Assembly (NCBI GenBank): GCA_964610505.1
Contig: CAZSXU010000008.1
Location: 52,604 to 116,603, forward strand
Direction of reading: 5' to 3'
DNA: 64,000 nt
Source of the DNA: an uncultured bacterium
GTDB taxonomy: Bacteria > Arandabacterota > Arandabacteria > JAGLYR01
Shown: positions 1-64,000 of the stretch, one piece after another
Numbering within the stretch: the stretch's first letter is position 1
Layout: the number at the start of each line of letters is the position of its first letter
Program-made: the position numbers and the translations under genes
The notes under the pieces: generated by a model
What the model saw: the letters and a program-made list of their open reading frames with translations, nothing else
Databases searched by the model: none
What the model was told of the DNA's origin: nothing

Positions 1-865
1 TGAAGGCCAGAGACAGCCCGACATGGTGGGTGGCCTCCAGAACCGGATGGTCGACGAAGGCGTAGTCGAAGTGAAAGACGCCCAGCTCAAACCCGGCGCC
101 GTACGTGAATTGCCAGTCCTCCGGCCCGCTCCGATCTTGTTCCATGCCGGCACGCAGGGCAAGCGCGTCAACAAGCCGAAGTTCTCCACCAAGATGAATT
201 CGGTCATCGATGTCCATCGCTACAACTCCGCGAGATCCAAACGCGTAGGCTGTGGCGAAGCGAGAGTTCTGCGGAAAGGCCACGCTCGACGTGCCGTCGA
301 AGTCAACCTCCGTGTCGAAGAGATCCTGTCCTACCCAGCCAAAACGCAGGCCCTTCCAGGGGGTCAGAAGGAGCCCCAGGTCCAGCCCCGTGCCGCTCCC
401 GCTTGTGACCTCGACGCCGTCCAGGTCCGTGTTGCGGGTGAGATACTTGACCGTGCTTCCCAGCGAGAACCACCGGTTGAGGCGGATTCCGTAGGACAGA
501 TCGAATCGGTTCTCTCCGAAACCGAGCTCATCATCATCGAATCCGGAGTGATACCAGTCGACGCCGATCGCCTGGCGCGGGCTCAGCGGAAGAACGAATG
601 CCGCGAAGTTGTCCTTGATGCCGAGCCCGAACAGATCGGCATGGGTAGCGGCAATCTCTTGATTCCCGATTCGAGAGAGACCTGCCGGGTTCCAGAAAAT
701 GGCCGACGCGTCGTTGGCAATGGACGTGAACGCTCCTCCCATTGCAAGGGCGCGCGGCCCGACCGGGACCTGGTACGACGGATTCACGGCGCCCGCTCCA
801 GCCGAAACGGCCAGAACCGATAGAACACATAGACTCCCTATCAACGGTCTGCCTCTCCCAAGCAT
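1..865 (-). CDS. PorV/PorQ (FadL-like) outer-membrane beta-barrel protein; partial, runs off the left edge
   Basis: Not in the ORF track because it has no stop in the window. Manual translation of the minus strand gives MLGRGRPLIGSLCVLSVLAVSAGA-GAVNPSYQVPVGPRALAMGGAFTSIANDASAIFWNPAGL..., with the family motif G.RALAMGGAF...DASA.FWNPAGL followed by amphipathic beta strands. An alternative in-frame ATG lies at 928. Confidence 0.85.
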   Translation of the reverse strand, partial: MLGRGRPLIGSLCVLSVLAVSAGAGAVNPSYQVPVGPRALAMGGAFTSIANDASAIFWNPAGLSRIGNQEIAATHADLFGLGIKDNFAAFVLPLSPRQAIGVDWYHSGFDDDELGFGENRFDLSYGIRLNRWFSLGSTVKYLTRNTDLDGVEVTSGSGTGLDLGLLLTPWKGLRFGWVGQDLFDTEVDFDGTSSVAFPQNSRFATAYAFGSRGVVAMDIDDRIHLGGELRLVDALALRAGMEQDRSGPEDWQFTYGAGFELGVFHFDYAFVDHPVLEATHHVGLSLAF

Positions 866-932
866 CGAAATCACCCCTTCCGGATCATACCGGTCATGGC
901 TGTTGACGGTCTTCCTCCAGAAGCTCATGTCA

Positions 933-3900
933 TCACCTCACGACGGCGAGTGTCTTCACCTGTTTCTCTCCCAGTGCCTCGACGGACACCAGGTAGAGCC
1001 CGTCGGGTACGATGGATCCGCCCCGGTCCCGTCCATCCCAGCGGACCAGGTTCGCGCCCGCGCTCAGGGACTTCCCCTCTATGATTTCACTCACGAGCCG
1101 CCCCGCGCGGTTGTAGATCTTCACGGACACAGGGCCGGAGCGGCTCAGGCTGAAACTGATCGAAACATCATTTTTCGCGAATGCACCGGTCGGGGAAAAC
1201 ACACGGGGGGAGAACGAAATCGATGTGAGTCCCTCTCCCACTCCGACGGCTCCATCGTCCGCGAAGAGCGAGTACCGCCCCTCCCGGGTAATCGCGGCAG
1301 AGATGATCCCAGTAGTGGCATCAATCGTTCCTCCAACGCGCTGCCAGTTCTGTCCATCCACCGTCAAGTACAGCGCAGGGACAAGGGGACTGACTCCGAT
1401 TTCGGGTTCTTGAAGCAGATGTCTGTCCCCTTCTTCCCTTGAAATTGGCACCTGTCCCCATTTCCCCCCCAGCGCCATCTCAAGCGTCGCAGGCTTCGCC
1501 AGAGTGACCCCTTCCCACGAAATGTCATAGCCGGGTGATACATTCACCGCTCCGCTCGAGAGCGTGTCCGGAACGGACCCGTCCTCGACCGCAGCAATAA
1601 CAACGGACGCTTCTTCCGAGAAGGCGCGAGGAACGAAGTAGAGATGGACCTTCCCATTCGTCGTGAAGACATCACCGCCGGACGAAACAGCGACCTTGGC
1701 CGGAGAAGTCTCTTCCGCCCATGGCGCTTCATTGTCCACGACTACCGTTGCGAGCGCTGCGCCCGTGAGTCCCAGCGTATCCGCAACCTCCAGGCGGAGT
1801 TCATAGCTTCCGTCGGGAAAGAGCGTTGTGTCCCATGACGCCAGCGTTGCTTCGGACAGAGGCGTGTCGGACTCCGCCAGCACGGTTGCCGGTGGAGAGC
1901 CCCAGTCCGCCGCGCCGGACGGACGGGCAAGCAGACGATACAGATCAAGACGGGCATCATCCGCCGTCCCCTGCACGGGACACGAGCCTCTCACCACTTC
2001 GCCGGCTGCCGGGGAATGAAGTACCGGGACAGGAGGAGTCGCATCAATCTCTATCGTCACGCTTGCAGGATAAGGATCCACATTGCCCAGACGATCCCTG
2101 GAGCGGACAGAGAACACATGACTCCCGTCGCCCAGGCCGTCAATCGTCCAGAAAGCAGAAGGGGATGGTGAAGACCAAGCGGAGCGATCCAGCGAATAGG
2201 AGAACTCGATTCCTCTCGTCTCCCGGTACGCGGCCTCGAAGGTCAGCGTGTGGCGCCGACTTGCCGAGATGCCCGCCGGCTCCGGATAAAATAGCGTCTT
2301 CGGCGGAACTCGATCCACGCTGTAGATGCTCACCCCGAGATCATCGCCCGGCCCCGAGTATGCACCGCCGACCCAGATCCGCCCCCGGCTATCTTGCGTG
2401 ATGGCTGCGATCCCACCCAGGAGGAGACCGTCACTCTCCGTGATGGTCGTCCAAAATTCTCCATCGAAGCGGCTGACCCCGACGCCCGTCCCGCACCAGA
2501 TGTTGCCTTCTGTGTCCTCGTAGAGGGTCGACACATAGTCTGCCGCCAGGCCATCGACGGAGGTGTACGTCATCCAGTTCTCACCATCGAACCGGCTGAC
2601 TCCCAGGGTGGTCGCCACCCACACGTCGCCGTCGCCGGCCACGACAAGATCCACAACGGCTGTGGACGCGAGCCCCTCGGCCTCTGTCCACCACGTCCAT
2701 GAGTTTCCGTCGAACCGCCCCACTCCGTAGCTCAAACCCGCGACCCAGATCCTCGATAGATCATCCTCGGCAACTGCGGTGAAATGCAGAGTCGGAAGCC
2801 CGTCGGACTCATCGAACGTCTCCCATACTGAATCGCGAATGCGGATCAATCCGGAGCCATCCATTGCCAGCCACATATCCCCCGAGCGGCTCTGGAAAAC
2901 GTCGACCACACCAACGGCGGGATAGGATGTCCAGACAGATCCGTCGAATACGCTGACACCGGCCTGCGTTCCTACCCACAGGCTTCCCTGTTGATCCAGC
3001 TCAAGACTGAGAATGTAGTCGGAGATTAGACCATCTCGGGTTGTGTAGGTTGTGATCGCGGGCTGATCGGTGAAGGTCGTGCCTGTTCCTTGCTCGTAGA
3101 GATTCAGACCATCCAGGGTCGCAATCCAGACGCTCCCGGGTGAGGCCTCCAGGATGTCGTGAATCCGATGACTGGTGATTCCACCGTTGGGGGTCACGTA
3201 GTCCCATGAGTCTGCATCAAAGCGAGCGGCGCCTGCAGGCGTGGCAATCCAGACGTTGCCCCGGGTATCCACCGTGATATCCATCGGGCACGTGTTGGGA
3301 AGACCATCGTCAAGGCCAAACCGTGTCCAGACCACTCCGTCGTATCGAAGAACCCCGTGCTCGCAGACGGCGAACCACAGATAGCCCATGTCATCTTCCG
3401 CGATCTCCGTGAAACTGGCCCCGGGATGATAGTCGACCGGTTCGCTGAAGACCGTCCACGTGTCTCCGTCAAAGCGAGAGACGGCCCTTCCCGCAAACCA
3501 GAGATTCCCCGAACGGTCCTCGTGAATCGCATAGATCCCATCTTCGCCGAGACCCTCGGCGGTCGTCAGTGTAGACCAGGTGGTCCCATCGAAGCGACTC
3601 ACCCCGGAGCTCGTCCCGAACCAGAATGCCCCCTGGGAATCCTCCATCAGGCAGTGCACCCAGTTGTCCGCAAGCCCATCCTCGGTTCTGTACGTCTCCC
3701 ACGTATTCCCGTCAAAGCGGGCGACACCGCCGACCGTGGCAAACCATAGATCGCCGGAATCATCTTCCATCATTCCCGTGACCATGAAATGCGGGAGCTC
3801 GTTGTTCCATGAGAAGTACTCCCAACCTTCTCCGTCAAATCCGGCGACCGAATAACCGGTGGGAGGGCCTGTTTGGCTGGTGAACCACATGCGGCCATTC

Positions 3901-4184
3901 TGGTCCTCCAGAATATCCGACACCCTGTCCAGGTGCAGACCTTCCTCCCCTGTAAGATTCGACCAGTTCCGGCCGTCGTATCGACAAGCCCCGCCGGATG
4001 CTGCCCCGAACCAGAGATTGCCGTTCGAGTCTTCAAAGACACTCTGAACGTTGGATGCGATGAGACCGTCCGCCGGCACGAAAGTCTGCCAGCCGGCCTC
4101 CGCCGGGCATGCGGCGCCGAGGACGACCATCAGAAACACTCCGAGCCCCTTCCTTCGCCAACCGCTATCTGTTCCGGTCCTCAT
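933..4184 (-). CDS. Secreted two-component-regulator-propeller (Reg_prop) protein, paralog 1: 14 blades, Y_Y_Y-like Ig, Ig, ZU5-like, FlgD/T9SS-like CTD
   Basis: Signal peptide then WQTF; 14 D..G.(L/I/V)W(F/I/V)(G/A)T blades; EFSYSLD...W...DG.H.F.VRSRD Ig domain; C-terminus SPRVFSP...KIYNRAGRLV...WDGRD...GLYLV...KTLAVVR. Its start overlaps the upstream stop (ATGA). Confidence 0.9.
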   Translation of the reverse strand: MRTGTDSGWRRKGLGVFLMVVLGAACPAEAGWQTFVPADGLIASNVQSVFEDSNGNLWFGAASGGACRYDGRNWSNLTGEEGLHLDRVSDILEDQNGRMWFTSQTGPPTGYSVAGFDGEGWEYFSWNNELPHFMVTGMMEDDSGDLWFATVGGVARFDGNTWETYRTEDGLADNWVHCLMEDSQGAFWFGTSSGVSRFDGTTWSTLTTAEGLGEDGIYAIHEDRSGNLWFAGRAVSRFDGDTWTVFSEPVDYHPGASFTEIAEDDMGYLWFAVCEHGVLRYDGVVWTRFGLDDGLPNTCPMDITVDTRGNVWIATPAGAARFDADSWDYVTPNGGITSHRIHDILEASPGSVWIATLDGLNLYEQGTGTTFTDQPAITTYTTRDGLISDYILSLELDQQGSLWVGTQAGVSVFDGSVWTSYPAVGVVDVFQSRSGDMWLAMDGSGLIRIRDSVWETFDESDGLPTLHFTAVAEDDLSRIWVAGLSYGVGRFDGNSWTWWTEAEGLASTAVVDLVVAGDGDVWVATTLGVSRFDGENWMTYTSVDGLAADYVSTLYEDTEGNIWCGTGVGVSRFDGEFWTTITESDGLLLGGIAAITQDSRGRIWVGGAYSGPGDDLGVSIYSVDRVPPKTLFYPEPAGISASRRHTLTFEAAYRETRGIEFSYSLDRSAWSSPSPSAFWTIDGLGDGSHVFSVRSRDRLGNVDPYPASVTIEIDATPPVPVLHSPAAGEVVRGSCPVQGTADDARLDLYRLLARPSGAADWGSPPATVLAESDTPLSEATLASWDTTLFPDGSYELRLEVADTLGLTGAALATVVVDNEAPWAEETSPAKVAVSSGGDVFTTNGKVHLYFVPRAFSEEASVVIAAVEDGSVPDTLSSGAVNVSPGYDISWEGVTLAKPATLEMALGGKWGQVPISREEGDRHLLQEPEIGVSPLVPALYLTVDGQNWQRVGGTIDATTGIISAAITREGRYSLFADDGAVGVGEGLTSISFSPRVFSPTGAFAKNDVSISFSLSRSGPVSVKIYNRAGRLVSEIIEGKSLSAGANLVRWDGRDRGGSIVPDGLYLVSVEALGEKQVKTLAVVR
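987..1062. repeat. 76-bp block identical to 4235-4310 (CTD-coding region of paralogs 1 and 2)
   Basis: Direct base-by-base comparison: CACCAGGTAGAGCCCG...GGTTCGCGCCCGCG is identical in both copies. Confidence 0.9.
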
Positions 4185-7100
4185 CTCACCACCGCCAGGG
4201 TCTTGACCTGTTTCTCGCCCAATGCTTCGACGGCCACCAGGTAGAGCCCGTCGGGTACGATGGATCCGCCCCGGTCCCGTCCATCCCAGCGGACCAGGTT
4301 CGCGCCCGCGTTCAGTGTCGTCCCGGCAACCACCTCATCCACCAGACGTCCTGCCCGATTGTAGATCTTCACCGTCACCGGACCCGACCGGCCGAGAGAG
4401 AAACTGATCGAGACCTCTTCATTCGCAAACGCGCCCGTCGGAGAAAACACGCGGGGAGAGAAGGATATGGATGAGAGCCCCTCACCTGTTCCCGCACCTC
4501 CGCTGTCCACGAAGAGCGAGTACCGACCTTCCCGCGTGACGGCAGCCGAGATTGTGCCGGCGCTCGAATCGATCGTCCCGCCGACCCGCTCCCAGTCACC
4601 GCCCTCGGGGAGCACGTACAGCGAGACGTTGTTCTTCTCTTCTCCTATCTCCAACTTCAGCGTCGCAGGCTTTGCCAGAAATGCCCCTCCCCACGAGATG
4701 TCGTATCCCGGTGACACATTCACCGGGCCATCGGGAAGAGAGTCCGGAACGGTGGAAGCGTCCACCGCTTCGACCACGACAACTACATCCTGTGAGAAGC
4801 ATCGCGGGGAGAAGTAGAGACGCACGTCTCCCTCTGTCGTGTAGACGCCCCCGCCGGATGAAGCGCTTACCACCGCGGGTGTTGTCTCGGTTGCCCAGGG
4901 CGCTTCATTGTCCACAATCACCTCAACCAGGTCCGTCCCCACGAGCCCCAGGGTATCCGCCACCTCCAAACGCAATTCGTACAATCCATCCGGCAGCCCC
5001 GTCACTTCCCAGTCGCCGATCACTCCGGCCTCCACCGGAGAGGAGGACTCCACGATGACGGTCGCATCCGGCGATTCCCAGGAAGACGCCGAGGCCGGTC
5101 GAGCCTTGAGCTGCAGAGCCTCAAACCGGAGATCCGACGCTGTTCCCGATACCGTGATGGCTCCGCGTGCAGCGCCTCCATAGGACGGCGAGGAAATCAC
5201 CGGGGCCGGTGGAGTTGCATCGATCTCAAAGGAGATCCGGGCGGGCGTGGGTTCGACATTGAACAACCGATCGCGGGAACGGACCCTTAGCGTGTGAACT
5301 CCGTCGTAGACTTCACTTTGACTGAAGCTACCGAGCGCCGACCACGAGGACCACGGTCCCTCATCAAACGAGTATGAAAACTCGATGTGCGACTCACCAT
5401 GCGCAGCCTCGAAGAACGCACCCACCTGCCGGTTCGCGGAAAGTGCGGCGGGTTCAGCCCGAAAGTGGGTCTGCGGATGCACCCTGTCGGCCTCGTACTT
5501 TGAAAGCCCGGTCAACGTGCCGAACCAGAGGTTCCCGGCGTAGTCTTCCTCAATCGCGTAGCTGGAGAAGTTGGCGATCCCGTCACTTGGCGTGAAGGTC
5601 GTCCAGTTCTCTCCGTTGTAGCGGCTCACTCCCGCTTCTGTCGAGAACCACAGGTTCCCGACGCGATCTTCAAGGATGTGCTGCACCTGGTCGCCGGCAA
5701 GTCCGTCGTCCACCGTGAATTCCGTCCAGTGCTCCCCGTCCCAACGACCCGCCCCCCCGCCCACATCGAACCAGAGATTCCCATCGCTGTCCTCAAACAT
5801 GGCTGTTCCATGGCAGATGTTCACGCTGTCGTAAGGCATAAACGTCGTCCAGGTCTCTCCGTCAAAGCGATTGACCCCTTCCCAGGTCATGAACCAGATA
5901 TCCCCGATCTCATCCGCGAGACCGGCGCGAACATGGTTGTCCGCGAGACCGTGCTCGGTGGTAAAGGTCGTCCAGGTATCTCCGTCGAAGTGGCTGACAC
6001 CCCCGCCGTTGGTTCCAAACCACAGGCCCCCGCCATGGTCCTCCACGATCGCCAGGACACCGTTGTATGCCAGGCCGTGATCTTCGGAATAGGTTGTCCA
6101 GTTCGTACCGTCGAAATGCGCCACCCCACCTGTCAACGTCCCGAACCAAAGTCCGCCGTCTTGATCCTCCAGAATGGTCTTTATCGTCTCGTCCGGCAAC
6201 CCGTCTTCCACTCCATAGCTCACCCAGGTCTTCCCATCAAACCGCGTCAGTCCCGTCCACGTGCCGACCCACAGATCTCCGGACGCGTCCTCGAGAAGAG
6301 ATTCCACCCGCCGGCCGGCCAATCCATCGTCTTCTGTGAAAGTCGACCAGTCCTCCCGGTCGTAGCGGCTGACACCGAGACGCGTTCCGAACCAAAGGTT
6401 GCCGGCGCGGTCCTCTGCAATGGCTTCTACATAATTATTGCTCACCAGGCCGTCGTCGATCGTGAACGTTCTCCAGTTCGTTCCATCGAAGCGGCTCACG
6501 CCTCCGAACATCGTCCCGAACCAGAGATTCCCGTCCCGGTCCTCGTGCATGGAATAGACCCAGTCGTCGGAAAGACCATCGTCCGTGGTGAAAGTGGTCC
6601 AGGTTTCTCCGTCAAAGCGTGTGGCACCTCCGCCGGTCGCTACCCAGACATGTCCACGGCTGTCCGCCATGACATCCAGCACAGTGTCGTCAGGCAAGAC
6701 GTCGTCTTTTGTGTAGGTTGTCCAGGTTGTACCGTCGAAGCGTGACAGTCCACTGTTCCGAGTACCGAACCAGAAGTCTCCGACGCTGTCCTGCACTATG
6801 GCCCGCAGATCATCTTCCGCCAGACCATCGCTTTCCGAGTAAGTCGTCCACGTCGTTCCGTCAAAGCGGCTGACCCCACCTCCCCACGTCGCAAACCAGA
6901 AATTCCCTTGGCGATCCTCGATGATAGCCCTCACGTCCTCGTCCGCCAAGCCGTCCGCCTCCTGGTACACAATCCAACCTGATCCATCGAAGCGGCTCAC
7001 GCCCTTGTCCGTGGCGAACCAAAGATTGCCTTCGCTGTCTTCGACAATCGCTTTCACGTCGTCATCGACCAGACCGTCGGCTTCCGTGTAGGTGGTCCAC

Positions 7101-7294
7101 ATAATCCCGTCGTAGCAACTAAGGTTGCTGGAGGTGCCAATCCAGATGTTGCCATCGCGATCTTCAAGGACGGATGTGACATGGTTATGGACCAGTCCAT
7201 CCGATGTATCAAAGGTCTGCCACTCCGATGCGGCATCTCCCGCCGAAAAAGCAATTACCGATGACAGCAGCAGAGTGAAGATGGTGACCTTCAT
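4181..7294 (-). CDS. Secreted Reg_prop propeller protein with CTD, paralog 2
   Basis: Same architecture as paralog 1; 14 blades counted; signal peptide MKVTIFTLLLSSVIAFSAGDAA. Confidence 0.9.
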   Translation of the reverse strand: MKVTIFTLLLSSVIAFSAGDAASEWQTFDTSDGLVHNHVTSVLEDRDGNIWIGTSSNLSCYDGIMWTTYTEADGLVDDDVKAIVEDSEGNLWFATDKGVSRFDGSGWIVYQEADGLADEDVRAIIEDRQGNFWFATWGGGVSRFDGTTWTTYSESDGLAEDDLRAIVQDSVGDFWFGTRNSGLSRFDGTTWTTYTKDDVLPDDTVLDVMADSRGHVWVATGGGATRFDGETWTTFTTDDGLSDDWVYSMHEDRDGNLWFGTMFGGVSRFDGTNWRTFTIDDGLVSNNYVEAIAEDRAGNLWFGTRLGVSRYDREDWSTFTEDDGLAGRRVESLLEDASGDLWVGTWTGLTRFDGKTWVSYGVEDGLPDETIKTILEDQDGGLWFGTLTGGVAHFDGTNWTTYSEDHGLAYNGVLAIVEDHGGGLWFGTNGGGVSHFDGDTWTTFTTEHGLADNHVRAGLADEIGDIWFMTWEGVNRFDGETWTTFMPYDSVNICHGTAMFEDSDGNLWFDVGGGAGRWDGEHWTEFTVDDGLAGDQVQHILEDRVGNLWFSTEAGVSRYNGENWTTFTPSDGIANFSSYAIEEDYAGNLWFGTLTGLSKYEADRVHPQTHFRAEPAALSANRQVGAFFEAAHGESHIEFSYSFDEGPWSSWSALGSFSQSEVYDGVHTLRVRSRDRLFNVEPTPARISFEIDATPPAPVISSPSYGGAARGAITVSGTASDLRFEALQLKARPASASSWESPDATVIVESSSPVEAGVIGDWEVTGLPDGLYELRLEVADTLGLVGTDLVEVIVDNEAPWATETTPAVVSASSGGGVYTTEGDVRLYFSPRCFSQDVVVVVEAVDASTVPDSLPDGPVNVSPGYDISWGGAFLAKPATLKLEIGEEKNNVSLYVLPEGGDWERVGGTIDSSAGTISAAVTREGRYSLFVDSGGAGTGEGLSSISFSPRVFSPTGAFANEEVSISFSLGRSGPVTVKIYNRAGRLVDEVVAGTTLNAGANLVRWDGRDRGGSIVPDGLYLVAVEALGEKQVKTLAVVR

Positions 7295-7298
7295 CTCA

Positions 7299-10200
7299 TT
7301 ACCTCACGACTGCAAGTGTCTTAATCCGTTTCTCTCCCAGTGCCTCGACGGATACCAGGTAGAGCCCGTCCGGTACGGCGGATCCGTCCAGATCCCTCCC
7401 GTCCCACCGAACCAGGTTCGCGCCCGCTTTCATCGTCTTCCCGGCAACCACCTCGTCCACCAGACGTCCTGCCCGATTGTAGATCTTCACTGTTACGGGT
7501 CCGGAGCGACCCAAGGAAAAGCTGATCGCCACCTCGTCGTCGGCAAACCCTCCCGTCGGCGAGAAGATCCGTGGAGACATCGCGAGTACCGACAGGCCCG
7601 TTCCGCTGTCCATCGAATGGGTCTCCGCGAACACCGCGTAGCGGCCTTCTGCGGAGATCACTGTTGAGATCGTCTCTGAATCTGAATCAAGACTTCCGCC
7701 CGCGCGCTCCCATTCATCCGGCCCTGTCTGCCGATACACGACCGGCGTCGCAGCACCAACCTTGGCGGCGAGCAACAGGTCAAGAGTGACTACCTTCGAA
7801 AGACCCGCACTCTCCCAGGAAATGTCGTAGGCCGGCCCCAGGAACGTGCCCCCCGTCGCCAGCGTGTCCAGGATCGCCCCATCCTCGACGGCCGCAGCCG
7901 TAACGGTAACTTCTTCCCCGAAAGTGTGGGGCGGGAAATAGAGATGAAGCTCGCCGCCGGTGGTGTATACATGCCCACCGTCGGATACACTTACCACGGC
8001 AGGCGCCGTCTGACTGACCCATGGGAATTCGTTGTCAACGATCACCCGGATCTGCCGGAGGCCCGTGAGCGACAGCGTGTCGCTGACTTCGAGTCTCAAA
8101 TCATATTCCCCATCCTCAAGAAGCGACGTATTCCACCACGCGAGAACGCCGTCCGAAACGGGATACTCGGATTCCAGGAGCACTGTGGCGGCCGGCGTGC
8201 CCCAATCTTCTTCCCCGGCGGGGCGAACCAGCAGACGGTAGTGACTGAATCGAGGATCATCGGCCGTACCCTTGACATAGGTCTCGCCCTGCACGACATC
8301 CCCGTAGGCGGGAGAGATGATCTGCGGCGCGGGGGGCGTCGTGTCGATCTCAAATACCAGGCGGAGCGGACTCGGCTCCAGGTTGAAAAGCCGGTCGCGG
8401 GACTGCACCCGGAACTCATGCGTTCCGTCCGCCAAGCCCGGCCGACTGAAGCTGTTGACTCGGGACCACGGGGACCACGGCTCGCCGTCCAGTGAATACG
8501 AGAACTCGATATCCGGCTCCCGGAATGCGGCGGTAAACGCGACTTCCACCTGGGGCGTCGGAGACACGGCCGTAGGCTCCAGGAGAAACCGACTCCTGGG
8601 CGACACCCGATCGGGCTCATGGACGGAGAGACCATATTCCGTCCCGATCCAGAGACTTGCACCATGATCCAGGACGATATCCCAGACCGTATTGTGGACC
8701 AGCCCGTCCGCTTGCGTGAAGGTGAGCCACCGCTCGCCGTCATAGCGAGCCAGGCCTGAGTGCTGAGTCCCGACCCAGAAGTTGCCGTCCAGGTCCTCCA
8801 CGATCGAAGAAATGAGGTCCTCTGCGAGTCCATCGTCTTCGTCAAAGGTGGTCCACACCTCTCCGTCGTAGCGGCCGACCCCTCCATAGGTTCCGAACCA
8901 AAGATTGCCCGAGGCGTCTTCGAGGATGTCCGTGATGCAGTTGCTGGGAAGACCGTCCCCGCTCGTGTAGGTGACCCAACTCTGGCCGTCGTAGCGACTC
9001 AGACCGTCGTATATCGTGCCGAACCAAAGGGTGTGGGTCCGATCCTCCAGGATCACGAAGACCTCGTTATCCACCAGTCCGTCCGCTGTTGTGTAGGTCG
9101 TCCACGTTGTGCCGTCATAGCGCGTGGCCCCGCCGCCCGTCGCAAACCACAGGTTGCCGGCGTGATCCAGCGCGACGTCCCACACGGTGTTGTGCGCCAG
9201 ACCGTCGTCGGTCGTGAACGTTGTCCAACTCTCTCCGTCGAACCGGCTCACTCCCTCCCAGGTGGCGGCCCAGAGATTGCCCGCGAGGTCTTCCTCGATC
9301 GCTCGAACGACATCGTCCCCCAGACCGTCGGCCACCGTGAAAGGGGTCCAGACATTCCAGTCGTAGTGCAGGACGCCGCCGCTGGTAGCGAACCAGAGAT
9401 CTCCCGAGCTGTCGATGAACACCTCCCGCACCTTGTGATGGGGTAGAGCGTCTTCCTCCGTGTAGGTTGTCCACTGTTCCTGGTCGAACCGGCTCACTCC
9501 CGCGGGTCCTCCGAACCAGAGATTTCCGGTGCTGTCTTCTTCGAGTGAATAGACAACATTCCAGATCAGGCCATCTTCCTTCGTGAATGTCCTCCACTGG
9601 CGTCCATCGAAACGAGCGACTCCCTTGCTTGTCCCGAACCAGAGGTTTCCGCTTCGGTCGTAGATCATCGCGTAGACGGCATCGCTGGGCAGTCCATTCT
9701 CTTCCGTGTAGAGGTCCCAGGTCTCTCCGTCGAACCGACTCACGCCACCATATGTCCCGATCCATATGGCGCCGGATGAATCCGCCAGGATCGAGGTCGT
9801 TTTGTCATAGACCAGTCCATCCTCCTCTGTGAACGCGGACCATGTGACGCCGTCGAAGCGCGCCACGCCCCCCCGGGTAGCGAACCATAGGCTTCCGGCG
9901 GCATCTTCACAGATGGCCGTTACCCATTCGTCGATGAGGCCGCCGTCCTCGCCGTAGGTTCTCCAGGTCTCGCCATCGTAGCGCACCAGCCCACGCTTCG
10001 TTCCGAACCACAGGATTCCCGCCCGGTCTTCGTAGATAGTGGTCACGTCGTCCGAGGGAAGGGTTTCACCCTGCCTGTACGTCGTCCACGTGGTTCCGGT
10101 GAACCGGCTCAAGCCGTCGTTCGTTCCGATCCAGAGATCCCCGGCGCTGTCCTCAAGAATCGAACTTGCGCCGTCGCCCGCCAGGCCGTCCTCTTCCGTG

Positions 10201-10412
10201 AACGGGATCCAGGTCAACCCGTCGAAGCGAGTGGCGCCGGGTCTGGTAAGAAACCAGAGATACCCGGCCCGGTCTTCGTAGATTCTCCACACCTCGCCGG
10301 GGAGCAGACCGTCCGCCGCATCGTAGCTCTGCCATGCACCGGAAGCTCCCGACGTCGGGAGAAGGATGGTGACCAGCAAAACCGATATGATGATTCCAGC
10401 TCGCATCTTCAT
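7299..10412 (-). CDS. Secreted Reg_prop propeller protein with CTD, paralog 3
   Basis: Same architecture; 14 blades; ATGA overlap with the upstream paralog. Confidence 0.9.
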   Translation of the reverse strand: MKMRAGIIISVLLVTILLPTSGASGAWQSYDAADGLLPGEVWRIYEDRAGYLWFLTRPGATRFDGLTWIPFTEEDGLAGDGASSILEDSAGDLWIGTNDGLSRFTGTTWTTYRQGETLPSDDVTTIYEDRAGILWFGTKRGLVRYDGETWRTYGEDGGLIDEWVTAICEDAAGSLWFATRGGVARFDGVTWSAFTEEDGLVYDKTTSILADSSGAIWIGTYGGVSRFDGETWDLYTEENGLPSDAVYAMIYDRSGNLWFGTSKGVARFDGRQWRTFTKEDGLIWNVVYSLEEDSTGNLWFGGPAGVSRFDQEQWTTYTEEDALPHHKVREVFIDSSGDLWFATSGGVLHYDWNVWTPFTVADGLGDDVVRAIEEDLAGNLWAATWEGVSRFDGESWTTFTTDDGLAHNTVWDVALDHAGNLWFATGGGATRYDGTTWTTYTTADGLVDNEVFVILEDRTHTLWFGTIYDGLSRYDGQSWVTYTSGDGLPSNCITDILEDASGNLWFGTYGGVGRYDGEVWTTFDEDDGLAEDLISSIVEDLDGNFWVGTQHSGLARYDGERWLTFTQADGLVHNTVWDIVLDHGASLWIGTEYGLSVHEPDRVSPRSRFLLEPTAVSPTPQVEVAFTAAFREPDIEFSYSLDGEPWSPWSRVNSFSRPGLADGTHEFRVQSRDRLFNLEPSPLRLVFEIDTTPPAPQIISPAYGDVVQGETYVKGTADDPRFSHYRLLVRPAGEEDWGTPAATVLLESEYPVSDGVLAWWNTSLLEDGEYDLRLEVSDTLSLTGLRQIRVIVDNEFPWVSQTAPAVVSVSDGGHVYTTGGELHLYFPPHTFGEEVTVTAAAVEDGAILDTLATGGTFLGPAYDISWESAGLSKVVTLDLLLAAKVGAATPVVYRQTGPDEWERAGGSLDSDSETISTVISAEGRYAVFAETHSMDSGTGLSVLAMSPRIFSPTGGFADDEVAISFSLGRSGPVTVKIYNRAGRLVDEVVAGKTMKAGANLVRWDGRDLDGSAVPDGLYLVSVEALGEKRIKTLAVVR

Positions 10413-13400
10413 CTCACCACCGCAAGGGTGTTGACCTGCTTCGCTCCCAGCGATTCAACGGTCACCAGGTAGAATCCATCCGGAACCTGGCGGCCGCTCT
10501 CGTCTCGGCCGTTCCACCGAACGAGGTTGGCACCGGCACCCATCCGGCTTGCGGCGGCGATTCGCTTCACCATACGCCCCGCGCGGTTGTAGACCTTGAC
10601 GGTCACCGGACCTGATCGACCGATGCTGAAGCTAATGGCGACTTCGTCGTTGCCATATGTACCGGAAGGCGAGAACACGCGGGGAGACATGGAGATTGCA
10701 GACAGGCCCGTCCCTGTGACCGGCGCGGCGGCTTCGGCGAAGAGCGCGTACCGGCCTTCCCGGGTGACGGCTGCTGCCATCACCCCGGCAGCGTCATCGA
10801 CGGTTCCACCGACCCGCTCCCACTCGTTACCCTCTACAAGAACGTACAGCGCAGGAAAAAGGGGACCGGCTCCAATTTCGTCGGAAAATGGGGACGGGTT
10901 CCAATTTCGGCCTTTTGAAATTGGTGTCTGTCCCCATTGTCCCCCTTGTTCGCCAAGGGCCATCTCCAGCGTAGCCGGTTTGCTGAGTGCCCCCCCTCCC
11001 CACGAGATGTCATAGCCAGCGAAGATCCTCGCCGCTCCATTCGACAGTGAATCCGGCACATCCTCCTCCGCCACAGGATCGAGCGCGACCACCGCCTCCC
11101 GAACGAACGCCCCCGGCGGGAAATAGAGATGAATCTCTCTTCCGGGAGTGAAGACGTCTCCTCCCAATGACGCCTGAACGGTCACGGGTGACGTCTTGCC
11201 GATCCACGGAGCCACGTTGTCAATGATCAGCTCCACGTGGTGCGCCCCCGTGAGCCCGAGCGTATCACTCTCCTCAACCCGCAGCTCGTACGCCCCGTCC
11301 GGGAAGTCTTGCGTGTTCCACCAGGCCAGTGTGCCGTCAACCACCGGATACTCGGAATCAACCAGGACCGTGGCCGAGGGCGGATCCCAGCTCCCCTCTC
11401 CCGGAGAACGGACCAGCACCCGATAGCGCCTGAATCGAGGGTCGGCCGCCGTTCCCTTTACGAACACTTCGCCACGGATCACCTCTCCCAGCGACGGTGA
11501 GGAGATCATGGGTACGGGCTGCGTGGCATCAACTTCGAAGGTCCAGCTCGCCGGGTCCGGCTCAACGTTGAAGTACCGATCGCGCGCCCGCACTTGAAAG
11601 GTGTGTATGCCGTCGGCCACGCCCGAGCGACTGTACCCGTTCAGCGTCGACCAGGACGACCAAGGCTCCCCGTTAAACGAACAGGAGAATTCGATGTCGG
11701 GTTCGTCAAACGCCGCCCCATACGCGAACGTCACCTGATTGGACGGCGAGAGGGATGCCGGCCCAAGCAGAAGACGTGTCTGGGGATAGACGCGATCCGG
11801 TTCGAGCACCGAGACTCCGTAGTAGTACGTCTCAATCCAGAAGTTCCCGGCGTGATCCTGAATGATGTCGCGGATCCTGTTGCTTCCGAGCCCGTCGGCG
11901 ATCGTGAGATTCGCCCAGGTCTCCCCGTCAAAGCGCGCAATCCCGCCTCCATCGAAACCTACCCAGAGATTCCCGTCCGTATCCATGACGAGGCCGGAGG
12001 CGTCCTTGTCGGGCAGGCCGTCCGCCACGGTCCAGGCCGTCCACTCCGAGCCGTCGAACCGGGCCACCCCTGCGTTGCGTATGGCAATCCAGATGTTCCC
12101 GGATGGGTCCTCCATCATGTCCCGGCAGTTGTTTCCCGGGAGAACGTCGTCGCTCGTGTAGTGGGTCCAGCTCTGCCCGTCGTAGCGATGCACCCCGGCG
12201 AGACTCGTGGCGAACCAGAGATCTCCGGAATGGTCTTCGAGGATCGCGTATACGGCGCTCTGCCAAACCATCTCTGCTTCGATTTCGAGCTTGGTCCAGG
12301 TCTGGCCGTCGTACTGGACGGCTCCCCGGTAGGTCCCGAACCAGAGATCTCCCCTCCGGTCCTCATAAAACGAGAAGAAGACGCTGTCCGGCAGCCCATC
12401 TGAAGGAGAGAAGATGTCCCAGGTTTCGCCGTCGAACTGCACGACACCCGCGCGGTCGGTTCCGAACCACAGGTCTCCCGTCGAGGACTGGCCGATGCAC
12501 TGAACAAAGTAGTCCGGAAACACATCCGTGGGACCGTAGTGGGTCCAATCCCGCCAATCGTAACGGTCCAGCCCCATCGAGTTGGAAAGCCAGACATCTC
12601 CGTCCCTGTCCTGAAAGATATCCAACATGGAATCGTTGACGAGCACGTTCTGATCCGTGTAGTGCGTCCAGCTCTGCCGGTCGTAGCGGCTCACGCGATC
12701 GGAATGACCGAACCATAGATTCCCCGCCCGGTCCTCAAGAATCGACCGCACGATGGAACTTGCGAGTCCGTCGCCCGGCGTGAAAGTGCGCCAACTCAAC
12801 CCATCGAAGCGGGTCACCCCCCCGCCGTAGGTCCCGAACCAGAGGTTTCCGTCCCGATCCGCGAGGATCGACAGTACGGAGTTGCTTCCGAGCCCGTCCT
12901 CCTTCGTGAAAGTCGTCCAGTTCGTTCCATCGAAACGGCTCACTCCGTACGAAGTGCCGAACCACAGATTCCCGTCCCGGTCCTCGTCCATGCCACGGAC
13001 GACATTATTCACCAGCCCATCTTCTTCCGTGTAGGTCTGCCAGGTCACTCCGTCGTAGCGACTGACTCCGGATCCGGTTGCGAACCAAAGGTGGCCGAAG
13101 TGGTCTTCGAGCATCATGATCACCTCGTCGTCCGCCAGGCCACTCTCTTCCCGGAAAGAGTACCAGCTGGTTCCGTCGTAGTGGGCCACACCGTTGCCTG
13201 TGGGGAACCACAGACCGCCCTGGCTGTCTTCCAGGATGGAGTTGACACTGTACCACGGCAGGACGTCGGGGACCGTGTAGGTGGTCCAGGCAGTGCCGTC
13301 GTAGCGGCTGAGACCACGAAACGTGCCAAACCAGAGGTCGCCGTTCCGATCTTCATGAACCGCGAAAACGATGTCGAAGGCCAACCCGTCCTCTTCTGTC

Positions 13401-13678
13401 AGGGTCGCCCAGGTCAGACCGTCAAAGCGCGTGGCGCCTGCCCCCGTAGGGAACCAGAGGTTGCCGTCCCGGTCCTCGAAGAGTGGCTTCCCGTCATAGT
13501 GAAAGAGACCGTCGGATTTGTCGAAGGTCTGCCAGGTGGCGCGCGCGGGCGGAGCCGAGGCGAGCAGGAGCACGAGCGCAAGCGCTGTCACGGCGGGAGA
13601 AACCGCGGTCGGTCGCCGCGGTTCCTTCTTTCCATCGGTCCCATAGGACCTGTATGACCTATGGTTCTTTGTAAACAT
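10409..13678 (-). CDS. Secreted Reg_prop propeller protein with CTD, paralog 4
   Basis: Same architecture; 14 blades. Start uncertain: ATG 13678, or GTG 13591 giving MTALALVLLLASAPPARA-TWQTF. Confidence 0.85.
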   Translation of the reverse strand: MFTKNHRSYRSYGTDGKKEPRRPTAVSPAVTALALVLLLASAPPARATWQTFDKSDGLFHYDGKPLFEDRDGNLWFPTGAGATRFDGLTWATLTEEDGLAFDIVFAVHEDRNGDLWFGTFRGLSRYDGTAWTTYTVPDVLPWYSVNSILEDSQGGLWFPTGNGVAHYDGTSWYSFREESGLADDEVIMMLEDHFGHLWFATGSGVSRYDGVTWQTYTEEDGLVNNVVRGMDEDRDGNLWFGTSYGVSRFDGTNWTTFTKEDGLGSNSVLSILADRDGNLWFGTYGGGVTRFDGLSWRTFTPGDGLASSIVRSILEDRAGNLWFGHSDRVSRYDRQSWTHYTDQNVLVNDSMLDIFQDRDGDVWLSNSMGLDRYDWRDWTHYGPTDVFPDYFVQCIGQSSTGDLWFGTDRAGVVQFDGETWDIFSPSDGLPDSVFFSFYEDRRGDLWFGTYRGAVQYDGQTWTKLEIEAEMVWQSAVYAILEDHSGDLWFATSLAGVHRYDGQSWTHYTSDDVLPGNNCRDMMEDPSGNIWIAIRNAGVARFDGSEWTAWTVADGLPDKDASGLVMDTDGNLWVGFDGGGIARFDGETWANLTIADGLGSNRIRDIIQDHAGNFWIETYYYGVSVLEPDRVYPQTRLLLGPASLSPSNQVTFAYGAAFDEPDIEFSCSFNGEPWSSWSTLNGYSRSGVADGIHTFQVRARDRYFNVEPDPASWTFEVDATQPVPMISSPSLGEVIRGEVFVKGTAADPRFRRYRVLVRSPGEGSWDPPSATVLVDSEYPVVDGTLAWWNTQDFPDGAYELRVEESDTLGLTGAHHVELIIDNVAPWIGKTSPVTVQASLGGDVFTPGREIHLYFPPGAFVREAVVALDPVAEEDVPDSLSNGAARIFAGYDISWGGGALSKPATLEMALGEQGGQWGQTPISKGRNWNPSPFSDEIGAGPLFPALYVLVEGNEWERVGGTVDDAAGVMAAAVTREGRYALFAEAAAPVTGTGLSAISMSPRVFSPSGTYGNDEVAISFSIGRSGPVTVKVYNRAGRMVKRIAAASRMGAGANLVRWNGRDESGRQVPDGFYLVTVESLGAKQVNTLAVVR

Positions 13679-16100
13679 CCCACTCATCCCAATCCACGTG
13701 GACGGTGGTCGTGAAGATCCGATCATTGCATCGACGATCCGTCCAGATCATGTAGAGATATTCGACCGGCCCCAGGTGATCCGCGTGGCTCACCGTGATG
13801 GACTCGAAGTCCTCAAGACCAAGCCCGCAGTAGCTGTTGAGGCCCCACGACCGCTGTGCGTAGACATCCACCCAGGTGCGCGAGCTGCTCGTATTCATCC
13901 CACAGGGCGGCAGATCCGTAGCGGGGGCAAAGAGTTCGGGCGGGATTTCATCCAGATTCGTGACGGTGAGCTCGAACTCGATTCTTCCCGAGCGCGCACG
14001 AACATTCAGAAGACCGAGTTCCGGGGCAGGCATGTCCGGATAGCACCGGCCGTAGTCCGTTGAGGCCCGGTTCGAAGTTGCCGTGACGCCACAGTACCTA
14101 TCCGTCAGAACAACGTAGATGGAGTCAGGAGGCGACTTCTTCGCCGGAAGGTCGAACCAGATGCCGTCATAGAGCTGGTCCCGGTCCGTGAAGTGGCACA
14201 GCTCGCCGAGGATCTCGCCCGTGTTGCCGTAGATGCCAACCTTCACGCGGGAGGCAATATCGTCTTCCCCGCATGGCTCCAGATGCGGGGCGGCGGAAAA
14301 CAGCTCCCGCCTGTAGCTCCGGTAGTTGGTGATGGAAAGACGCCACCGGGTCCAGGGTTCTCCATCCCGCTCGAGTTCCTCCGTCCCGGTGATGAACAGG
14401 GACGGCGCCGACAGATCCTCGCAATAGGGGCACTCCGCCTGCGACGTCTTGACGGCAAACTCTCGAGACGTCGACCACTCGCCCCAGATGCCACCCGTCA
14501 TCGCCCGGACTCTCCAGGACCAGTCGAACCGGTACGCGTCCTCGACCCAGCCCGAGGACGCCTTCATCTGGTAGGAGGTGTCGGACAGATCCGACGCGTT
14601 CACTTCGAATTCCGGAATGTCAGCGTCCGGCTGATCCACCTGAAGGTGGTATCGTTCCGCCCCCGGACACGAGTGCCACTCGAATTCCCAGACCGCGCTG
14701 TCCGGCCAGTCGTGGCAGTTGTTGGCCATCACCGTAGCGGGTTTCGGCGAGATCGGCTCGGGAACACAGGCTTCGGCGGCGGCTCCCAGAAACTGCTGGA
14801 CGGCCGTCAGGACGCTCGCGTCTCGGGTCAGATCTTCGTGCCGTGCGGCGACCAGAGTCGTCTCGGCCGCCGAGTAGGTTTCGTGCGGTTCGAACCCCAT
14901 GACGGCGCTTTCGACCGACACCAGGCCATCGTCCGGGCCCTCGATGCAGGCGCTGAGGCGGCCTTCTTGCTCTCCGGCGATCAGGAGGGCGTTGATGTCG
15001 TATGGCTCCGTCCAGCCCTGGTTAAGATCCTCGAGAAACGCGCTTCCTTTTACCAGCTGCCGTGCCCCCGGGCCGAGGAGCCCGGTGGGTTTGGCCCCGG
15101 GTGAATCGACGAGCGAGCGCTCGAGCTGAACGAACTCCGAGAAACGGCCTAGGTAGTCTTCCCACACGCGGCAACTGTCGGAGACCATCCCGCCGTGGGG
15201 CGAACCCAGAAGAACCAGATGTCCGACCTCAAAGTCGTCCGCGTGGTTCTTGAGAAAGTGGCGCGCCACGATTCCGCCCATGGAGTGGGCAATGATCGTG
15301 AGCCGAGGCTTCACTTCCCCCAGAAGGGCAATGAGCGACGAGTACAGCAGATCCGAAGATGTCTCGATGGTCCGGTACGGATCGTATTGAAAGCCCCAGA
15401 CAATCCCGTTTTCCCCCGCGAGGCCTTCAACGAACTCCTGGAATGTGACCCCTGCTGGGGTCTCCTGTTGCCAGGCGCCCTCGTGCGAGGAGGAGATTCC
15501 ATGGATCAGAAGATATAGCTCCTCGCCGTCATGAACGCGTCGGCCGAAGTGGTGGATTCCAAGCCAGTCTGGGTGGAGAGGCTCTCCGACGTCGGAGAGG
15601 TCCTCTCTCTCCCCGGCCCAGATTACGACTCCGCCGTCGTCATCCCCCGCGCCCCCCGGATCCAACCCCACATAGGCCAACGTCAGCCTGCCACCCGAGA
15701 AACTCTGCCGGCCCATTCCCAGGGTCTCTCCGTTATCGAAGAAGGCGAAGACTTCGCCCCCCGCGGGAGAACTCACGTCATGAAGATCCACGTACACGGG
15801 GCTTCTGAGGGGTCCCCCGAGATCCAGGCGGCAGACGGGCCCCAGCGGTCGGGTGTCTGCAAAATCGAGATTCGGAGACGTCTCCAGCGACAAGACGACA
15901 TTGGCGCTGACGGCCAGCGCGTACGCCGGGATTCTGAGGGAGACTCCCTCCAGATCGATGGTGCCTCCACCCGTGAACGTTATGAAACGACTGGCCGTCC
16001 GTTCGTCTCCGGGCGCGGTGGGTTTCTTTTTGTCTCCACAGGAGACCAGGCCCAGCACCAGAAGACACAGGACGCTGAGGACCACTCGTCTATGTTTCAT
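13659..16100 (-). CDS. Lipoprotein: ZU5-like domain, alpha/beta-hydrolase (PGAP1/lipase-like), FN3-like domain and a duplicated Cys-containing C-terminal domain
   Basis: Start at 16100, MKHRRVVLSVLCLLVLGLVS-C (lipobox). Oxyanion LIHGISS, nucleophile elbow IAHSMGG, then DDGLV (Asp) and ARHEDL (His). Confidence 0.8.
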   Translation of the reverse strand: MKHRRVVLSVLCLLVLGLVSCGDKKKPTAPGDERTASRFITFTGGGTIDLEGVSLRIPAYALAVSANVVLSLETSPNLDFADTRPLGPVCRLDLGGPLRSPVYVDLHDVSSPAGGEVFAFFDNGETLGMGRQSFSGGRLTLAYVGLDPGGAGDDDGGVVIWAGEREDLSDVGEPLHPDWLGIHHFGRRVHDGEELYLLIHGISSSHEGAWQQETPAGVTFQEFVEGLAGENGIVWGFQYDPYRTIETSSDLLYSSLIALLGEVKPRLTIIAHSMGGIVARHFLKNHADDFEVGHLVLLGSPHGGMVSDSCRVWEDYLGRFSEFVQLERSLVDSPGAKPTGLLGPGARQLVKGSAFLEDLNQGWTEPYDINALLIAGEQEGRLSACIEGPDDGLVSVESAVMGFEPHETYSAAETTLVAARHEDLTRDASVLTAVQQFLGAAAEACVPEPISPKPATVMANNCHDWPDSAVWEFEWHSCPGAERYHLQVDQPDADIPEFEVNASDLSDTSYQMKASSGWVEDAYRFDWSWRVRAMTGGIWGEWSTSREFAVKTSQAECPYCEDLSAPSLFITGTEELERDGEPWTRWRLSITNYRSYRRELFSAAPHLEPCGEDDIASRVKVGIYGNTGEILGELCHFTDRDQLYDGIWFDLPAKKSPPDSIYVVLTDRYCGVTATSNRASTDYGRCYPDMPAPELGLLNVRARSGRIEFELTVTNLDEIPPELFAPATDLPPCGMNTSSSRTWVDVYAQRSWGLNSYCGLGLEDFESITVSHADHLGPVEYLYMIWTDRRCNDRIFTTTVHVDWDEWDVYKEP

Positions 16101-16465
16101 GATGTCCATCCAGTGCCGGCGCGCCGGCTGAATCCAGAAGAGAACCGTGCGTTTCCAACCGGATTCCGGGGAACAGGGTTTCCCAGCCCCACCCTGTCCC
16201 TTTGAGAGAACTACAGGAATCCGGTCCGAATGTTGGACGTGGAGATGGAGAAAGCTTCCGCTGACCCCTCGATATAGTCCCGTCGCTCTGCGACGGGACC
16301 ACTCGGGACGAACGGAGTTCGTCCCCATCTCCGTGCCATGCTAATCATACCGTTCGTCCCGAGTGCGGCGCATCCCGCCGAAGGCTATCTATCGCCGTGT
16401 ATCGAGGGACTGCCCGGGGGCGCCTTCCTCCAAACCCCTGGGATCTACCTCGGTACGGTACCCTC

Positions 16466-17503
16466 CTATCCCTTTGCCATATGCAGTTGCCAGAGATCCC
16501 GCTCGCTCCAGCGGAGAACCGGGGCGACGGCCAGCCGCCCGGTCCTGCCGATGCTCCGCATGAGGTACCGGATCTCCTTGAACTTTTCCCCAACCTCGGA
16601 ATCCGCCGGAACCTCAAATCCGGCCTGCCGCATGAGAAGCGTTCCCTTGGCCCGAATGGAGAGCTCCACATGCAGCCGGATGAAGCACTGCAGATCTACG
16701 ACGACATCCCCGGGGAAATGCTTTCTCAGGGACGCGAGGTACTCACCGATCGGGGTCTGCGACGTCCGCCCCGTGGTCATCATCAGAAGCAACTCGGCAT
16801 CCGTGTCAAAACTGAGCCCAAGCCATCTCCGGAGGGCACGCTCACTCTGTCGAAATGCGATCATCATGATGAGCGGCAATCCAACAACGAGCCCTACGGC
16901 GGACAGCACGGGTGAGACAAGGAAATGGTTGAAGAGGGAGTGAACGAGAATCGCGACAATGAGTCCGGGGACGAACGTCCGACACCAGCCTGATGCACGA
17001 CGCTCAGAAGTGCCTGCCGACAGGATGCCGAAGAGTCCGGCCGTTCCCCCGTGCATGAGCGCGGTTCCAAGCCCTCTCAGAACGCAGGCCGCGACCCCAA
17101 GATCCGGGTGGGCCCGGAGATAGTAGACATTCTCGCTCAGGGCAAACCCCGTCCCGATAGCGAATCCATATATGGCCGCGTCCACCATGAATCCGACACG
17201 GCGGGATCGAATCAGATACACGAGTCCGGCGGCCTTCAGGATCTCCTCCGGGAAGGGCGCTCCGTAGCGGGCGTAGATGGCCGGGTCCCAGCCAAGAAGA
17301 GAGAGCAGGCCGTTGTTGACAACGAGGCTGATAAGCGCGATGGCCGATCCGAAGAGTACGGATCCAACAACGGAGGTGGGCCGGATGAGTTTGTAGCTGT
17401 CGAGAAAGACGAGCATGAGGAGCAGCACGGCGACAGGCAGAATGCTGACGGCCATTCGAAGGAACTCCGCCGTGGCGAAAACCGTCAACAGGGGTGCGGG
17501 CAT
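16466..17503 (-). CDS. prsW: PrsW-family intramembrane metalloprotease with a soluble C-terminal extension
   Basis: Family motifs EEILK, FALSEN, MHGG and HSLFNH, with multiple transmembrane segments. Confidence 0.85.
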   Translation of the reverse strand: MPAPLLTVFATAEFLRMAVSILPVAVLLLMLVFLDSYKLIRPTSVVGSVLFGSAIALISLVVNNGLLSLLGWDPAIYARYGAPFPEEILKAAGLVYLIRSRRVGFMVDAAIYGFAIGTGFALSENVYYLRAHPDLGVAACVLRGLGTALMHGGTAGLFGILSAGTSERRASGWCRTFVPGLIVAILVHSLFNHFLVSPVLSAVGLVVGLPLIMMIAFRQSERALRRWLGLSFDTDAELLLMMTTGRTSQTPIGEYLASLRKHFPGDVVVDLQCFIRLHVELSIRAKGTLLMRQAGFEVPADSEVGEKFKEIRYLMRSIGRTGRLAVAPVLRWSERDLWQLHMAKG

Positions 17504-17516
17504 GTGGACCCTCGCT

Positions 17517-18278
17517 CTACTCTACCCGGACGTCCTCCTCGAAGAGCAACTTCCCGGCAGAGAAGGCCTGAATGTGAACCGCAGGATGAGAGCGAGAAGG
17601 ATCTCGGAAAGTGATCAGGACCTTGTGGTGACCCGTATGCAGAAGTTCGACTCGGTCCTCCGCCACCCGGACAGCGTGGTCCTCCCCCTCCAGCAAACGA
17701 TACCCTTCATAACAGGCCCCCGTGTCCCCAACGCACTCGATCACGACCCGAATCTCCGCTTCGCCCGAGAGCTCAAGCAATGCCAGGATCAGATCGTCCG
17801 AATAGCGAACGAGGAGTGACCCGGACACTTCCGGGTGGTCGATGACCACCGGATCAACTGTTACGCCCGAATCCGCCTCGACCATGGCCCCCACCAGGGC
17901 ATCCCGATCTCCGGCGGGCGTCACATTCGATAGGACGGCATAGAGCCCGATCCCGAGCACCAAGCCGGCCGCAAACCCGTAGGCCACCCGGGGGCTCAAC
18001 ACCGAGCGAAGCGCCTCGAACCACGAGACCGAATCGGATTCGACCTGACCCGGTCGCTTCTTCGCATCGACGGCGGAGAGGATCGCTCCTCTCATGCCTG
18101 ACGGAGGATCCAGGTCCTCGATCTCCCCGAACGCGTCTCCCAGACGGAGGAGTTCTTCATAATAGCGTTTCGCCTCCGGCGACGTGTCGAGAAGCCGCTG
18201 CAACTCGCGGCTCTCCTCCGGAGAATTCACGCCGTCGATTTCCTGATTCATGAGTTCGATATGGCGTTCTTCAATCAA
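17517..18278 (-). CDS. Membrane anti-sigma factor (single TM, periplasmic beta domain)
   Basis: TTG start overlapping the sigma stop (TTGA). N-terminal helical IELMNQEIDG...ELQRLL, TM segment VAYGFAAGLVLGIGLYAVL, directly downstream of an ECF sigma. Confidence 0.75.
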   Translation of the reverse strand: MIEERHIELMNQEIDGVNSPEESRELQRLLDTSPEAKRYYEELLRLGDAFGEIEDLDPPSGMRGAILSAVDAKKRPGQVESDSVSWFEALRSVLSPRVAYGFAAGLVLGIGLYAVLSNVTPAGDRDALVGAMVEADSGVTVDPVVIDHPEVSGSLLVRYSDDLILALLELSGEAEIRVVIECVGDTGACYEGYRLLEGEDHAVRVAEDRVELLHTGHHKVLITFRDPSRSHPAVHIQAFSAGKLLFEEDVRVE

Positions 18279-18814
18279 TTCATGAACCCCCGGCTGCGGA
18301 GCGTGTCTTTCAGGATCTGTCGTCCGGTGTAGAGCCTCGACTTCACCGTCTTCTCGGGGATATCCAGAATGCCACCGATGTCGCTGTACGAGAGCTCCAT
18401 GAAATACTTGAGAATGATGACGATCCGGTAGTCCAGGTTCAGGTCGGCCAGCGCGCACTCCAGATGGTAACTCTTCTCGCCAGCGGCCGCCTGCTCCTCA
18501 GGGCTCTTGCCTCCCGAAGCCATGTTGTCCTCGAAATCGACCGTGCGTTTCCCCCTGCTGATATGGTTCAGCGACTCATTCACGGCAATCTTGCAGAGCC
18601 AGCTGAAGAGTTTATGGGCAGGGTTGTAGCGATCGAGTCTCTCGTAGACTTTGATGAAGACGGTCTGCGTAATATCCTGGGCGTCGTCCGTATTGCGGAC
18701 AATCCGGTACGTGACGTTGAAGATGGGCTTCTCGTACTTCTCCAGAATCACTTCGAAGGCTCCGCTGTCGCCCTGTACAACTCGCTGTACCAGTTCCAGA
18801 TCGGTGTTCGACAT
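18275..18814 (-). CDS. ECF-family RNA polymerase sigma-70 factor (RpoE/SigW-like)
   Basis: Region 2 DAQDITQTVFIKVY...FSWLCKIAVN; region 4 LSYSDIGGILDIPEKTVKSRLY. Confidence 0.92.
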   Translation of the reverse strand: MSNTDLELVQRVVQGDSGAFEVILEKYEKPIFNVTYRIVRNTDDAQDITQTVFIKVYERLDRYNPAHKLFSWLCKIAVNESLNHISRGKRTVDFEDNMASGGKSPEEQAAAGEKSYHLECALADLNLDYRIVIILKYFMELSYSDIGGILDIPEKTVKSRLYTGRQILKDTLRSRGFMN

Positions 18815-18888
18815 AACTACCAGCGGTTCCCAGAGAAGTTGATGGGCTTTCTGGAGAAAGACGCGAAAGGTCCCGTCAGTCTCGCCCC

Positions 18889-19173
18889 CTATTCGATATC
18901 AAAGACATAGTCGAATCCCGCAACGCGGAAAAGATCGAGAATCCGATCCTGGAGGCGGATGAGCTTCAGCTCCTTGCCCGAATCCTTCAGCCGCTTCTGA
19001 GTTTCCAGGAGAACACGGAGTCCCGCGCTGGAGATGTATTCCAACTCGCTCAGATCGAGGGTGCAGGAGCCGGTGATCTTTTCGAGAACATCCCGCGCCT
19101 TGTCCGCCTGGGAAGCGTCCAGCCTCCCGGACAGCCGAATGCGATCACCACTCTCGCTCCGGATGCTAAACAT
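18889..19173 (-). CDS. STAS-domain anti-anti-sigma factor
   Basis: LSGRLDA...LDLSELEYISSAGLRVLL with the phospho-acceptor Ser. Start at ATG 19173 overlaps the upstream stop. Confidence 0.9.
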   Translation of the reverse strand: MFSIRSESGDRIRLSGRLDASQADKARDVLEKITGSCTLDLSELEYISSAGLRVLLETQKRLKDSGKELKLIRLQDRILDLFRVAGFDYVFDIE

Positions 19174-19579
19174 CCTCTCCCTCCAGTTCCTTAACCGCTG
19201 TGACGGAAAGAACTCCCGCCTCATGCTCAAAGGACAAACGGTCCATCACACTCCTCACGAGATGGAGGCCGAGTCCCCCGATCTCGTGATTGCCCAGATG
19301 ATGCTTCAGATCCACGGGTGTAACCAGGGACCCGTCAAAACGGTCCACGTCATCGTCCCGGACGCGGAGAACCAGCCGATCTCCATCCCGGTCCAGGCTG
19401 ACCGTGATCCGATCCCGCCCCCGGGGATTGTGCTTCACCATGTTCGTGAAGAGTTCCTCGGCGGCCAGCTTGGCATCGAAGACGTCCTTCTCTCGGAGGC
19501 CGGCAGACGCAGCGAACTGATCCACCCATGCGAACAGTTCGTCCAGGGCGGCGATCTCTCTTCTGAGTTCCGTCTTCAT
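19166..19579 (-). CDS. RsbW/SpoIIAB-like serine kinase / anti-sigma (HATPase_c_2)
   Basis: N-box EELFTNMVKH and G2 box IGGLGLHLV; adjacent to the STAS gene; start MKTELRR at 19579. Confidence 0.85.
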   Translation of the reverse strand: MKTELRREIAALDELFAWVDQFAASAGLREKDVFDAKLAAEELFTNMVKHNPRGRDRITVSLDRDGDRLVLRVRDDDVDRFDGSLVTPVDLKHHLGNHEIGGLGLHLVRSVMDRLSFEHEAGVLSVTAVKELEGEDV

Positions 19580-19610
19580 GGGATTCCGAGGGTTCGGGGT
19601 CCTGCTCGTC

Positions 19611-19658
19611 TGTGGATTCTGTATCCACAATGCTATCACACCCTTGTCCCAGTTGCCA
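19611..19658 (-). promoter_or_regulatory. Candidate extended -10 sigma70 promoter for the leftward operon, with a palindromic operator over the start site
   Basis: Minus strand TGGCAA-N17-TAGCAT with a TGn extension (19658-19630). TGTGGAT-N5-ATCCACA inverted repeat at 19611-19629. Confidence 0.45.
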
Positions 19659-19808
19659 GATCATTGTGAGGCGGCTCAATCTCGTTTTCGCCCAACCTTT
19701 CCCACCCTCGCCGCTAGTTCCAGATGAACGCCCAATGAGGAGGAGCCGGGGACCCCCGTGACATGCGGCCCCCGGACCACATGGTTTCTCTTTGACGGAG
19801 GTGGAGTC

Positions 19809-22800
19809 ATGAAAGCAGTACCGGCAGTGTTTCTGGTTGTGGCGATCGGCATGATGGCCGCAGTTCCTTCCTTGTCGTTTGCCTCCCTCGTCCCGGGTTT
19901 TGTCGAGAATCGCGGCCAGGTGAACGAATCGGTCCAGTACTACCTGTCGAGACCGGGGGCCACCGTCTACTTCACGCATGACGCCTTGGTTCTCGATCTC
20001 ATGGAGCCGATGGAAGACATGAAGGACGGAATGCATGAGATGGAAATGGGATCCGAGGAATCCGCTCGTGCCCCGCGCAAACGATGCGCCGTCTATCTCC
20101 GATTTGAGGGTGCCAATCCCACACCGACAATCGAGCCTCGCCATGAGCTGGCTGCCCATCACAACTACTTCCTGGGCAAGGACGAGAGCCGCTGGCAGGC
20201 GGAAGTTCCGATCTACTCCGAGATCCTCTACCGCGACGCGTGGCCGGGCGTGGATCTCCGCATCATGGCAGACGCCCGCGGGGTCCATTATGAAATCCTG
20301 TCGGAGTCCAAGGCGGACCGGAACCTCGTGCGGTTCACCATCGAAGGGGCCGAGAACGTCCTCACGGAAACCGGCAGCCGGCAGGTGATCGATACGCCCA
20401 TCGGCAGCGTGACGCATGCGATGCCGGGAACAGACGGGAACCGGGGATCGCTCTCGATGGGAGCAGAGTATGCCGAGATGCCGGCGGGATCCGCCTTCAA
20501 GGACAATCCGGATGCACTCCTGTGGAGCACGTATCTCGGAGGCTCCGACTATGAGAATCTCAGGGACATGGTCCTGGATTCCTCCGGTAACCCGCTCGCC
20601 ACCGGGACAACTGGATCCACGGATTTCCCCACAACACCGGGCAGCTACGACGAAGCGCACAACGGCAGCTACGACGTTTACGTTGCGAAGCTCAATGCAG
20701 CCGGGAGCAGCCTTCTGTGGGCGACCTTCCTCGGAGGGAGTAGTTCGGACGGCGGCTGGGCCCTCACGCTCGACCCTTCGGGCAATCCGACTGTCACCGG
20801 AGCTACATCGTCCACAGACTTCCCGACGACGCCAGGGGCATACGACTCGTCTTATAGCGGCGGCGATGACGGCTTTGCCGCGAAGCTCGACGCGTCCGGA
20901 AGCAGCCTTCTGTGGAGCACGTATCTGGGAGGAACCGGAGACGAGGTGGCCCGTGGGGTGGCGCTCGATGCCTCGAACAATGTCATCGTCGTGGGTTCCA
21001 CCGTGTCGAGCGACTTTCCCAGCACGCCCGGCGCCTATGATGAAACGCACAACAATGCTTACGATTGTTTCATCACCAAGTTGAACTCTACCGGCAGTGC
21101 GCTGTTGTGGAGCACATTTCTCGGAGGCATCTACAACAACGAATTCTGCAACGCCGTCGCTCTGGGCGCATCCGATTCCGTCGTCGTAGCCGGAAGCACG
21201 ACCTCCAGCGATTTCCCCACAACAGCCGGAGCGTATGATGAAACGTACAACGGCGGATCTTACGACATCTTCCTCTCCAAGCTCGACCCTACGGGGAGCG
21301 TCCTGGCCTGGAGCACGTTTATTGGGGGAAGCGATACAGATGGCGTCAGGGACCTGAAGCTCGACGGCTCGGGGAATGCGATCGTTGTGGGATACACGAA
21401 GTCGTCGGATGGTCCGACCACGGCAGGCGCATTCGACGAGACATTCAACGGATTCGAGGACGGCTATCTGGCGAAGCTGAGCGCTTCGGGGGACGCCCTC
21501 CTCTGGGGGACATTCCTGGGGGGGACGGAGCTCGACGGGGTGGCCCAGGTTATGGAAGATGCAAACGGTGACCTGTTCATCACCGGACATGCCTATTCGC
21601 CCGAGTTTCCCGTCACTCCGGGGGCCTATGACGACACGCACAACGGCCAGAGCGACGGGTATGTCGCGAGAATCGACGCGTCAGGGAGCACTCTGCTGTG
21701 GGGCACCTTCCTGGGCGGTAGCGGCCATGACTACCCTTACGCAATTGCGCTGGATGAATCCGGGTATCCCGTCGTTGCCGGGTATACGGGTCCGGATTTC
21801 CCAACCACGCCCGGAGCCCATGACCAGACGGTGGGGGGAAGCTCCGATGGATTCCTGGCAAAGATCAGTACACAGAATCGATTGCTGGTTTGCCTGGATG
21901 GATCGGGAGACTTCACGACGATCCAGGCGGCCATCGACGCTTCCTCGGACGGCGATATCATTGAACTCTGCGATGGGATCTATTCCGGCACGGGCAACCG
22001 GGACCTGGACTACGGCGGAAGAGCGATCACGATTCGCTCGCAGAGCGGAAACCGCGGGGCATGCATCATCAATGCCCAGGGAAGTAGCGCGGATCCGCAT
22101 CGCTGCTTCCACTTTTACAGTGGCGAAGACCACAACTCCGATCTTGAAAGCGTAACCCTCATAGACGGCTACGCAGACTACGGCGGAGCGATCCTCTGCG
22201 ATGGCGCGTCACCACATGTGAGCGACTGCGTCTTCACCAGCAACAACAGCCAGTACGACGGCGCCGCCGTATGGTGCAGGAATGCCGCGGGCCCACTGGT
22301 GGAAGACTCGCGGTTCATCTACAACTGGGCCGGTGACGACGCAGGGGCCATCGGATGCCGGGACGGGTCCAATCCGTGGCTGATGAATTGCACGATCGTC
22401 GACAACGCATCGACCGGTGACGGCGGCGCGTTCTACATCTACAACGCGTCCATAATCCTCAGCGGTTGTACGGTTGCCGACAACCACGCTGGGAATGCCA
22501 GCGGAGCGATCGTTGCCAACCACTTATCCGACATCGACATCGTGACATCCATTGTCGCCTTCAATACCGGTGGCCAGGCCGCCATGAGCTATGACGGCAG
22601 CACTGTCGATATGATGTGTTCCGACGTCTACGGCAATGAGACCGGAGACTGGGTCGGATGCCTGGACGGACAGGATGCGATCAACGACAACCTCTCGGCT
22701 GATCCTCTCTATTGCGCGCGGGCAGACAGGATCTATACCCTCCACGAGACCTCTCCATGCGCGCCTGCCAACTCACCGGGAACGTGCGGCCAGATCGGCG

Positions 22801-24059
22801 CGCACGGAGTGGATTGCCACACGAGAACCTGGTACGTCGCAACCGATGGTGATGACGATATCGGAGACGGCACTCAGGGAGATCCCTTCGGCACCATCGA
22901 ATACACCCTCAGCCGCGCGTTCGCCGGAGACAGTGTATCCGTCGCTGCAGGCACCTACTACGAGTCCAATATCACCATGCCCACCGGAGTGGTGCTACTC
23001 GCCCAATCCGCGAAGGCGGGCGACGTCACGATCGATGCCCAGAACGGGCAGAAGCTCTTCTACATCGACGACGCCGGCAGCGATACGGTCATTGACGGAT
23101 TCACGCTGACCGGAGGAACCTCCGGCTACGGAGGGGCGATCTACTGCCGGATCTCTTCACCCGTGATCCGGAACTGCACGTTTGTCGATAACGTCGGCAG
23201 AGCCAATGAAGCCAACGAATGGCACGGGCGGGGAGGCGCGATCTACCTGCATCGTGCATCCCCGGCAATCAGCTACTGCACCTTCGTCGGCAATGTGGGC
23301 GACAGTCTGGGTCAGGGTGGAGCCGTCTACTGTGGCGGATCTGTCCCCACCTGGTCCCACCCCACCTTCGACCACTGCACCTTCTACGGTAACCAGGCCG
23401 AATTGGGAGAGGGCTCGAGCGTATACGTGAACGGGTTCTCCTCCGCGTCCCTGGATCATTGTATCCTGGCTGGAGGAATCGGCGATGGCGCGGTCGTCTG
23501 TGACACGGCGGCGGCAACCAGCCTGGCCTGCTGCGACATTTACGGCAACGCCGGTGGAGACTGGGTCGGTTGCATCACGGGCCAGAACGGAACCAACGGC
23601 AACTTCTCCGCCATTCCGATGTTCTGCAATCCGGACAGCGGTGATTTCTCTCTCGCCGATGCGTCACCCTGCGCGCCGGACAATTCGCCGGCCGGATGTA
23701 ATCTTATCGGGGCGCACGACGTCGCCTGCACCGTGACGGGCGTCGAAGAGAACCCGTGGGGCGGGCTGCCAAGAGCATTCCATCTGGCGAACGCTGTCCC
23801 CAACCCCTTCAACCCGATCACGGAGATTGGCTACGCGATCCCCGCCGGACATGGGGCATCACGCGTCACGCTTAACGTTTACGACACGCTCGGACGGAGA
23901 GTCCGGACACTCGTAGACCGGATCCAATCCGCCGGTGCCTATGCCGTGGCCTGGGACGGAACCGACCGGGACGGCTCCCCCGCTGCCAGCGGCGTGTACT
24001 TCTATCAGATCACGTGGGACGGCAGGAGAGAAACCAAAAGGATGATCCTCCTCAAGTGA
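19809..24059 (+). CDS. Secreted protein: N-terminal FVENRGQ domain, 7 SBBP propeller repeats, 2 right-handed beta-helix modules, FlgD/T9SS type-A-like CTD
   Basis: Start MKAVPAVF after GGAG. Seven W(S/A/G)T(Y/F)(L/I)GG...DFP(T/S/V)T.GA(Y/F/H)D-type repeats; GGAI/FxxN beta-helix motifs; PNPFNP...WDG...SGVYFY...KRMILLK tail. Confidence 0.85.
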   Translation: MKAVPAVFLVVAIGMMAAVPSLSFASLVPGFVENRGQVNESVQYYLSRPGATVYFTHDALVLDLMEPMEDMKDGMHEMEMGSEESARAPRKRCAVYLRFEGANPTPTIEPRHELAAHHNYFLGKDESRWQAEVPIYSEILYRDAWPGVDLRIMADARGVHYEILSESKADRNLVRFTIEGAENVLTETGSRQVIDTPIGSVTHAMPGTDGNRGSLSMGAEYAEMPAGSAFKDNPDALLWSTYLGGSDYENLRDMVLDSSGNPLATGTTGSTDFPTTPGSYDEAHNGSYDVYVAKLNAAGSSLLWATFLGGSSSDGGWALTLDPSGNPTVTGATSSTDFPTTPGAYDSSYSGGDDGFAAKLDASGSSLLWSTYLGGTGDEVARGVALDASNNVIVVGSTVSSDFPSTPGAYDETHNNAYDCFITKLNSTGSALLWSTFLGGIYNNEFCNAVALGASDSVVVAGSTTSSDFPTTAGAYDETYNGGSYDIFLSKLDPTGSVLAWSTFIGGSDTDGVRDLKLDGSGNAIVVGYTKSSDGPTTAGAFDETFNGFEDGYLAKLSASGDALLWGTFLGGTELDGVAQVMEDANGDLFITGHAYSPEFPVTPGAYDDTHNGQSDGYVARIDASGSTLLWGTFLGGSGHDYPYAIALDESGYPVVAGYTGPDFPTTPGAHDQTVGGSSDGFLAKISTQNRLLVCLDGSGDFTTIQAAIDASSDGDIIELCDGIYSGTGNRDLDYGGRAITIRSQSGNRGACIINAQGSSADPHRCFHFYSGEDHNSDLESVTLIDGYADYGGAILCDGASPHVSDCVFTSNNSQYDGAAVWCRNAAGPLVEDSRFIYNWAGDDAGAIGCRDGSNPWLMNCTIVDNASTGDGGAFYIYNASIILSGCTVADNHAGNASGAIVANHLSDIDIVTSIVAFNTGGQAAMSYDGSTVDMMCSDVYGNETGDWVGCLDGQDAINDNLSADPLYCARADRIYTLHETSPCAPANSPGTCGQIGAHGVDCHTRTWYVATDGDDDIGDGTQGDPFGTIEYTLSRAFAGDSVSVAAGTYYESNITMPTGVVLLAQSAKAGDVTIDAQNGQKLFYIDDAGSDTVIDGFTLTGGTSGYGGAIYCRISSPVIRNCTFVDNVGRANEANEWHGRGGAIYLHRASPAISYCTFVGNVGDSLGQGGAVYCGGSVPTWSHPTFDHCTFYGNQAELGEGSSVYVNGFSSASLDHCILAGGIGDGAVVCDTAAATSLACCDIYGNAGGDWVGCITGQNGTNGNFSAIPMFCNPDSGDFSLADASPCAPDNSPAGCNLIGAHDVACTVTGVEENPWGGLPRAFHLANAVPNPFNPITEIGYAIPAGHGASRVTLNVYDTLGRRVRTLVDRIQSAGAYAVAWDGTDRDGSPAASGVYFYQITWDGRRETKRMILLK

Positions 24060-24080
24060 GCCTCACCTGCCGACACGCGA

Positions 24081-24120
24081 GTGAGGGGGGCGATACCCGT
24101 GGCGCCCCCTTCACACCTTT
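24081..24120 (+). terminator. GC-rich stem-loop, probable terminator
   Basis: GTGAGGGGGGCG / CGCCCCCTTCAC 12-bp stem (one G-T pair) just after the stop at 24059; weak U tract. Confidence 0.5.
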
Positions 24121-24193
24121 CCGGCGGGATTAGTCTCCAACTTTTCGGGTTTCTGATCGGTAGTTCAAGCTGAAGGCTGGATTACGATAGATC

Positions 24194-24222
24194 TTGAAAT
24201 AGTGTATAAAATGTGATACTAT
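24194..24222 (+). promoter_or_regulatory. Sigma70-type promoter
   Basis: TTGAAA-N17-TACTAT with a TGn extension, in an AT-rich patch about 50 nt upstream of ATG 24273. Confidence 0.6.
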
Positions 24223-24272
24223 TTACCATTGTTTGTTGTTTTTTGGTCCATCCTCTCTCCAGGAGAGCACTT

Positions 24273-27200
24273 ATGCGCTGGTACTCGGTTGTTTTGGTTT
24301 CTGTTTGCATGATTGCCACCTGTTTCGTTGAAAGTGTTGCCGCTCGATCCAAGATGAGAGCCGTCCAGCCGGGTCACAACCCCGGTGTCGAGCGATTCCT
24401 GAAACCCGACGGCAAGTTTGATCTCGAGGCCGCTCGCGGGCAGGGGTTTGAGGGCACCCTGGATGTTTCGGGATTCAAAACACTACCCGACCGCAGAACG
24501 GGCGAGCCGGTGTTCGTACCCCGGGCCGGCAAGCGGTCGCGGGATCCCGGGGATGAATATTGGGCCGAAGGCTTCGGATTACCGGGCGTGGACAAGGACA
24601 TCTACGCCGTCGCCGTTTACGACGGGGAGCTGGTCGTCGCGGGATGGTTCGACTTCGCCGGAGACCACGGCGTAGAGGGACTCGCGCGCTGGGACGGCGC
24701 CTCATGGAACAGCTTCCCGGGATGGGACATCGACTGGTATCCCATGACGGCGCTGATCGTACACGACGGATCGCTCTACGTCGGCGGACCGTTTTTGATG
24801 ATGGCCTCCAACGGCATTGCGCGCCATGTCGCCCGGTGGGACGGCACCCGGTGGTACAAACTGGGACAGGGAACGGACGACAATGTCCTTTGCTTCGCCA
24901 CCTATGATGGTGATCTTGTCGTCGGCGGAGTGTTCACGACGGCCGGGGGAGCATCCGCCAACGGCATTGCCCGCTGGGACGGCGCCAGCTGGTACCCACT
25001 GGATACGGGGATTACCGGCGGTACGTACACCGATGTTCAGGGCCTCGCCGTTTGGGGTACGGACCTGGTTGCGGCAGGCGAGTTCACACACGCGGGCGGC
25101 AATCCGGCGAACAACATCGCGCGCTGGGACGGCGTCGACTGGTACGCGCTGGGTTCCGGAACCGACAGCTGGAATTGGGCCGTGACCGTCTACGACGGCG
25201 ATGTGATTGTCGGCGGACACTTCGAGTATGCAGGAGGGGTCGCCGCCAACGCGATCGCCCGATGGGACGGCCTCAGCTGGTACCCCCTGGGTTCCGGTAT
25301 GAGCCACAGCCCGTCGGACCCGCAGGTCTACACCCTTGCCGTGGTTGGGCCGGATCTCATCGCCGGTGGCCATTTCGATACGGCTGGTGGAACTCCTGCC
25401 GAGAACATTGCCCGATGGAATGGAAGTTCGTGGAGCGACGTCGGCTCCGGCGTGGACAATACAGTTCAAGGCATCTGCGAGTATGGCGGCGATCTGATTG
25501 CCGTCGGGGGATTCACATACGCGGAAGACGGGACTTTCCTCCGCTACGTCGGCAGCTGGGACGGCGCTACATGGAACAAGATGGGTGACGGGCAGGGTGT
25601 GTGGGAGTATGCGTCGGCGCTTGCGAGCTTCGAGGGGAATCTCGTCGCGGCAGGACCGATGCAGGCTGGGGACGAGACCATTTCCGGCGGCCTCACATTG
25701 TGGGATGGGGTTTCCTGGACAGACGTCAACCCCGGCCTGGTCAACGGCCCGCAGCCGGGATATGCCGAAGCTCTGATCGTATACGGCGGGGACCTCATCG
25801 TCGCCGGTGAGTTCACGGAGGCCGGCGGCGTGGCGGCCGCCAACATTGCGCGCTGGACCGGGTCCGCCTGGTATCCGCTGGGATCCGGATGCGACAACGT
25901 GGTATCGGCCCTGGCGATCTACGACGGGGATCTCGTTGCCGGGGGCGACTTCCTCTCCGCAGGCGGAGTCTCTGCCGACAAGGTAGCTCGCTGGGACGGG
26001 TCCAACTGGTACGCTCTGGGTTCCGGAATCGGCACCGGTTTTCTCGGAGGCAGCGTGCTGGCCCTGGCTGAGTACGACGGGGATTTAATCGCCGCCGGCA
26101 TCTTCGAGACGGGCGACGGCGCGCCGGGGGACGGGATTGCGGGATGGAACGGTTCCTCCTGGTATCCCCTGGGATCCGGCGTGCTCAACGGGAGCAATGT
26201 AGGGTGGGTTTACGATCTTGACGTGTACGATGGCGACCTGATTGCGGCCGGGATGTTCGACTCCGCCGGCGGCGTTCCGGCCATCGGAATCGCCCGGTGG
26301 GACGGGATCCACTGGAGTGACCTCGGCGGGGGACCCCCTGTTCTGTGTAGCGGTCGCGGACTGACCCTGTATCGCGGCAACCTGATCGCGGCCGGTGGTG
26401 TCGATCCCCTCATCTTCGAATGGGACGGCGCAGCCTGGAGCGATCTCGGCTCCGGCATGATGGGCGGTGGCGCCTCGGCACTGGCCGTGCACGAAGGCGC
26501 TCTCTGGGTCGGAGGGGATTTCCGGATTGCCGGCGGGAAGAGCTCGGTGAACATCGCCCGGTGGAACCCCGGGCCTTTCACGTTCGTCGTGAACCCGGCC
26601 GGAACCGGTGACTACGCCACGATCCAGGCCGCCATCGATGCCGCGTACTATGGAGACGTGATCGAGCTCACCGATGGGACTTTCCGGGGCGCCGGGAATC
26701 GCGATGTCGATTTCCTGGGCAAGGTTATCACCGTCAGATCCCAGAGCAGGAATCCGGAGGACTGTATCATCGATTGCGAGGGGAGCTCCGGTGACCCTCA
26801 CCGTGGGTTCATCTTCCAGTCCGGGGAGGATTCGCAGTCGGTTCTTGAAGGTGTAACAATCACCGGCGGGTATCAGACCCTCCGGGGCGGAGGGCTCATT
26901 TGTTTCCAATCCTCCCCCACCATTCAGGACTGTATCTTCACCGGCAATGCGGCGGCGCCCGAGGGCGGCGGAGTTGGCGGCGGTCTCGAATGTCTAACCG
27001 GCTCTTCCCCCACTATCATCAACTGCGTCTTCTACGGAAACTCCGCCGGCTACGGCGCCGGGATGTCCTGTCAGGACAGTTCTGCTCCGACGATTCAGAA
27101 CTGCACTTTCTATGACAACTCGGCGACCGACGGCGGAGGCGGACTGCTGTGTAACGGCAGCTGCTCCCCGGACGTGATCAACTGTATTATCGCTTCGAAC

Positions 27201-28679
27201 ACGGAAGAAGCCGTTCTCTGCTATACGTATTCGTATCCCACCCTCAGCTGCTGTGACGTGTGGGGCAATACGGGCGGAGACTGGGTCGGCTGCATCGCGG
27301 GCCAGTCGGGCGCCAACGGGAACATCTCCTCGGACCCTATGTTCTGTGATCCGGAGGAGGCTGAGTTCACAATCCGCAACGACTCCGAATGCGCGCCGGA
27401 CAACTCGCCCCTCGACTGCGGACTGATCGGAGCACGCATGGTCGGCTGCGGCCAGAAGATCAGAGTGCCCAGTGACGCCCCGACAGTCGAAGAAGCCGTA
27501 GCCGTGGCCATTCCCGGTGATACCGTATTTGTGGAATGCGGCACTCACTACGAGCACGACATCCAGGTTCCGTCCGGTGTTCTTCTCATCGGGGAATCCT
27601 GCAAGGCGGGCGGCACCGTCATTGATGCCCAGGGCCTGGGGCGGGTACTCTACTGCGCGAATCTCGACGGCTCCACGTTGATCACCGGACTGACCCTGAC
27701 CGGCGGCTTGGGAGATTACGGTGGCGGCATCCTCTGCGACAATGCTTCGCCGACGATTGAGGACTGCTGGTTCTCCGACAATTCCAGCCAGTATGACGGC
27801 GGAGGCATGTTTTGCCGAAACGCGTCCTCCCCTACCCTGACCGACTGTGTCTTCTCCAACAACACGGCCGGAGACGACGGCGGCGCCCTCGGATTCCGCG
27901 ACTCTTCCAACCCCATCCTCTACGGCTGCACTCTGGCCGACAATTCGGCGAACGATGATGGCGGTGCACTCTACGGATACATTGCATCTCCAAGTTTCTA
28001 TAACTGCACCATCACGGGAAATCACACTCCGGATCTCGGTTCCGCTCTCTGTATGAACAACGGTGGCTCCGCCACGCTCGAAAACACGATCGTCGCATTC
28101 AATACGGACGGCGAAGCGATTGCCTGCGTCTCGAGCAACGCCGCGCTCACCTGTTGCGATGTCTACGGAAACGCCGGCGGGGACTACACCGGATGCCTGG
28201 CGGGCCAGAGCGGTGTCGACGGAAACTTCTCGGATGATCCTCTCTTCTGTAATGCCGCCAGCGGGGATTACTCGCTCGACGCATCGTCCCTCTGCCTGCC
28301 CGACAACAACCCGGCCTGCGGACTGGTTGGAGCGGACACCCTCGGTTGCGGGCTCTCGACGGTGGCGGATCAGACGAGCCGCTCACTGCCGAGGACACTG
28401 ACTTTGGGATCGGCCGTCCCTAATCCGTTCAATCCGGTTACGGAGATCACCTATGGGGTCCCTGCGGGCAACGGACCGTCACGCGTCACTCTTAACATCT
28501 ACGACGCCCTCGGGCGCCGCGTTGCCACGCTGGTGGATGAAGACCGCGCCCCGGGCTCCCACTCCGTCACCTGGAACGGCACGGACCGCGACGGATCCCC
28601 TGTGGCAAGCGGGGTCTATTTCTATCGGATTACATGGATGGAACGGAGTGAAACGAAGCGGATGGTGCTTCTGAAATAG
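24273..28679 (+). CDS. Secreted protein: 14 (A/G)RWDG..W propeller repeats, 2 beta-helix modules, CTD
   Basis: Signal peptide MRWYSVVLVSVCMIATCFVESVAA after GGAGAG; 14 repeats counted; PNPFNP CTD. Confidence 0.85.
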   Translation: MRWYSVVLVSVCMIATCFVESVAARSKMRAVQPGHNPGVERFLKPDGKFDLEAARGQGFEGTLDVSGFKTLPDRRTGEPVFVPRAGKRSRDPGDEYWAEGFGLPGVDKDIYAVAVYDGELVVAGWFDFAGDHGVEGLARWDGASWNSFPGWDIDWYPMTALIVHDGSLYVGGPFLMMASNGIARHVARWDGTRWYKLGQGTDDNVLCFATYDGDLVVGGVFTTAGGASANGIARWDGASWYPLDTGITGGTYTDVQGLAVWGTDLVAAGEFTHAGGNPANNIARWDGVDWYALGSGTDSWNWAVTVYDGDVIVGGHFEYAGGVAANAIARWDGLSWYPLGSGMSHSPSDPQVYTLAVVGPDLIAGGHFDTAGGTPAENIARWNGSSWSDVGSGVDNTVQGICEYGGDLIAVGGFTYAEDGTFLRYVGSWDGATWNKMGDGQGVWEYASALASFEGNLVAAGPMQAGDETISGGLTLWDGVSWTDVNPGLVNGPQPGYAEALIVYGGDLIVAGEFTEAGGVAAANIARWTGSAWYPLGSGCDNVVSALAIYDGDLVAGGDFLSAGGVSADKVARWDGSNWYALGSGIGTGFLGGSVLALAEYDGDLIAAGIFETGDGAPGDGIAGWNGSSWYPLGSGVLNGSNVGWVYDLDVYDGDLIAAGMFDSAGGVPAIGIARWDGIHWSDLGGGPPVLCSGRGLTLYRGNLIAAGGVDPLIFEWDGAAWSDLGSGMMGGGASALAVHEGALWVGGDFRIAGGKSSVNIARWNPGPFTFVVNPAGTGDYATIQAAIDAAYYGDVIELTDGTFRGAGNRDVDFLGKVITVRSQSRNPEDCIIDCEGSSGDPHRGFIFQSGEDSQSVLEGVTITGGYQTLRGGGLICFQSSPTIQDCIFTGNAAAPEGGGVGGGLECLTGSSPTIINCVFYGNSAGYGAGMSCQDSSAPTIQNCTFYDNSATDGGGGLLCNGSCSPDVINCIIASNTEEAVLCYTYSYPTLSCCDVWGNTGGDWVGCIAGQSGANGNISSDPMFCDPEEAEFTIRNDSECAPDNSPLDCGLIGARMVGCGQKIRVPSDAPTVEEAVAVAIPGDTVFVECGTHYEHDIQVPSGVLLIGESCKAGGTVIDAQGLGRVLYCANLDGSTLITGLTLTGGLGDYGGGILCDNASPTIEDCWFSDNSSQYDGGGMFCRNASSPTLTDCVFSNNTAGDDGGALGFRDSSNPILYGCTLADNSANDDGGALYGYIASPSFYNCTITGNHTPDLGSALCMNNGGSATLENTIVAFNTDGEAIACVSSNAALTCCDVYGNAGGDYTGCLAGQSGVDGNFSDDPLFCNAASGDYSLDASSLCLPDNNPACGLVGADTLGCGLSTVADQTSRSLPRTLTLGSAVPNPFNPVTEITYGVPAGNGPSRVTLNIYDALGRRVATLVDEDRAPGSHSVTWNGTDRDGSPVASGVYFYRITWMERSETKRMVLLK

Positions 28680-28685
28680 AAAGTG

Positions 28686-28721
28686 ACGTGGTTCGTGGTT
28701 CGATATTCGTTCTCGGAGAAG
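28686..28721 (+). repeat. Intergenic heptamer-periodic repeat, copy 1
   Basis: ACGTGGTTCGTGGTTCGATATTCGTTCTCGGAGAAG, matching 36587-36629. Confidence 0.85.
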
Positions 28722-28760
28722 GGCATTGTAGAGAACCCGACATCCCGAGGAGGTTTGATC

Positions 28761-31700
28761 ATGCGCTCCTGGTTACCGATGTTCATCATCCTGGCGGTCC
28801 TCGTATCGGCGATGGATGCCGTCGCCCAGAGGGAGCGCCCTGCACAAGACCCGCGAGAGGCGCTGGGCCTGGATCGCGCCGGCTCTGCATCCTCCATTCC
28901 TTCGGGTGATGTCAAGGATTCGAACATCCACTGGTTCGGGTTCTATGATCCCGGTACGGGCACGGCGGTCCCGGATGAGACCTGGACGTTCGATCATGGC
29001 GCGGCGGATCCTTTCGAAGGATGGGTCTCGGAAGATATGACCGGGAACGACTTCACCGCCTGGAAACGAATCACCGAAGCCTCCTGGGCGGGGCACGACA
29101 ATGCCATACCGGCGCCTCTTCTCCAGGGAACGGCGAGCTATTGGGTCGGCTTCTTCGAAGACAGGGCGGACAGCCTCTGCTGGAGGAACGGTCTCGGCTA
29201 TGGAATCAACTGGCGCCAGCAACGGCTGATCAGCCCGAGTTTCACGTACGACGGAAGCGACTCTGTCCGGATCTCATTCCTGTACTTCAGCGACTGTGAA
29301 CCGGACTACGACGGTACCACCGTCCTGGTGAGCTTCCCCGCTCTTGACACGACGGTGACCCTGGACTTCTTCGAAGGACCGCACGGATCCCCTTCAGCGC
29401 CGACGCCTTTCTCCGAGACGGTCGATGTCGAGACGCTGAGCGGAGGTCAGCCCACGCCGTTCGCCCTGGTCTTTGAGTTTAACTCGGATGCGGGCTGGTG
29501 CGACGAAGATGGGCAGTTCAACAGCACATACGGGGCCTTTGGCGTAGACAGCATCACCATTGCGAACAACGTCGTGGAGGGGGACCAGTTCTTCGATTTC
29601 GAAACGGGCGACGAGGGGTTCACCACATCCTTCTTTCCGGGACTCGGGGATTTCTCGGCGATCAATCCGGTGGGCCCGTACGGACTGACCGAGCCGGACT
29701 GCAACCTGGATGGGAACGTCGTGTCTTTCCATGATGAGAGCTGGGGCCATCCGGATGACAGCACGATCAATATCGTTTCACCTTCCGTCCCTCTTAGCGA
29801 TATCGGTTCCGGCCCCTTCACAATCTTCGTCGAGCTCGACGTGTACGAGGACCTGCCGATCCACGCCCAGTGTGACTTCTGGCGCTACGGCTGGACCTAC
29901 TACCCGTACGACTGTCCTCCTGGCGGGTCCATGTGGTCTCCGCCCCAGATGACCACCCAGTACGAATACACAGGATCCACCGAAGAGCCCGGTTGTTTCC
30001 AGCTCCGTCGGTTCGGCCGACACGTTGAGGAGCAGGTCACCTACATTCCGGCAGACGCGGAATCCTGTCGCGTCGTTCTCCAGTTCCTGAACGCCTGTGA
30101 CTTCTACAACGGTACATTCTGTTCATGCGCTATCCCGTCGAACTTCAGTCCTCTTTTTGACAATATCCGCATCGGCGTGGTGGAAGCGGACAGCGTCCTT
30201 TTCGTTCCCAGCGGAGATTTCCCCACCATCCAGGCCGCTATCGATTCGTCCGTCAGCGGCAACCAGATCCTCCTCGCCGATGGGACCTACGCGGGAGATG
30301 GAAACCGAGATCTGGATTTCCAGGGGAAGGACATCACGGTTCGTTCCGAGAGCGGCGATCCTTCGGCCTGCATCATCGATTGTGAAGGGACACCGGGCGA
30401 ACCTCATCGAGGCGTGTTCTTCGATGGAGAAGGCCCGCTGGCGGTACTCAAAGACCTGACCATCACGGGCGGCTACGGCGATTACGGCGGAGCGATTCTT
30501 TGTGATGGATCCTCGCCCACGATGGAGGGCTGCGTCTTCACCGGCAACTCCAGCCAGTACGATGGTGGCGCGGTCTTCTGCCGGTCCACGTCCACTCCAA
30601 CCCTCACAGATTGTGTGCTGTCCAATAATGCCGCGGGAGACGACGGCGGGGGCTTCGGATGCCGTGACACCTCCGATGTCCAGCTGACGGGTTGCACGCT
30701 CATTGACAACACCGCCTCAGACGACGGAGGTGCCGTCTACTGTTACAACGCCACGCCGACCTTCACGAATTGTACGATTGCCGGGAACCATGCACCGGAC
30801 CAGGGCGCCGCACTGGGGCTGGTCGGATCCAGCGCGATCCTCAACAACACGATCATCGCACTGAATACCGACAACGCACCCTTCTACTGTTCGGGATCCA
30901 GCCCCGTACTCTCCTGCTGCGATGTGTACGGCAATGCGGGGGGCGACTGGACGGGATGCATTGGCGGGCAGGAGACCCTCCGCGACAATCTTTCCGCCAA
31001 TCCTCTCTTCTGTGATGCCGACAATGGCAACTATCTCCTGCGGTCATGCTCGCCCTGTCTGAACGCGCCCGGCTGCGGACAGGTGGGATCTCTCGGATTC
31101 GGCGACTGCCCCTCGCGCACCTGGTATGTGCCGGCGGACGCGCCCACGATCCAGGCCGCTATCGATCTTGCCTGTTCGGGCGACACCGTGCGCGTCGCCG
31201 CCGGAACCTATACGGGCGACGGGAATCGGGACATTGACTTCGGAGGCAAGGGGATTCTTCTCAGGGGTGACTCTTACCAGCCTTCCCTTTATGTACTCGA
31301 CGTCGGGGGAAGTGTGGGGGATCCGCACCGGGGATTCATTTTCCAGAGCGAGGAGGATTCCACGACGGTCGTGAGAGCCCTGACGATCACCGGTGGCTAT
31401 GCAACACAGGGCGGAGCCGTCAACTGTGATCACAGCTCCCCGGAATTGTCCAGCCTGGTCTTCTTGAGTAACACCGCCTCAGATGACGGCGGGGCCGTGT
31501 ACTGCACGAATTACAGCTCGCCGCGCGTACTGAATTGCGAAGCGGTGGATAACACGGCCGGAGACAACGGCGGAGGGTTCTACTTCAACTCCCATTGCCA
31601 ACCCTTTATCCACTACTGCAATGTCTTCGGAAACTCCGCCACCGACGCCGGGGGCGGAATCGGATATGCCAACTACTCGAGCGGTGATGGCCGCGGCTGT

Positions 31701-34700
31701 GACATTGCCCACAACCAGGCCGGCGTCGGCGGAAGCGGTGTCTTCTGCCACGGAAACTGCTACCCGGATTTCGAGAGCTTCACGATCTCCCACAACTCGA
31801 GTTCCGGAGGCAGTGTCCTCGCTCGCCAGAACTCCTTGATCGACTTGACCCACACCAATATCACGTTCGATGCGACCGGCCCGGCCGTCGCCTGTGAGAC
31901 GGGCGGAGCCGTGAGTCTCAACTGCTCGAATGTATACGGAAACGCCGGAGGGGATTACGTCGGCTGCATCGCCGGTGAGGAGGGAGCGGACAACAACTTC
32001 TCGGCCGACCCCATCTACTGCAATCCCGACAGCAACGATTTCTGGGTTCGAAGTGACTCGCCGTGCCTGATGCATCCCGGCTGCGGAGCCATCGGGGGCA
32101 TAGGCATCGGATGCTACGCCTGGAGAACCTGGCTGGTCTGTCCGGACGGATCCGGGGATTTCACGACGATCCAGGAAGCCGTCAGCGCTGCGGCCGAGCA
32201 GGACACCATCGAACTCTGTGACGGCATCTACACGGGCGACGGGAATCGGGATATCTCGACGTGGAAGAAGTTAACGATCCGATCACAGACTGGTGACCCC
32301 ACGGCCTGCATCATCGATGTCCAGGGGACCGCTGAGGAGTATCACCGGGCATTCACAATCAGCAGCTTCGGGGATGTCGATTTCGAAGGGATCACATTCA
32401 CCGGGGGCTATTCCGACTACTCCGGCGGCGCAATCAAATGCCAGGACTCGGATGTGGTGTTCCGGGACTGCATGTTCACAGATAACAACTGCGTGAGTAC
32501 GGGTGGAGCCGTATATGCCACCACGAGCTATAGTGGCTCCACGATCTTCTACGACTGCATCTTCATGAATAACACAGCCGAATACGGTGGGGCCGTCGTC
32601 TGTATGGGAAACGGGTACTTCCATGGCTGCGTGATGTCCGGAAACACGGCCGATCGCGGTGGAGCGATCTACGCGGCCTACGGTGGGGGCTCGTACTTCG
32701 ACTGCACCATTGTAGACAACCATGGAACCGAAGGCAGCGCGGCCTACCTGTCCTACCAAGCGGACCTCTATTTCAACAGGACGATCCTCGCGTTCAATAC
32801 GGGAAGCCAGACTGTGGAGTGCGGCGAACCCTCCGCCGACGCCCGTCTCTACTGCAGCGATGTCTTCGGGAACTCCGGCGGAGACTGGGTCGGCTGTATC
32901 GCCGACCAGGCGGGGAATATCGGCAACATCTCCGAGGATCCCCGATTCTGTGATCTCACGGGAGGAGACTACACCCTCCGGTGTACATCGCCCTGCCTGG
33001 ATCCCGCCGAGCCCAGCTGCGATGGCATGGGCGCATTGGGCGAAGGCGATTGCCCGAGGACGTGGTACGTTCCCTCGCAGTGTCCGACGATCCAGGCGGG
33101 CATCGATTCGGCCTGCTCGGGCGGCACAGTACTCATCGCCGACGGCACCTACGCGGGTGAGGGAAATCGGGATGTCGATTTCGGCGGCAAGGCCCTGACG
33201 GTCAGGTCGGAGAGTGGAAACGCCGACCTCTGCGTCATCGATTGCCAGGCGGATTCGCTCAATCCTCACCGGGGATTCATCTTCCAGAACGGTGAAGATT
33301 CCACGTCCGTGCTCCAGGATGTGACCATCACCAACGCCTACCATGGCCTCTACGGGGCCGGCATTCTGTGCTACGGGTCATCTCCAACAATCACCGGCTG
33401 CATCGTCCGAGACAACGCCACGGCCCGCGGGCCCGGAACGCACGGCGCCGGTATCTGCTGTAACTCAAGCGCCTCGCCGGAGATTACCGATTGTCTCATC
33501 TCCGACAACTCCGCCGACTACGGCGGCGGGATCTCCTGTCTCGGCTCGTCCAGTCCGGACATCGCCCGCTGCACAATCGCCGGGAACGCAGCAGGGGCGG
33601 GCGCGGCCCTCCTCTGCAGTGACGTGTCGAATCCCATCATCACCCGGTCGATTCTCGCGATGAACGCCGAGGGCGAGGCTATCCTCTGCTGGACCTATTC
33701 GAATCCTGCACTTGCCTGTTCTGACGTCTTCGGAAACGCGGGCGGCGATTGGGTCGGATGCATCGCCGGCCAGGATACACTTGACAACAACTTCTCTGCC
33801 GACCCCATCTTCTGCGGCGCAGAGGATGGCAACTACCATCTCCGGATCTGCTCTCCCTGTCTGAACGTGGACGGCTGTGGTCAGGTGGGCGCTCTGGGAT
33901 CGGGCGGCTGTGAGCGAGTCTGGCATGTTCCTGCCGAAGCACTCACAATCCAAGCCGGCATCGATTCGGCCGCCTGTGGCGACACGGTGGTCGTCGCCTG
34001 TGGTACCTACAACGAGCACAGCATCATCCTCAAGGGAGGAATCGTCCTTCGCAGTGAGACCGGGACGTACGACTGCGTCACCATCGACGCCGAACAACAG
34101 GGCACCATCTTCTATGCCCAGGATTTCTCGGACATCACCGAGATTGTGGGTCTCACGCTGACGGGAGGCCTCTTCTACAGCGGCGGGGCCATGTTTACGG
34201 ACGATTGCACTCTTCGAATCTCGAACTGCCACTTCACAGACAACAGGGGGCAGAGTCTGGGCGGAAACAGCTACGCGGCCGGCATCTTCGCGGGTGGCGA
34301 TGTCCATCTGTCCGGCTGCGTGTTCTCGAACAACATCGCCGAGGGGGCCGGGCACGGCGGGGCCATCTACGCGGCGGGCGATACAATGTCGGTCGTCAAC
34401 TGCACGGTTTACGGGAACGCCGCCCAGAGCGGCGAAGGGGCCGGGTTGTTTGTAACCGGGTCCGCTTCCGTGTATCTGGGCAACTCCATCATCGCCTTCA
34501 GTAGCGAGGGCGAGGCCGTCTATTGCACCGGCACCGGTACGGATCCAACCGTGAACTGCTGTGACATCTTCGGCAATGCAGGCGGCGATTGGGTCGGATG
34601 CATTGCGGGCCAGGACTCGCTCCACCACAACCTCTCGGTAGATCCCCTGTTCTGCGATGCCGGAGGCGGCGATTTCACCCTCTACAGTCATTCGCCCTGC

Positions 34701-36587
34701 GAGGCGGCAAACGCTTGGTCTTGTGGCACAATCGGAGCGAAGGGCGTCGGCTGCTATCTCCACAACATCGTACATGTGCCGGCGGATGAGCTCACGATTC
34801 AGGCGGGACTGAACACTGCCTTCGCGGGAGACACAGTCATCGTTGCCTGCGGAACGTACCATGAGCACAGCATCTGGATGAAGCCCGGCGTCTATCTCAG
34901 AAGTGAAACCGGACTACCCGACTGTGTGACGATTGAAGCCGACTCGCTCGGCCGGGTGATGTTCTGCTTCAATGCGGACAGTACCACCTGTATCGAAGGA
35001 TTCACGTTCACAGAGGGCTGGCCGGATGATTCCTTTGGCGGCGGTGGCATCTGGTGTTCGGGCGCATCACCCCGGTTAATCCGCCTGGCGTTCTTGAGGA
35101 ACTGGGGGTCCGGAGGCGGTGGACTGCGATGCGAATTTGATTCCTCGCCGTCACTGTTCGAGTGCACCTTCACAGAGAACTCATCACAGCTTATGGGCAG
35201 CGGCGGCGGGATGTCCTGCTACGATCACTCCTCTCCAACGCTCACCGACTGTGGCTTCTTCAACAATGTGGCGGATGGTCTGGGCTACGGCGGTGGAATG
35301 TCCGTCATTGGCTACTGCTCCCCGACTCTGACTCGCTGCACGTTCTCGGGAAACTCTGCGCTGTTTGACGGCGCGGGGGGTGGGTTTGCTTCCTACGGTT
35401 CGTCGCCCATTCTCATCGATTGCGACTTCACGGAGAACGTGAGCGCTCATGGTGGCGGTGTCTACAGCTCAAGAGATAGCTCGTTTACCATCATCGACAC
35501 GGAATTCCATGACAACGCCTCAGGCTGTGGCGATTTGGGCGGCGGGGGTGGACTCCTCTCGAGCTTCAGCGTGTTGGAGGTGAGCGGTTGCTCCTTTACG
35601 GGGAACTTCATCAACAGCGGCAACTGCACGTCGGGGGGCGGAGGCGGAGCGTACGCTGATTTCGGTTCTGCCGTCTTCACAGACTGCGTGTTTCGCCAGA
35701 ACTCGGCCGACCTGACGCAGGGTGGCGAGGGAGGCGGAGGTGGGGTGCTCTGCGGAAGAGATGCGTCGGCGACGTTCATGAATTGCATCTTCGACAGAAA
35801 CTCGTGTGACATTGAATACGGAGATTACTGGGGCGGGGGCGGCCTCTACTGCGCATCTCGGTCGACGGCGGCACTCACCGGGTGCACTTTCAGCGGTAAT
35901 TCCGCGGCGTCCAATCTGTACGGCGAACACAAAGGCGGAGCGATCTACCTCGACACAAATGTGTCCATCAGCCTGGATCACACGATTCTGGCTTTCAGTG
36001 AGTACGGCGAAGCCATCTTCTGCAATTATGCCCCGTCGGACACCGTGACCATCACCTGCTCTGACATCTACGGGAACGCGGGGGGCGACTGGGTCGGGTG
36101 CATCTCCGGCCTGTACGGAGCGAACGGCAACTTCTCCGAAGACCCTCTCTTCTGTGGGCGGTTCGGCGGAGACCTGACGCTTGGGATGCAATCGCCCTGT
36201 GCGCCGGATAACGCCCCGCCGGGCTGCGGTCTCATCGGCGCCGACAGTGTGGCGTGCGACATCACGGGTGTGGCGGAATCCCGAGACGTGCGACTCCCGA
36301 CCGCCTTCTATCTCGGCCCGGCCGTACCCAACCCGTTCAACCCTGTCACCGAGATCAGCTACGGCATCCCGATGAGTGACGGCGCGTCCCGCGTCCGGAT
36401 GAATGTCTACGACGTCCTCGGCCGGAATGTCCGCACGCTCGTGGATGCGGACCAGGCGCCGGGAATCTATCGAGTCACCTGGGATGGCTGTGACGACCGT
36501 GGGGTGGCGGTGGCGAGTGGAGTGTACTTCTATAGGGTCACGTGGAATGGAAAGAGTGAGACGAACAGGATGGTGCTGTTGAAGTAA
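28761..36587 (+). CDS. Giant secreted protein (about 2608 aa): N-terminal jelly-roll-like region, 6 beta-helix modules, CTD
   Basis: GGAGG SD before ATG 28761; signal peptide. Six modules, each running from (W/V)xVP...TIQ.A(I/V)D to (D/N)P.(F/Y)C...SPC...C...GA.G.GC; PNPFNP CTD. Confidence 0.85.
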   Translation: MRSWLPMFIILAVLVSAMDAVAQRERPAQDPREALGLDRAGSASSIPSGDVKDSNIHWFGFYDPGTGTAVPDETWTFDHGAADPFEGWVSEDMTGNDFTAWKRITEASWAGHDNAIPAPLLQGTASYWVGFFEDRADSLCWRNGLGYGINWRQQRLISPSFTYDGSDSVRISFLYFSDCEPDYDGTTVLVSFPALDTTVTLDFFEGPHGSPSAPTPFSETVDVETLSGGQPTPFALVFEFNSDAGWCDEDGQFNSTYGAFGVDSITIANNVVEGDQFFDFETGDEGFTTSFFPGLGDFSAINPVGPYGLTEPDCNLDGNVVSFHDESWGHPDDSTINIVSPSVPLSDIGSGPFTIFVELDVYEDLPIHAQCDFWRYGWTYYPYDCPPGGSMWSPPQMTTQYEYTGSTEEPGCFQLRRFGRHVEEQVTYIPADAESCRVVLQFLNACDFYNGTFCSCAIPSNFSPLFDNIRIGVVEADSVLFVPSGDFPTIQAAIDSSVSGNQILLADGTYAGDGNRDLDFQGKDITVRSESGDPSACIIDCEGTPGEPHRGVFFDGEGPLAVLKDLTITGGYGDYGGAILCDGSSPTMEGCVFTGNSSQYDGGAVFCRSTSTPTLTDCVLSNNAAGDDGGGFGCRDTSDVQLTGCTLIDNTASDDGGAVYCYNATPTFTNCTIAGNHAPDQGAALGLVGSSAILNNTIIALNTDNAPFYCSGSSPVLSCCDVYGNAGGDWTGCIGGQETLRDNLSANPLFCDADNGNYLLRSCSPCLNAPGCGQVGSLGFGDCPSRTWYVPADAPTIQAAIDLACSGDTVRVAAGTYTGDGNRDIDFGGKGILLRGDSYQPSLYVLDVGGSVGDPHRGFIFQSEEDSTTVVRALTITGGYATQGGAVNCDHSSPELSSLVFLSNTASDDGGAVYCTNYSSPRVLNCEAVDNTAGDNGGGFYFNSHCQPFIHYCNVFGNSATDAGGGIGYANYSSGDGRGCDIAHNQAGVGGSGVFCHGNCYPDFESFTISHNSSSGGSVLARQNSLIDLTHTNITFDATGPAVACETGGAVSLNCSNVYGNAGGDYVGCIAGEEGADNNFSADPIYCNPDSNDFWVRSDSPCLMHPGCGAIGGIGIGCYAWRTWLVCPDGSGDFTTIQEAVSAAAEQDTIELCDGIYTGDGNRDISTWKKLTIRSQTGDPTACIIDVQGTAEEYHRAFTISSFGDVDFEGITFTGGYSDYSGGAIKCQDSDVVFRDCMFTDNNCVSTGGAVYATTSYSGSTIFYDCIFMNNTAEYGGAVVCMGNGYFHGCVMSGNTADRGGAIYAAYGGGSYFDCTIVDNHGTEGSAAYLSYQADLYFNRTILAFNTGSQTVECGEPSADARLYCSDVFGNSGGDWVGCIADQAGNIGNISEDPRFCDLTGGDYTLRCTSPCLDPAEPSCDGMGALGEGDCPRTWYVPSQCPTIQAGIDSACSGGTVLIADGTYAGEGNRDVDFGGKALTVRSESGNADLCVIDCQADSLNPHRGFIFQNGEDSTSVLQDVTITNAYHGLYGAGILCYGSSPTITGCIVRDNATARGPGTHGAGICCNSSASPEITDCLISDNSADYGGGISCLGSSSPDIARCTIAGNAAGAGAALLCSDVSNPIITRSILAMNAEGEAILCWTYSNPALACSDVFGNAGGDWVGCIAGQDTLDNNFSADPIFCGAEDGNYHLRICSPCLNVDGCGQVGALGSGGCERVWHVPAEALTIQAGIDSAACGDTVVVACGTYNEHSIILKGGIVLRSETGTYDCVTIDAEQQGTIFYAQDFSDITEIVGLTLTGGLFYSGGAMFTDDCTLRISNCHFTDNRGQSLGGNSYAAGIFAGGDVHLSGCVFSNNIAEGAGHGGAIYAAGDTMSVVNCTVYGNAAQSGEGAGLFVTGSASVYLGNSIIAFSSEGEAVYCTGTGTDPTVNCCDIFGNAGGDWVGCIAGQDSLHHNLSVDPLFCDAGGGDFTLYSHSPCEAANAWSCGTIGAKGVGCYLHNIVHVPADELTIQAGLNTAFAGDTVIVACGTYHEHSIWMKPGVYLRSETGLPDCVTIEADSLGRVMFCFNADSTTCIEGFTFTEGWPDDSFGGGGIWCSGASPRLIRLAFLRNWGSGGGGLRCEFDSSPSLFECTFTENSSQLMGSGGGMSCYDHSSPTLTDCGFFNNVADGLGYGGGMSVIGYCSPTLTRCTFSGNSALFDGAGGGFASYGSSPILIDCDFTENVSAHGGGVYSSRDSSFTIIDTEFHDNASGCGDLGGGGGLLSSFSVLEVSGCSFTGNFINSGNCTSGGGGGAYADFGSAVFTDCVFRQNSADLTQGGEGGGGGVLCGRDASATFMNCIFDRNSCDIEYGDYWGGGGLYCASRSTAALTGCTFSGNSAASNLYGEHKGGAIYLDTNVSISLDHTILAFSEYGEAIFCNYAPSDTVTITCSDIYGNAGGDWVGCISGLYGANGNFSEDPLFCGRFGGDLTLGMQSPCAPDNAPPGCGLIGADSVACDITGVAESRDVRLPTAFYLGPAVPNPFNPVTEISYGIPMSDGASRVRMNVYDVLGRNVRTLVDADQAPGIYRVTWDGCDDRGVAVASGVYFYRVTWNGKSETNRMVLLK
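36348..36469. repeat. 122-bp block with 2 mismatches to 40531-40652 (CTD-coding regions)
   Basis: Direct alignment at offset 4183; mismatches only at 36372 and 36434. Confidence 0.9.
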
Positions 36588-36629
36588 CGTGGTTCGTGGT
36601 TCGATATTCGTGGTTCGTTCTCGGAGAAG
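36587..36629 (+). repeat. Intergenic heptamer-periodic repeat, copy 2 (one extra unit)
   Basis: ACGTGGTTCGTGGTTCGATATTCGTGGTTCGTTCTCGGAGAAG, directly after the stop. Confidence 0.85.
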
Positions 36630-36651
36630 AGCATCATAGGAGAGTGCACCC

Positions 36652-39600
36652 ATGACCAAACACATCGTGATTGCATCCCTGTTCGTGGTGATTGTCTTGC
36701 TTCCTTCCACCGGACAGGCCGCTGTCTGGGAGGTCCCGCTCGAATGTCCCACGATTCAGGCAGGTATTGACTCGGCCGCCAGCGGAGACACGGTGCGTGT
36801 GGCCAATGGGATCTACACCGGTGACGGAAATCGGGATATCAGCTATCTCGGCAAGGGCGTCACGGTACAATCCGCAAGCGGCGATCCAACCCTCTGCGTC
36901 ATCAATTGCGGCGGGTACCCTCACCGAGGATTCCGGTTCGTCAGCAGCGAAGGTCCCGGGTCCGTGCTGGACGGATTCACGATCACGAACGCGGACAACT
37001 TGACCGGTGCAGCGATCCGATGCAGCTGGGCCTCGCCAGTGATTTCCAACTGCATCCTCACAGGCAACCAGGGCAACGAGGGGAGTGCCGTCAGCGGACT
37101 GTCATCGTCCTTCACCCTCTCCGGCTGCATCGTCACGAACAACTCGTGTGTGATGGGCCCGATCTACATGGACTCCGGGGCACCGACGCTGGAACACTGC
37201 GTCATTGCCGGCAACAGTGCCACCATGGGAATCCTGTTCTGCCACGACTCCGACCCCACGATTACGGGATGCACTCTCGCCGACAACTCCGCGACGGTCG
37301 GCGGGGCGATCTATGCGAATGGATGGGCCGATGTAACCGCCGAGAACACGATTGTCGCCTTCAGCGGCGATTGGCCGATCTTCGACTGCTGGGACGAGGG
37401 TCGGATCACACTCTCCTGCTGTAACGTGTACGGAAATGACGGGGGCGATTACGTAAGTTGCGTCGCCACCCAGGGATCCGTGCGCGATAATTTCTCGTCC
37501 GACCCCTTGTTCTGTGATGCGGAGGGTGGAGACTATCGCCTCCACTGCGCCTCGCCCTGTCTGAACGCGCCGGGGTGCGGGCTGGTCGGCGCACTCGGGC
37601 TGGGAGATTGTGTGCGGGCCTGGAGCGTTCCCGCCGAGGTCGCCACCATTCAGGCGGCCATCGATCTGGCCTGCGACGGCGACACGATCCTTGTGGCCGA
37701 CGGGACGTACACGGGTACCGGCAACCGGGATCTTGACTTCGGCGGTAAGGCGATCGTTGTCCGGTCGGAGACCGGAGATCCCAGTACCTGCATCATCGAT
37801 TGCGACGGAAGTGAGCTAGATGAGCATCGGGGTTTTCTCTTCAACTCGGGAGAGGACTCGACATCCGTTGTGATGGGCTTTACGATCCGGAACGCCTACA
37901 TGGACACCTATACAGGCGCCGCTTTCGAATGCTCGAACGGGTCATCCCCCACGATCACGTACTGCGTCATGGCCGAGAACACGTCTCTTCGCGGCCCGGC
38001 ATTGAACTGCTCGGACAGCAGCCCTATCGTCTCGCATTGCACCATAGTAGACAACCATCCTACCTTTTCCACTCTGTATGTCTTCGGGAGCGCCCATGTG
38101 CGAATGAGTCACTGCATCGTGGTCTACAGCGACGGGATGCAGGCTTTCCGATGCGGAGGCGAAGCAACGGCGTCGCTCACATGCTGCGATGTCCACCAGA
38201 ACGGAACCGGCCTCTCGCCCGACTGGGGCTATTGTCTGGAGGGTCAGGGCGACATCAACGGGAACATGAGCGCGCCACCCCGCTTCTGTGACCGCGAAGC
38301 AGGTGACTATCACCTGAACGCCAGCTCCCCCTGTGCCACGGCCCCGTGCGGGATCATGGGGGCACTCGGCGTCGGCTGCGCGCCGCGGATCTGGCATGTC
38401 CCGGCCGACGCCCCGACCATCGCGGCCGGGCTCGATTCGGCCGCGGCCGGAGATACCGTTGAGGTCGCGTGCGGTACCTACTACGAGCACGATCTCGACT
38501 TCGATCTGCCCATTTGCCTCAGAAGTGAAACCGGTGATCCGGAGTGTGTTTTGATCGACGCCGGAGGGCTGGGAGAGGTGATGAGCTGCGGCTACTACTA
38601 CTATGCGGACAGCCTGTCTTCGATCAGGGGGATCACGTTCACCGGCGGTCGGTGCGGGGCAGGCCCCGGGCTGTACTGTTGGAGTGCGGATCCGCGGATC
38701 CACAACTGCGTATTCACCGGCAATCATGCCATCACAGACTATCAATCCGGGTCGGGCGGGGCCATGTTCGTGTCGATGTGTTCCCCGGTACTCACCGACT
38801 GTGTCTTCCACAAGAATGTTGCTGGAGATACGACCGGCTGGGGTGGAGCCGTGTGGGTCTCGGGCTGGGCCGCGCATCCCCTGTTTGAACGCTGCACGTT
38901 TTCTCAGAACTCTGTCCGAGGACAGGGAGACGGGGGCGCGTTGAGCGTGTCGGGAGATGCTCATGCAGACCTGTTCAACTGCATCATTGCCTTCTCAAAG
39001 ATCGGCGAGGCCGTGGCCTGCGACAGCGTCGGCGACGTTACGCTGGCCTGCTGTGACGTATTCGGAAACGCGGGCGGTGACTGGGTCGGAAACATTGCCG
39101 GACAAGCGGGGACCAACGGCAATTTCGAAGCGGATCCGATCTTCTGCGACACGCTCGCGGGTGATTTCGCTTTGCGAAACGACTCGCCCTGCGCGGCCGG
39201 GCACAATCCGACATGTGGGCGGATCGGGGCCCGGGCCGTGGGGTGTCTCCGTCCGCCGGGCGTCCTCCATGTGCCGTCCGAGTTCCCGACCATTCGGGCT
39301 GCCGTGGATTCGAGTATTACGGGCGATTCCGTGGTGGTCGCCTGCGGGACCTACTACGAGCATGACATCGAGATGAAGTCCGGGGTCACGGTGGTCAGTG
39401 AAACCGGTGAACCCGATTGTGTGACGATCGATGCCCAGGGACTGGGGCGGATCATTTACTGCAACGATGTGGACAGCACGGCGCACATTGTGGGATTCAC
39501 GATCACGGGTGGATCGGAAAGTGCCGGCGGCGGAGTGTATTGCTCGCAGTCCTACGTGAATATCACTCGTTGCCTGTTGACCGCCAATACTGCCTCTGAT

Positions 39601-40770
39601 CTCATCTGGGGCGGCTTCGGCGGCGGCGCCTATTGTGGGGGCGGATCTCCCGCCTGGTCCTGGTGTACATTCACAGATAACCTGGCGGTGCGCTCGATGA
39701 CTGCGGGTGGATACGGCGGAGCCGTATACTGCCTGAGCTCATCGCCGACGTTCACAAACTGCACGTTCTTCGGAAACGAGGATGACGGGCATGCCGGCGG
39801 TCTTCGCCTGAAAGACTCCTCGCCGACGCTCGTGAATACGATCATCGCCTCCAGCGTGTCGGGGGCCGCCGTGGATTGCGCGGGGACCTCGAATCCGGTA
39901 CTCGTCTGCTGTAACATCCACGGCAACGCGGGCGGTGACTGGGTCGGGTGCATTGCCGGACAGGACTCCACCGACCACAACTTCTCAGCAGATCCCATGT
40001 TCTGCGAGGCGGACAGCGCCGACTTCACGCTTCAGGGTATTTCCCCCTGTGCATCTGACAACAACCCCTCGTGCGGACTCGTCGGAGCACAGTCCGTCGG
40101 GTGCGCGGCCGATTTCACGACGATCCAGGTGGTGGGTGATTTCAATGGGTGGGATGAAGGCACGCCCGGTATGACGGAAGAGGAGCCGCGGGTGTGGGTG
40201 GACACCCTTGCGGTCGATGCGGGATGTCACTACATGAAGTTCCGGACGGACAACGCATGGGCGTATCCGCCGGACTACGGGACATGCACAGGGCAGGATA
40301 CGACGTGCAGCGTGGGTCTTGCCGGCCAGGTGTGTCTGGTGGACCAGCCAGAGACGGCTCTCGGTCAGATCGATTTCCCCTCAACCGGCAACTACGAATT
40401 CCGGCTGGATGAAGCGGATTCGACATATACGATCACACTCGTGGCAATGACAGGTGTAGTCGAGCCCGGCCAGCGAACGCCCGTTGTCTTTTTCCTCGGG
40501 CCGGCGGTGCCGAATCCGTTCAATCCCGTGACCGAGATCAGCTACGGCATCCCGGTGAGTGACGGCGCGTCCCGCGTCCGGATGAATGTCTACGACGTCC
40601 TCGGCCGGAATGTCCGGACGCTCGTGGATGCGGACCAGGCGCCGGGAATCTACCAGGTTACCTGGGATGGACGCGATCACAACGGGGTGGCGGTCGCCAG
40701 CGGCGTGTACTTCTATCGGGTTACATGGATGGAGAAGAGCGAGACGAAGCGGATGGTGCTGCTGAAGTAG
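36652..40770 (+). CDS. Secreted protein: 4 beta-helix modules, SusE/CBM-like module, CTD
   Basis: GGAGAG SD; signal peptide; four TI(Q/A/R)A(G/A)(I/L/V)D modules; VVGDFNGW...MKFRTDNAW...DYG module; PNPFNP CTD. Confidence 0.85.
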   Translation: MTKHIVIASLFVVIVLLPSTGQAAVWEVPLECPTIQAGIDSAASGDTVRVANGIYTGDGNRDISYLGKGVTVQSASGDPTLCVINCGGYPHRGFRFVSSEGPGSVLDGFTITNADNLTGAAIRCSWASPVISNCILTGNQGNEGSAVSGLSSSFTLSGCIVTNNSCVMGPIYMDSGAPTLEHCVIAGNSATMGILFCHDSDPTITGCTLADNSATVGGAIYANGWADVTAENTIVAFSGDWPIFDCWDEGRITLSCCNVYGNDGGDYVSCVATQGSVRDNFSSDPLFCDAEGGDYRLHCASPCLNAPGCGLVGALGLGDCVRAWSVPAEVATIQAAIDLACDGDTILVADGTYTGTGNRDLDFGGKAIVVRSETGDPSTCIIDCDGSELDEHRGFLFNSGEDSTSVVMGFTIRNAYMDTYTGAAFECSNGSSPTITYCVMAENTSLRGPALNCSDSSPIVSHCTIVDNHPTFSTLYVFGSAHVRMSHCIVVYSDGMQAFRCGGEATASLTCCDVHQNGTGLSPDWGYCLEGQGDINGNMSAPPRFCDREAGDYHLNASSPCATAPCGIMGALGVGCAPRIWHVPADAPTIAAGLDSAAAGDTVEVACGTYYEHDLDFDLPICLRSETGDPECVLIDAGGLGEVMSCGYYYYADSLSSIRGITFTGGRCGAGPGLYCWSADPRIHNCVFTGNHAITDYQSGSGGAMFVSMCSPVLTDCVFHKNVAGDTTGWGGAVWVSGWAAHPLFERCTFSQNSVRGQGDGGALSVSGDAHADLFNCIIAFSKIGEAVACDSVGDVTLACCDVFGNAGGDWVGNIAGQAGTNGNFEADPIFCDTLAGDFALRNDSPCAAGHNPTCGRIGARAVGCLRPPGVLHVPSEFPTIRAAVDSSITGDSVVVACGTYYEHDIEMKSGVTVVSETGEPDCVTIDAQGLGRIIYCNDVDSTAHIVGFTITGGSESAGGGVYCSQSYVNITRCLLTANTASDLIWGGFGGGAYCGGGSPAWSWCTFTDNLAVRSMTAGGYGGAVYCLSSSPTFTNCTFFGNEDDGHAGGLRLKDSSPTLVNTIIASSVSGAAVDCAGTSNPVLVCCNIHGNAGGDWVGCIAGQDSTDHNFSADPMFCEADSADFTLQGISPCASDNNPSCGLVGAQSVGCAADFTTIQVVGDFNGWDEGTPGMTEEEPRVWVDTLAVDAGCHYMKFRTDNAWAYPPDYGTCTGQDTTCSVGLAGQVCLVDQPETALGQIDFPSTGNYEFRLDEADSTYTITLVAMTGVVEPGQRTPVVFFLGPAVPNPFNPVTEISYGIPVSDGASRVRMNVYDVLGRNVRTLVDADQAPGIYQVTWDGRDHNGVAVASGVYFYRVTWMEKSETKRMVLLK

Positions 40771-40939
40771 TCCGGCTGCGTTTTCCGCGCGGGCGTTATG
40801 CCGCAAGAAGAGTTCGGCGGTGCCCGGCCGAGAGCGCGATTGGGGATGACCATCGGCGAAGAGATTCGTCTCCTGTAGGTTCAGATTTGTCCGCCTTGTC
40901 GCCCGGGTGCCCGAGCGCTGTGTCGTCCCCTGTGCGCGG

Positions 40940-41428
40940 TCAGACTCCAAACCCGAGGTCGCTCGCCAGTCTCGTCACCTTCTCCACCACCGCAGGCACG
41001 GCCCTCTCCACCGCCGGGGTCATCTCCTCCCGGATGTTCACCGTATCAACCACTTCGACGGCAATGATGTGGATGTTCTCGGGGATCTTGAAATTCATGC
41101 GGCGGCCGAGTTCGAGGGCCTGGAAGAAGGAGACGTCGTGGACGGCCGCCCCACGGGGACTGCCGGCGTACTCCTCCGGGGAGAATTCGACGATCGTGCC
41201 CGGCTCGTGCTTCCCCGTCTTGATGGCATCGATGATGATCAGGACGTCATAGCCCGCCACGAGGTCGATAAAGGAAAGTCCCCCGGTCTGGGTGGCCACA
41301 AGCGTGACCTCGGGACGATTGATCCGCTTCTCGAGCTCATCCAGAACGACGAACCCCAGCGCGTCATCCGATACGATCGGATTGCCCAGCCCTAGAATCA
41401 GGAGTCTTCGTTTCTCGTTGCTCATCAT
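40940..41428 (-). CDS. [NiFe]-hydrogenase maturation endopeptidase (HycI/HybD family)
   Basis: ILGLGNPIVSDDALG, LIIIDAI and HDVS motifs; start (M)MSNEKRR at 41428/41425. Confidence 0.88.
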   Translation of the reverse strand: MMSNEKRRLLILGLGNPIVSDDALGFVVLDELEKRINRPEVTLVATQTGGLSFIDLVAGYDVLIIIDAIKTGKHEPGTIVEFSPEEYAGSPRGAAVHDVSFFQALELGRRMNFKIPENIHIIAVEVVDTVNIREEMTPAVERAVPAVVEKVTRLASDLGFGV

Positions 41429-41478
41429 CAAACCCCGGAAGTGTGACCACAGACTACGCAGGTTTTCGCCGATTGGGT

Positions 41479-41515
41479 AGAGAAAAGCGCTGACAGGTTT
41501 CCAGCTGCCAGCGCT
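41479..41515 (-). terminator. Rho-independent terminator-like hairpin between mvhA and the maturation protease gene
   Basis: Minus strand AGCGCTGGCAG-(CTGGAAAC)-CTGTCAGCGCT, an 11-bp stem followed by TTTCTCT. Confidence 0.55.
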
Positions 41516-41567
41516 CGTCTTGGTCTTATCGCCCTTCCGACCATTCGCCCATTCGGGAATATGGGCA

Positions 41568-43031
41568 CTAGTCTCTCCGCCACTCCCCCACCACACTCCG
41601 CTCGTGATCGTACATCTTCACGATGAGCGGCATCTCGCCCGGGAGAGCGTTGGTCGAACAGGCGAAGCACGGGTCGTAGGCCCGGAAAGCCATTTCAACC
41701 ATGTTCAAAATGCCGTCGTTGACGTTCCCGGCCTTGATCAGCTTCTGGGCGGCGCTCCGGATGTCCATGCACATGCATCCGTTGTTGAAGACCGTCGCCA
41801 CGATCAGGTTCACATCCGTCACGATCCCGTTCTTGTCCGTCTTGTAGTGATGGATCAGGGTCCCTCTCGGAGCCTCGATGATCCCTACGCCTTCCTCGGG
41901 TGTTTCGTGTGGAATGTCTCGCACGTGGGTGCTCGTGATCTCCGGGTCCCGGATGAGCCGCTGCATCGTCTCGGCCGCCTGCATGAGTTCGATGATCCGC
42001 GCCCAGTGCATGGCCAGCGTATGCCGGACCGGTTTCCCGCCCAGGGTTTTGTACATCTTCTCGTACTCTTCCTGGGCCTTCGGCGTCGCCATCCCACTGG
42101 CCACGTTCAGGCGGGCCAGTGGCGCAGCCCGCATCAGACCACTCTCCGGGCCGTCGACCAGGCCCTTCCATCCGATCTTCTTCAGGAACGGGAACTTGAG
42201 ATACGTCCACGGCTCCACGTGCTCGCCGATGTGCTCGAGATACTCGTTCTCTTTGAACCGGAGGAACTCGTTTCCGTCCGGATCCGTGACTTTGACCGTC
42301 CCATCGTAGAAGTTCGGATGATCGTTCTCATCCACCAGGCCGATGTCATACGTCCGGAGCGCATAAACATCGCTCAGGATCAGATCGACGTAGCTCTGGT
42401 TCTTCAGCACGATGTCTTCGAACGCCTTGAAGGTGAACGAGCAGAAGTCCACGATGGAATCCGTCCACGGCTCGATCGTCTCCCGCTCTTCTTCCTTGAG
42501 CGGCCGGCTCATCCCTCCGGGCAGTGCACAAACGGGGTGCGTGGCCTTCCCGCCCAACGTCTCCTGAATCTTCTGCGCGTAGGCCCGGTGCTTGATGACT
42601 TCGGCCCCGATCTCCAGGCCGACTGTCTCGATCACGCCGAGAATGTTCCGCTTCGCCGGATCGGCGTCGGGACCCACGATGAAGTCGGGGGCGCCCAGAG
42701 CGTAGAAATGCGCGATGTGCGAATGCGTCATCTGAGCGTTGTAGAACAGCTCCCTCAGCTTTCTCGCCGCCGACGGGATCTTCGCCTTGAATACTGCATC
42801 TACGGCCTTACCCGAGGCCATGTGGTGTGCCTCGGGTCAGACACCGCAGAGTCGGGTGGTGATCCTGGGCAGCTCCTCCACGGGGCGTCCGATGCAGAAC
42901 TGCTCAAATCCCCGGAGCTCGGGAATCTGGAAATACGCATTCGTGGCGTTGCCTTCCTCATCGAGGAAGATCTCAATCTTCCCATGGCCCTCGAGCCGGG
43001 TAATGGGATCGATCGTGATTCGCTTGCTCAT
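41568..43031 (-). CDS. mvhA: Group 3c (Mvh-type) [NiFe]-hydrogenase large subunit, 487 aa, with an in-frame TGA (codon 65) read as probable selenocysteine
   Basis: Track ORFs 42837-43031 and 41568-42821 are in the same frame and join across TGA 42837-42839: RLEGH...RLCGV-TGA-PEAHHMASGKAVD...EAPRGTLIHHY...RAYDPCFACSTN. The start overlaps the mvhG stop (ATGA). Confidence 0.88.
42802..42821 (-). promoter_or_regulatory. Candidate bacterial SECIS element of mvhA
   Basis: AUGGCCU-(CGGGUA)-AGGCCGU: 7-bp stem, apical loop 22 nt after the UGA, G at loop position 2. Confidence 0.55.
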
Positions 43032-44029
43032 GATACCTTCGCTCCTTCAGCTTTGGCTTCTTCCTCGCTTCCCTGCTTATACTTCGGACTCAGAAGACCG
43101 TCGGAGGCTCCGAACCGATAGAAAGTGCCGGCGGGGTCCGCCAGCTCGGCCAAGAGATCCCTGGCCTGATCTTCATCGTCGAATTCCACGATACTCGCCA
43201 GAGCGGAGAGCATCTTCGCTCCCTGATCCTTCACGCCTTCGGCCGGTCCGAAGCAACCCCGGCAGGGCATGTTGGCGTTGATGCAGGCGTTACCGCACCC
43301 GCTCCGCGTGGCGGGCCCCATGCACACCAGGCCCTGTTCCAGGAAACAGGTCTTGCCGTCGGGAATCACTTCGAAGCGCCGCTTGAACGTGGAGATCTTC
43401 GGATGGTCCGATTTCTCCAGCGGGCACTCATCACAGAGGGTCTTCTTCCCCGCAATCGTGCTCCCCGGAGGAGGCAGGTTCCCGGAGACGATGGCCTCCA
43501 CCGCCGTCATGAGAAGATCCGAGGGCGGCGGGCAGCCGGGAATGATGTACTCCACCGGCACGATGTCCGACAACTTGTAGACGTGATCGTAGAACCGGGG
43601 CAGCGTCAGATTTCCTTCCTCGACCTCGGTCGAGGTCTGGGGCCGCACGCCTTCGGGATTCACCGTCGAGTCGGTGGTCTCGTAGGCCTTCTTGAGAATT
43701 GCTTCTCGGGTCGTGAAATTGGCCAGACTCGGGATGCCCCCGAAAGCCGAGCAAGAGCCGTAGGCTACCATGACCTTGGTTTTCCTGCGGAGAAGCCGGG
43801 CCATGTGTTCGTTCTCGGAATTCCGAATCGCCCCGTTGAAGAGCGTTACATCCAGGAACCCGTCGTCCATCGCTTCGACATCCTTGACCTTGAAGTCCGT
43901 TGCGCAGGGCCAGAAATGTATGTCCGCGGCCTCGACGATCTCCAGAACCCTCTCGTGCGTATCAAGAATTGAGACGTCGCACCCGCCACATGTCGCGGCC
44001 CAGTAGACTCCGAGTTTGAGCTTTGCCAA
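43028..44029 (-). CDS. mvhG: Mvh hydrogenase small (gamma) subunit
   Basis: WAATCGGCD, AYGSCSAFGGIP, IPGCPP, LCDECP, CFLEQGLVCMGPATRSGC and PCRGCFGP motifs. Confidence 0.92.
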   Translation of the reverse strand: MAKLKLGVYWAATCGGCDVSILDTHERVLEIVEAADIHFWPCATDFKVKDVEAMDDGFLDVTLFNGAIRNSENEHMARLLRRKTKVMVAYGSCSAFGGIPSLANFTTREAILKKAYETTDSTVNPEGVRPQTSTEVEEGNLTLPRFYDHVYKLSDIVPVEYIIPGCPPPSDLLMTAVEAIVSGNLPPPGSTIAGKKTLCDECPLEKSDHPKISTFKRRFEVIPDGKTCFLEQGLVCMGPATRSGCGNACINANMPCRGCFGPAEGVKDQGAKMLSALASIVEFDDEDQARDLLAELADPAGTFYRFGASDGLLSPKYKQGSEEEAKAEGAKVS

Positions 44030-44032
44030 GAC

Positions 44033-44449
44033 TTACACCTCCTCTGCGACAGCCTGACGGGCCGGTCCCAGTTCCTTGAGATCATCGGTGAACTCATTCA
44101 TGACGTTCACCAGCTTACGGCCTTCGGCTGCGGATATCCACTCGAGCCGAAGCCGCTTGGGATCGACACCGAACTCCGGAAGAATTCGCTTGAGCATCTC
44201 GATCCGCTTGTACGTCAGTTGATTCCCCGTTACGTAATGGCAATCCCCCGGATGGCACCCTCCGATGAGCACCCCATCCGCTCCCTTGCTGAACGCGTCC
44301 AGAATATGCTGCGGATCCACACGGCTGGAGCACATGGCTTTGATCACCACGCCGTTAGGGACGTATTTCATGCGGCTCGTCCCCGCGAGGTCGGCGCCGG
44401 TGTACGTGCACCATTTGCAGTAGAAACAGATTATCTTCGGCTCATACAT
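44033..44449 (-). CDS. mvhD: MvhD [2Fe-2S] subunit
   Basis: FYCKWCTYTGADLAG, MCSSRVDP, GCHPGDCHY and RLRLEWISAAEG motifs; all sites are Cys codons. Confidence 0.95.
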   Translation of the reverse strand: MYEPKIICFYCKWCTYTGADLAGTSRMKYVPNGVVIKAMCSSRVDPQHILDAFSKGADGVLIGGCHPGDCHYVTGNQLTYKRIEMLKRILPEFGVDPKRLRLEWISAAEGRKLVNVMNEFTDDLKELGPARQAVAEEV

Positions 44450-46406
44450 GCGCTTCCTCCAACGCAGCAGTGATCATCTCGAAGTATTGGGTATCCGTGT
44501 AGTTTCGCTGCTGTGCGGCTCCGGCTGCACAAGCAGCGATACAGGCACCACAGCCTTCGCAGAGTACCTCGTTGACGGTCACGATCTTCTTCTCTTCGTC
44601 ATATGTGCGGGCCTCGTACGGACAGGCCGGCACACAGATCTTGCACGCGCAGCACTGTTCCTCATCGACCACGGCCACGATGGGCTCGAGCTCCAGGCAG
44701 TCGCCGCTGAAGAGACCCACGACCTTGGCGGCCGCGCCACTCGCCTGTGCCACGGCTTCGGGAATGTCCTTGGGCGCATGGGCGGCTCCGGCGAGATAGA
44801 ACCCGCTCGTGTTGCTCTCCACGGGTCTCAGCTTGGGATGTGCTTCGCTGAACCAGTCGTCCTCATCCACCTGGATCTTCAGCTTCTGCGCCAGGGCTTT
44901 CGTTCCGGGTTGCGCCTTGATGGCCGTGGCCAGGACCACGAGATCTGCGGCAACGGCCACCTTCTTGCCGATGGTCGTATCCTCGCCCCAGACCATAACC
45001 TTGTCGCCGTCCTGGAAGACGCGCGACACCTTGCCACGCATGTAAGTGATGTGCTCCTCCTCGATGGCCTGCTGCACGAATTCCTCGTACTTCTTGCCGG
45101 CCGAACGAACATCGATGTAGAAAACGTAGGTATTGCCGTCGTGGACCGCGTGTTTGTACAGCTTGGCGTGCTTCGCCGTGTACATGCAGCAGATCTTCGA
45201 GCAGTACGGATAGGCGTTCTCCGGATCCCGGGAGCCGGCACATTGAACAAACACGATGTCCTTGGGCTCCTGCCCGTCGGAGGGTCTTCGAATCTTGCCT
45301 TCCGTGGGCCCCGACGCCGACAGCATCCGCTCGAACTGGAGCCCATCGATCACGTCGGGAATGGTCCCCTGACCGTATTCCCCGAAATGTTCTTTCTCGA
45401 GAGTTTCATAGCCGGTGGCGATCACGATGGCGCCGATCTCCTCCTCGATGATCTCATCCTGCTGATCGAAATCGATGGCCCCCACCGGGCAATGCTTCTC
45501 GCACGCCTTGCATTTCTCCTTCTGGAAGTAGATGCACGCCTCACGATCGATCACCGGTTTGTTGGGAACCGCCTGGGGGAAGGGTACGTAGATCGCGGGC
45601 CGAGTGGCGAGCCCTCGTTCGAACTCGCTGGGCGTCTTCTTGCTCGGGCATTTCTCGATGCACATCCCGCAACCCGTGCATTTCTCCCGATCCACGTAGG
45701 CCGCCTTCTGGCGGATCTTGACGTTGAAGTTCCCGACATATCCAGAGACCTCGTCAACCTCCGCGTACGTGCGCAGTTGGATTCGGGGATGCTTGCTGAC
45801 TTCCACCATCTTGGGCGTCAGAATGCACTGAGAACAGTCCAGCGTGGGAAAGGTCTCGGACAGCTGTGCCATGTGCCCACCGATGGACGGGTCCCGCTCC
45901 ACCAGAATCACCTCGTAGCCGCTGTTGGCGATATCGAGTGCCGACTGGATCCCGGCGATTCCGCCGCCGATCACGAGCGCCCGCCGGGTTACATCCACTC
46001 GGATGGCGTCCAGGGCCTCGTCGCCCACCGACTTCTCCACCATGGTCCGGATGATTCGAAGCGCTTTCCGGGTCGCCAGTTCCTTGTCTTCGTGGACCCA
46101 GCTACACTGCTCGCGAATGTTGGCGATCTCCACCTTGTACCCGTTGAGACCTGCCCGCTCGGCCGCCTTACGGAAGGTCACTTCGTGCAGCGTGGGTGAG
46201 CACGCGGCTACGACGATCCCCGTCAGTTTCTTGTCCTCGATGGCATCTTGGATCCGGTTCTGTCCCGGGTCCGAGCACATGTACTTGTAGTTCTCGGTGT
46301 GGACCACGGCCGGGTGTTTGGAAATGGCTTCCGTAACCCCTTCCACATCCACCGTGTCGGCGATGTTCGATCCACACCAGCAAACAAAGACGCCAATTCG
46401 TTCCAT
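44442..46406 (-). CDS. hdrA: Heterodisulfide reductase subunit A (FAD, Fe-S)
   Basis: IGVFVCWCG, YMCS, ACSP, NIREQCSW, VIGGGIAG, FPTLDCSQC, FERM (Glu), CCMYTAK (Lys) and a ferredoxin insert; SD AAGGGAG before ATG 46406. Confidence 0.95.
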   Translation of the reverse strand: MERIGVFVCWCGSNIADTVDVEGVTEAISKHPAVVHTENYKYMCSDPGQNRIQDAIEDKKLTGIVVAACSPTLHEVTFRKAAERAGLNGYKVEIANIREQCSWVHEDKELATRKALRIIRTMVEKSVGDEALDAIRVDVTRRALVIGGGIAGIQSALDIANSGYEVILVERDPSIGGHMAQLSETFPTLDCSQCILTPKMVEVSKHPRIQLRTYAEVDEVSGYVGNFNVKIRQKAAYVDREKCTGCGMCIEKCPSKKTPSEFERGLATRPAIYVPFPQAVPNKPVIDREACIYFQKEKCKACEKHCPVGAIDFDQQDEIIEEEIGAIVIATGYETLEKEHFGEYGQGTIPDVIDGLQFERMLSASGPTEGKIRRPSDGQEPKDIVFVQCAGSRDPENAYPYCSKICCMYTAKHAKLYKHAVHDGNTYVFYIDVRSAGKKYEEFVQQAIEEEHITYMRGKVSRVFQDGDKVMVWGEDTTIGKKVAVAADLVVLATAIKAQPGTKALAQKLKIQVDEDDWFSEAHPKLRPVESNTSGFYLAGAAHAPKDIPEAVAQASGAAAKVVGLFSGDCLELEPIVAVVDEEQCCACKICVPACPYEARTYDEEKKIVTVNEVLCEGCGACIAACAAGAAQQRNYTDTQYFEMITAALEEAHV

Positions 46407-46538
46407 CTCAGACTCCCTTAGCTGCACAGTTGCTTCCGCTGTGGCATAGAACCGATTCCGGGAATAGACGACGAGCCCCTCCGGGCAAGGTTCTGCCCTG
46501 CCTTTCCTCTCTCGCCCATTCGCCCATCCACCCTTTCG

Positions 46539-47420
46539 CTATCCGATGAGTCCTTTCTCCCTCAGCATGGGCCGGGGATCCACATGATGATCGTCGAAAT
46601 GACAGACCTCCTCGCCCAGACCCAGCGCAAGGGCCATCAGTTGGGTGAAATAGAGAATCGGGATTTCGGGTATCGAGTTGCCTCGCGCCGAGAACCGTTT
46701 CTGGCTCTCATCGAGATTGAAGTGGCACAGGGGACAGCTGGTGACGATCCCATCCGCTCCCCGCCGGTGCGAGGACTCGCAAATCTTATACGCCAGGTCG
46801 TCGACAATCTCCGGCTCGCCCACCGTGTGGTAGGAGCCACAGCACTCCGTCGCGTACGGTTCATAGGGTGTGTCGGCCCCCAGACTTCTGAGAAGATCGT
46901 CCAGAACCGTCGGCGACTCCACGCTGTCGATCGCCACTTCCTTGGGTCTCGTCAACAGACAGCCGTAGTAGGAAACCAGCTTCACCCCATCCAGCGATGT
47001 ATCCACGTGACCTCGTATGCCCTCAAAACCGATGTCGTCCCGGAGAATCTCGAGCAGGTGAAGGACCTTCACCCTCCCCCGATAGTCCTCCTCACGATCC
47101 ATGAAGCTGTTGATCTTCTCCAGACGATCCGGATCGTTCTGCACAAGCTGGTTGCTCATCCTGAGCGTGTGAAAGCACATGGTGCAGAGGGTCACCAGCC
47201 GGGAGCTCCCCATCTCCTGCGTCCGAACCAGCACGCGAATGGGGCCCACGTGATGCATCAGGTTGTCGGAGGAGAGACCGGCCACCGTACCGCAGCAATT
47301 CCAGCGCGGCAGTTCCGCCAGATTCACGTCCAGCTTCTTCATGGCCGCACGGGCGGACTCGTCGAGATTCAGAGCCGTTGTGGTCAACGTGCAGCCTGGG
47401 TAGTAGGGAATGTCTCTCAT
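46539..47420 (-). CDS. hdrB: Heterodisulfide reductase subunit B (two CCG domains)
   Basis: YYPGC...NCCG...LCTMC and YYGC...ECCG...TSCPLC...ILYFTQL; true start MRDIPYYPGC at 47420. Confidence 0.9.
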   Translation of the reverse strand: MRDIPYYPGCTLTTTALNLDESARAAMKKLDVNLAELPRWNCCGTVAGLSSDNLMHHVGPIRVLVRTQEMGSSRLVTLCTMCFHTLRMSNQLVQNDPDRLEKINSFMDREEDYRGRVKVLHLLEILRDDIGFEGIRGHVDTSLDGVKLVSYYGCLLTRPKEVAIDSVESPTVLDDLLRSLGADTPYEPYATECCGSYHTVGEPEIVDDLAYKICESSHRRGADGIVTSCPLCHFNLDESQKRFSARGNSIPEIPILYFTQLMALALGLGEEVCHFDDHHVDPRPMLREKGLIG

Positions 47421-47423
47421 TGC

Positions 47424-47506
47424 GCACCCTGCTCTGTTTCTTCCGAGCAGCCTGCTCCAGTTCTTCGGAGCACCCTGCTCCGGTTCCTCGGAGCACCCTG
47501 CTCCGG
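47424..47506. repeat. 3.6 copies of a 23-bp tandem repeat; each unit can form a small hairpin
   Basis: GCACCCTGCTCTGTTTCTTCCGA / GCAGCCTGCTCCAGTTCTTCGGA / GCACCCTGCTCCGGTTCCTCGGA / GCACCCTGCTCCGG, between hdrC and hdrB. Confidence 0.9.
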
Positions 47507-47509
47507 CAG

Positions 47510-47959
47510 TTAGGAGGAGAACTTGCGGAAGCAGCTGATCACCGCAATCTGGGGCACCCGCCTCAAGGTCTCCTCGGGAATCCTCGCCGGATCCTGTTGG
47601 TCGAGTCCTTTTCTCAGATGAATCTGGCGCACCGCCTCGGCGACTTTTGCCAGGTCGATTCCTCGCGGACATCGGGCCAGGCAGGCAAAACACGACGCAC
47701 AGGTCCAGACCCCTCTGGACTCGGCAATCTCGGAAAAACAACCGATCTGAAGCAGCTTCATCCACTGCGCGGGCGTGTAGTCCATGTAGTCGGACGTCGG
47801 ACACCCGGCCGCGCAGCAACCACACTGAATGCACCGAAATACGTCGATTCCGCTGATCTCCCGAATTTTCTCAAGGAGCCCGGCGTGGCGCGATCGGGTG
47901 TGTGGATGGATGGTATCGTCGCTCTCCACGGACCGTAGCGTGAGGGGAAATCGACCCAT
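47510..47959 (-). CDS. hdrC: Heterodisulfide reductase subunit C (2x[4Fe-4S])
   Basis: CIQCGCCAAGCP and WTCASCFACLARCPRGI; SD GGGAGAG upstream. Confidence 0.88.
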   Translation of the reverse strand: MGRFPLTLRSVESDDTIHPHTRSRHAGLLEKIREISGIDVFRCIQCGCCAAGCPTSDYMDYTPAQWMKLLQIGCFSEIAESRGVWTCASCFACLARCPRGIDLAKVAEAVRQIHLRKGLDQQDPARIPEETLRRVPQIAVISCFRKFSS

Positions 47960-48023
47960 CGTACTCTCCCGTCAGAGATTGGGATTCAGTTCCGGAATCC
48001 CGGTGGATAACCGTCGCACGGTT

Positions 48024-49715
48024 CTACGAGTATGTTTCCTTCAACCCCACGGTGCCACAGTAGTCCTTCGACAGCTGCCGCTTTCGAACATCGGGGTTCG
48101 AGTAGTCCGGCAACAGCATCGGGGACACACGGTCCGTGCGCACTCCCTCGCGGTCAATCTCTTCGTTGTACTTCTTCACGTGTTCCAGGCTGAGTTTCCC
48201 GTCCTTGGCCTCGGACGTGGCATAGCGGGCAGCGTGTTTGCCCGCCCTCTTGCCAAAGACGCACACGTCCAGAAGCGAATTCCCCATGAGACGATTCTCC
48301 CCATGGATGCCGCCCGCTACCTCCCCGGCCGCGTAGAACCCGGGAACGCTCGTCTGACAGTACGCGTCGATGTTCAACCCGCCGTTCTGGTAGTGGAGCG
48401 TTGGATACACGAGCATCGGCTCCTTCGAGATATCGATGTCGTGCCTTCTGTACACCTTGAGTTTGCCCAGGAATTCGCGCTCCACGGTTCCTTCACCCAG
48501 CAGATCGTCGATCATCGGCGAATCCACCCAGACACCGGAACGTCCTCCGGGGACGGGAACTCCGTTGCCCCTCTCCGCGCATTCGCGAATGAACGCGGCG
48601 GCCTCTACGTCTCGAGGCTCCCGCTCAAACACAAATTGCTCACCGTGGACGTTGACGATGTTGGCGCCGATCCCCCGGAATTTCTCCGTCAACAGAAGTC
48701 CCTCCAGTTGTTCCGGGAACACCGCGCCCGTGGGGTGAAACTGAACGGTATGAAGGAATGAGAGCTCCACGCCCGCCCGGTACCCCATCACCAGACCGTC
48801 GCCGGTGGCACCGTAGTGATTCGTGGTCATGAAGTTCTGAACGTGGAGTCTCCCGGATCCGCCCGTGGCCATGACTACCGCTTTGGCCTTGATTACCTGG
48901 TATTCCTCGGTCTCGTGATTGAACACGACAGCGCCGGCGCACTCGCCGTGTTCGCTGAGCACGAGCTCCACCGCCGAGGAGAATTCGACGATTCGAATGT
49001 CGTCCGGATAATTCTTCACTTCATCCCGGAGGGTCCGCATGATCTCCGCGCCCGTGATGTCAGAAGCGAAGTGCATCCGCTTGCGGCTCGTGCCCCCCCC
49101 ATGCATACTCTGGAGCCGCCCGTCGGGAAACTTGGTGAACATGCAGCCGAGGTTCTCCAGCCATGCCATGGTCTCCGGGGCATCCATCACCAGGGCTTCG
49201 ACGAGTTCGGGAACGTTCTCGAAATGTCCTCCGCCGATGACGTCCAGGTAGTGGTAGTAGGGCGAGTCCTTTTCTCCCTTTGAGGCGGCCTGGATTCCGC
49301 CCTCGGCCATCATCGTATTCGCATCGCCCATGCGCAGCTTCGTGGTGATGATGACCCTGGCCCCCTCCTTGCGGGCCATGAGCGCCGCAGAGGCCCCCGC
49401 TCCTCCGCCACCGACCACGAGAACGTCCGTCTCATAGGCGGGATTCATGAGATCCACGAGATCGGGGCGGACCCTGCTTCTGGCTTCCAGAAGGTCGACA
49501 ATCTCGGGTGAGATCTCGTACCCCTTATTCACTCCAATCCGGATCGGCCTCCTGGAACCAGCCTTGTGGTCGGGATGGTGCGCCCGTAGAAGCTCGGTTC
49601 GCTCCTCCAGCGACATCTCGGGGAACTCGTACCCCTCCCTCTTCCGCCGGACTCTCTCGGGCCGGGTGGCTTCGACCTTCTTGATCAGCTCCTTCAGTTC
49701 CGGTGTGTACGGCAT
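48024..49715 (-). CDS. Soluble fumarate reductase/succinate dehydrogenase-family flavoprotein (TfrA/SdhA-like)
   Basis: VLVVGGGGAG, AEGGIQAA, GHGRLH-equivalent GSGRLH, QFHPTG, LLTE, PRD, PTLHYQNGG and HGENRLMGNSL motifs; all dicarboxylate-site residues recognisable. Confidence 0.85.
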   Translation of the reverse strand: MPYTPELKELIKKVEATRPERVRRKREGYEFPEMSLEERTELLRAHHPDHKAGSRRPIRIGVNKGYEISPEIVDLLEARSRVRPDLVDLMNPAYETDVLVVGGGGAGASAALMARKEGARVIITTKLRMGDANTMMAEGGIQAASKGEKDSPYYHYLDVIGGGHFENVPELVEALVMDAPETMAWLENLGCMFTKFPDGRLQSMHGGGTSRKRMHFASDITGAEIMRTLRDEVKNYPDDIRIVEFSSAVELVLSEHGECAGAVVFNHETEEYQVIKAKAVVMATGGSGRLHVQNFMTTNHYGATGDGLVMGYRAGVELSFLHTVQFHPTGAVFPEQLEGLLLTEKFRGIGANIVNVHGEQFVFEREPRDVEAAAFIRECAERGNGVPVPGGRSGVWVDSPMIDDLLGEGTVEREFLGKLKVYRRHDIDISKEPMLVYPTLHYQNGGLNIDAYCQTSVPGFYAAGEVAGGIHGENRLMGNSLLDVCVFGKRAGKHAARYATSEAKDGKLSLEHVKKYNEEIDREGVRTDRVSPMLLPDYSNPDVRKRQLSKDYCGTVGLKETYS

Positions 49716-50453
49716 TTAGCTGACTCCTAGGAGGTGTTCCTTGCTCTGGGGTTCCCACATCTCATCGGCCATGTTGGGTTCCACTTCCCGTTCCACATAC
49801 AGCTTCTTCAGCTGCCCTCGGTCCATTTCCATGAGTTGCATGATCGGACCCGTATACTGTCCGTTCGTCACAGCCTCGACCTGCTTGTGAAGATGTTTCG
49901 CCCGAGGAGCCAGAAAGCGACCGTAGAGCCTCCTTGCCAGAATGGCGGCGTTGTAGTGCGAAATCTCGGCCGGGCACCGCGACGTACACAACCCGCACAT
50001 GATGCAGTCGAACGAGAGCTCGGCCGCCTTCTTGATATCTCCCCGCATGATTGCGTTGACGTAGTCCATGACCTCGATCTCCATCGGGCAGGACTTCGTG
50101 CACGTGTTGCAGCTCACGCACTTGAAGAGCTCGGGATAAAGGGCCTGGAAAGTCGCCACCGAGGCCTGCACCGTCTTCTTGTCAAAGACCGACCTCTTGG
50201 CCGGGAAGAACGGCAGCTGGGCCAGGTACATGTCGGGCTGAACCAGCGTCTGACACGCCAGTCCGATCTCGATCTTGTGGCTGTTCGGAAAACGGTACAC
50301 GGTACCGCACGCGCCGCAGATTCCGCCCCTGCAGCCGCATCCTCTCACCAGCTGGAATCCCGCGTACTCCATTGCCTTGAGGATGGTGAGCGTATCCGGC
50401 ACTTCGTACGTCGTGCCCATGATGTGGATGGGTATCAACCGTGCCTGTTCCAT
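49716..50453 (-). CDS. SdhB/TfrB-like iron-sulfur protein ([2Fe-2S] plus 2x[4Fe-4S])
   Basis: CRGGICGAC...LAC, CVSCNTCTKSCP and CIMCGLCTSRCP; SD GGGAG; first gene of the operon. Confidence 0.85.
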   Translation of the reverse strand: MEQARLIPIHIMGTTYEVPDTLTILKAMEYAGFQLVRGCGCRGGICGACGTVYRFPNSHKIEIGLACQTLVQPDMYLAQLPFFPAKRSVFDKKTVQASVATFQALYPELFKCVSCNTCTKSCPMEIEVMDYVNAIMRGDIKKAAELSFDCIMCGLCTSRCPAEISHYNAAILARRLYGRFLAPRAKHLHKQVEAVTNGQYTGPIMQLMEMDRGQLKKLYVEREVEPNMADEMWEPQSKEHLLGVS

Positions 50454-50830
50454 CGCTACTCCCGTGGGTTTTCAGGTTCCCTGTGTCTCTCGGACCGAAT
50501 CAAACAAAAGCATGAGGACAGGTTTTCCACCCGGGAAACCCCATCCGTATTCCAGGAACTCGAAGTTATCGGATTCGACGGCGACCGATCGAAAAGCAGC
50601 CGGATTGGGGGGGGGCACCCTCTGCGGTGAATCCCCACGCCGAGCGCGGCGCCGAGGATCTGAACAATAGCGGGTGCTCTGGATCGAGCAAGTTTCCCGA
50701 GGTGCCCAAGCGTGACTTCGCGAGGGGACAAACGTCCCGGTCGAGAAATCCGGGCAGGTTTCGTTCTGACAAGGATGCGGGTGCATGGAGTCCAATCGTC
50801 CGAACTAGGCTGAGTGATTCTGCGATCCCT

Positions 50831-50864
50831 CTTTGGCTCAGGCAAACCCTCGCCCCAGCCAAAG
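50831..50864 (-). other. Strong 5'-proximal hairpin in the leader of the Fe-S/hdr/mvh operon
   Basis: CTTTGGCT...AGCCAAAG 8-bp outer stem plus an inner GGGCGA/TTGCCT stem, a few nt downstream of the predicted -10. Confidence 0.55.
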
Positions 50865-50871
50865 ACCGATT

Positions 50872-50900
50872 ATTCTACCACTAAGGTCTGAGCATGTCTA
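50872..50900 (-). promoter_or_regulatory. Sigma70-type promoter of the fumarate-reductase-like/hdr/mvh operon
   Basis: TAGACA-N17-TAGAAT with a TGn extension, in an AT-rich patch. Confidence 0.65.
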
Positions 50901-50933
50901 GACCAAAAGTTGTAGATATCGTGTTCTAGACCA
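50894..50933. promoter_or_regulatory. Two TGGTCTAGACCA-like palindromic operators (GntR/HutC-subfamily type)
   Basis: ATGTCTAGACCA (50894-50905, overlapping the -35) and TGTTCTAGACCA (50922-50933), 28 bp apart. Confidence 0.6.
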
Positions 50934-51072
50934 TCAAACAGCAACTATCTGTCTTTTTTACAACAGATTATGGTCTCCACACCCCTTGGGCCATCCCTAC
51001 TCCCCGCTCGCCGGCATCCGCGGGAGATTCAGCGACCCTGTCCCTTGATGACCGCTCAACGCATTACAGAAT

Positions 51073-51303
51073 ATGACGTTACACACATATTTGTTCCCGT
51101 TCCAGATGAGCCGCATCGACGCCCTCGATCGGAGTGTCCGGACCCTTGTGGATGCGGGCCGGGCACCGGGACTCTACCGTGTGATCTGGGACGGCAGCGA
51201 TGACAACGGTGTGGCGGTCGCAAGCCGCGTGTGTTTTTGCCGAATTAGCTGGAATGGGCAAACCGAGACGAAGAGAATGGCTCTACTGAGGCAGCCCTTC
51301 TGA
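51073..51303 (+). pseudogene. Orphan, degenerate C-terminal half of a type-A-like CTD
   Basis: IDALDRSVRTLVDAGRAPGLYRVIWDGSDDNGVAVASRVCFCRISWNGQTETKRMALLR aligns without gaps to YDVLGRNVRTLVDADQAPGIYRVTWDGCDDRGVAVASGVYFYRVTWNGKSETNRMVLLK (tail of 28761-36587). No PNPFNP half, signal peptide or passenger domain. Confidence 0.75.
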
Positions 51304-51327
51304 TCGCGTTTTCGAAGGAGGTGGAGG

Positions 51328-52296
51328 ATGGAGCGGGCAGATCAACAATTGAGCATTCGCGCCGACGAGGCTGCACGACGGGCCGAAACCTATCTTCGTT
51401 CCCTGGTGGAAGAACACTCGGCTGACGGCGTTCTGATCGGTCTCAGCGGCGGGTTGGATTCGGCCGTTCTCGTCACGTTGGCGGTTCGCGCGCTGGGGAA
51501 AGACCGAGTGCACGTTGTGTTTCTGCCGGATCGGGACACCGAGGAATCCTCCGAACGCAATGCCCGGTTGCTTGCTGACTCGCTGGGGCTGGAACTACCG
51601 ACCGAGAGCATCGAGCCCGCGATGCGGGAGCACGGGGTATACTCCCCGTTTGCCATGCGAGGGGGCGGCGTCTCGCGAGCTCTGAATCGCTTCTTCCTCG
51701 ATCTGTACAGCCTCCTGTTTCGAGAACGCCCTTTTGTATCCAGCCTTCGCCGCGGAGAGTTCGGGAGGAATTGGCTCAAGGCCGTCGTGTATCGCCGCAC
51801 CGTCGGCCACATCGAGACCGCCTTCAACGCTCGCCACATGTACCGTCGGGAAATCCTGGAAGCAAGGGCAAAGGAACACAACTGGATCCTCCTGGGGGCG
51901 GCCAATCGTTCCGAGTGCATGGTGGGATGGTTCGTGAAGGACGGGATCGACGATCTCCCCATCTCCCCCATCATGGGGCTTTACAAAACACAGGTCCGGC
52001 AGCTCGCAGCGCACCTCGAACTTCCGGCGGTGATTCGCGAGCAGATTCCGACGCCGGACATGTTGAAGGGAGTCACCGACGAATTCGCCGTGGGAATTCC
52101 CTACGCTCGGACCGACATGGTGTTGGACGGGATGGAGTGCGGGTTATCGAACGAAGAGATGGCCGCCCGGGGCGTGACGAGGAACGAGATCGAGCACGTC
52201 CTCAAGATTCATCACCTCTCGAAATGGAAGAGGGAATCGCCTCACGAGACGCCGCCGGTGGACGGAAGCGTAGACGGGGGACTTCGCTCCTCATAG
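51328..52296 (+). CDS. nadE: NH3-dependent NAD+ synthetase
   Basis: GLSGGLDSAV P-loop, NARHMYRR, GAANRSE...GWFVKDGIDD, PIMGLYKTQVRQLA and PTPD motifs; SD GGAGG. Confidence 0.88.
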   Translation: MERADQQLSIRADEAARRAETYLRSLVEEHSADGVLIGLSGGLDSAVLVTLAVRALGKDRVHVVFLPDRDTEESSERNARLLADSLGLELPTESIEPAMREHGVYSPFAMRGGGVSRALNRFFLDLYSLLFRERPFVSSLRRGEFGRNWLKAVVYRRTVGHIETAFNARHMYRREILEARAKEHNWILLGAANRSECMVGWFVKDGIDDLPISPIMGLYKTQVRQLAAHLELPAVIREQIPTPDMLKGVTDEFAVGIPYARTDMVLDGMECGLSNEEMAARGVTRNEIEHVLKIHHLSKWKRESPHETPPVDGSVDGGLRSS

Positions 52297-52352
52297 CGGG
52301 GCCGGGCGTGGGGAAAAGGGGTGCACCCCCGCCTCACGGCTCGAACGCCTTT

Positions 52353-54143
52353 TTACCCCCCCACGTACCCCAGCGCCCTCAGTTTCTCGTAGAGCCCGTC
52401 GGTCGCACCCGATCGCCGAACGGTGGTGGCCAGCGTTCCGGTTTCGTACGTGGGCGTCCTCTGCACCGGATACATTTCGAGGAAATCCGGGGCAATGATC
52501 TCCACGAGAACGCGCCCGTCCATATCGTCCGCCACGGGAAGCCCGCCGAGTGCCAGAAGCGTCGGGGCGATGTCTCGAACATGGGCGTCGATCAACCGCG
52601 CACCCTGCCGCACCGCAGGCCCAGCGGCGATCAGGATCCCGTCCGGACCCCCGTAATGGCCCGCCTGTTGGGGCCCCCCTCGATAGGTCGGGCTGAACCC
52701 ATGATCCGAGGTCACCAGTATGGTCGTGCTGTCGCCGGCGATCCTCAGGAACTCGCCCAGAAGGCTGTCGGCGAGCACGTATTCCCTTTCAATGGCGCCC
52801 CCGTACCTCGCGAGATCCTCTTCCGTGACTCCCGAGTAGTACCGGGGTTCCATCCACTTCCACCGGAAGTGTTGGGTCCGGTCGGGCTCCTCGAAATAGA
52901 TCGTGAAGAAATCCGGCCGGTATGTGCGATAGAGGGGAACGCCGACTTCGTCTCTCCAGCGGGCGGCTTTCAGGATCGAGCTCACGATATCGTCATCCAG
53001 ATTCGATGGGTAGTAGAGGTCCGAACCCAAAAACGCTTCGAGGTCCGTGGCATCCTCCCTCACCCTCTCCGCAATGTCTCCCGCCGTACTGCTGATCAGG
53101 AAAGGTTCGACGGCTTCCGCCGGCCAGCTGATGAGGGGGCCCACCACGCCTGCCGTCCGGCCCATGTCGTTCATGATTCTCCAGACGGGCGTCGCCCGGC
53201 AGAGTGTTCGGTTGGCGATCACCGTCTCGATCCATCGCTCCCGGCGGAGGAAACTCAGGAGCCTCGCGACGCCCAGGCCCCTCCACGGCGGGACGATCGG
53301 CCGTGACAGTCCCGGCACCCGGTAGTAGTCGAATCCGTAGATCCCGTGCTTGGATTTGTCCTTCCCCGTGTAGATCCGCGTCCAGATATCGGCGGACACG
53401 GTACCCGAGGGGGACTTCAAATTTCCGAACGTGCCGCGCTCCGTAAGCCGCCGCGTGTTGGGCATGGCGCCCGCGTCCAGAAGCCGATTCATCACCGTCC
53501 AGGTCGCCCCGTCCCAACCGATGAGAAGGATTTTGGGAATCCCTGCGTCGCGCTCCACGACGGGGAGCCGCGACGTCGTGATCCTCTCCGGTTCCCTGCC
53601 GGTCAGATTGAGAACCAGCCCCAAGGCCCCCACCACGACGATCAAACCTAGAGCTGTGAAGCTCGGGGCGCGGCGGGAGAGTCGAAAGAGCGCGTACCCC
53701 GCGGCCACCGCAGCGGCCGCCATGGCGACTGTCCGGGCCGCAAAAAACACGCGCATTGCGGTCAGAGAATGGATGAAGGAGTAATCGTAGAAGTAGAGAT
53801 CTCGATTGTACAGCCGCATCCCCGACAGGAACAGATACAGGGCCGCGAGGACTCCGAGGGACACTGCGAACACCGTTCGCCCTCCCATCCGTCGGCCCTG
53901 AAGACCGAACAGGGAGAGCCCTCCGCCGATGAGGAGCCCGGCAACCGCCCCGACGATTCCGTAGATGACCACGAGGTAGAGTCCCAGGAGAACGCTGTCT
54001 CCGGTCATCCCGATGACGTTCAGCACCACCGCACGGGTGGCCATGACGTGACCGCCGAGACCGCCGACCAGGAGCCCGGCCAGTGCTCCGGAGAGAATCG
54101 TCGTCCGGACCGTACTCGCCTGAATGCCGTTACCGAGATTCAA
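52353..54143 (-). CDS. Membrane-anchored alkaline phosphatase/nucleotide pyrophosphatase-superfamily protein
   Basis: About 5 N-terminal TM segments; IGWDGATW, EPDRTQH, TSDHG, DIAPTLL and LRALGY tail. Confidence 0.75.
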   Translation of the reverse strand: MNLGNGIQASTVRTTILSGALAGLLVGGLGGHVMATRAVVLNVIGMTGDSVLLGLYLVVIYGIVGAVAGLLIGGGLSLFGLQGRRMGGRTVFAVSLGVLAALYLFLSGMRLYNRDLYFYDYSFIHSLTAMRVFFAARTVAMAAAAVAAGYALFRLSRRAPSFTALGLIVVVGALGLVLNLTGREPERITTSRLPVVERDAGIPKILLIGWDGATWTVMNRLLDAGAMPNTRRLTERGTFGNLKSPSGTVSADIWTRIYTGKDKSKHGIYGFDYYRVPGLSRPIVPPWRGLGVARLLSFLRRERWIETVIANRTLCRATPVWRIMNDMGRTAGVVGPLISWPAEAVEPFLISSTAGDIAERVREDATDLEAFLGSDLYYPSNLDDDIVSSILKAARWRDEVGVPLYRTYRPDFFTIYFEEPDRTQHFRWKWMEPRYYSGVTEEDLARYGGAIEREYVLADSLLGEFLRIAGDSTTILVTSDHGFSPTYRGGPQQAGHYGGPDGILIAAGPAVRQGARLIDAHVRDIAPTLLALGGLPVADDMDGRVLVEIIAPDFLEMYPVQRTPTYETGTLATTVRRSGATDGLYEKLRALGYVGG

Positions 54144-54651
54144 GGTTCCTCCGATACACCACCCGTACGACTAGAAATCGGCCGGCCGCACACGGATCAT
54201 GAGGATGATCCCCACGATGAAACCAAGCAGGGGAACCGTGGCCTACTGCCGCTCTCCACCAATCGCTCCACGACCCGTTTCCTACAAGATACCGGTTCGC
54301 ACAGGGCCTGACAATCGAAGTTCAAACACCCTCTTGCAAGGAACGGGGATAAATCGACGAGTCTCCGTTTGGGTTGCTCCGACGCCCTTCTCCGGGACCC
54401 ATTGTCCATTTCGGATCCGGCGTGCAGCGTTCGGGATGCCGCAGAGGCTTTCGGTTCCGGGTGGTGGCCGGCGCTCCAGGCGCAGGATCAATACGCGGGC
54501 CGATCTCGCCGTCTGAGGCATGCAAACGACCGACATGTACGGTCACCGGGTCTCTGGATTCTCTGAGTTCTAGGGCGAAGAGCAAGTGACAAGGGACGGG
54601 ACTGGAAACTCGGAAATCGGGCATTTCGCGGGGCACCCGGAAGCTGCTTCG

Positions 54652-55401
54652 CTACTGGGCCGAAAACGCCTGCGCCAGCTCTTTCCTGAGCGTGTTGCCG
54701 TCGACGTTTCGCCTCAGGCGGCCCTTGTTGGCCACCGACATGGCGCCCGTCTCCTCGGACACCACGACCACCACGGCGTCGGTTTCCTCGGTAAGACCCA
54801 GCGCCGCTCGATGGCGGGTCCCCAGCGTCTGGGCCAGGTGGGGATTTTGCGAGAGGGGAAGAATACAACCGGCGGCCACGACCTGATCGCCCTGAATGAT
54901 GACGGCGCCGTCGTGCAGCGGAGAGTGAGGCGTGAAAACCGTCCCAAGAAGCTCGGCGGTTACCTTTCCCTCGATTCGAGTCCCGGTCTCGACGTAGTTT
55001 CTGAGCGTGGCATTCTGCGTCATGACGATGAGGGCCCCGATCCTGGATGCCGACATGTCCCGGGCCGCCTTCACGATTTCCCCGATCGCGCCGGGCTCGG
55101 TGAATCGGATGAAGAAGCGCATGAAGCGGTTCTGGCCGAGCTGGGCCAGCCCCCTTCGCAGCTCGGGCTGAAAGAGAATCACAAAGGCCACCACCCATAC
55201 CGTCTTCAAGCTGGAAATGATCCAGTTGAGCTCGACTAGGTGAAGGGACTCCGCTGCGATTGAAGCAACGATGATCACCAGGAATCCCAGAAACATCTGG
55301 GCTCCCCGGGTCCCCTTGGCAAGCACGAGCAGTTTATAGAAGATGAAGGCGACAATCAGGATGTCCAGAGCGGCCAACAACCAGGAGCTCAATGAAGGCA
55401 T
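54652..55401 (-). CDS. cdaA: Diadenylate cyclase CdaA/DacA
   Basis: Three N-terminal TMs, ILFQPELRRGL, SPLHDGAV and GTRHRAALG catalytic motifs. Confidence 0.93.
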   Translation of the reverse strand: MPSLSSWLLAALDILIVAFIFYKLLVLAKGTRGAQMFLGFLVIIVASIAAESLHLVELNWIISSLKTVWVVAFVILFQPELRRGLAQLGQNRFMRFFIRFTEPGAIGEIVKAARDMSASRIGALIVMTQNATLRNYVETGTRIEGKVTAELLGTVFTPHSPLHDGAVIIQGDQVVAAGCILPLSQNPHLAQTLGTRHRAALGLTEETDAVVVVVSEETGAMSVANKGRLRRNVDGNTLRKELAQAFSAQ

Positions 55402-56291
55402 CTTCCATCCCCTCCCCGCCGGACGGCGTCCACCACCTGGAGCATGCGGACTGTTTCCCGAACGTCATGCACCCGGAGGATATCCGCCCCCCGCATCACG
55501 GCCGCGGCCGCGGCGCCCAGACTCCCCTCCAGCCGTTCCTCCTCCGGAAGGTGGCTCAGGCGCCCGATGAAAGACTTCCGCGACGCTCCCACAAGAACGG
55601 GATAGCCCAGTTCGGCGAGCTCCCGAAGCCCGCCGAGGAGAGCCAGATTCCCCTCCACCGATTTCCCGAAACCGATTCCGGGATCGACCACGATTCCCTC
55701 GGGGCGAACTCCTCCGGCCACGGCCGCCTCGGCGCGGAGCGCCAGGAACGACTTCACCACATGGAGAAGATCGTCATAGCGCGTGTCCTCTTGCATCGTC
55801 TTCGGAGTACCGCGCATGTGCATCAGGACGACCCCCACCTTCTCCTCAGCCACCACGGGCAACATATCGGGGTCCCGGGTGAGGGCGGAGATATCGTTGA
55901 CCATGCACGCGCCCCGAGAGATGGCATACCGGGCCACCTCGGCATGGGCCGTGTCGATGGACAGAGGAACGTCCATCGATCCCTCCAGTCTGTCGAACAC
56001 GGGACGAACTCGATTCAACTCTTCCCGTGCGGGTATGGGGTCCGAGAAAGGGCGAGAGGACTGTCCACCGATATCGAGGATGTCGGCGCCGTCGTCCACC
56101 ATGCGTCTCGCCCGAGCGACTGCAGCCTCCGGATCCAGATACCGCCCGCCGTCGAAGAACGAATCCGGGGTCACGTTCAGAACCCCGATCACCAGCGTGC
56201 GCTCCCCCAGCGGCAGCACCCTGTCCCCGCAGATGAGCGCGCGCCGGGAGGAACCCTGAACCCGGAATGACGGCGACCGTGTCATGAGCAA
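55389..56291 (-). CDS. folP: Dihydropteroate synthase
   Basis: GVLNVTPDSFFDGG, DIGGQSSRP, VDPGIGFGK, GASRKSFIG and LRVHDV motifs; start may be 56285. Confidence 0.95.
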   Translation of the reverse strand: MLMTRSPSFRVQGSSRRALICGDRVLPLGERTLVIGVLNVTPDSFFDGGRYLDPEAAVARARRMVDDGADILDIGGQSSRPFSDPIPAREELNRVRPVFDRLEGSMDVPLSIDTAHAEVARYAISRGACMVNDISALTRDPDMLPVVAEEKVGVVLMHMRGTPKTMQEDTRYDDLLHVVKSFLALRAEAAVAGGVRPEGIVVDPGIGFGKSVEGNLALLGGLRELAELGYPVLVGASRKSFIGRLSHLPEEERLEGSLGAAAAAVMRGADILRVHDVRETVRMLQVVDAVRRGGDGRCLH

Positions 56292-56304
56292 TCGACCGGA
56301 CTTC

Positions 56305-56859
56305 TCAGTCCTGAATCTGGGAAAACACTTCCGCCCGCGGCGCGCCGTCCCTGAGCATGCCCCTCGACGCCGTGGTCACAATGCGCGAACCCGGTTTCCT
56401 CACCCCCCGAAGCGTCATGCAGAGGTGTTCAGCTTCGAGGACCACCAGAACGCCCTTCGGTTGCAGCGTACGTTCGAGAACATCGGCGATCTGATTGGTC
56501 AAGCGTTCCTGAATCTGGGGTCGATGGGCCAGGATTTCGACGACCTTCACCAGCTGAGAAAGCCCGGCAACACGACCTTCGCTCGGAACGTAGGCAACGT
56601 TGGCCACTCCGAGAAACGGAAGGAGATGATGTTCGCAAACCGAGTAGAAAACGATCTTCTTGGCGAGGATGATCTCGTGTTCCGCCCCGGTCGGATAGAT
56701 TTTCAGAACGCCGGCGGGATCTCGGGCCAGACCGCCGTAGAGATCCTCGAAAAGCTCGGCGATGCGGCGCGGCGTCTCCTTCAGCCCTTCCCGATCCGGG
56801 TCTTCGCCGATTGCCTCGAGAAGCATGCGAACGGCGGTCTTGATCTTGTCCTGATCCAT
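56305..56859 (-). CDS. folE: GTP cyclohydrolase I
   Basis: GEDPDREGLKETPRR, SVCEHHLLPF, GLSQL, RPQIQERLT and HLCMTLRGV motifs; start MDQDKI at 56859. Confidence 0.95.
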   Translation of the reverse strand: MDQDKIKTAVRMLLEAIGEDPDREGLKETPRRIAELFEDLYGGLARDPAGVLKIYPTGAEHEIILAKKIVFYSVCEHHLLPFLGVANVAYVPSEGRVAGLSQLVKVVEILAHRPQIQERLTNQIADVLERTLQPKGVLVVLEAEHLCMTLRGVRKPGSRIVTTASRGMLRDGAPRAEVFSQIQD

Positions 56860-56860
56860 C

Positions 56861-59038
56861 TCACTCTTCCTCGCGCTCCACCTCCGGGCGGGACGTCTCA
56901 CCGGAAAGATTCTCTCTCCCCTCGTCGTCAACGACCGTGCCGGCGGCGCGATCCCGGACCGGCTCTTCGACGGCCCCATTGCCCGGAGCGCCTCCCGGGT
57001 CGGAGCTCGAGGGCGGTCCGGCGTCGGGGGAAGACGCCTCCCCCTCCCCGGCCTCCTGGGTCTTGTTCTTTCGCCGATCGCGAAGCGGGGGCGGTTCCCG
57101 GCCCTCGAGAACGGCGGCGATTTCCGTACGATCCAACACTTCCCGCTCTAGAAGGACCTCCGCCAACCGGTGGAGAACCTCGGTTTCTTTCTCGAGAATC
57201 TCCCTGGCGCGGGTTTCGGCCGATTCGATGATGCTCCGGACTTCTTCATCGATGGCAATGGCGGTCTGTTCGCTGTAGTCGCGATGCTGCGCAATCTCGC
57301 GGCCGAGGAAGATCTGCTCCTCCTTCTGGCCATAGGCCAGAGGCCCCAGTTTCTCGCTCATTCCCCACTCGCACACCATTCGGCGGGCCAGGGTACTCGC
57401 CTTGTCGATGTCATCGCTGGCCCCCGTACTCGGTTCATTGCCGACGAGAATGTCCGCCACGCGCCCCGCCAGGAGCACCACGATCCGGTCCTGCAAGTAC
57501 TGCTTCGTGAGCTTGTATTTGTCCTTCTCCGGCAACTGAAGCGTCGAACCCAGCGACCGTCCCCTGGGTATGATGGTCACCTTGTGGAGGGGATCCGCCG
57601 TGGACAACCGGGCGGCCACCAGGGCGTGCCCGGCCTCATGGTAGGCAATGCTCGTCCGCTCTTCGTCGGTCAGGATCAGACTTCGCCGTTCGGCGCCCAT
57701 CATGACCTTGTCCTTGGCATCCTCCAGATCCTGCATGGTCACCCGCTTGCGGTCCCGTCGGGCGGCGAGCAGCGCCGCTTCGTTGACCAGGTTGGCCAGG
57801 TCGGCTCCGGAGAATCCCGGTGTCCCGCGCGCCAGAATCTCGAGGTCCACATGCTTGCCCAGCGGAATCTTCCGCGTATGCACCTTCAGAATTCCCTCCC
57901 GGCCGCGGACGTCCGGCATGTCGACGACGATCTGGCGGTCGAACCGCCCGGGCCTCAGGAGCGCCGGATCCAGCACGTCGGGCCGGTTGGTCGCCGCAAT
58001 CAGGATCACGCCTTCGTTGGACTCGAAACCGTCCATCTCCACGAGGAGTTGATTCAGGGTTTGCTCGCGCTCGTCGTGTCCCCCCCCCAGCCCGGCTCCC
58101 CGGTGGCGGCCGACGGCATCAATCTCATCGATGAAAATGATACACGGGGCGTTCTTCTTCCCCTGCTCAAACAGATCGCGCACGCGGGAGGCTCCCACGC
58201 CCACGAACATCTCCACGAAATCGGACCCGCTCATGCTGAAGAAAGGCACACCCGCTTCACCGGCCACGGCCTTGGCCAGGAGCGTCTTGCCCGTTCCCGG
58301 CGCTCCGAGAAGAAGCGCGCCCTTGGGAATCTTGCCGCCGAGACGTTGGAACTTCCTGGGGTCCCGGAGAAATTCAATGATTTCCCGGAGCTCTTCTTTG
58401 GCTTCCGTCGCGCCCGCCACGTCCCGGAAGGTCACCTTGGGCTGATTTCCCGAAAGGAGGCGCGCTCGGCTCTTGCCGAAGGAGAAAGCCCGGTTCCCGC
58501 CCGACTGCATCTGCCGCATGAAGAAGATCCAGATCCCCAGAAACACCAGAAGCGGGAGCCATGAAACAAGGGCCGTGATCCAGTTGGTGCGGGCCGGTTT
58601 TCCCCGGACCTCGGCTCCCGGGCTGTGCTCAAGGATCCGGTCCGCAAGTTCCGGATCGGGGGTCGGGACCCAGAGCCGGAATTGGGTGGTCTCGACGGTC
58701 GACCCGTCGACTCGAACCGTCGCGGGACGGATGAGCTCGCCACGAATCTCGCGCTCGTCGAGGGTGACTTCCTTGATGTTGGACGCTTCGATCTGCTCCA
58801 GGAACCACGTGTAGGACACCTCTCGCTGATCCCGGCTCCTGCCCGTGTACAGCTGGAAGCCAAAGAGAACGAGAAGCACGATGATCACCCACAGGGACAG
58901 ATTCCGGAGGGTGCGCGACGACCGACCCGATTCGCCTTCCTTGGGCGGTCGGTCCCGGCCGCGCGAGGAACCGCTCGGCTTTCTCTGCTGTTGTTCCGGC
59001 GGGGTTTCCCGCCGCGATTCTTTCTGTTCGTTAGACAC
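56861..59038 (-). CDS. ftsH: ATP-dependent zinc metalloprotease FtsH
   Basis: Two TMs; GAPGTGKT Walker A; [11 protein letters not shown]; [19 protein letters not shown]; HEAGH zinc motif. Confidence 0.98.
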
Positions 59039-59624
59039 AGACCCGTTCCTTTTCCAGGTCTCGCTTCAGAGATTCTTCAAGATCATCCACGATTCCGATG
59101 TCGGGGAGGTTCCTAAATCTTTCGGCATAGTCAAGCCCGTACCCGATCACAAAGTAGTCCTCGATGTCGAAGCCGGAGTACTCCACCGAAACCTGTGCAA
59201 CCCGTCTCGAGGACTTATTCAGAAGTGTGCACACCTTGAGACTCGCGGGCCGTCGAGTCATCAGACGCCCGCAAATCATTTCCAGCGTGAGACCGCTGTC
59301 CACGATATCCTCGACGATCAGAACGTCCCGGCCCTGGATCTCGATTTCGGCGTCCATCACAAATCGTACGGTTCCCGTGGAGGTCGATGAAGTGGGATAG
59401 CTGGACGCGGCGATGAAATCGACGTCCAGGGGAAGCGCGATGTGGCGGATGAGATCCGCCAGGAAGATGAACCCTCCCTTGAGAACGCTGATGAGGACGA
59501 TTCGGCGACCCTGGTAGTCCTCGGTGATTTGCCTTCCCATCTCTCGAATCCGCTTCTGGATCTCCTCGGCGGGGATCAGGACGCGAAAAGCGCCGTCTCG
59601 CTCACCGCCTTCGGGGCTGGACAT
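59031..59624 (-). CDS. hpt: Hypoxanthine phosphoribosyltransferase
   Basis: [25 protein letters not shown] and [14 protein letters not shown] motifs; GGAGG SD before ATG 59624. Confidence 0.95.
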
Positions 59625-59635
59625 CGCTTCCTCCA

Positions 59636-61045
59636 TCACTCCGTCGATGGGATCGCCTCCACCCGCAGGACGCGGGTTGTGCAATCCCGAACCTTCGACA
59701 GCTCGCTGGTTCGGTATCCGATGATCCAATGGATGGCTCTCCGATCGACCAGAAGCGGCGTGCGGTGCCGAATCCATCGAGGAACCTTCTCGTCGACGAA
59801 GAAATCCTGGATCTTCTTGCTTCCCTGCATCCCGGCGGGGCGAAACCGATCGCCCGGCCGCCAACAACGGACCCGCAGGGGTGGGCGCACGGCGTCCCAG
59901 TCAAAGAGCATCTCACCCGAATTCACCGCTCCGAGATGTCCCGGATCTCGACCGACAAGAAGGGACGTACGAATCTCCAGTCCGAAATCCGGAAGCGAAG
60001 TGATTCCCGGAACCGCGATCTCCTCCGAACGCTCCTTCCCGTGAGATGTTTCCCGCGTCAACACCAGTCCGCCGTGGTCCCGATAGGCAACCAGGGACCC
60101 GGGGAGACTCACCTGTTTGAAGGGCGTTTCCTCACGACGGGTCAGGTCGAGAAGCAGTTGCAGGTGCTTGAACGAGATGTCCGTCAACCGCCCCCGCATC
60201 TCGCCGATCGCCGCCCGCAACATATAGGACTGCAACGCTACATCGTAGTCCCCAAATCGGTCCAACGCAAGTCTCATTTTGCCCGCCGACCACTCCGCGC
60301 ATTCCTCCAGGGCGTTTTCTGCCCGGGTCCGAAGGGATCGGTCCACCTCCCGTTCGACGGAGGAGATTCGGGTCAATGCCTCCACGATCTTCGGGTTGAA
60401 ACCTTTCTCTAGAATTGGGAGAAGGTCATGCCGGATGCGGTTCCGGAGAAAGGCCGGATCCTGATTGCTGGCATCGATTCGGGCGGCGACTCGAATGTCC
60501 CGAAGGAAGTCACCCACGTCGCGGCTGCGGCATCGCAGGAGGGGGCGGATGATGAATCCATCCCGCACCGGCCGGATGCCCGCCAGTCCGCCCGGTCCCG
60601 TACCCTGAATGATCCGCATCAAGACGGTCTCCGCCTGATCGTCCATCGTGTGGGCCGTCGCGGCCTTCTGTGCGCCCAGACGCCGGGCGGCCGCTTCGAG
60701 GAACTCGTACCGGAGCAGACGGCCCGCTTCTTCCAGGGAAACGTCCCGGGGCCGTTGTCTCAAACGATCGCCCGCCGACCCCACCTCCACAGGAAGAGCG
60801 AGAGCATTCGCCGTCTCGACGACGAATTCCTCATCGAGTCGAGACTCGGATCCCCGAAGCTCGTGGTTGAAGTGAGCCACATGCAGGCGGAACCCCAGGT
60901 CCCCGGCGAGTGTATGGAGAGCGTACAACAAGGCGATCGAATCGGGCCCGCCGGACACGGCCGCGAGAACGAGATTACCCGAGTCAATCATACGATGGTC
61001 CAGGATGGTTTCCCGGACCCTCTGAACCAGGGCCGTATTCTCCAA
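59636..61045 (-). CDS. tilS: tRNA(Ile)-lysidine synthetase
   Basis: AVSGGPDSIAL, VAHFNHELRG, TAHTMDDQAET, IRPLL and RNRIRH motifs; likely TTG start at 61045. Confidence 0.93.
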   Translation of the reverse strand: MENTALVQRVRETILDHRMIDSGNLVLAAVSGGPDSIALLYALHTLAGDLGFRLHVAHFNHELRGSESRLDEEFVVETANALALPVEVGSAGDRLRQRPRDVSLEEAGRLLRYEFLEAAARRLGAQKAATAHTMDDQAETVLMRIIQGTGPGGLAGIRPVRDGFIIRPLLRCRSRDVGDFLRDIRVAARIDASNQDPAFLRNRIRHDLLPILEKGFNPKIVEALTRISSVEREVDRSLRTRAENALEECAEWSAGKMRLALDRFGDYDVALQSYMLRAAIGEMRGRLTDISFKHLQLLLDLTRREETPFKQVSLPGSLVAYRDHGGLVLTRETSHGKERSEEIAVPGITSLPDFGLEIRTSLLVGRDPGHLGAVNSGEMLFDWDAVRPPLRVRCWRPGDRFRPAGMQGSKKIQDFFVDEKVPRWIRHRTPLLVDRRAIHWIIGYRTSELSKVRDCTTRVLRVEAIPSTE

Positions 61046-61084
61046 GGGAATGCCCGGACGTAAAGAGACAGAAGAAGATGGGAG

Positions 61085-61158
61085 TGGCGGTGCAGGGATT
61101 CGAACCCCGGACACAGAGATTATGATTCTCCTGCTCTGACCAGCTGAGCTACACCGCC
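61085..61158 (-). tRNA. tRNA with CAU anticodon (elongator Met more likely than Ile2); CCA not encoded
   Basis: GGCGGTG TA GCTC AGCTGGTCA GAGC A GGAGA ATCATAA TCTCT GTGTC CGGGG TTCGAAT CCCTG CACCGCC A folds as a 74-nt cloverleaf. Confidence 0.95.
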
Positions 61159-61203
61159 CCTGGAAGAAAAGAAGGCCTCGCATATCTTCGATCGAACAAC
61201 CGT

Positions 61204-61232
61204 AGGCTAGGCAAGAAATCGGGCGTTGTCAA
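61204..61232 (-). promoter_or_regulatory. Sigma70 promoter for the tRNA-tilS-hpt-ftsH-folE-folP-cdaA unit
   Basis: TTGACA-N17-TAGCCT on the minus strand. Confidence 0.6.
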
Positions 61233-61251
61233 CTCAAATCTCCCATTTCAC

Positions 61252-61280
61252 TTGACACTACACAGAATTGACGGTAGCGT
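61252..61280 (+). promoter_or_regulatory. Divergent sigma70 promoter for the lipoprotein/barrel pair
   Basis: TTGACA-N17-TAGCGT on the plus strand. Confidence 0.55.
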
Positions 61281-61323
61281 AGCGCTTGAATTTGCTTTAG
61301 CTTAGGAAGTCCACGGGGATTCC

Positions 61324-62517
61324 ATGCGCAACCATCTCACATTCTGGCTCGGGCTGGCGGTCATCGCGCTCGGCCTCTCCTGCGGGGAGAAGGAAAACCC
61401 CATGGGCGAGGGCCTCGTCGATGCCGGTCTGCTGTCCCGCTCGGACAGCCTGCTCGAGTGTGCGATTACCGAGGCGACCTCCTTCCAGTTTCACTACCCC
61501 TGTTCCGACGAAGCGTGTGAGCGAGGTCCGGGAGGGAGCGCGGCGCTGGTGCTGGGATCCGGATACGGATACCGCGCGCGGATAGCGCTCTCCTTTGAGG
61601 GCGTGGCCGTTGACACGAGCGTCGTGGTCGACTCGGCCTGGGTGCGTCTCAGGGCGGCGCGAGCCCTGGAAGGCCCGCCGATGGATCTGACCATTCACGC
61701 CCTGGTGGACACTCTGATCGAGAGCCAGGTGTTCTACGGCGACAGTCTCGCGTTCGATGCAACGCCGCTGCCGGCGAGCTTCACCTACGCCGACGACGGG
61801 CTCCGAATCGACCTGACCGAGGTGGTGGCCGACTGGCGCACGACGGACAGCATGAGAGGATTGGTTCTTGCATCTCATGATCCCGGGCCTTCCTTCGCGG
61901 TGTTTCACTCCTACGAGTCGGTGTCCTATTCGGATACGGCGTCCGTTCGCCCGACGGTGTTCATCTACCAGCGACCGAAGGGAGACACGACCGTCACTTT
62001 CCGCTACTCGGAACCGCAAAACGATACCTATTTCCTCTGGTGGGACCCCGAAGTCGATTCCCTGTCCGTCGCGGAGGGCCGTCTCACGATCGGCAAGGGG
62101 TTCGCCACACGGTCGCTGCTGAAGGCGGATGTCGGCGCGATTCCCGCCGAGGCGACGATCAACCGGGCGCAGTTGATTCTCCGCGTCGACGCATCCCAAA
62201 GCGCCTTCGACACGCTTCAGGTGGTAACTCACGGCGTGGACGGCGAGTGGATGGGTGCGGAAACAGCGTTTCATTCCACGGCCCTCGGATTGGGTTGGGT
62301 GTTTCCCGACATCGATTCGGCTGTGGTCAATGTGACGACACTCGTGCAAATGTGGACGGGCGGCCTGGACGACAACGACGGTCTTCTTCTGAAGTGCTAC
62401 GGAGAAACGGACAACGTTGATTTCGTAAGATTCTTCGACCTGTCGGGTCCCGGTTCCCTGACCCCGAGCCTGATCGTCGAATACAGCATGCCGCCCCCCG
62501 CGTGGTTCCGAGAATGA
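61324..62517 (+). CDS. Lipoprotein, beta-sandwich (DUF4270/DNRLRE-like)
   Basis: Lipobox LGLS-C; two internal repeats of an 'R.LL.F/D...IP....I..A.L.L' type; family call by resemblance only. Confidence 0.65.
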   Translation: MRNHLTFWLGLAVIALGLSCGEKENPMGEGLVDAGLLSRSDSLLECAITEATSFQFHYPCSDEACERGPGGSAALVLGSGYGYRARIALSFEGVAVDTSVVVDSAWVRLRAARALEGPPMDLTIHALVDTLIESQVFYGDSLAFDATPLPASFTYADDGLRIDLTEVVADWRTTDSMRGLVLASHDPGPSFAVFHSYESVSYSDTASVRPTVFIYQRPKGDTTVTFRYSEPQNDTYFLWWDPEVDSLSVAEGRLTIGKGFATRSLLKADVGAIPAEATINRAQLILRVDASQSAFDTLQVVTHGVDGEWMGAETAFHSTALGLGWVFPDIDSAVVNVTTLVQMWTGGLDDNDGLLLKCYGETDNVDFVRFFDLSGPGSLTPSLIVEYSMPPPAWFRE

Positions 62518-63758
62518 ACGCTCGCGGAATGATGGAAAGGACTCGCTTGGTGCTTTGCCGTTCGATCGTTCCGGTCTTGTTGCTTGCGTGTCTGGTTGGG
62601 CACGGCGCCCCGGCCGCGGGCGAATCCGTGTTCTCCTCCCTGGGACTGGGCGAGAGCTCGCGCCCCACGACCGCCAGGGGAACGGCGCTGGGCGGTTCGG
62701 GCATCGCTCTTGCGGATTCCGTGAGCGGCTCCTTCCTGAATCCGGCGTCCGCATCGCTCCTGCGCCGGTTGACGATCTCGGTCGTTTTCTCTCCCGAGCT
62801 GCGCTATCCCGACGGACTTCGAGGTGCAAGCAAAAACTGGAGCTCCCGGCTGGACGCGGTCGAAGTCATCCTCCCCTTCCCCCGGAGCGTGGCGTTGAGC
62901 GCCGGGCTCCTTCTCTGGGGAGACATGAACTCGAGTGCAGAGTGGTCGGGCGAAACCTCATCGGAAGAATTCCTGGGGCGCTACGAGCGGGAGGGGGGAG
63001 TCTTCTCTTTTCCCTGCCATCTGTCCGTGGGTTTCCGCAACCGGTTGTTCGTCGCAGGCGGCGCAGACGTGGTCCAGATCAATTCTCGAGAGATCTGGGA
63101 AAAGGACTTCCATTCTGCGGACTACCAGGATTCCCGAGACGTTCTGGACGGCAGTTTCTCGGGAGCTCGTCCCTCCTTCTCGATTCTGCTCAGGTGGCCG
63201 GAGAAGCTGACCCTCGGGTTCATCCTGCAGGGGGCGGCGGATCTGGACGGGTCCCTGACGACGGAGCCCATGTTCGGGAAAGAGTTCAAGAATGATTCGT
63301 CCCTTCATCTGCCGGCGAGCTACGGTGCCGGGCTTTCTTTTCACCCGGTACCCGGATGGATGTTCGTCGTCGAAGGATCCCGAGTGTCGTGGGGTGATTT
63401 GCGAATCGCCGACAGCTCCCCGCTGCCGGACCGACTCTCCCGGGGCTTCGCCGTCGGTCTGGAAAAAACCTCTACCCGGAGGGCGGGAACCTGGGTCTCC
63501 CGTCTTCCCCTCCGCATCGGCTACCGTCACGAATCTCAACCCTTCGACTGGCCCGAGGGCGAAACCGTTCTTTCTCAGATGATCACTCTGGGCACGGGGT
63601 TCTCTCTTACGGAGAAAACCAGTCGCCTGGACCTGGCCGTGGCCGTGGGGCGGATCGGGGATGTATCCAAAAACGGAGTCGAGGAGAGAGTCATTCGCCT
63701 GCGAGTGTCGTTCACCGCTTCTGAGCGCTGGCAGCGAAAGCGCCAGACCCACTACTAG
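62514..63758 (+). CDS. FadL/OmpP1-like outer-membrane beta-barrel protein
   Basis: SVFSSLGLGE...ARGTALGG...FLNPAS N-terminal motif and amphipathic strands; ATG 62514 overlaps the upstream stop (ATGA). Confidence 0.7.
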   Translation: MNARGMMERTRLVLCRSIVPVLLLACLVGHGAPAAGESVFSSLGLGESSRPTTARGTALGGSGIALADSVSGSFLNPASASLLRRLTISVVFSPELRYPDGLRGASKNWSSRLDAVEVILPFPRSVALSAGLLLWGDMNSSAEWSGETSSEEFLGRYEREGGVFSFPCHLSVGFRNRLFVAGGADVVQINSREIWEKDFHSADYQDSRDVLDGSFSGARPSFSILLRWPEKLTLGFILQGAADLDGSLTTEPMFGKEFKNDSSLHLPASYGAGLSFHPVPGWMFVVEGSRVSWGDLRIADSSPLPDRLSRGFAVGLEKTSTRRAGTWVSRLPLRIGYRHESQPFDWPEGETVLSQMITLGTGFSLTEKTSRLDLAVAVGRIGDVSKNGVEERVIRLRVSFTASERWQRKRQTHY

Positions 63759-63907
63759 CCTAGATTATCCATGAATCCCTGCTGCGAGGTTCCGGGTGCT
63801 TGCCTGGACTTCGTTGCGGCACGGCCCTCACGCTATTCGACCTCCGACCGGTTCTCCTGTCCGCGGCAAGTCTCTTTGGCGATGATCGTCGTCGAGGGCG
63901 CTTCTTC

Positions 63908-64000
63908 CTACGGGTCCGCTCGGGGCAGCAGGACCTCCACGCAGGTCCCCTGCCCGAGTTCCGAATGAATCTGAATGTGCCCGCGGTATTCTCTGACGAT
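63908..64000 (-). CDS. C-terminal tail of a sensor histidine kinase (HATPase_c); partial at the right edge
   Basis: Manual translation gives IVREYRGHIQIHSELGQGTCVEVLLPRADP-stop. Confidence 0.7.
   Translation of the reverse strand: MVREYRGHIQIHSELGQGTCVEVLLPRADP

Follow-up and report, generated by a model that had tools for sequence, protein, structure and literature searches.

In Bacillus subtilis the sigmaW-RsiW-PrsW pathway operates by regulated intramembrane proteolysis, and in the hybrid two-component systems of Bacteroides a Reg_prop sensor domain binds glycan ligands. The btr locus of Bordetella combines the ECF sigma factor BtrS and the anti-sigma factor BtrA with a BtrU/W/V partner switch (PMC7498569). 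In Sinorhizobium meliloti the outer-membrane beta-barrel NsrA is needed for perception by the CHASE2 adenylate cyclases CyaK and CyaD (PMC7529298, PMC13001267). In the PorA-PorY-PorX-SigP pathway of Porphyromonas gingivalis, T9SS C-terminal-domain cargo signals to an ECF cascade: the secreted cargo, which also binds PorV, is the ligand for an inner-membrane sensor that controls the ECF sigma factor and secretion-related genes (PMC12152298, PMC4800418). T9SS attachment relies on the pairs PorU-PorV and PorZ-PorQ and on type B C-terminal-domain cargo with PorP-like barrels (PMC5562754, PMC8545088, PMC9143113).

Here we analyse a 64,000-nucleotide stretch of bacterial DNA (the window), in which eleven co-oriented minus-strand genes were confirmed together with the domain assignments of an earlier note (Pfam and NCBIfam profile matches; Table 1). 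That note had proposed one operon in which surface propellers signal to the ECF sigma factor via PrsW. The conserved sigma block, the sensory block and their co-occurrence are borne out, while the PrsW relay and the single operon are not. The region is instead composed of two conserved modules in tandem, both of them apparently undescribed bacterial signalling modules. We slightly favour the reading that the tandem joins two modules that work together. The overlapping stop and start codons noted before are real, some junctions being near-abutting instead: gene calls give overlaps of 8 nt for rsbW/STAS, 4 nt for ECF/anti-sigma and 29 nt for the hydrolase and first propeller gene, a 13-nt gap from anti-sigma to PrsW, and propeller junctions that lie between a 4-nt overlap and a 4-nt gap.

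Table 1. Genes, promoter motifs and stem-loops of the two-module region and its flank (window coordinates)
Feature	Position	Strand	Content or support
Module A	19579-16466	-	RsbW-like, STAS, ECF sigma, single-pass anti-sigma, PrsW-family protease
RsbW-like anti-sigma/serine kinase, 137 aa	19166..19579	-	HATPase_c_2, 71.8 bits (Pfam)
STAS anti-sigma antagonist, 94 aa	18889..19173	-	STAS_2, 57.9 bits (Pfam)
P1 ECF-type promoter motif, CATCAACTTC-N12-GGTAGTT	18815..18845	-	PWM 23.1, top score in window
ECF sigma factor, 179 aa	18275..18814	-	Sigma70_r2 + Sigma70_r4_2 (Pfam)
Single-pass anti-sigma factor, 253 aa	17517..18278	-	weak NF052375 match; one transmembrane helix
PrsW-family intramembrane protease, 345 aa	16466..17503	-	PF13367, 76.9 bits (Pfam)
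Two adjacent stem-loops (16-bp perfect, then 10-bp)	16277..16365	-	inverted-repeat pairs; RNA fold
P2-like ECF promoter motif, CGTCCAACATTC-N-CTGTAGTT	16209..16239	-	PWM 15.6
Module B	16100-1, runs beyond window edge	-	lipoprotein hydrolase, four secreted double-propeller proteins, PorV-like barrel
Lipoprotein alpha/beta hydrolase, 813 aa, first Module B gene	13659..16100	-	DUF7379/PGAP1 (Pfam)
Four paralogous secreted double-propeller proteins	span 933..13687	-	Reg_prop 166 bits, FlgD_ig 37.7 bits (Pfam)
Propeller protein 1	10409-13687	-	Reg_prop + FlgD_ig
Propeller protein 2	7299-10406	-	Reg_prop + FlgD_ig
Propeller protein 3	4181-7294	-	Reg_prop + FlgD_ig
Propeller protein 4	933-4184	-	Reg_prop + FlgD_ig
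PorV-like outer-membrane barrel gene, 5' part	1..928	-	NF033709, 100.4 bits vs cutoff 90
Weaker motif copy, candidate	19689..19719	+	PWM 12.6
ECF-type promoter motif upstream of three giant genes	24134..24164	+	PWM 20.3

Module A carries the elements of a partner switch next to a sigma factor. The RsbW-like protein misses the RsbW equivalog cutoff (46.8 vs 145, NCBIfam); 35 cluster homologues share an N-box (EELFTN) and a G2 box (GGLGLHL), while a G1 DxGxG ATP-binding box is not evident in them, which renders the kinase activity of the family uncertain. The STAS protein exceeds the TIGR00377 cutoff (63.3 vs 53.45 bits, NCBIfam), and its phosphorylatable-serine motif YISSAGLG is kept in 40 homologues. 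The best NCBIfam model for the ECF sigma factor is SigW (128 bits, under the cutoff of 209), and its identity to the ECF of a canonical Eiseniibacteriota cluster (L005) is 54%. In the anti-sigma factor an N-terminal anti-sigma motif, conserved in 37 cluster homologues, is followed by the transmembrane helix (residues 101-123 in a 256-aa reading) and a poorly conserved C-terminal domain of ~130 aa.

The sigma block proves to be a real, conserved system: STAS, ECF, anti-sigma and PrsW genes are co-directional in 32 of the 40 genome loci with enough flanking sequence. These loci come from Eisenbacteria, Zixibacteria, KSB1, Ignavibacteria, Bacteroidota, Calditrichota, Gemmatimonadota, Thermoanaerobaculia and Beta/Gammaproteobacteria. 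Usually the canonical cluster also encodes a phosphatase of the PP2C type, a repeat protein and an outer-membrane protein of ~1000 aa, and a GAF-PP2C adjoins many loci elsewhere. In the window, STAS and RsbW are present and an adjacent PP2C is absent, one being supplied by Module B. Relative to the canonical cluster, which is conserved in many phyla, Module A of the window is a reduced copy.

The PrsW-family protease belongs to a large family (>1280 homologues at about 50-60% identity) with the invariant residues E86, E87, E124, H151, H188, N192 and H193, and it bears an extra cytoplasmic helical domain of ~130 aa for which no known relative was found. The closest fold to its structure model (pLDDT 83) is APH-1 (8oqz_C; E 0.056, probability 1.0, TMt 0.59), and the fold search returned no match with E < 0.001. 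The gene lies directly 3' of the anti-sigma gene both in the window and in a second tandem locus (L176); from synteny, cleavage of the anti-sigma factor by PrsW is expected. The earlier proposal went further, with propellers sensing a ligand or damage, the ECF sigma factor being reached mainly by PrsW site-1 cleavage and the partner switch being secondary. The synteny of PrsW, anti-sigma and ECF across phyla, the conserved catalytic residues, the RsiW-like anti-sigma topology and the gene order just described agree with such a route. Nothing, however, connects the propellers or the barrel with PrsW, and at other loci Module B comes with CHASE2 transducers but with neither PrsW nor Module A. 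Moreover, the tightest partner of PrsW in other genomes, the ~1000-aa outer-membrane protein (73 of 80 loci), is missing from the window, and the score against the B. subtilis PrsW equivalog model falls short (32.7 vs 225, NCBIfam). PrsW is therefore not likely to be the signal relay, and we judge this route improbable.

Module B begins with a hydrolase that carries the lipobox LVSC and the nucleophile motif AHSMGG and is specific to this lineage, no homologue except itself being found among the 5.8 billion proteins searched. The propeller proteins consist of Reg_prop repeats, Ig-like domains and a C-terminal FlgD_ig sorting-type domain. They are 45-50% identical overall and 63-84% over the last ~150 alignment columns. 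Among solved structures they come closest to the sensor domains of Bacteroides hybrid two-component systems (4a2l at 1e-46; 3v9f). The window edge truncates the barrel gene; the full gene (parent contig L086, 13257-15899) encodes 880 aa comprising the barrel and, outside the window, a transglutaminase-like domain and TPR. The top fold match of the barrel model is PorV (6h3i_F, E 3e-8), and the barrel scores under the PorV, PorQ and PorV2 equivalog cutoffs. The protein just passes the DUF553 model (20.7 bits, cutoff 20.5), and the GDCDD motif and H554 are invariant in the barrel-transglutaminase-TPR family. The barrel gene is followed on the parent contig by genes for a TPR protein of 233 aa and a CHASE2-SpoIIE (PP2C) membrane phosphatase of 685 aa. 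No T9SS machinery was seen in the available sequence.

Propeller, barrel-transglutaminase-TPR and CHASE2 proteins occur together in 17 of the 19 loci with enough sequence, while hydrolase presence and propeller copy number differ between lineages. The cytoplasmic output of the CHASE2 protein differs between lineages: it is a PP2C, a Ser/Thr kinase followed by an ECF, a sigma-54 activator, a cyclase or CHAT, and in two CHASE2-kinase versions an ECF gene follows directly. This swapping of output domains marks Module B as a sensory module, in line with the earlier view of the propeller/barrel block as a trans-envelope sensor.

We then located ECF-type promoters with a PWM built from 33 other genomes, the background being derived from 200 dinucleotide shuffles of the window. 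The sites scoring 23.1, 20.3 and 15.6 are all intergenic and correctly oriented. P1 abuts the ECF ATG, a position that does not fit the normal spacing between -10 element and start site. The P2-like site precedes the hydrolase start by about 110 nt (0.03 hits expected per window at >=15.6), and L176 has such an element in the corresponding position between PrsW and Module B. The plus-strand site scoring 20.3, a value reached in 1 of 200 shuffles, precedes three giant beta-helix/FlgD_ig genes (24213-40770), a predicted member of the ECF regulon. The weaker copy (0.195 hits expected at >=12.6) lies upstream of a divergent gene for a 1416-aa SBBP/beta-helix/FlgD_ig protein (19809-24059). In canonical Module A loci a second motif copy is found downstream of the anti-sigma gene. 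Upstream of Module B the motif is weak in the high-GC relatives L088 and L173 and absent in L172, and in L090 a strong site sits within the remnant of a C-terminal-domain coding sequence.

The 365-nt gap between PrsW and the hydrolase holds two hairpins and then the P2-like motif, which makes a single operon unlikely; the modules are probably separate transcription units. The stem-loop region folds with -58.3 kcal/mol (z = -4.35) and is a candidate terminator of the sigma unit, a function that is putative as the stem-loops have no U-tract. By the conserved motif before it, the propeller block is a predicted target of the sigma factor, with or without an additional role as input. Module B and the giant beta-helix proteins might even be output only, that is, surface proteins (adhesins, glycan binders, a lipase-like enzyme) that an envelope-stress ECF/anti-sigma/PrsW pathway turns on, with the CHASE2-PP2C serving another partner switch and the propellers sensing nothing for this sigma factor. 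The motifs before Module B and the beta-helix genes would fit, as would the canonical clusters, which drive downstream envelope proteins by the same motif, and the lineage-dependent hydrolase and propeller content. We nevertheless consider this unlikely, given the sensory role indicated by CHASE2 output swapping, the kinase versions with their own ECF, and the PP2C that Module B provides to a Module A lacking one.

Linkage of the modules recurs in other organisms, with adjacency in at least two further lineages, so that it does not hold that the blocks never co-occur elsewhere. In L176 they stand in the same tandem order, with a barrel protein only 55% identical to that of the window and no RsbW gene within 10 kb. 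In L172 they are adjacent and convergent, and in L092 a Module A-type ECF gene adjoins Module B next to the CHASE2-PP2C. The modules are unlinked in L088, L173 and L175, and in CP070702.1 they lie about 880 kb from each other; most of the 80 Module A genome loci have no Module B nearby, and several Module B loci lack a neighbouring Module A. Such a distribution could mean that unrelated modules became neighbours by accident in this genome, yet the recurrence in other lineages in three different arrangements, the ECF motif between the modules in two genomes and the complementary partner-switch parts make chance very improbable.

From the observed gene content, conservation, recurrent linkage and motif positions we infer how two cooperating modules could function, including every protein-protein step, the ligand and the signalling direction. 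Module B would form a chain from the surface to the inner membrane, in which the secreted double propellers, bearing their sorting-type domain, are held at or on the PorV-like barrel. The periplasmic transglutaminase-like/TPR extension of the barrel and the second periplasmic TPR protein would contact the CHASE2 periplasmic domain of the inner-membrane phosphatase. This CHASE2-PP2C, encoded after the barrel and outside the window, is the likeliest bridging component, and its action on the STAS/RsbW switch, with ECF-driven feedback, the likeliest link. Module A would act as the cytoplasmic switch: once dephosphorylated by the PP2C, the STAS protein would capture the RsbW-like protein and thereby release the target of the latter, perhaps the ECF sigma factor or the cytoplasmic PrsW tail. 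PrsW is expected to initiate proteolysis of the anti-sigma factor, either in parallel with this step or downstream of it. Free ECF would transcribe from CCAACTTT-N12-GTAnTT promoters, with its own unit, Module B (positive feedback) and the neighbouring giant beta-helix surface proteins as predicted targets. Linked in this way, the modules probably let the cell report on its own surface and then remodel it.

Compared with sigmaW-RsiW-PrsW, the locus shares the SigW-like ECF, a PrsW-family protease with conserved catalytic residues and a single-pass anti-sigma factor that, like RsiW, binds sigma through its N-terminal region and has a tail outside the cytoplasm. Unlike in B. subtilis, the protease gene is part of a conserved cluster, which contains no site-2 protease gene, and its product has the additional helical domain; the scores stay below the SigW and PrsW equivalog cutoffs, the host is diderm, and canonical cluster versions include an outer-membrane protein. 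As in RsbU/RsbV/RsbW, SpoIIE/AA/AB and btr, PP2C, STAS and HATPase_c_2 proteins stand beside an ECF and an anti-sigma factor, controlling exported proteins. The differences from these precedents are the periplasmic CHASE2 sensor of the phosphatase (most other lineages have a GAF domain instead), the membrane-bound anti-sigma factor paired with PrsW and the RsbW-like protein in which the G1 box is not evident.

The pairing of an outer-membrane barrel with inner-membrane CHASE2 receptors is analogous to NsrA-CyaK/CyaD in its apparent trans-envelope logic. Here, however, the output is a PP2C (a kinase, sigma-54 activator, cyclase or CHAT in other Module B loci), the PorV-like barrel is continuous with transglutaminase-like and TPR domains, and secreted propeller proteins belong to the set. 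PorA-PorY-PorX-SigP resembles the proposed scheme in leading from a secreted C-terminal-domain protein via an inner-membrane sensor to an ECF sigma factor, but it uses a histidine kinase and response regulator in place of CHASE2-PP2C and a partner switch, and has neither a dedicated barrel-TPR protein nor PrsW. As in the T9SS pairs, cargo and its own barrel are neighbours, the double-propeller C-terminal-domain proteins being encoded beside a PorV/PorQ-family barrel. Unlike in these pairs, the barrel carries a 570-aa periplasmic extension, and the propellers resemble HTCS sensors more than PorZ (57-65 bits vs the PorZ model cutoff of 260, NCBIfam). They are homologous to the periplasmic sensor of BT4663 (PDB 4a2l, E 1e-46), but in place of its transmembrane, kinase and regulator parts they carry a signal peptide plus a sorting-type domain at the C-terminus, which implies that this sensor domain is exported and not periplasmic.

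Pfam and NCBIfam scans uphold every domain assignment of the earlier note and confirm its eleven genes, all co-oriented on the minus strand between 1 and 19579 of the window (see table). With junctions taken from gene calls on public copies of the window's contig, all eleven genes are closely packed save for two gaps, 74 nt before the ECF gene and 365 nt between the prsW and hydrolase genes. In the longer gap a hairpin of 16 perfect base pairs comes first, right behind it one of 10 bp (z = -4.35), and then a promoter-like motif, so that a single operon for all eleven genes, as had been proposed, is unlikely. A generic scan for sigma-70 promoters and terminators returned nothing useful, with counts under the shuffle expectation. 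We refer to the sigma block on one side of this gap (RsbW-like protein, STAS protein, ECF sigma, anti-sigma, PrsW) as Module A and to the surface block on the other as Module B. The barrel gene of Module B runs past the window edge and encodes 880 aa on the parent contig, where it is followed 3' on the same strand, outside the window, by genes for a TPR protein (233 aa) and a CHASE2-SpoIIE (PP2C) membrane phosphatase (685 aa). Family-level membership holds for PrsW, ECF, STAS, HATPase_c_2 and PorV/PorQ; the equivalog-level cutoffs of the NCBIfam models for PrsW, SigW, RsbW, PorV, PorQ and PorZ are missed. Elsewhere in the window, 43028-50453 and 56861-61183 carry housekeeping genes unrelated to the system (an Hdr-like Fe-S/FAD oxidoreductase cluster, FtsH, TilS).

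Genes and predicted ECF-type promoter motifs in the window
Feature	Position	Strand	Model or score
RsbW-like HATPase_c_2 protein	19166-19579	-	Pfam/NCBIfam
STAS protein	18889-19173	-	Pfam/NCBIfam
ECF sigma	18275-18814	-	best model SigW, under SigW cutoff
Single-pass anti-sigma	17517-18278	-	NF052375 weak match, one transmembrane helix
PrsW-family protease	16466-17503	-	PF13367
Alpha/beta-hydrolase lipoprotein	13659-16100	-	Pfam/NCBIfam
Four paralogous Reg_prop proteins with terminal FlgD_ig sorting-type domain	933-13687	-	Pfam/NCBIfam
PorV/PorQ-family barrel	1-928	-	NF033709, 100.4 bits against cutoff 90
ECF-type motif P1 at ECF gene	18845-18815	-	score 23.1
ECF-type motif before three giant beta-helix/FlgD_ig genes (24213-40770)	24134-24164	+	score 20.3
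P2-like motif in PrsW-hydrolase gap	16239-16209	-	score 15.6
Motif copy before divergent 1416-aa surface-protein gene	19689-19719	+	score 12.6

The protease belongs to the PrsW family, matching PF13367 (MEROPS M82) with 76.9 bits against a gathering score of 23.5, and misses the B. subtilis PrsW equivalog NF033739 (32.7 bits against a cutoff of 225). The catalytic-type residues E86, E87, E124, H151, H188, N192 and H193 are invariant across 20 sequences. The best fold match of its model (pLDDT 83) is APH-1 (probability 1.0, TMt 0.59), at an E value of 0.056 with no match below 0.001; likeness to APH-1 is expected for the PrsW superfamily. Unlike B. subtilis PrsW, the window protein carries an extra cytoplasmic helical C-terminal tail of ~130 aa, for which neither the fold search nor Pfam at E up to 1 gave a match; the PrsW profile likewise matched no PDB sequence. 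More than 1280 homologues share ~50-60% identity over the full length including the tail, and the nearest (61% identity) shows the canonical gene order described below. From synteny alone, PrsW would perform site-1 cleavage of the cognate anti-sigma.

The ECF sigma consists of Sigma70_r2 and Sigma70_r4_2 only, and its gene overlaps that of the anti-sigma downstream by 4 nt; this region content and the probably co-transcribed anti-sigma fit an ECF sigma with a class I membrane anti-sigma. The anti-sigma matches NF052375 weakly (30.4 bits against a cutoff of 100) and bears a conserved motif of the sigma-binding type at its N-terminus; it also has one transmembrane helix and a poorly conserved outer domain of ~130 aa, with no Pfam match even at E up to 1 in that domain. 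The HATPase_c_2 protein and a STAS protein with a conserved phosphorylatable serine (ISSAGL motif) would make up a partner switch of the RsbU/V/W type. The RsbW-like family keeps the N-box and G2 box, the G1 DxGxG box is not evident, and the window protein scores 46.8 against 145 for the RsbW equivalog; it may act as a kinase. A PP2C for the switch is present outside the window on the same strand, namely the CHASE2-SpoIIE protein (16631-18688 of L086, a copy of the parent contig), which is probably the cognate phosphatase of the STAS/RsbW pair.

For Module A, 80 genome loci were fetched around PrsW homologues. The canonical cluster encodes, on one strand, RsbW-like protein, STAS, ECF, anti-sigma, a low-complexity repeat protein, a ~1000-aa protein and PrsW. 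STAS, ECF, anti-sigma and PrsW follow in order at 32 of the 40 loci whose upstream flank reaches 7 kb or more, and the tightest genomic partner of PrsW is the ~1000-aa protein, whose gene lies immediately 5' of prsW in 73 of 80 loci (for example L005 6933-9929 and L075 7032-9971). No Pfam or NCBIfam family covers this protein, in which an N-terminal HExxH motif (MNHELVH) is combined with a PD40-like propeller and a C-terminus that resembles a barrel. At many loci the gene of a GAF-PP2C phosphatase adjoins the cluster, closely preceding rsbW or closely following prsW. Module A occurs in Eisenbacteria, Zixibacteria, KSB1, Ignavibacteria, Bacteroidota, Calditrichota, Marinimicrobia, Gemmatimonadota, Thermoanaerobaculia and Beta/Gammaproteobacteria. 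The window holds a reduced form without repeat protein, ~1000-aa protein and GAF-PP2C, and tblastn found no homologue of the ~1000-aa protein in the whole 64 kb. A replacement of that protein by the propeller/barrel block was considered and rejected, because locus L172 has both. In canonical clusters the anti-sigma gene is followed by one (L005 4401-6824 and equivalents) that encodes a membrane-anchored protein of ~300 to 800 aa made almost entirely of ATLQEKA-type heptad-like repeats.

In 36 loci a conserved promoter-like motif, CCAACTTTT-N12-(T/G)GTA(A/T)TT, directly precedes the ECF start codon. Its AAC...GTA spacing is that of ECF promoters, the sigmaW consensus being TGAAAC-N16-CGTA, and the predicted motif has the form of an autoregulatory ECF-type promoter (AAC ... 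N16-17 ... GT). Canonical loci carry a second copy just 3' of the anti-sigma gene, before the genes for repeat protein, ~1000-aa protein and PrsW. A weight matrix derived from 33 genomes, leaving out the window's own contig, was scanned across the whole window and gave four sites (see table), all of them intergenic and each pointing to a downstream gene; 200 dinucleotide-preserving shuffles yield 0.03 expected matches per window at a score of at least 15.6. From these positions we predict that the window's ECF transcribes the propeller block and the surface-protein genes next to it. P1 abuts the ECF ATG (18814-18845), a position shared by the 36 loci and with identical spacing in most. Because the motif ends directly at the ATG, a promoter of normal geometry would start the ECF transcript within the first codons, or the mRNA would be leaderless with unusually short spacing.

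At the P2-like motif, a 15-nt imperfect inverted repeat (16153-16167 / 16216-16230) pairs the spacer with the downstream leader (GGAATCCGGTCCGAA / TTCCAACCGGATTCC) and may serve as an operator or have a structural role. On the plus strand, 19809-40770 encodes four very large secreted proteins of 1416, 1488, 2634 and 1372 aa; the three scanned (1416, 1488 and 1372 aa) combine a FlgD_ig C-terminus with repeats of the SBBP or beta-helix kind, and the last three genes are packed head to tail behind the motif at 24134-24164. Applied to Module B loci that are of high GC or distant (L091-L104, L171-L175), the weight matrix was for the most part uninformative, as contigs were truncated, motifs had drifted or the sigma type differed. 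A strong match in L090 was downgraded, as it sits in a remnant of C-terminal-domain coding sequence; such short remnants (ending ...TLAVVR) lie just 5' of the first propeller gene in L090 (2871-3059) and L176 (6451-6663).

Within Module B, the hydrolase was useless for tracing the block, since its homologue search returned only itself, and we treat it as lineage-specific. The four propeller proteins are Reg_prop double propellers (166 bits; 4a2l at E 1e-46), related by homology to the periplasmic domains with which hybrid two-component sensors (HTCS) of Bacteroides bind ligands. Unlike such sensors, they show no transmembrane segment, histidine kinase or receiver domain in the Pfam scan. Identity with PorZ was rejected (NF052228 57-65 bits against 260; the PDB sequence matches are HTCS sensors, with no PorZ). 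Signal peptides are visible by eye at the N-terminus and FlgD_ig (37.7 bits against 27) lies at the extreme C-terminus; of the other sorting-domain models in Pfam and NCBIfam, CHU_C remained under cutoff and TIGR04183 was not detected. Export would proceed through a T9SS, with the propellers as candidate type A cargo; no core T9SS genes were seen in the window and its flanks. The paralogues are 45-50% identical overall and 63-84% in the last ~150 alignment columns, which suggests constraint or gene conversion acting on the C-terminal sorting-type domain.

The barrel belongs to the PorV/PorQ family by its NF033709 match and its fold: the top match of the model (pLDDT 76) is PorV of the T9SS translocon (6h3i_F, E 3e-8, TMt 0.57), followed by FadL-family barrels. 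The equivalogs are all missed (PorV 33 against 250, PorQ 31 against 220, PorV2 66.6 against 325). Its middle domain is transglutaminase-like (DUF553 just over cutoff, with the GDCDD motif and H554 invariant), its C-terminus is TPR, and the 880-aa family is well conserved in at least 239 proteins. The barrel-TPR and 233-aa TPR proteins share the end motif ...RAADQ...LYWK (L086 15850-15899 and 16570-16621), Y876 and W877 being invariant in the family. Since the TPR protein can also be aligned to the C-terminal portion of its larger neighbour, both have the look of paralogous arms.

Neighbourhoods of barrel homologues define the conserved core of Module B. In 17 of 19 loci with enough sequence we find one or more Reg_prop/FlgD_ig proteins, the barrel-transglutaminase-TPR protein, usually a TPR protein of ~230 aa, and a CHASE2 membrane protein. 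The CHASE2 output is PP2C in the window contig, L088, L091-L095, L097, L172, L173, L175 and L176, a Ser/Thr kinase directly followed by a PF07638-type ECF sigma in L171 and L174, a sigma-54 activator in L098, L100 and L104, a nucleotide cyclase in L096 and CHAT in L103. In the two kinase loci (L171 13302-16316, L174 13523-16222) CHASE2-kinase and ECF are followed by a ~65-aa gene, an arrangement resembling kinase-regulated ECF groups. A constant extracytoplasmic set joined to interchangeable outputs marks a sensory input module. An even strand number places both termini of a barrel in the periplasm, as in general porin topology, and the small TPR protein has a signal peptide. On this topology the periplasm would hold the transglutaminase-like/TPR arm together with the small TPR protein and the CHASE2 domain, which would link the cell surface physically to the inner membrane. 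Module B might instead be output only, a reading to which the predicted P2-like promoter lends itself; set beside the sensory signature, we consider it rather unlikely.

The earlier note had also linked the propeller and sigma blocks. Adjacency indeed recurs, but the blocks are separable elsewhere: Module B stands without Module A in L088, L173 and L175, and on the Eiseniibacteriota chromosome CP070702.1 the modules lie ~880 kb apart. L176 encodes, all in the same orientation, STAS, ECF, anti-sigma, PrsW, propeller, barrel-TPR, TPR protein and CHASE2-PP2C, in this order and with a barrel protein only 55% identical to that of the window; like the window it is without repeat protein and ~1000-aa protein, and it has a P1 motif before the ECF gene and a CCAAC-N17-GTAATT element immediately 3' of prsW. 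In L172, Module B ends in CHASE2-PP2C and a complete canonical Module A follows one gene on, convergently; in L092 an ECF of the Module A type, which shares 58% identity with the L172 ECF, is convergent with CHASE2-PP2C. Chance adjacency, with which the separated loci would agree, is very improbable given this recurrence. While in most phyla a GAF-PP2C adjoins Module A, none lies beside the sigma block in the window or in the Eisenbacterial loci L005 and L085, and in the window lineage the PP2C is supplied by Module B. Based on the recurrent linkage, the missing neighbouring PP2C and the PP2C of Module B, we favour a functional link with the phosphatase as bridge. ECF-driven expression of Module B would then constitute a feedback loop.

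We thus consider it on balance probable that signals pass from Module B through CHASE2-PP2C and STAS/RsbW to the ECF, with PrsW proteolysis. Module B would sense something at the surface or in the envelope and activate CHASE2-PP2C, which would dephosphorylate STAS; STAS would titrate the RsbW-like protein, and ECF activity would rise together with or through PrsW-initiated anti-sigma proteolysis. The ECF would transcribe itself, Module B and the large beta-helix surface proteins. Gene content, conservation, recurrent linkage and motif positions in this scheme are observed; all contacts, the ligand, the kinase activity of the RsbW-like protein, the PrsW substrate and the T9SS export are putative. 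Envelope signalling as originally suggested is upheld in part, with a different wiring: a relay from propellers to ECF centred on PrsW, for which the conserved protease and anti-sigma speak, is improbable beside the phosphatase bridge.

A broader reading, tentative and less likely than not, is that Module B represents an unrecognised surface signalling family of the FCB group and relatives, with interchangeable CHASE2 outputs and, here, PP2C-STAS/RsbW gating PrsW. Exported Reg_prop propellers would dock on the PorV-like barrel, and the periplasmic transglutaminase-like/TPR arm would relay ligand binding, or secretion status, to CHASE2; the STAS/RsbW switch would gate PrsW-dependent anti-sigma destruction and so couple partner switching to regulated intramembrane proteolysis. 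This would provide the first general upstream partner set for CHASE2.

If the phosphatase-bridged model is correct, CHASE2, which is widespread and has one studied upstream partner, would gain a conserved partner set made up of the propeller at the surface, the PorV-like barrel and the TPR arm. Sorting-type C-terminal-domain proteins and PorV-like barrels would act in signalling, beyond secretion and anchoring, extending the PorA-PorY example past Porphyromonas. A cluster of PP2C, RsbW, STAS, ECF, anti-sigma, repeat protein, ~1000-aa outer-membrane protein and PrsW would be defined in many phyla, the predictable promoter motif would open a testable regulon across many uncultured lineages, and one ECF sigma may be the point where partner switching meets intramembrane proteolysis.

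Neither conserved cluster is described in the searchable literature, where absence is no proof for the literature at large, and the ECF classification paper does not mention a PrsW, STAS or CHASE2 context. Parts of the window system resemble sigmaW-RsiW-PrsW, and others partner switches including the Bordetella btr locus, where an ECF and its anti-sigma are paired with the switch BtrU/W/V (PMC7498569). The encoding of a CHASE2 inner-membrane protein with an outer-membrane barrel, found at 17 of 19 Module B loci, is of the NsrA-CyaK type, known from the S. meliloti NsrA barrel and CHASE2 cyclases (PMC7529298, PMC13001267). Further parts can be likened to PorA-PorY-PorX-SigP, in which the C-terminal domain of a T9SS cargo is the ligand of a sensor controlling an ECF (PMC12152298), and to T9SS cargo-barrel pairs (PMC5562754, PMC8545088, PMC9143113). 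None of these systems has the composition found in the window, which is a new version of known envelope signalling, backed by two broadly conserved modules.

What the first reader, a model, noticed from the sequence alone, without database searches (positions are those of the whole stretch)
40940..50453. Bacterial operon joining a soluble fumarate-reductase-like pair to a complete HdrABC-MvhAGD bifurcating complex
Seen: gene order sdhB-like, sdhA-like, hdrC, hdrB, hdrA, mvhD, mvhG, mvhA, maturase, with no membrane-anchor (SdhC/D) gene. The Fe-S subunit has two full 4-Cys ferredoxin motifs instead of a [3Fe-4S] site. HdrA keeps the Glu (FERM) and Lys (CCMYTAK) linked to bifurcation. Known: methanogen MvhAGD-HdrABC bifurcates H2 electrons to ferredoxin and CoM-S-S-CoB; methanogen TfrAB reduces fumarate with CoM/CoB via a fused CCG domain; type-E Sdh uses a CCG subunit. 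Inference: an H2-driven bifurcating system with fumarate (or a related acceptor) as the high-potential sink, either directly through HdrBC or through an unknown non-methanogenic thiol/disulfide pair.
Basis: partly seen in the sequence, partly recalled or inferred. Interest (0 to 1): 0.75.

Follow-up and report, generated by a model that had tools for sequence, protein, structure and literature searches.

The report
Hydrogen-driven soluble fumarate reductase operon
A bacterial nine-gene operon links a membrane-free fumarate reductase to a hydrogen-oxidising, electron-splitting Hdr/Mvh machine, so fumarate is a candidate for the long-missing acceptor of such bacterial complexes; similar clusters occur in other phyla, but none has been tested biochemically.

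Summary
Nine co-oriented minus-strand genes (50453-40940) encode a [2Fe-2S]+2x[4Fe-4S] protein, a TfrA/FrdA-like flavoprotein, HdrC, HdrB, HdrA, MvhD, MvhG, MvhA and a HycI protease. None has a predicted transmembrane segment.

It recurs in independent relatives, so it is probably selenocysteine.

The flavoprotein keeps the dicarboxylate-binding residues I could check but has Asn where FAD is normally attached covalently. Its family is found in at least 596 species genomes. Among 80 fetched loci, 51 have HdrC-HdrB next to the FeS-flavoprotein pair. In 31 an HdrA or HdrL module is also present, often interleaved, and 12 carry the Mvh hydrogenase. Fumarase flanks it in 12 loci and succinyl-CoA synthetase in 5.

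So HdrCB belongs with the fumarate reductase, and HdrA-Mvh is an optional input module.

Best reading (confidence about 0.5): an H2-dependent bifurcating complex that reduces ferredoxin and, by direct wiring, fumarate.

An NADH-linked (Flx-Hdr + TfrAB) analogue was proposed in 2019. I therefore call this a new, untested variant of a known kind.

The parts
50872..50900 (-). Sigma-70-like promoter candidate (TAGACA-17-TAGAAT, TG extended), about 420 nt upstream of the first start codon
   Evidence: It is the only minus-strand match in the region. The number of matches is no higher than in shuffled sequence, so only its position is suggestive.
50516..50532 (-). Terminator-like hairpin plus T-run in the long leader, about 60 nt before the FeS start codon (possible attenuator)
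   Evidence: No Rfam family matches the leader.
49716..50453 (-). FeS subunit (FrdB/TfrB-N-like): one plant-type [2Fe-2S] motif and two 4-Cys [4Fe-4S] motifs
   Evidence: Fer2 24.8 bits; Fer4_9 41.9 bits; best NCBIfam match is TfrB, but weak; all 13 Cys invariant in 31 homologs. AF2 pLDDT 75; the fold search shows only the generic pattern of an N-terminal 2Fe-2S ferredoxin followed by a 4Fe-4S domain.
48024..49715 (-). Fumarate reductase-type flavoprotein (TfrA/FrdA-like). Asn replaces the His that carries covalent FAD. It has a family-specific extension of about 95 aa at the N-terminus and a short divergent C-terminus.
   Evidence: PF00890 at 1.4e-77; top PDB hits are SdhA 7d6v, E. coli SdhA and FrdA; FHPTG, TE, HY and NRL are aligned. 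TfrA model 345 bits, matching positions 5-426 of 546. H327, T343, E344, R368, H441 and R475 are invariant; the nearest outside clusters are TfrA-type.
47510..47959 (-). HdrC-like subunit, 2x[4Fe-4S]; short form ending in a conserved ...SC(F/L)RK.. tail
47444..47504 (-). Three tandem copies (23-nt period) of a palindromic hairpin, GGAGCAGGGTGCTCC, in the hdrC-hdrB spacer
   Evidence: 3 matches against 0.28 expected. They occur only here in the window.
46539..47420 (-). HdrB-like subunit with two complete CCG motifs (10 Cys), the ligand pattern of two non-cubane [4Fe-4S] clusters
   Evidence: CCG domain at 7.4e-17. HdrB model 147 bits, SdhE of MFR 128 bits; aligned with methanogen HdrB, all CCG Cys conserved.
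44442..46427 (-). HdrA, the bifurcating-type flavoprotein (FAD plus multiple [4Fe-4S]); start is GTG 46427 or ATG 46406
   Evidence: 672 bits, E 5e-201, full-length alignment to methanogen HdrA (8rvu, 5odc). HdrA2 model 782 bits.
44033..44449 (-). MvhD ([2Fe-2S] connector between hydrogenase and HdrA)
   Evidence: FlpD at 1.5e-51..
43028..44029 (-). MvhG, [NiFe] hydrogenase small subunit; no Tat signal
   Evidence: Oxidored_q6. VhuG model 231 bits.
41568..43031 (-). MvhA, group-3c-type [NiFe] hydrogenase large subunit, 487 residues if the in-frame TGA is read through
   Evidence: VhuA model 429 bits. The C-terminal motif is DPCFAC (Cys, not Sec).
42837..42839 (-). In-frame TGA at mvhA codon 65 (RLCGV-U-PEAHH), probably selenocysteine. 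An 11-bp hairpin follows directly (42837-42810).
   Evidence: same split in the closest relative. L086-L088. L091; 39 of 120 closest clusters, the window's own included, are 414-431 aa and lack the N-terminal domain. Cys codon in 13 other loci; hairpin present but not discriminating.
40940..41428 (-). HycI/HybD-type hydrogenase maturation endopeptidase
   Evidence: HycI at 2.2e-16. TIGR00072 at 111 bits. ATG at 41428.
40814..40831 (-). Terminator-like hairpin downstream of the last gene
   Evidence: consensus match only.

Best explanation
The operon encodes one soluble cytoplasmic complex: an H2:fumarate,ferredoxin oxidoreductase working by flavin-based electron bifurcation.

Proposed path:
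1. MvhA, a [NiFe] hydrogenase probably carrying Sec, oxidises H2.
2. Electrons pass through the MvhG clusters and the MvhD [2Fe-2S] to the FAD of HdrA.
3. At HdrA each electron pair is split. One electron goes uphill to ferredoxin through the HdrA ferredoxin domains.
4. The other goes downhill through the two [4Fe-4S] of HdrC, probably the two non-cubane clusters of HdrB, and the three clusters of the FeS subunit. It ends on the non-covalently bound FAD of the flavoprotein, which reduces fumarate to succinate.

Overall: 2 H2 + Fd(ox) + fumarate -> Fd(red, 2e-) + succinate + 2 H+. Fumarate (E0' about +30 mV) plays the role of CoM-S-S-CoB in methanogens.

What is shown: gene content, cofactor motifs, retained catalytic residues, and conserved, interleaved synteny across phyla with fumarase and sucCD linkage. 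What is inferred: that the proteins form a single complex, the order of the clusters, bifurcation itself, and that no thiol cofactor is needed.

The reduced ferredoxin could feed 2-oxoacid synthases or an Rnf/Ech-type pump. That would be a 'soluble fumarate respiration', analogous to caffeate respiration in Acetobacterium.
For: 1. Parts list and motifs. HdrA aligns full length with structurally characterised bifurcating HdrA (672 bits) and keeps the FAD-site Glu and Lys. HdrB keeps all 10 CCG cysteines. HdrC, MvhD, MvhG, MvhA and HycI are all present.

2. Substrate. The flavoprotein scores best against the TfrA model (345 bits). The nearest outside clusters score highest on the TfrA model, and one is a true TfrA equivalog at 43% identity. 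FHPTG His, Thr-Glu, the HY His and the NRL Arg align with E. coli SdhA, and these plus the PRDV Arg are invariant in the family. Asn replaces the covalent-FAD His; by established knowledge that favours fumarate reduction over succinate oxidation.

3. Context. In L001 (Edwardsbacteria) malic enzyme, fumarase AB and sucCD precede hdrC-hdrB-x-FeS-flavo-hdrA-mvhDGA-hycI. In Dehalococcoidia the order is fumA-hdrC-hdrB-FeS-flavo-fumB. Of 80 loci, 12 carry fumarase and 5 carry sucCD.

4. Coupling. The order hdrC-hdrB-hdrA-mvhD-FeS-flavo-mvhG-mvhA-hycI is interleaved in KSB1, Aegiribacteria and Fermentibacteria. Aminicenantes has hdrC-hdrB-hdrA-mvhD-FeS-flavo with mvhA about 8 kb upstream. The closest relative has exactly the window's order.

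5. There is only one HdrBC set, no gene for a thiol carrier in the operon, and no membrane subunit.

6. HdrC is part of the core even where HdrA is absent. That fits an electron-entry connector.
Against: - No biochemical data exist for any member of this family.
- 21 of the 80 loci have hdrC-hdrB-FeS-flavo with no HdrA or hydrogenase within about 10 kb where the contig extends that far (15 of the 21 have at least 3.9 kb on both sides). The flanks inspected in four such loci hold no consistent donor gene. The core can therefore work, or at least be encoded, without HdrA-Mvh and may have its own donor.
- HdrB keeps every ligand of the thiol/disulfide-active clusters. That would be unnecessary for a pure electron wire.
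- The HdrB-like subunit scores almost as well against SdhE, the quinone-side subunit of type-E enzymes (128 vs 147 bits).
- Co-transcription was not tested. Hairpins lie between hdrC and hdrB and between mvhA and hycI.
- If the TGA in mvhA were a true stop, the hydrogenase would be dead in this organism.
- Complex formation could not be modelled because no multimer prediction was available.
Confidence: 0.5

Rival explanations
1. Thiol-mediated coupling. Mvh-HdrABC reduces an unknown bacterial disulfide (a low-molecular-weight thiol pair or a DsrC-like protein). The fumarate reductase part re-oxidises that thiol, as methanogen TfrAB does with CoM-SH and CoB-SH.
For: HdrB retains all ten CCG cysteines of the disulfide-active site. 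TfrA is the nearest characterised relative of the flavoprotein. Core-only loci (21 of 80) could be autonomous thiol:fumarate reductases. Papers on Endoriftia and S. fumaroxidans have suggested a DsrC-like mediator.
Against: The operon has only one HdrBC, so the same site would both make and consume the disulfide. No carrier or thiol-biosynthesis gene lies in the operon or among the window genes scanned. CoB is not known from bacteria (established knowledge). HdrC in the core has no role in a TfrB-like thiol-to-FAD chain unless it is simply a spacer.
Confidence: 0.15
2. Two independent enzymes that are merely co-located. One is a four-subunit HdrCB-FrdBA fumarate reductase or succinate dehydrogenase of the type-E kind, peripherally membrane-associated or using another donor. 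The other is an HdrA-MvhDGA hydrogenase module serving a different acceptor.
For: The four-gene core stands alone in many genomes. The HdrB-like protein scores 128 bits against SdhE of methylmenaquinol:fumarate reductase. In Desulfomonilaceae the same FeS-flavoprotein pair sits with NapC/NirT cytochrome, NrfD and a molybdopterin enzyme, showing that the head is modular. MvhA-HdrA-MvhD clusters without Frd genes exist.
Against: Gene orders are interleaved in several phyla. HdrA-Mvh alone would lack any high-potential acceptor module. No hydrophobic segment or Tat signal is present. The non-covalent FAD signature argues against a succinate dehydrogenase. The same nine-gene order is kept in the closest relative.
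Confidence: 0.2
3. Same complex, opposite physiological direction. Succinate oxidation is pulled by confurcation with reduced ferredoxin to make H2, as a solution to the energetically difficult succinate step in syntrophs.
For: Family members occur in Syntrophaceae, Syntrophorhabdus and Syntrophobacterales MAGs. Hdr-type bifurcating systems are reversible in principle (established knowledge).
Against: Asn replaces the covalent-FAD His, and covalent FAD is needed for efficient succinate oxidation (plus established knowledge). The contexts with malic enzyme, fumarase and sucCD read as a reductive branch. The window's organism resembles an FCB-group bacterium rich in T9SS-type secreted proteins, not a known syntroph.
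Confidence: 0.06
4. The hydrogenase is a pseudogene here (the TGA is a real stop), so the cluster no longer uses H2.
For: An in-frame TGA sits at a catalytic Cys codon. No Sec machinery genes are visible in the scanned part of the 64-kb window. The downstream hairpin is not specific to the TGA forms.
Against: The same codon is TGA in at least five independent sequences at about 55-87% identity, all with intact downstream ORFs. 39 of the 120 closest protein clusters, the window's own included, are 414-431 aa and lack the N-terminal domain; the three inspected start at the Met just after the TGA. Every other homolog has Cys there. This is the classical Cys/Sec signature.
Confidence: 0.05
5. The flavoprotein is an L-aspartate oxidase or acts on another substrate such as APS, urocanate or an enoate.
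For: NadB models also score well (290 bits) and NadB shares the same catalytic residues. A NAD synthase gene lies divergently upstream.
Against: The NadB score is below its cut-off (452) and below the TfrA score. The flavoprotein has an obligatory, translationally abutting FeS partner in 73 of 80 loci. Fumarase and sucCD linkage point to fumarate. AprA matches only at E about 1e-4. The nadE neighbour is not conserved in the closest relative.
Confidence: 0.03

Closest known systems
MvhAGD-HdrABC of hydrogenotrophic methanogens (H2:CoM-S-S-CoB,ferredoxin oxidoreductase; PDB 5ODC, 8RVU)
   Same: HdrA aligns full length (672 bits) and keeps the FAD-site Glu and Lys. HdrB keeps both CCG motifs. HdrC, MvhD, MvhG, a group-3c-type MvhA and a maturation protease are all present.
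   Different: This is a bacterial operon. HdrB and HdrC are far below the equivalog cut-offs (147/345 and 70/350 bits), and HdrC is about 40 aa shorter. A TfrA-like flavoprotein and a 3-cluster FeS protein are added. The probable terminal acceptor is fumarate rather than CoM-S-S-CoB. MvhA carries a probable Sec in the N-terminal nickel motif.
Thiol:fumarate reductase TfrAB of Methanothermobacter (EC 1.3.4.1; Heim et al. 1998, recalled from memory)
   Same: It is the nearest characterised flavoprotein family (best NCBIfam model; a true TfrA equivalog is 43% identical over the core). Both are soluble, with [2Fe-2S] + 2x[4Fe-4S] + CCG chemistry on the partner side. Non-covalent FAD in TfrA is recalled from memory, not checked here.
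   Different: In TfrB the FeS and CCG parts are fused in one protein and there is no HdrC. Here they are three genes (FeS, HdrC, HdrB). The flavoprotein has an N-terminal extension of about 95 aa and lacks a match to the last 120 positions of the TfrA model. The donor is probably HdrA/H2, not CoM-SH plus CoB-SH.
FlxABCD-HdrABC + TfrAB-like + KorABCD cluster of tubeworm symbionts and Thioflavicoccus (hypothesis of Rubin-Blum et al. 2019, PMC6315080; Mitchell et al. 2024, PMC11636981)
   Same: The concept is the same: a bacterial HdrA-based bifurcating module genetically interspersed with a membrane-free AB-type fumarate reductase, proposed to send electrons to fumarate and ferredoxin.
   Different: The donor module there is NADH (Flx), not H2 (Mvh). 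It is embedded in an rTCA gene cluster, and tfrAB expression was not co-regulated with the rest. Homology of that TfrAB to the present family was not tested here. Neither system has been characterised biochemically.
Type-E succinate:quinone oxidoreductase / methylmenaquinol:fumarate reductase SdhABE (Wolinella, Campylobacter, Sulfolobales)
   Same: An FeS subunit with a second [4Fe-4S] in place of [3Fe-4S], and a CCG-domain subunit. The window's HdrB-like protein scores 128 bits on the SdhE model.
   Different: There is no covalent-FAD His, no Tat signal and no quinone-linked context. An extra HdrC is present. All scores are far below the family cut-offs (SdhA 210/1100, SdhB 27/600, SdhE 128/500).
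Soluble NADH-dependent fumarate reductase FrdABCDE of Hydrogenobacter thermophilus (Miura et al. 2008; paper not held, subunit list from PMC10052474 and PMC13147460)
   Same: A multi-subunit, soluble, membrane-free fumarate reductase of the reductive TCA cycle, with FrdA/FrdB plus extra Fe-S subunits. It sets a precedent for dispersed genes forming one complex.
   Different: It has an NADH-binding FrdD (Nox/GltD-like) and no hydrogenase or HdrA. I could not test whether its FrdC and FrdE are homologous to the HdrB/HdrC-like subunits here.
Cytoplasmic 'FrdABEF' (Sfum_4092-4095) of Syntrophobacter fumaroxidans (PMC5947623)
   Same: A four-subunit fumarate reductase without a transmembrane subunit. 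It is more abundant during growth with fumarate, and its donor is unknown, with DsrC or Hdr suggested.
   Different: Sequence identity with the present core was not tested. It is not linked to Mvh.

Membership tests
MvhAGD-HdrABC (EC 1.8.98.5) | Bifurcating HdrA: FAD, multiple [4Fe-4S], FAD-site Lys and Glu | tested here: met
   full-length alignment at 672 bits; 'FERM' Glu and 'CCMYTAK' Lys align with 'LERM' and 'CCMYIMK'. HdrA2 model 782 bits, below the 1100 cut-off, which expects a fused MvhD.
MvhAGD-HdrABC (EC 1.8.98.5) | HdrB with two CCG motifs and HdrC with two [4Fe-4S], at equivalog level | tested here: inconclusive
   The motifs are all present. Scores are far below the curated cut-offs: HdrB 147 vs 345, HdrC 70 vs 350.
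MvhAGD-HdrABC (EC 1.8.98.5) | MvhA/G/D group-3c [NiFe] hydrogenase attached through MvhD | tested here: met
   VhuA 429, VhuG 231 and VhuD 116 bits, FlpD 1.5e-51. mvhD overlaps hdrA by 8 nt.
MvhAGD-HdrABC (EC 1.8.98.5) | Substrate CoM-S-S-CoB; organism makes CoM and CoB | not testable with these tools
   Only 64 kb of the genome is available, and no CoM/CoB genes are among the genes scanned. CoB is not known in bacteria (established knowledge).
Thiol:fumarate reductase TfrAB (EC 1.3.4.1) | TfrA equivalog flavoprotein | tested here: not met
   the best model is TfrA, but 345 bits against a cut-off of 718, and only positions 5-426 of 546 match; a genuine TfrA equivalog (P0291, 765 bits) is 43% identical.
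Thiol:fumarate reductase TfrAB (EC 1.3.4.1) | TfrB: a single protein fusing [2Fe-2S] + 2x[4Fe-4S] with two CCG domains | tested here: not met
   The function is split over three genes (FeS 245 aa, HdrC 149 aa, HdrB 293 aa). The TfrB model scores 44, 40 and 33 bits against a cut-off of 385.
Sdh/Frd superfamily flavoprotein acting on fumarate/succinate | Dicarboxylate-binding and catalytic residues (His, Thr-Glu, Arg, His, Arg) | tested here: met
   alignments to E. coli SdhA. H327, T343, E344, R368, H441 and R475 are invariant in 16 family members.
Membrane-bound Sdh/Frd (types A-D) | Covalent 8-alpha-N3-histidyl FAD and SdhC/D-type membrane anchor | tested here: not met
   Asn lies at the His position ('DANTMMAEGGI' vs 'RSHTVSAQGGI'). 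No hydrophobic subunit is in the operon, and no anchor-like gene is among the window genes scanned.
Type-E SQR / MFR (SdhABE) | SdhE CCG subunit, SdhB with extra [4Fe-4S], SdhA with Tat signal (MFR) | tested here: inconclusive
   The extra [4Fe-4S] is met. The SdhE model scores 128 vs 500, SdhA 210 vs 1100 and SdhB 27 vs 600. No Tat-like N-terminus is present.
L-aspartate oxidase NadB | Stand-alone flavoprotein reaching the NadB equivalog score, no FeS partner | tested here: not met
   TIGR00551 scores 290 vs 452.75. An FeS partner is adjacent in 73 of 80 loci.
[NiFeSe] hydrogenase | Sec in the C-terminal DPUxxC motif (terminal Ni ligand) | tested here: not met
   The C-terminal motif is DPCFAC. 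The TGA is in the N-terminal R-x-C-G-x-[U] motif instead. The 2026 selenoproteome review lists only UxxC for MvhA/VhuU.
Flx-Hdr/TfrAB rTCA complex (hypothetical, Rubin-Blum 2019) | FlxABCD NADH module and korABCD interspersed with hdrABC and tfrAB | tested here: not met
   No flx or kor genes are in the operon or among the window genes scanned. Mvh is the donor module.

The most novel reading that the evidence does not exclude
This is the founding example of a widespread, uncharacterised class of flavin-based electron-bifurcating enzymes. In it a membrane-free fumarate reductase head (FeS plus flavoprotein plus its own HdrCB) is hard-wired to HdrA, so fumarate is the physiological high-potential acceptor of bacterial 'Mvh-Hdr' and 'HdrL-Hdr' complexes. 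That would answer what these complexes reduce outside methanogens and define a soluble, ferredoxin-generating form of H2/fumarate respiration. In addition, its hydrogenase would use selenocysteine at a Ni-Fe bridging position, not the terminal position of all described [NiFeSe] enzymes.
Probability: 0.4. Interest if true: 0.8.

Novelty: new variant of a known kind. Interest (0 to 1): 0.62.

Why it matters
HdrABC-MvhADG-type gene sets are common in non-methanogenic bacteria. Their high-potential substrate has stayed unknown, with DsrC and unknown 'bacterial heterodisulfides' usually invoked.

This operon and its relatives give a concrete, testable candidate: fumarate, delivered to a dedicated soluble reductase head. 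The relatives include at least 596 species genomes that carry the flavoprotein, annotated as 'FAD-binding protein' or generic SdhA/FrdA where a name is given at all.

If correct, it adds a new acceptor class to flavin-based electron bifurcation. It would also explain 'incomplete' AB-type fumarate reductases in reductive TCA and fermentative pathways of many candidate phyla. And it shows that one catalytic head is combined with different donor modules: H2/Mvh, HdrL, or membrane cytochrome/NrfD.

The probable Sec at a bridging Ni-Fe ligand is of separate interest for hydrogenase chemistry.

Tried and rejected
- Rfam searches of the whole window (gathering threshold) and of the leader (E-value mode) found only a tRNA and a chance snoRNA match. 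No SECIS family or riboswitch was found.
- The hairpin directly 3' of the TGA looked like a SECIS element. Cys-encoding homologs fold about as well, because the conserved PEAHHMAS codons create the hairpin, so it is not used as evidence.
- The AF2 model of the flavoprotein was poor (pLDDT 58). Its fold matches (SdhA/FrdA first, then NadB) add little.
- The AF2 model of the FeS subunit (pLDDT 75) matched only generic proteins with a 2Fe-2S ferredoxin followed by a 4Fe-4S domain (NuoG, StnC) at TM 0.22-0.25. It did not single out SdhB.
- A database protein named 'F420-non-reducing hydrogenase subunit A, selenocysteine-containing' (P0398) has TGT at the codon and no in-frame TGA. It says nothing about where Sec sits.
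- Miura et al. 2008 is not in the library. My recollection that the Hydrogenobacter FrdC and FrdE are Hdr-like could not be checked and is not used.
- DNA of the closest relative's contig was unavailable.
- Phrase searches for an 'Hdr-Frd' or 'bifurcating fumarate reductase' found nothing relevant.
- Flanks of four core-only loci were scanned for a conserved NAD(P)H or other donor subunit. None was found.
- AprA, urocanate reductase and NadB assignments were rejected on scores and context.

Full report
**1. What is in the sequence**

The region 50453-40940 carries nine co-oriented minus-strand genes. Pfam and NCBIfam identify them as follows:

| Gene | Coordinates | Size | Identification |
|---|---|---|---|
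| FeS protein | 50453-49716 | 245 aa | Fer2 plus dicluster ferredoxin domains |
| Flavoprotein | 49715-48024 | 563 aa | FAD_binding_2, 1.4e-77 |
| HdrC | 47959-47510 | 149 aa | 2x[4Fe-4S] |
| HdrB | 47420-46539 | 293 aa | two CCG domains |
| HdrA | 46427-44442 | 661 aa | bifurcating-type flavoprotein |
| MvhD | 44449-44033 | 138 aa | FlpD, 1.5e-51 |
| MvhG | 44029-43028 | 333 aa | [NiFe] small subunit |
| MvhA | 43031-41568 | 487 residues with read-through | [NiFe] large subunit |
| HycI-type protease | about 41428-40940 | about 162 aa | maturation endopeptidase |

The genes abut or overlap, with gaps of 0, 64, 89, about 111, -8, 3, -4 and about 140 nt. No room is left for another gene.

A promoter-like site lies at 50900-50872 and a terminator-like hairpin at 40831-40814. 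These are consensus matches only.

None of the nine proteins has a hydrophobic stretch of membrane-helix quality. The scanned neighbours are housekeeping genes (NAD synthase, FolP, FtsH, TilS) or large secreted proteins with T9SS-type C-terminal domains. None looks like SdhC/D. Four large plus-strand ORFs (19728-36587) and two of about 200-280 aa were not scanned.

**2.

- The FeS protein has C-x4-C-x2-C...C followed by two C-x2-C-x2-C-x3-CP motifs. All 13 cysteines are invariant in 31 homologs. This means [2Fe-2S] plus two [4Fe-4S], with no [3Fe-4S] site.
- HdrA aligns over its whole length with structurally solved methanogen HdrA (672 bits). Its 'FERM' and 'CCMYTAK' match 'LERM' and 'CCMYIMK'. 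By my count, and from my memory of Wagner et al. 2017, these are the Glu and Lys at the bifurcating FAD.
- HdrB keeps all ten CCG cysteines.
- HdrC is complete compared with its family.

Two corrections are needed. First, mvhA has an in-frame TGA at codon 65 (42839-42837), in RLCGV-TGA-PEAHH. Second, 'SdhB-like' is justified only by cluster composition. Neither PDB sequence search nor a fold search with an AF2 model (pLDDT 75) singles out SdhB.

**3. The flavoprotein**

Its best PDB matches are SdhA and FrdA. NadB follows, and AprA matches only marginally.

The alignments show the FHPTG histidine, Thr-Glu, the HY histidine and the NRL arginine. The PRDV arginine is also present. All of these are invariant in a 16-member family alignment. 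The histidine that carries covalent FAD in Sdh/Frd is Asn here, as expected for a low-potential, fumarate-reducing flavin.

The best NCBIfam model is TfrA of methanogen thiol:fumarate reductase. It scores 345 bits against a cut-off of 718, and only model positions 5-426 of 546 match.

A search of 1.84 billion cluster representatives shows a tight family. Its nearest full-length outside clusters are 38-43% identical over the core and, with one exception, score highest on the TfrA model; one of them is a true TfrA equivalog.

So this is a distinct sister family of TfrA. It has its own conserved N-terminal extension of about 95 residues and a short C-terminus. It is not NadB: the score is below cut-off and the protein has an obligatory FeS partner.

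**4. Distribution and context**

The family is very large. All of the 8000 scored candidates in the protein collection pass E <= 1e-30. The top 120 are at least 70% identical across Margulisiibacteriota, Eisenbacteria, Edwardsbacteria, TA06 and Thermodesulfobacteriota.

I annotated the 80 fetched loci with profiles of the window's proteins:

| Feature next to the flavoprotein | Loci (of 80) |
|---|---|
| FeS gene directly adjacent | 73 |
| hdrC-hdrB adjacent to the pair | 51 |
| hdrC-hdrB-FeS-flavoprotein with nothing else recognisable | 21 |
| HdrA or HdrL module also present | 31 |
| MvhA within 10 kb | 12 |
| Fumarase genes | 12 |
| sucCD | 5 |
| FeS-flavoprotein pair only | 13 |

In Dehalococcoidia the fumarase genes bracket the core as fumA-hdrC-hdrB-FeS-flavo-fumB.

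In an Edwardsbacteria contig, malic enzyme, fumarase AB and sucCD precede hdrC-hdrB-(471-aa unknown)-FeS-flavo-hdrA-mvhD-mvhG-mvhA-hycI.

In KSB1, Aegiribacteria and Fermentibacteria the order is hdrC-hdrB-hdrA-mvhD-FeS-flavo-mvhG-mvhA-hycI. The two 'halves' are therefore interleaved. In Aminicenantes the order is hdrC-hdrB-hdrA-mvhD-FeS-flavo, with mvhA about 8 kb upstream.

The closest relative (85% identical flavoprotein) has exactly the window's order.

In Thermodesulfobacteriota the partner set is hdrA-hdrA-hdrC-hdrB-hdrL-mvhD-(382-aa FeS protein).

In a Desulfomonilaceae genome the same pair sits among NapC/NirT cytochrome, NrfD, a four-cluster protein and a molybdopterin enzyme.

The flavoprotein is much better conserved (59-76%) than HdrB and HdrC (30-60%).

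**5. Interpretation**

The FeS-flavoprotein pair is a modular, membrane-free fumarate reductase head. In most lineages it travels with its own HdrC and HdrB. HdrA-MvhDGA is one of several electron-input modules.

For the window, the most economical model is a single soluble complex in which H2 is oxidised by Mvh and the electron pair is bifurcated at HdrA-FAD. One branch reduces ferredoxin. The other runs through HdrC, probably HdrB, and the FeS subunit to the flavoprotein FAD, which reduces fumarate.

Points in favour of direct wiring:

- There is only one HdrBC.
- The operon has no gene for a thiol carrier.
- HdrC, the connector to HdrA in methanogens, is present even in the core.
- The gene order is interleaved.

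Points against:

- The HdrB disulfide site is fully conserved.
- Core-only loci have no conserved neighbouring donor gene.
- HdrB scores nearly as well against SdhE as against HdrB.

I put direct bifurcation to fumarate at about 0.5. The other readings are a thiol shuttle (0.15), two independent enzymes (0.2), reverse operation (0.06), a dead hydrogenase (0.05) and another substrate (0.03).

**6. Comparison with the literature**

- Rubin-Blum et al. 2019 described tfrAB-like genes interspersed with flxABCD-hdrABC and korABCD in the rTCA clusters of tubeworm symbionts and Thioflavicoccus. They proposed one complex feeding fumarate reductase and OGOR.
- Mitchell et al. 2024 and a 2026 survey repeat this as an untested hypothesis.
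- A 2024 preprint notes STRING links between HdrA and 'succinate dehydrogenase' in Zixibacteria, Syntrophaceae and Firmicutes, without a mechanism.
- S. fumaroxidans has a cytoplasmic 'FrdABEF' without a membrane subunit. It is more abundant during growth on fumarate, and its donor is unknown.
- Hydrogenobacter has a purified five-subunit soluble NADH-dependent enzyme.

I found no paper describing the Mvh (H2)-linked arrangement or any biochemical test of an Hdr-linked fumarate reductase. I therefore class this as a new variant of a known, and so far only hypothesised, kind.

**7. The TGA in mvhA**

Thirteen homologous loci have TGC or TGT at this codon. The closest relative's gene is split into 64-aa and 414-aa products at the same point.

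A metagenome pattern scan found three more contigs with TGA there and intact downstream frames. One of them is only moderately similar to the window's MvhA (about 55-60% by my estimate) and sits in an mvhG-mvhA-hycI-hdrA-mvhD cluster without Frd genes.

Of the 120 closest MvhA clusters, 39 (the window's own included) are 414-431 aa and lack the N-terminal HoxH domain. The three whose sequences I inspected begin at the Met just after this codon. One of the 39 was verified at the DNA level.

This is the classical Cys/Sec signature. From established structural knowledge (D. gigas Cys68, D. vulgaris MF Cys84), the position is the second Cys of R-x-C-G-x-C, a Ni-Fe bridging ligand. Described [NiFeSe] enzymes instead carry Sec at the terminal ligand in the C-terminal DPUxxC. 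A 2026 review lists only UxxC for MvhA/VhuU.

The hairpin directly after the UGA is real (-19 kcal/mol), but Cys forms fold equally well, so it is not diagnostic. No Sec machinery lies among the scanned genes of the 64 kb.

**8. Limits**

- There is no biochemistry for any family member.
- No multimer modelling was available.
- Only 64 kb of the genome was in hand.
- Co-transcription was not tested.
- Homology to the Endoriftia, Syntrophobacter and Hydrogenobacter enzymes was not tested.
- The flavoprotein model had low confidence.

Noticed in passing
window 42837-42839 (minus strand; mvhA codon 65); also L086:2661-2692, L087, L088, L091:7983-7985: An in-frame TGA replaces the second Cys of the N-terminal R-x-C-G-x-C nickel motif of MvhA. 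It recurs in independent, diverged sequences, and 39 of the 120 closest clusters (the window's own included) are N-terminally truncated. This is probably selenocysteine at a Ni-Fe bridging position, unlike the C-terminal DPUxxC of described [NiFeSe] hydrogenases. The window's C-terminal motif is DPCFAC.
   Followed up: partly
window 47444-47504 (minus strand), hdrC-hdrB spacer: Three tandem 23-nt repeats, each holding the palindrome GGAGCAGGGTGCTCC (6-bp stem). They occur nowhere else in the window (3 matches against 0.28 expected). The spacer is only about 30 nt in the closest relative. They may act as an mRNA stability or translational-coupling element.
   Followed up: partly
window 50454-50900 and 41489-41505 (minus strand): A leader of about 420 nt runs from the promoter-like site to the first start codon. 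It ends in a terminator-like hairpin (50532-50516). A second terminator-like hairpin sits between mvhA and hycI (41505-41489). Both share the core GGAAA(A)CCTGTC. No Rfam family matches.
   Followed up: partly
window 936-13747 (minus) and 36652-40770 (plus): Four paralogous genes of about 1040-1130 aa carry many Reg_prop propeller repeats and a C-terminal FlgD_ig/CHU_C (T9SS-type) domain. A 1372-aa gene has beta-helix, DUF5123 and FlgD_ig domains. Giant ORFs of 1443, 1489 and 2634 aa (19728-36587) were not scanned. This suggests an FCB-group or candidate-phylum organism with a large secreted-protein arsenal.
   Followed up: partly
L001:7841-9256: In Edwardsbacteria a 471-aa protein with no Pfam domain is inserted between hdrB and the FeS gene of the otherwise equivalent cluster. 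It may be an extra subunit and is absent from the window.
   Followed up: no
L054:6594-16367: In a Desulfomonilaceae genome the same FeS-flavoprotein pair is surrounded by a NapC/NirT-type multihaem cytochrome, a cytochrome c7-like protein, a Fer4_11 protein, NrfD and a molybdopterin oxidoreductase. This looks like a membrane/quinone-linked version of the same reductase head.
   Followed up: partly
L003:4169-9011 and similar loci L008-L014, L020, L024, L066: Thermodesulfobacteriota and 'delta' MAGs link the pair to hdrA-hdrA-hdrC-hdrB-hdrL(1010 aa)-mvhD plus a 382-aa FeS protein, often followed by sucCD. Their HdrB and HdrC are only about 32% identical to the window's, so a different Hdr lineage has been recruited to the same head.
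   Followed up: partly
family-wide: The flavoprotein is unusually conserved (59-76% identity) across very distant phyla, whereas its HdrB and HdrC partners are 30-60% identical. This points to very strong constraint or to frequent horizontal transfer of the FeS-flavoprotein head.
   Followed up: no
L089:6001-7467 (Paradesulfitobacterium, P0398): A public record names this MvhA 'selenocysteine-containing', yet the gene has no in-frame TGA and TGT at the motif codon. This is apparently a naming artefact.
   Followed up: yes
window 51328-52296 (plus strand): A NAD synthase (NadE) gene is divergently transcribed from the operon. It could mislead towards a NadB (L-aspartate oxidase) reading of the flavoprotein, but the neighbour is not conserved in the closest relative.
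   Followed up: yes

Follow-up and report, generated by a model that had tools for sequence, protein, structure and literature searches.

The locus described here raises the question of whether an in-frame TGA codon in the gene for a [NiFe] hydrogenase large subunit is read as selenocysteine (Sec), and whether the selenium would then lie at a site that bridges Ni and Fe. Canonical [NiFeSe] enzymes carry the C-terminal motif UXXC (Takano et al. 2026, Front Microbiol; PMC13582414), and the structural premise of the first-pass annotation, namely that Sec in an N-terminal CXXU motif would be bridging and that the C-terminal UXXC is the canonical arrangement, agrees with that source. HysA of Desulfovibrio/Desulfomicrobium and VhuU and FruA of Methanococcus likewise have one UGA-encoded metal ligand in the large subunit, but their Sec is the first, terminal Cys of DPCxxC, whereas the gene considered here has Cys at that position and its proposed Sec is N-terminal and bridging. 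A recent selenoproteome review and survey list only the C-terminal motif for FrhA and MvhA/VhuU. The DNA analysed is a window of 64 kb (the whole stretch of 64,000 nucleotides, to which all coordinates refer), in which the gene has the following features.

41568..43031, minus strand: mvhA-like gene for a [NiFe] hydrogenase large subunit; 487 codons, counting the TGA
42837..42839, minus strand: in-frame TGA, codon 65, at the second Cys position of the N-terminal motif; proposed Sec codon
42825..42854, minus strand: N-terminal Ni-binding motif R-L-C-G-V-U-P-E-A-H, residues 60-69 (U, proposed Sec)
41658..41675, minus strand: C-terminal Ni-binding motif D-P-C-F-A-C, residues 453-458, Cys codons at both positions

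Translation of 43031..41568, from an ATG at 43031 that is preceded by a strong Shine-Dalgarno sequence (AAGGAG) to a TAG at 41570..41568, meets a single internal stop, the TGA. The DNA of the N-terminal motif, CGA CTC TGC GGT GTC TGA CCC GAG GCA CAC, reads R60-L-C62-G-V-stop65-P-E-A-H69, and 422 open codons lie between the TGA and the TAG. The product falls into Pfam family NiFeSe_Hases (PF00374, E 2.6e-38), and among solved structures its closest homologue is MvhA of the Hdr-Mvh complex (5ODC, E 1e-115), in which the second Cys of RICGIC aligns with the TGA codon. The N-terminal sequence is thus of the CXXU type, with TGA at the second Cys and an intact frame on either side, and the enzyme is not of the canonical [NiFeSe] type, the first position of DPCxxC being a Cys codon. 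Confirmed claims of the first-pass annotation are the TGA in place of the second Cys (borne out by translation and by the 5ODC alignment), the unbroken frame of 422 codons, the Cys in the C-terminal DPC (here DPCFAC) and a gene that callers would split, as they do, cutting mvhA into pieces of 64 aa and 417 aa.

The neighbouring genes lie on the same strand.

43028..44029, minus strand: mvhG-like small subunit (Oxidored_q6), sharing 4 nt with the start of mvhA; TGA as stop
44033..44449, minus strand: mvhD (FlpD), all Cys, including C65
44442..46427, minus strand: hdrA-like flavoprotein, Cys at C201; TGA as stop
40940..41428, minus strand: hydrogenase maturation endopeptidase of the HycI type, with a called length of 162 aa in contig L002; longest ORF to 41596
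46539..50453, minus strand: upstream genes of the same cluster, encoding an HdrB-like CCG protein, a small Fer4 protein, a flavoprotein and an Fe-S protein
48024..49715, minus strand: FAD_binding_2 flavoprotein, one of these upstream genes
49716..50453, minus strand: 2Fe-2S/4Fe-4S protein, another of the upstream genes

The minus-strand order is hdrA-mvhD-mvhG-mvhA-hycI, the upstream gene order matches that in the contigs of the homologues P0005, P0002 and P0004, and the best PDB matches of MvhD are the MvhD chains of 8RVU/5ODC. The 5ODC enzyme, from Methanothermococcus thermolithotrophicus, has the same mvhD/mvhG/hdrA partners as the enzyme of the window; it differs in being archaeal and all-Cys, and the window cluster adds a fumarate-reductase-like flavoprotein and extra Fe-S/CCG proteins. 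By its motifs, its neighbours and its closest solved relatives, the mvhA product is a predicted group 3c (Mvh/Vhu type) [NiFe] hydrogenase large subunit. It scores 429 bits against the NCBIfam VhuA equivalog NF041785 and does not reach the cut-off of 800, but that model describes archaeal VhuA, and the low score therefore bears on VhuA orthology and not on group 3c membership; against the NCBIfam HysA and NiFeSe models the product lies far under the cut-offs.

The TGA itself is real. The first-pass annotation had called for its confirmation, and the codon and its flanks are identical in the window and in the four contigs read (L002-L005), which derive from four different samples and independent assemblies; the 417-residue downstream piece (P0001) comes from eight contigs, of which these are four. 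A read or assembly error is therefore excluded, and the chance that the TGA is a sequencing artefact is practically nil. The same interruption appears in close relatives. The gene of P0005, 87% identical, consists of a 64-residue ORF, a stop, 15 nt and a 414-residue ORF, so that the codon of the split is the same. P0006, 84% identical, begins at the same Met as the downstream piece of the window; in both the evidence is the position of the ORFs, the P0006 contig (L001) starting 1 nt before the internal ATG. Over the 417 downstream codons, comparison of the window with the P0006 gene gave a dN/dS of 0.09 at a dS of about 1.4, from which we conclude that the part downstream of the TGA is translated and under selection; purifying selection acts on either side of the TGA.

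These observations bear on the proposal that the TGA is a nonsense mutation in a pseudogene or a gene being lost. It draws on the Cys type of the two nearest full-length relatives (80% and 78% identity), on the lack of Sec machinery in the window and on a few loci found in our survey of GTDB species (below), L023, L036, L045, L079 and L099, whose frames are broken downstream of the TGA. It would have to accommodate, however, the 417 intact codons under purifying constraint, a split or start at the same site in relatives of 84-87% identity, TGA in 94 other species, a hairpin whose synonymous sites are conserved specifically in TGA-type genes, and the intactness of all catalytic motifs and of the maturation protease, and we regard it as very improbable. 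One homologue, P0011, that a source names "selenocysteine-containing" was discarded as a Sec-type relative, its DNA having TGT.

No more probable is a naturally split gene, in which a 64-residue peptide and a 417-residue protein starting at the ATG at 42821 would be made separately, as in VhuA/VhuU. This ATG does lie five codons past the TGA, and both pieces are called by gene callers, but such a split would remove a metal ligand and leave P-E-A-H-H missing from both pieces. Inspection of the sequence upstream of the internal ATG found no Shine-Dalgarno sequence before it, Cys-type genes, too, conserve the internal Met, and 29 of the 94 TGA-type genes have Leu (CTG/TTG/TTA) in its place.

The first-pass annotation had noted a SECIS-like hairpin after the TGA; one is indeed present, but there are two mutually exclusive ones, and the conserved SECIS is that at 42821..42802, not the one that begins at +1.

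42802..42821, minus strand: conserved SECIS core hairpin AUGGCCU-CGGGUA-AGGCCGU, +16..+35 after the UGA, spanning codons M71-A-S-G74-K-A-V
42811..42836, minus strand: alternative hairpin CCCGAGGC.CA..UGGCCUCGGG, starting directly after the UGA

The stem of the former occupies +16..+22 and +29..+35 and its loop +23..+28, so that the loop begins 22 nt after the UGA. RNA folding of the window sequence favours the alternative +1 hairpin (CCCGAGGC..GCCUCGGG), at -16.8 kcal/mol vs -10.0 for the SECIS hairpin, but the +1 hairpin is not conserved in other species. Once the first 12-14 nt after the UGA are removed, the SECIS hairpin becomes the minimum-energy fold; with UGA in the A site, given known ribosome footprints, the nucleotides of the +1 hairpin sit inside the mRNA channel of the ribosome.

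Conservation was assessed by comparing 94 TGA-type group 3c sequences with a Cys-type control of 77 group 3c genes that carry the same P-E-A-H-H-M-A peptide. Codon usage across the hairpin, by position after the TGA, is as follows.

Ala +7: TGA-type GCC in 87/94; Cys-type (n=77) GCC 33, GCT 16, GCG 16, GCA 10
Ser +8: TGA-type TCG in 88/94; Cys-type TCC 16, TCG 15, with Ser in 44/77 and otherwise Ala or Gly
Gly +9: TGA-type GGT in 55 of 56 Gly; Cys-type residue Ala/Thr/Val/Ser (GCC 20, ACC 13)
Lys +10: TGA-type AAG in 92/94; Cys-type AAG 42, AAA 35
Ala +11: TGA-type GCC in 86/94; Cys-type GCC 26, GCG 24, GCT 14, GCA 9

The synonymous sites of the hairpin are thus frozen in the TGA-type sequences and free in the Cys-type genes, and in the TGA-type genes themselves the codons flanking the hairpin vary freely (Ala +3 53/20/12/9, Asp +13 50/44, Val +15 27/24/21/19). 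All five core pairs are formed in 88 of the 94 TGA-type sequences vs 10 of the 77 Cys-type genes, and the mean local folding energy is -9.3 vs -5.9 kcal/mol. Residue 74, encoded in the loop, separates the two types best, being G, C or V in TGA-type genes (G in the window) and T, A or S in Cys-type genes, which indicates that the RNA constrains the amino acid. In the nearest Cys-type relatives both stem and loop are degraded (GCC TCG GCC AAG GCG in P0002 and GCT TCG GCC AAG GCA in P0004, in an alignment that leaves out the L065 row), whereas the window has the consensus hairpin core without any change. Because the stem hardly varies, the structure is supported by selective conservation, not by compensatory change.

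The distance from UGA to apical loop that bSECISearch uses is 16-37 nt. The apical loop of the TGA-type sequences is CGGGUA (55 sequences, and the window) or CGUGYA (32), and its second position is G in 88 of 94 in a fixed register and in three Nitrospirota sequences after a one-nucleotide shift, in line with the bacterial SECIS consensus, which has G at loop position 1 or 2 (PMC13582414). Both the spacing and the loop G are found in the hairpin of the window. Against Rfam, no SECIS family matched the window at gathering score, and the only hit, a chance match to SECIS_2, fell on the opposite strand (E 7.1); since each bacterial SECIS is specific to its gene, a missing Rfam match carries little weight. 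On this comparative evidence, the hairpin at +16..+35, not the more stable one at +1, is the conserved predicted SECIS.

The wider distribution was surveyed at the DNA level in one genome per GTDB species with the pattern R-[LIVMF]-C-G-[VIM]-TGA-P-x-A-H, which by our own estimate holds about 36 bits and would give of the order of 10-20 chance matches. It matched 115 times, and in 106 of the matches the TGA takes this codon position in a gene for a hydrogenase large subunit; the remaining nine lack hydrogenase context and were set aside as chance. The 106 comprise 94 group 3c-like loci (P-x-A-H-H) and 12 of a second type, in group 1, one of which, from Syntrophomonas, exceeds the cut-off of an NCBIfam NiFeSe/HysA-related Group 1 model. 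In most loci uncut by contig ends about 415-490 open codons lead to DPCxxC (about 422 in group 3c). Conservation of the TGA with its flanks, which the first-pass annotation had wanted to see, therefore extends over 94 GTDB species in group 3c, together with the SECIS. These species span about ten phyla. By record title, the TGA carriers include Dehalococcoidia and other Chloroflexota, Bacillota (Desulforudis, Desulfotruncus, Desulfoscipio, Peptococcaceae, Moorellales and Syntrophomonas), Krumholzibacteriota, Latescibacteria, UBP1, KSB1, Nitrospirota, Thermodesulfobacteriota (including Syntrophaceae), Acidobacteriota, Myxococcales and Neomarinimicrobiota, and three are cultured: Desulforudis sp. 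Tu-874, Desulfotruncus alcoholivorax DSM 16058 and Desulfoscipio geothermicus DSM 3669. A metagenome scan by the peptide VCPEAHHM, which returns Cys-type genes only and hence gives no Sec:Cys ratio, served as Cys-type control.

Neighbour joining of 272 group 3c sequences mixes genes of the TGA and the Cys type across the tree, at a parsimony cost of at least 16 changes, and the nearest full-length neighbours of the window mvhA are Cys-type; the tree is rough, being built from Kimura distances on a biased sample, and supports a Sec/Cys mosaic and nothing more. This mosaic resembles the one reported for Group 4. With one SECIS core recurring throughout, Sec seems more likely to have been lost to Cys repeatedly than to have been gained repeatedly.

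Many of the mvhA-TGA loci carry further TGA codons. The mvhD gene has TGA at the position of Cys65 of the window in 28 of 73 such loci, and hdrA at the position of Cys201 in 16 of 60, all of these codons being TGA and lying at the classical Sec positions of these proteins. Use of Sec in those lineages follows, and one complex often has it at several sites. In the window, mvhD and hdrA are uninterrupted ORFs with Cys (MvhD C65, HdrA C201) exactly where relatives have TGA, just as the first-pass annotation had them. Sec use by this organism, if it occurs at all, would be confined to MvhA. Of the 24 confident genes in the window, 10, hdrA and mvhG among them, end in TGA as a normal stop, and genome-wide reassignment of TGA is therefore absent. 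In the 64-kb window, no selA, selB or selD emerged from Pfam scans of 27 ORFs, ARAGORN and Rfam found tRNA-Met but no tRNA-Sec, and a scan for TGA-joined ORF pairs gave no credible second selenoprotein gene besides mvhA. From the window alone the Sec competence of the organism is therefore unproven; we infer it from the conserved SECIS, which matches the consensus exactly, and from what is seen in relatives.

The same hairpin and SelB could in principle serve to recode the UGA as Cys, through Cys-tRNA-ReC or an allo-tRNA, and so yield an ordinary all-Cys [NiFe] site. A Cys read-out of N-terminal Sec motifs has been raised for genomes that encode tRNA-ReC (PMC13582414), and our tRNA evidence on this point covers the window, where tRNA-Met is the only tRNA. 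A TGY codon, however, gives Cys with no need for recoding, a switch that many relatives have made, and a Cys product is therefore hard to reconcile with a TGA and a SECIS kept in about 94 species. The TGA codons of relatives at the classical MvhD and HdrA Sec sites likewise speak against it, and we consider this reading unlikely.

Taken together, comparative sequence evidence indicates, with a probability that we put at about 0.8, that the TGA at 42839..42837 is a programmed Sec codon in a group 3c, Hdr-associated large subunit, decoded by SelB, with a predicted bridging selenium. Translation would start at the ATG at 43031, and a ribosome that reaches UGA65 would expose the hairpin 16-35 nt downstream. 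The exposed hairpin (42821..42802) would recruit SelB-GTP-Sec-tRNASec, Sec would be inserted, and the remaining 422 codons would be read. Hyp-dependent metal insertion would follow, and then cleavage by the adjacent HycI-type protease. The selenolate at the second N-terminal Cys position would bridge Ni and Fe, and the resulting CXXU-type [NiFeSe] hydrogenase would pass electrons to the HdrA/MvhD module. We infer decoding through SelB, selenium in the protein, its bridging geometry (by homology) and the physiological partner.

The annotation's reading of a natural enzyme with a bridging selenolate is thus supported, but its novelty is limited, such motifs having been described in Groups 1 and 3 in 2011 and in Group 4 in 2026. 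As cited by Takano et al. (PMC13582414), Baltazar 2011 found N-terminal CXXU in one Group 3 and two Group 1 sequences and predicted that Sec bridges Ni and Fe; the passage of Evans et al. 2021 (PMC8020662) that touches on this work gives a slightly different rendering, 'bridging C579'. In these accounts, the Baltazar sequences share with the window the same Sec site and an all-Cys C-terminal motif and are known from sequence only; unlike that trio, the motif of the window stands in the hdrA-mvhDGA cluster of an FCB-type bacterium and belongs with 94 GTDB group 3c genes that have one SECIS. The CXXU, UXXC and UXXU motifs that Takano et al. 2026 (PMC13582414) report in Group 4 belong to membrane-bound, energy-converting enzymes and are rare (about 0.2%), whereas the window mvhA product is predicted to be soluble, Hdr-linked and of group 3c, and its gene has a different SECIS sequence. 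Evans et al. 2021 (PMC8020662) term such natural cases 'purported examples', and themselves built four variants of E. coli Hyd-1, each with Sec at one of the four positions. Their C79U variant, at the equivalent site, keeps 13% of the native H2-oxidation activity, the highest of the four, with a lower KM for H2, and Sec at this position is therefore compatible with catalysis (PMC8020662). Hyd-1 C79U, however, belongs to Group 1d and is artificial, its Sec having been inserted by UAG suppression with EF-Tu and not by natural SECIS/SelB decoding (PMC8020662).

The mvhA gene of the window is thus a member of an already predicted, biochemically uncharacterised CXXU kind. To our knowledge, no natural CXXU-type hydrogenase has been purified, selenium at this site being a prediction, and we know of no biochemistry or structure of a natural [NiFeSe] hydrogenase that concerns Sec other than as a terminal Ni ligand. 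In the searchable literature we found no account of how frequent CXXU is in group 3c or of the SECIS shared there. We think it somewhat probable that CXXU enzymes make up a large class of Hdr-linked group 3c hydrogenases that has been overlooked, comprising at least 94 GTDB species of about ten phyla with three cultured isolates among them, and marked jointly by one SECIS, GGCCU-CGGGUA-AGGCC, by frequent Sec in MvhD and HdrA and by repeated Sec/Cys exchange. Since gene callers routinely split or truncate such genes, surveys of hydrogenases in MAGs under-count or misjudge them, and since three carriers are cultured, the prediction is directly testable. A natural Ni-Fe-bridging selenium has so far been predicted, and imitated once by engineering; the window offers a clean, well-supported example of a variant that appears to be common in the Hdr-coupled group 3c hydrogenases of anaerobes. 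If the large CXXU class is real, it would imply a selective benefit of bridging selenium in electron-bifurcating H2 oxidation.

Probable selenocysteine codons were not confined to mvhA in the operons in which this gene carries a TGA at the codon for the Ni-Fe bridging residue (loci L006-L120 of the species-genome scan). In 28 of 73 loci the adjoining mvhD has a TGA at the position of Cys65 of the window MvhD (GG-C-HPGDCHY), and 16 of 60 loci show one in the adjoining hdrA, at the position of Cys201 of the window HdrA. Operons such as L006, L026 and L054 therefore encode three selenoproteins.

A second hydrogenase type carries TGA at the same bridging position as the window mvhA, in loci L028, L064, L069, L103, L107 and L119 (Syntrophomonas), L023, L081 and L112 (Chloroflexota), L083 and L100 (Nitrospirota), and L089. 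These genes have hairpins of their own, such as GCUAGCG-CGGGUU-CGCUGGC. The product of L028 is assigned to Group 1, as a HysA-related enzyme, because it scores 695 bits against NCBIfam NF033181, above the cut-off, and loci of this type probably match the CXXU sequences that Baltazar 2011 reported for Group 1.

Reading-frame irregularities were found in two sets of TGA-type genes. The open frame 5' of the mvhA TGA spans 380-399 codons, against the usual ~64, in L011, L013, L017, L030, L049, L068 and L118 (Krumholzibacteriota/UBP1), a length that suggests either an in-frame mvhG-mvhA fusion or mere read-through context between the two genes. In L023, L036, L045, L079 and L099 the frame is broken 76-140 codons past the TGA, which could reflect assembly indel errors or genuine decay; all of these except L099 (four of five) come from MFD MAGs.

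Two further features lie within the window mvhA:

42811..42836, minus strand, hairpin abutting the UGA, in which the P-E-A codons pair with the A-S-G codons
41649..41675, minus strand, C-terminal motif DPCFACSTN, residues 453-461 of MvhA

The hairpin is more stable than the conserved SECIS, and the two folds are mutually exclusive; similar pairings occur in a few other TGA-type genes (L062, L111 and L094). As to the C-terminus, the usual His or Arg of DPCxxCxxH/R in [NiFe] large subunits is the residue that precedes the maturation protease cut. Asn replaces it in the window MvhA and in its closest relatives, P0002, P0004, P0005 and P0006; more distant relatives have ATH at the corresponding position. 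A HycI-type protease gene still lies 3' of the window mvhA.

Elsewhere in the window we located the following:

933..13726, minus strand, a tandem array of four paralogues, each 1037-1105 aa long
19758..40770, plus strand, four giant ORFs in succession (1433, 1488, 2634 and 1372 aa)
46539..50453, minus strand, upstream of hdrA-mvhDGA, genes for a 2Fe-2S/4Fe-4S protein, a fumarate-reductase-like FAD_binding_2 flavoprotein, a small Fer4 protein and an HdrB-like CCG protein
61084..61158, minus strand, tRNA-Met gene

Every paralogue of the array consists of Reg_prop (two-component regulator propeller) repeats and ends in a type IX secretion-like FlgD_ig/CHU_C domain. The giant ORFs probably encode surface proteins secreted by an FCB-group bacterium; the last (1372 aa) has precomputed Pfam matches to beta-helix (pectate-lyase-like) and FlgD_ig domains. 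The closest full-length homologue of the window MvhA comes from a Candidatus Eisenbacteria MAG. In its 5'-terminal part, the longest TilS ORF (59636..61183) overlaps the tRNA-Met gene, and the true tilS start must therefore lie further downstream. The contigs that carry P0005, P0002 and P0004 have the same gene order upstream of hdrA-mvhDGA, and this arrangement may represent an H2-dependent Hdr-type complex with an acceptor module.
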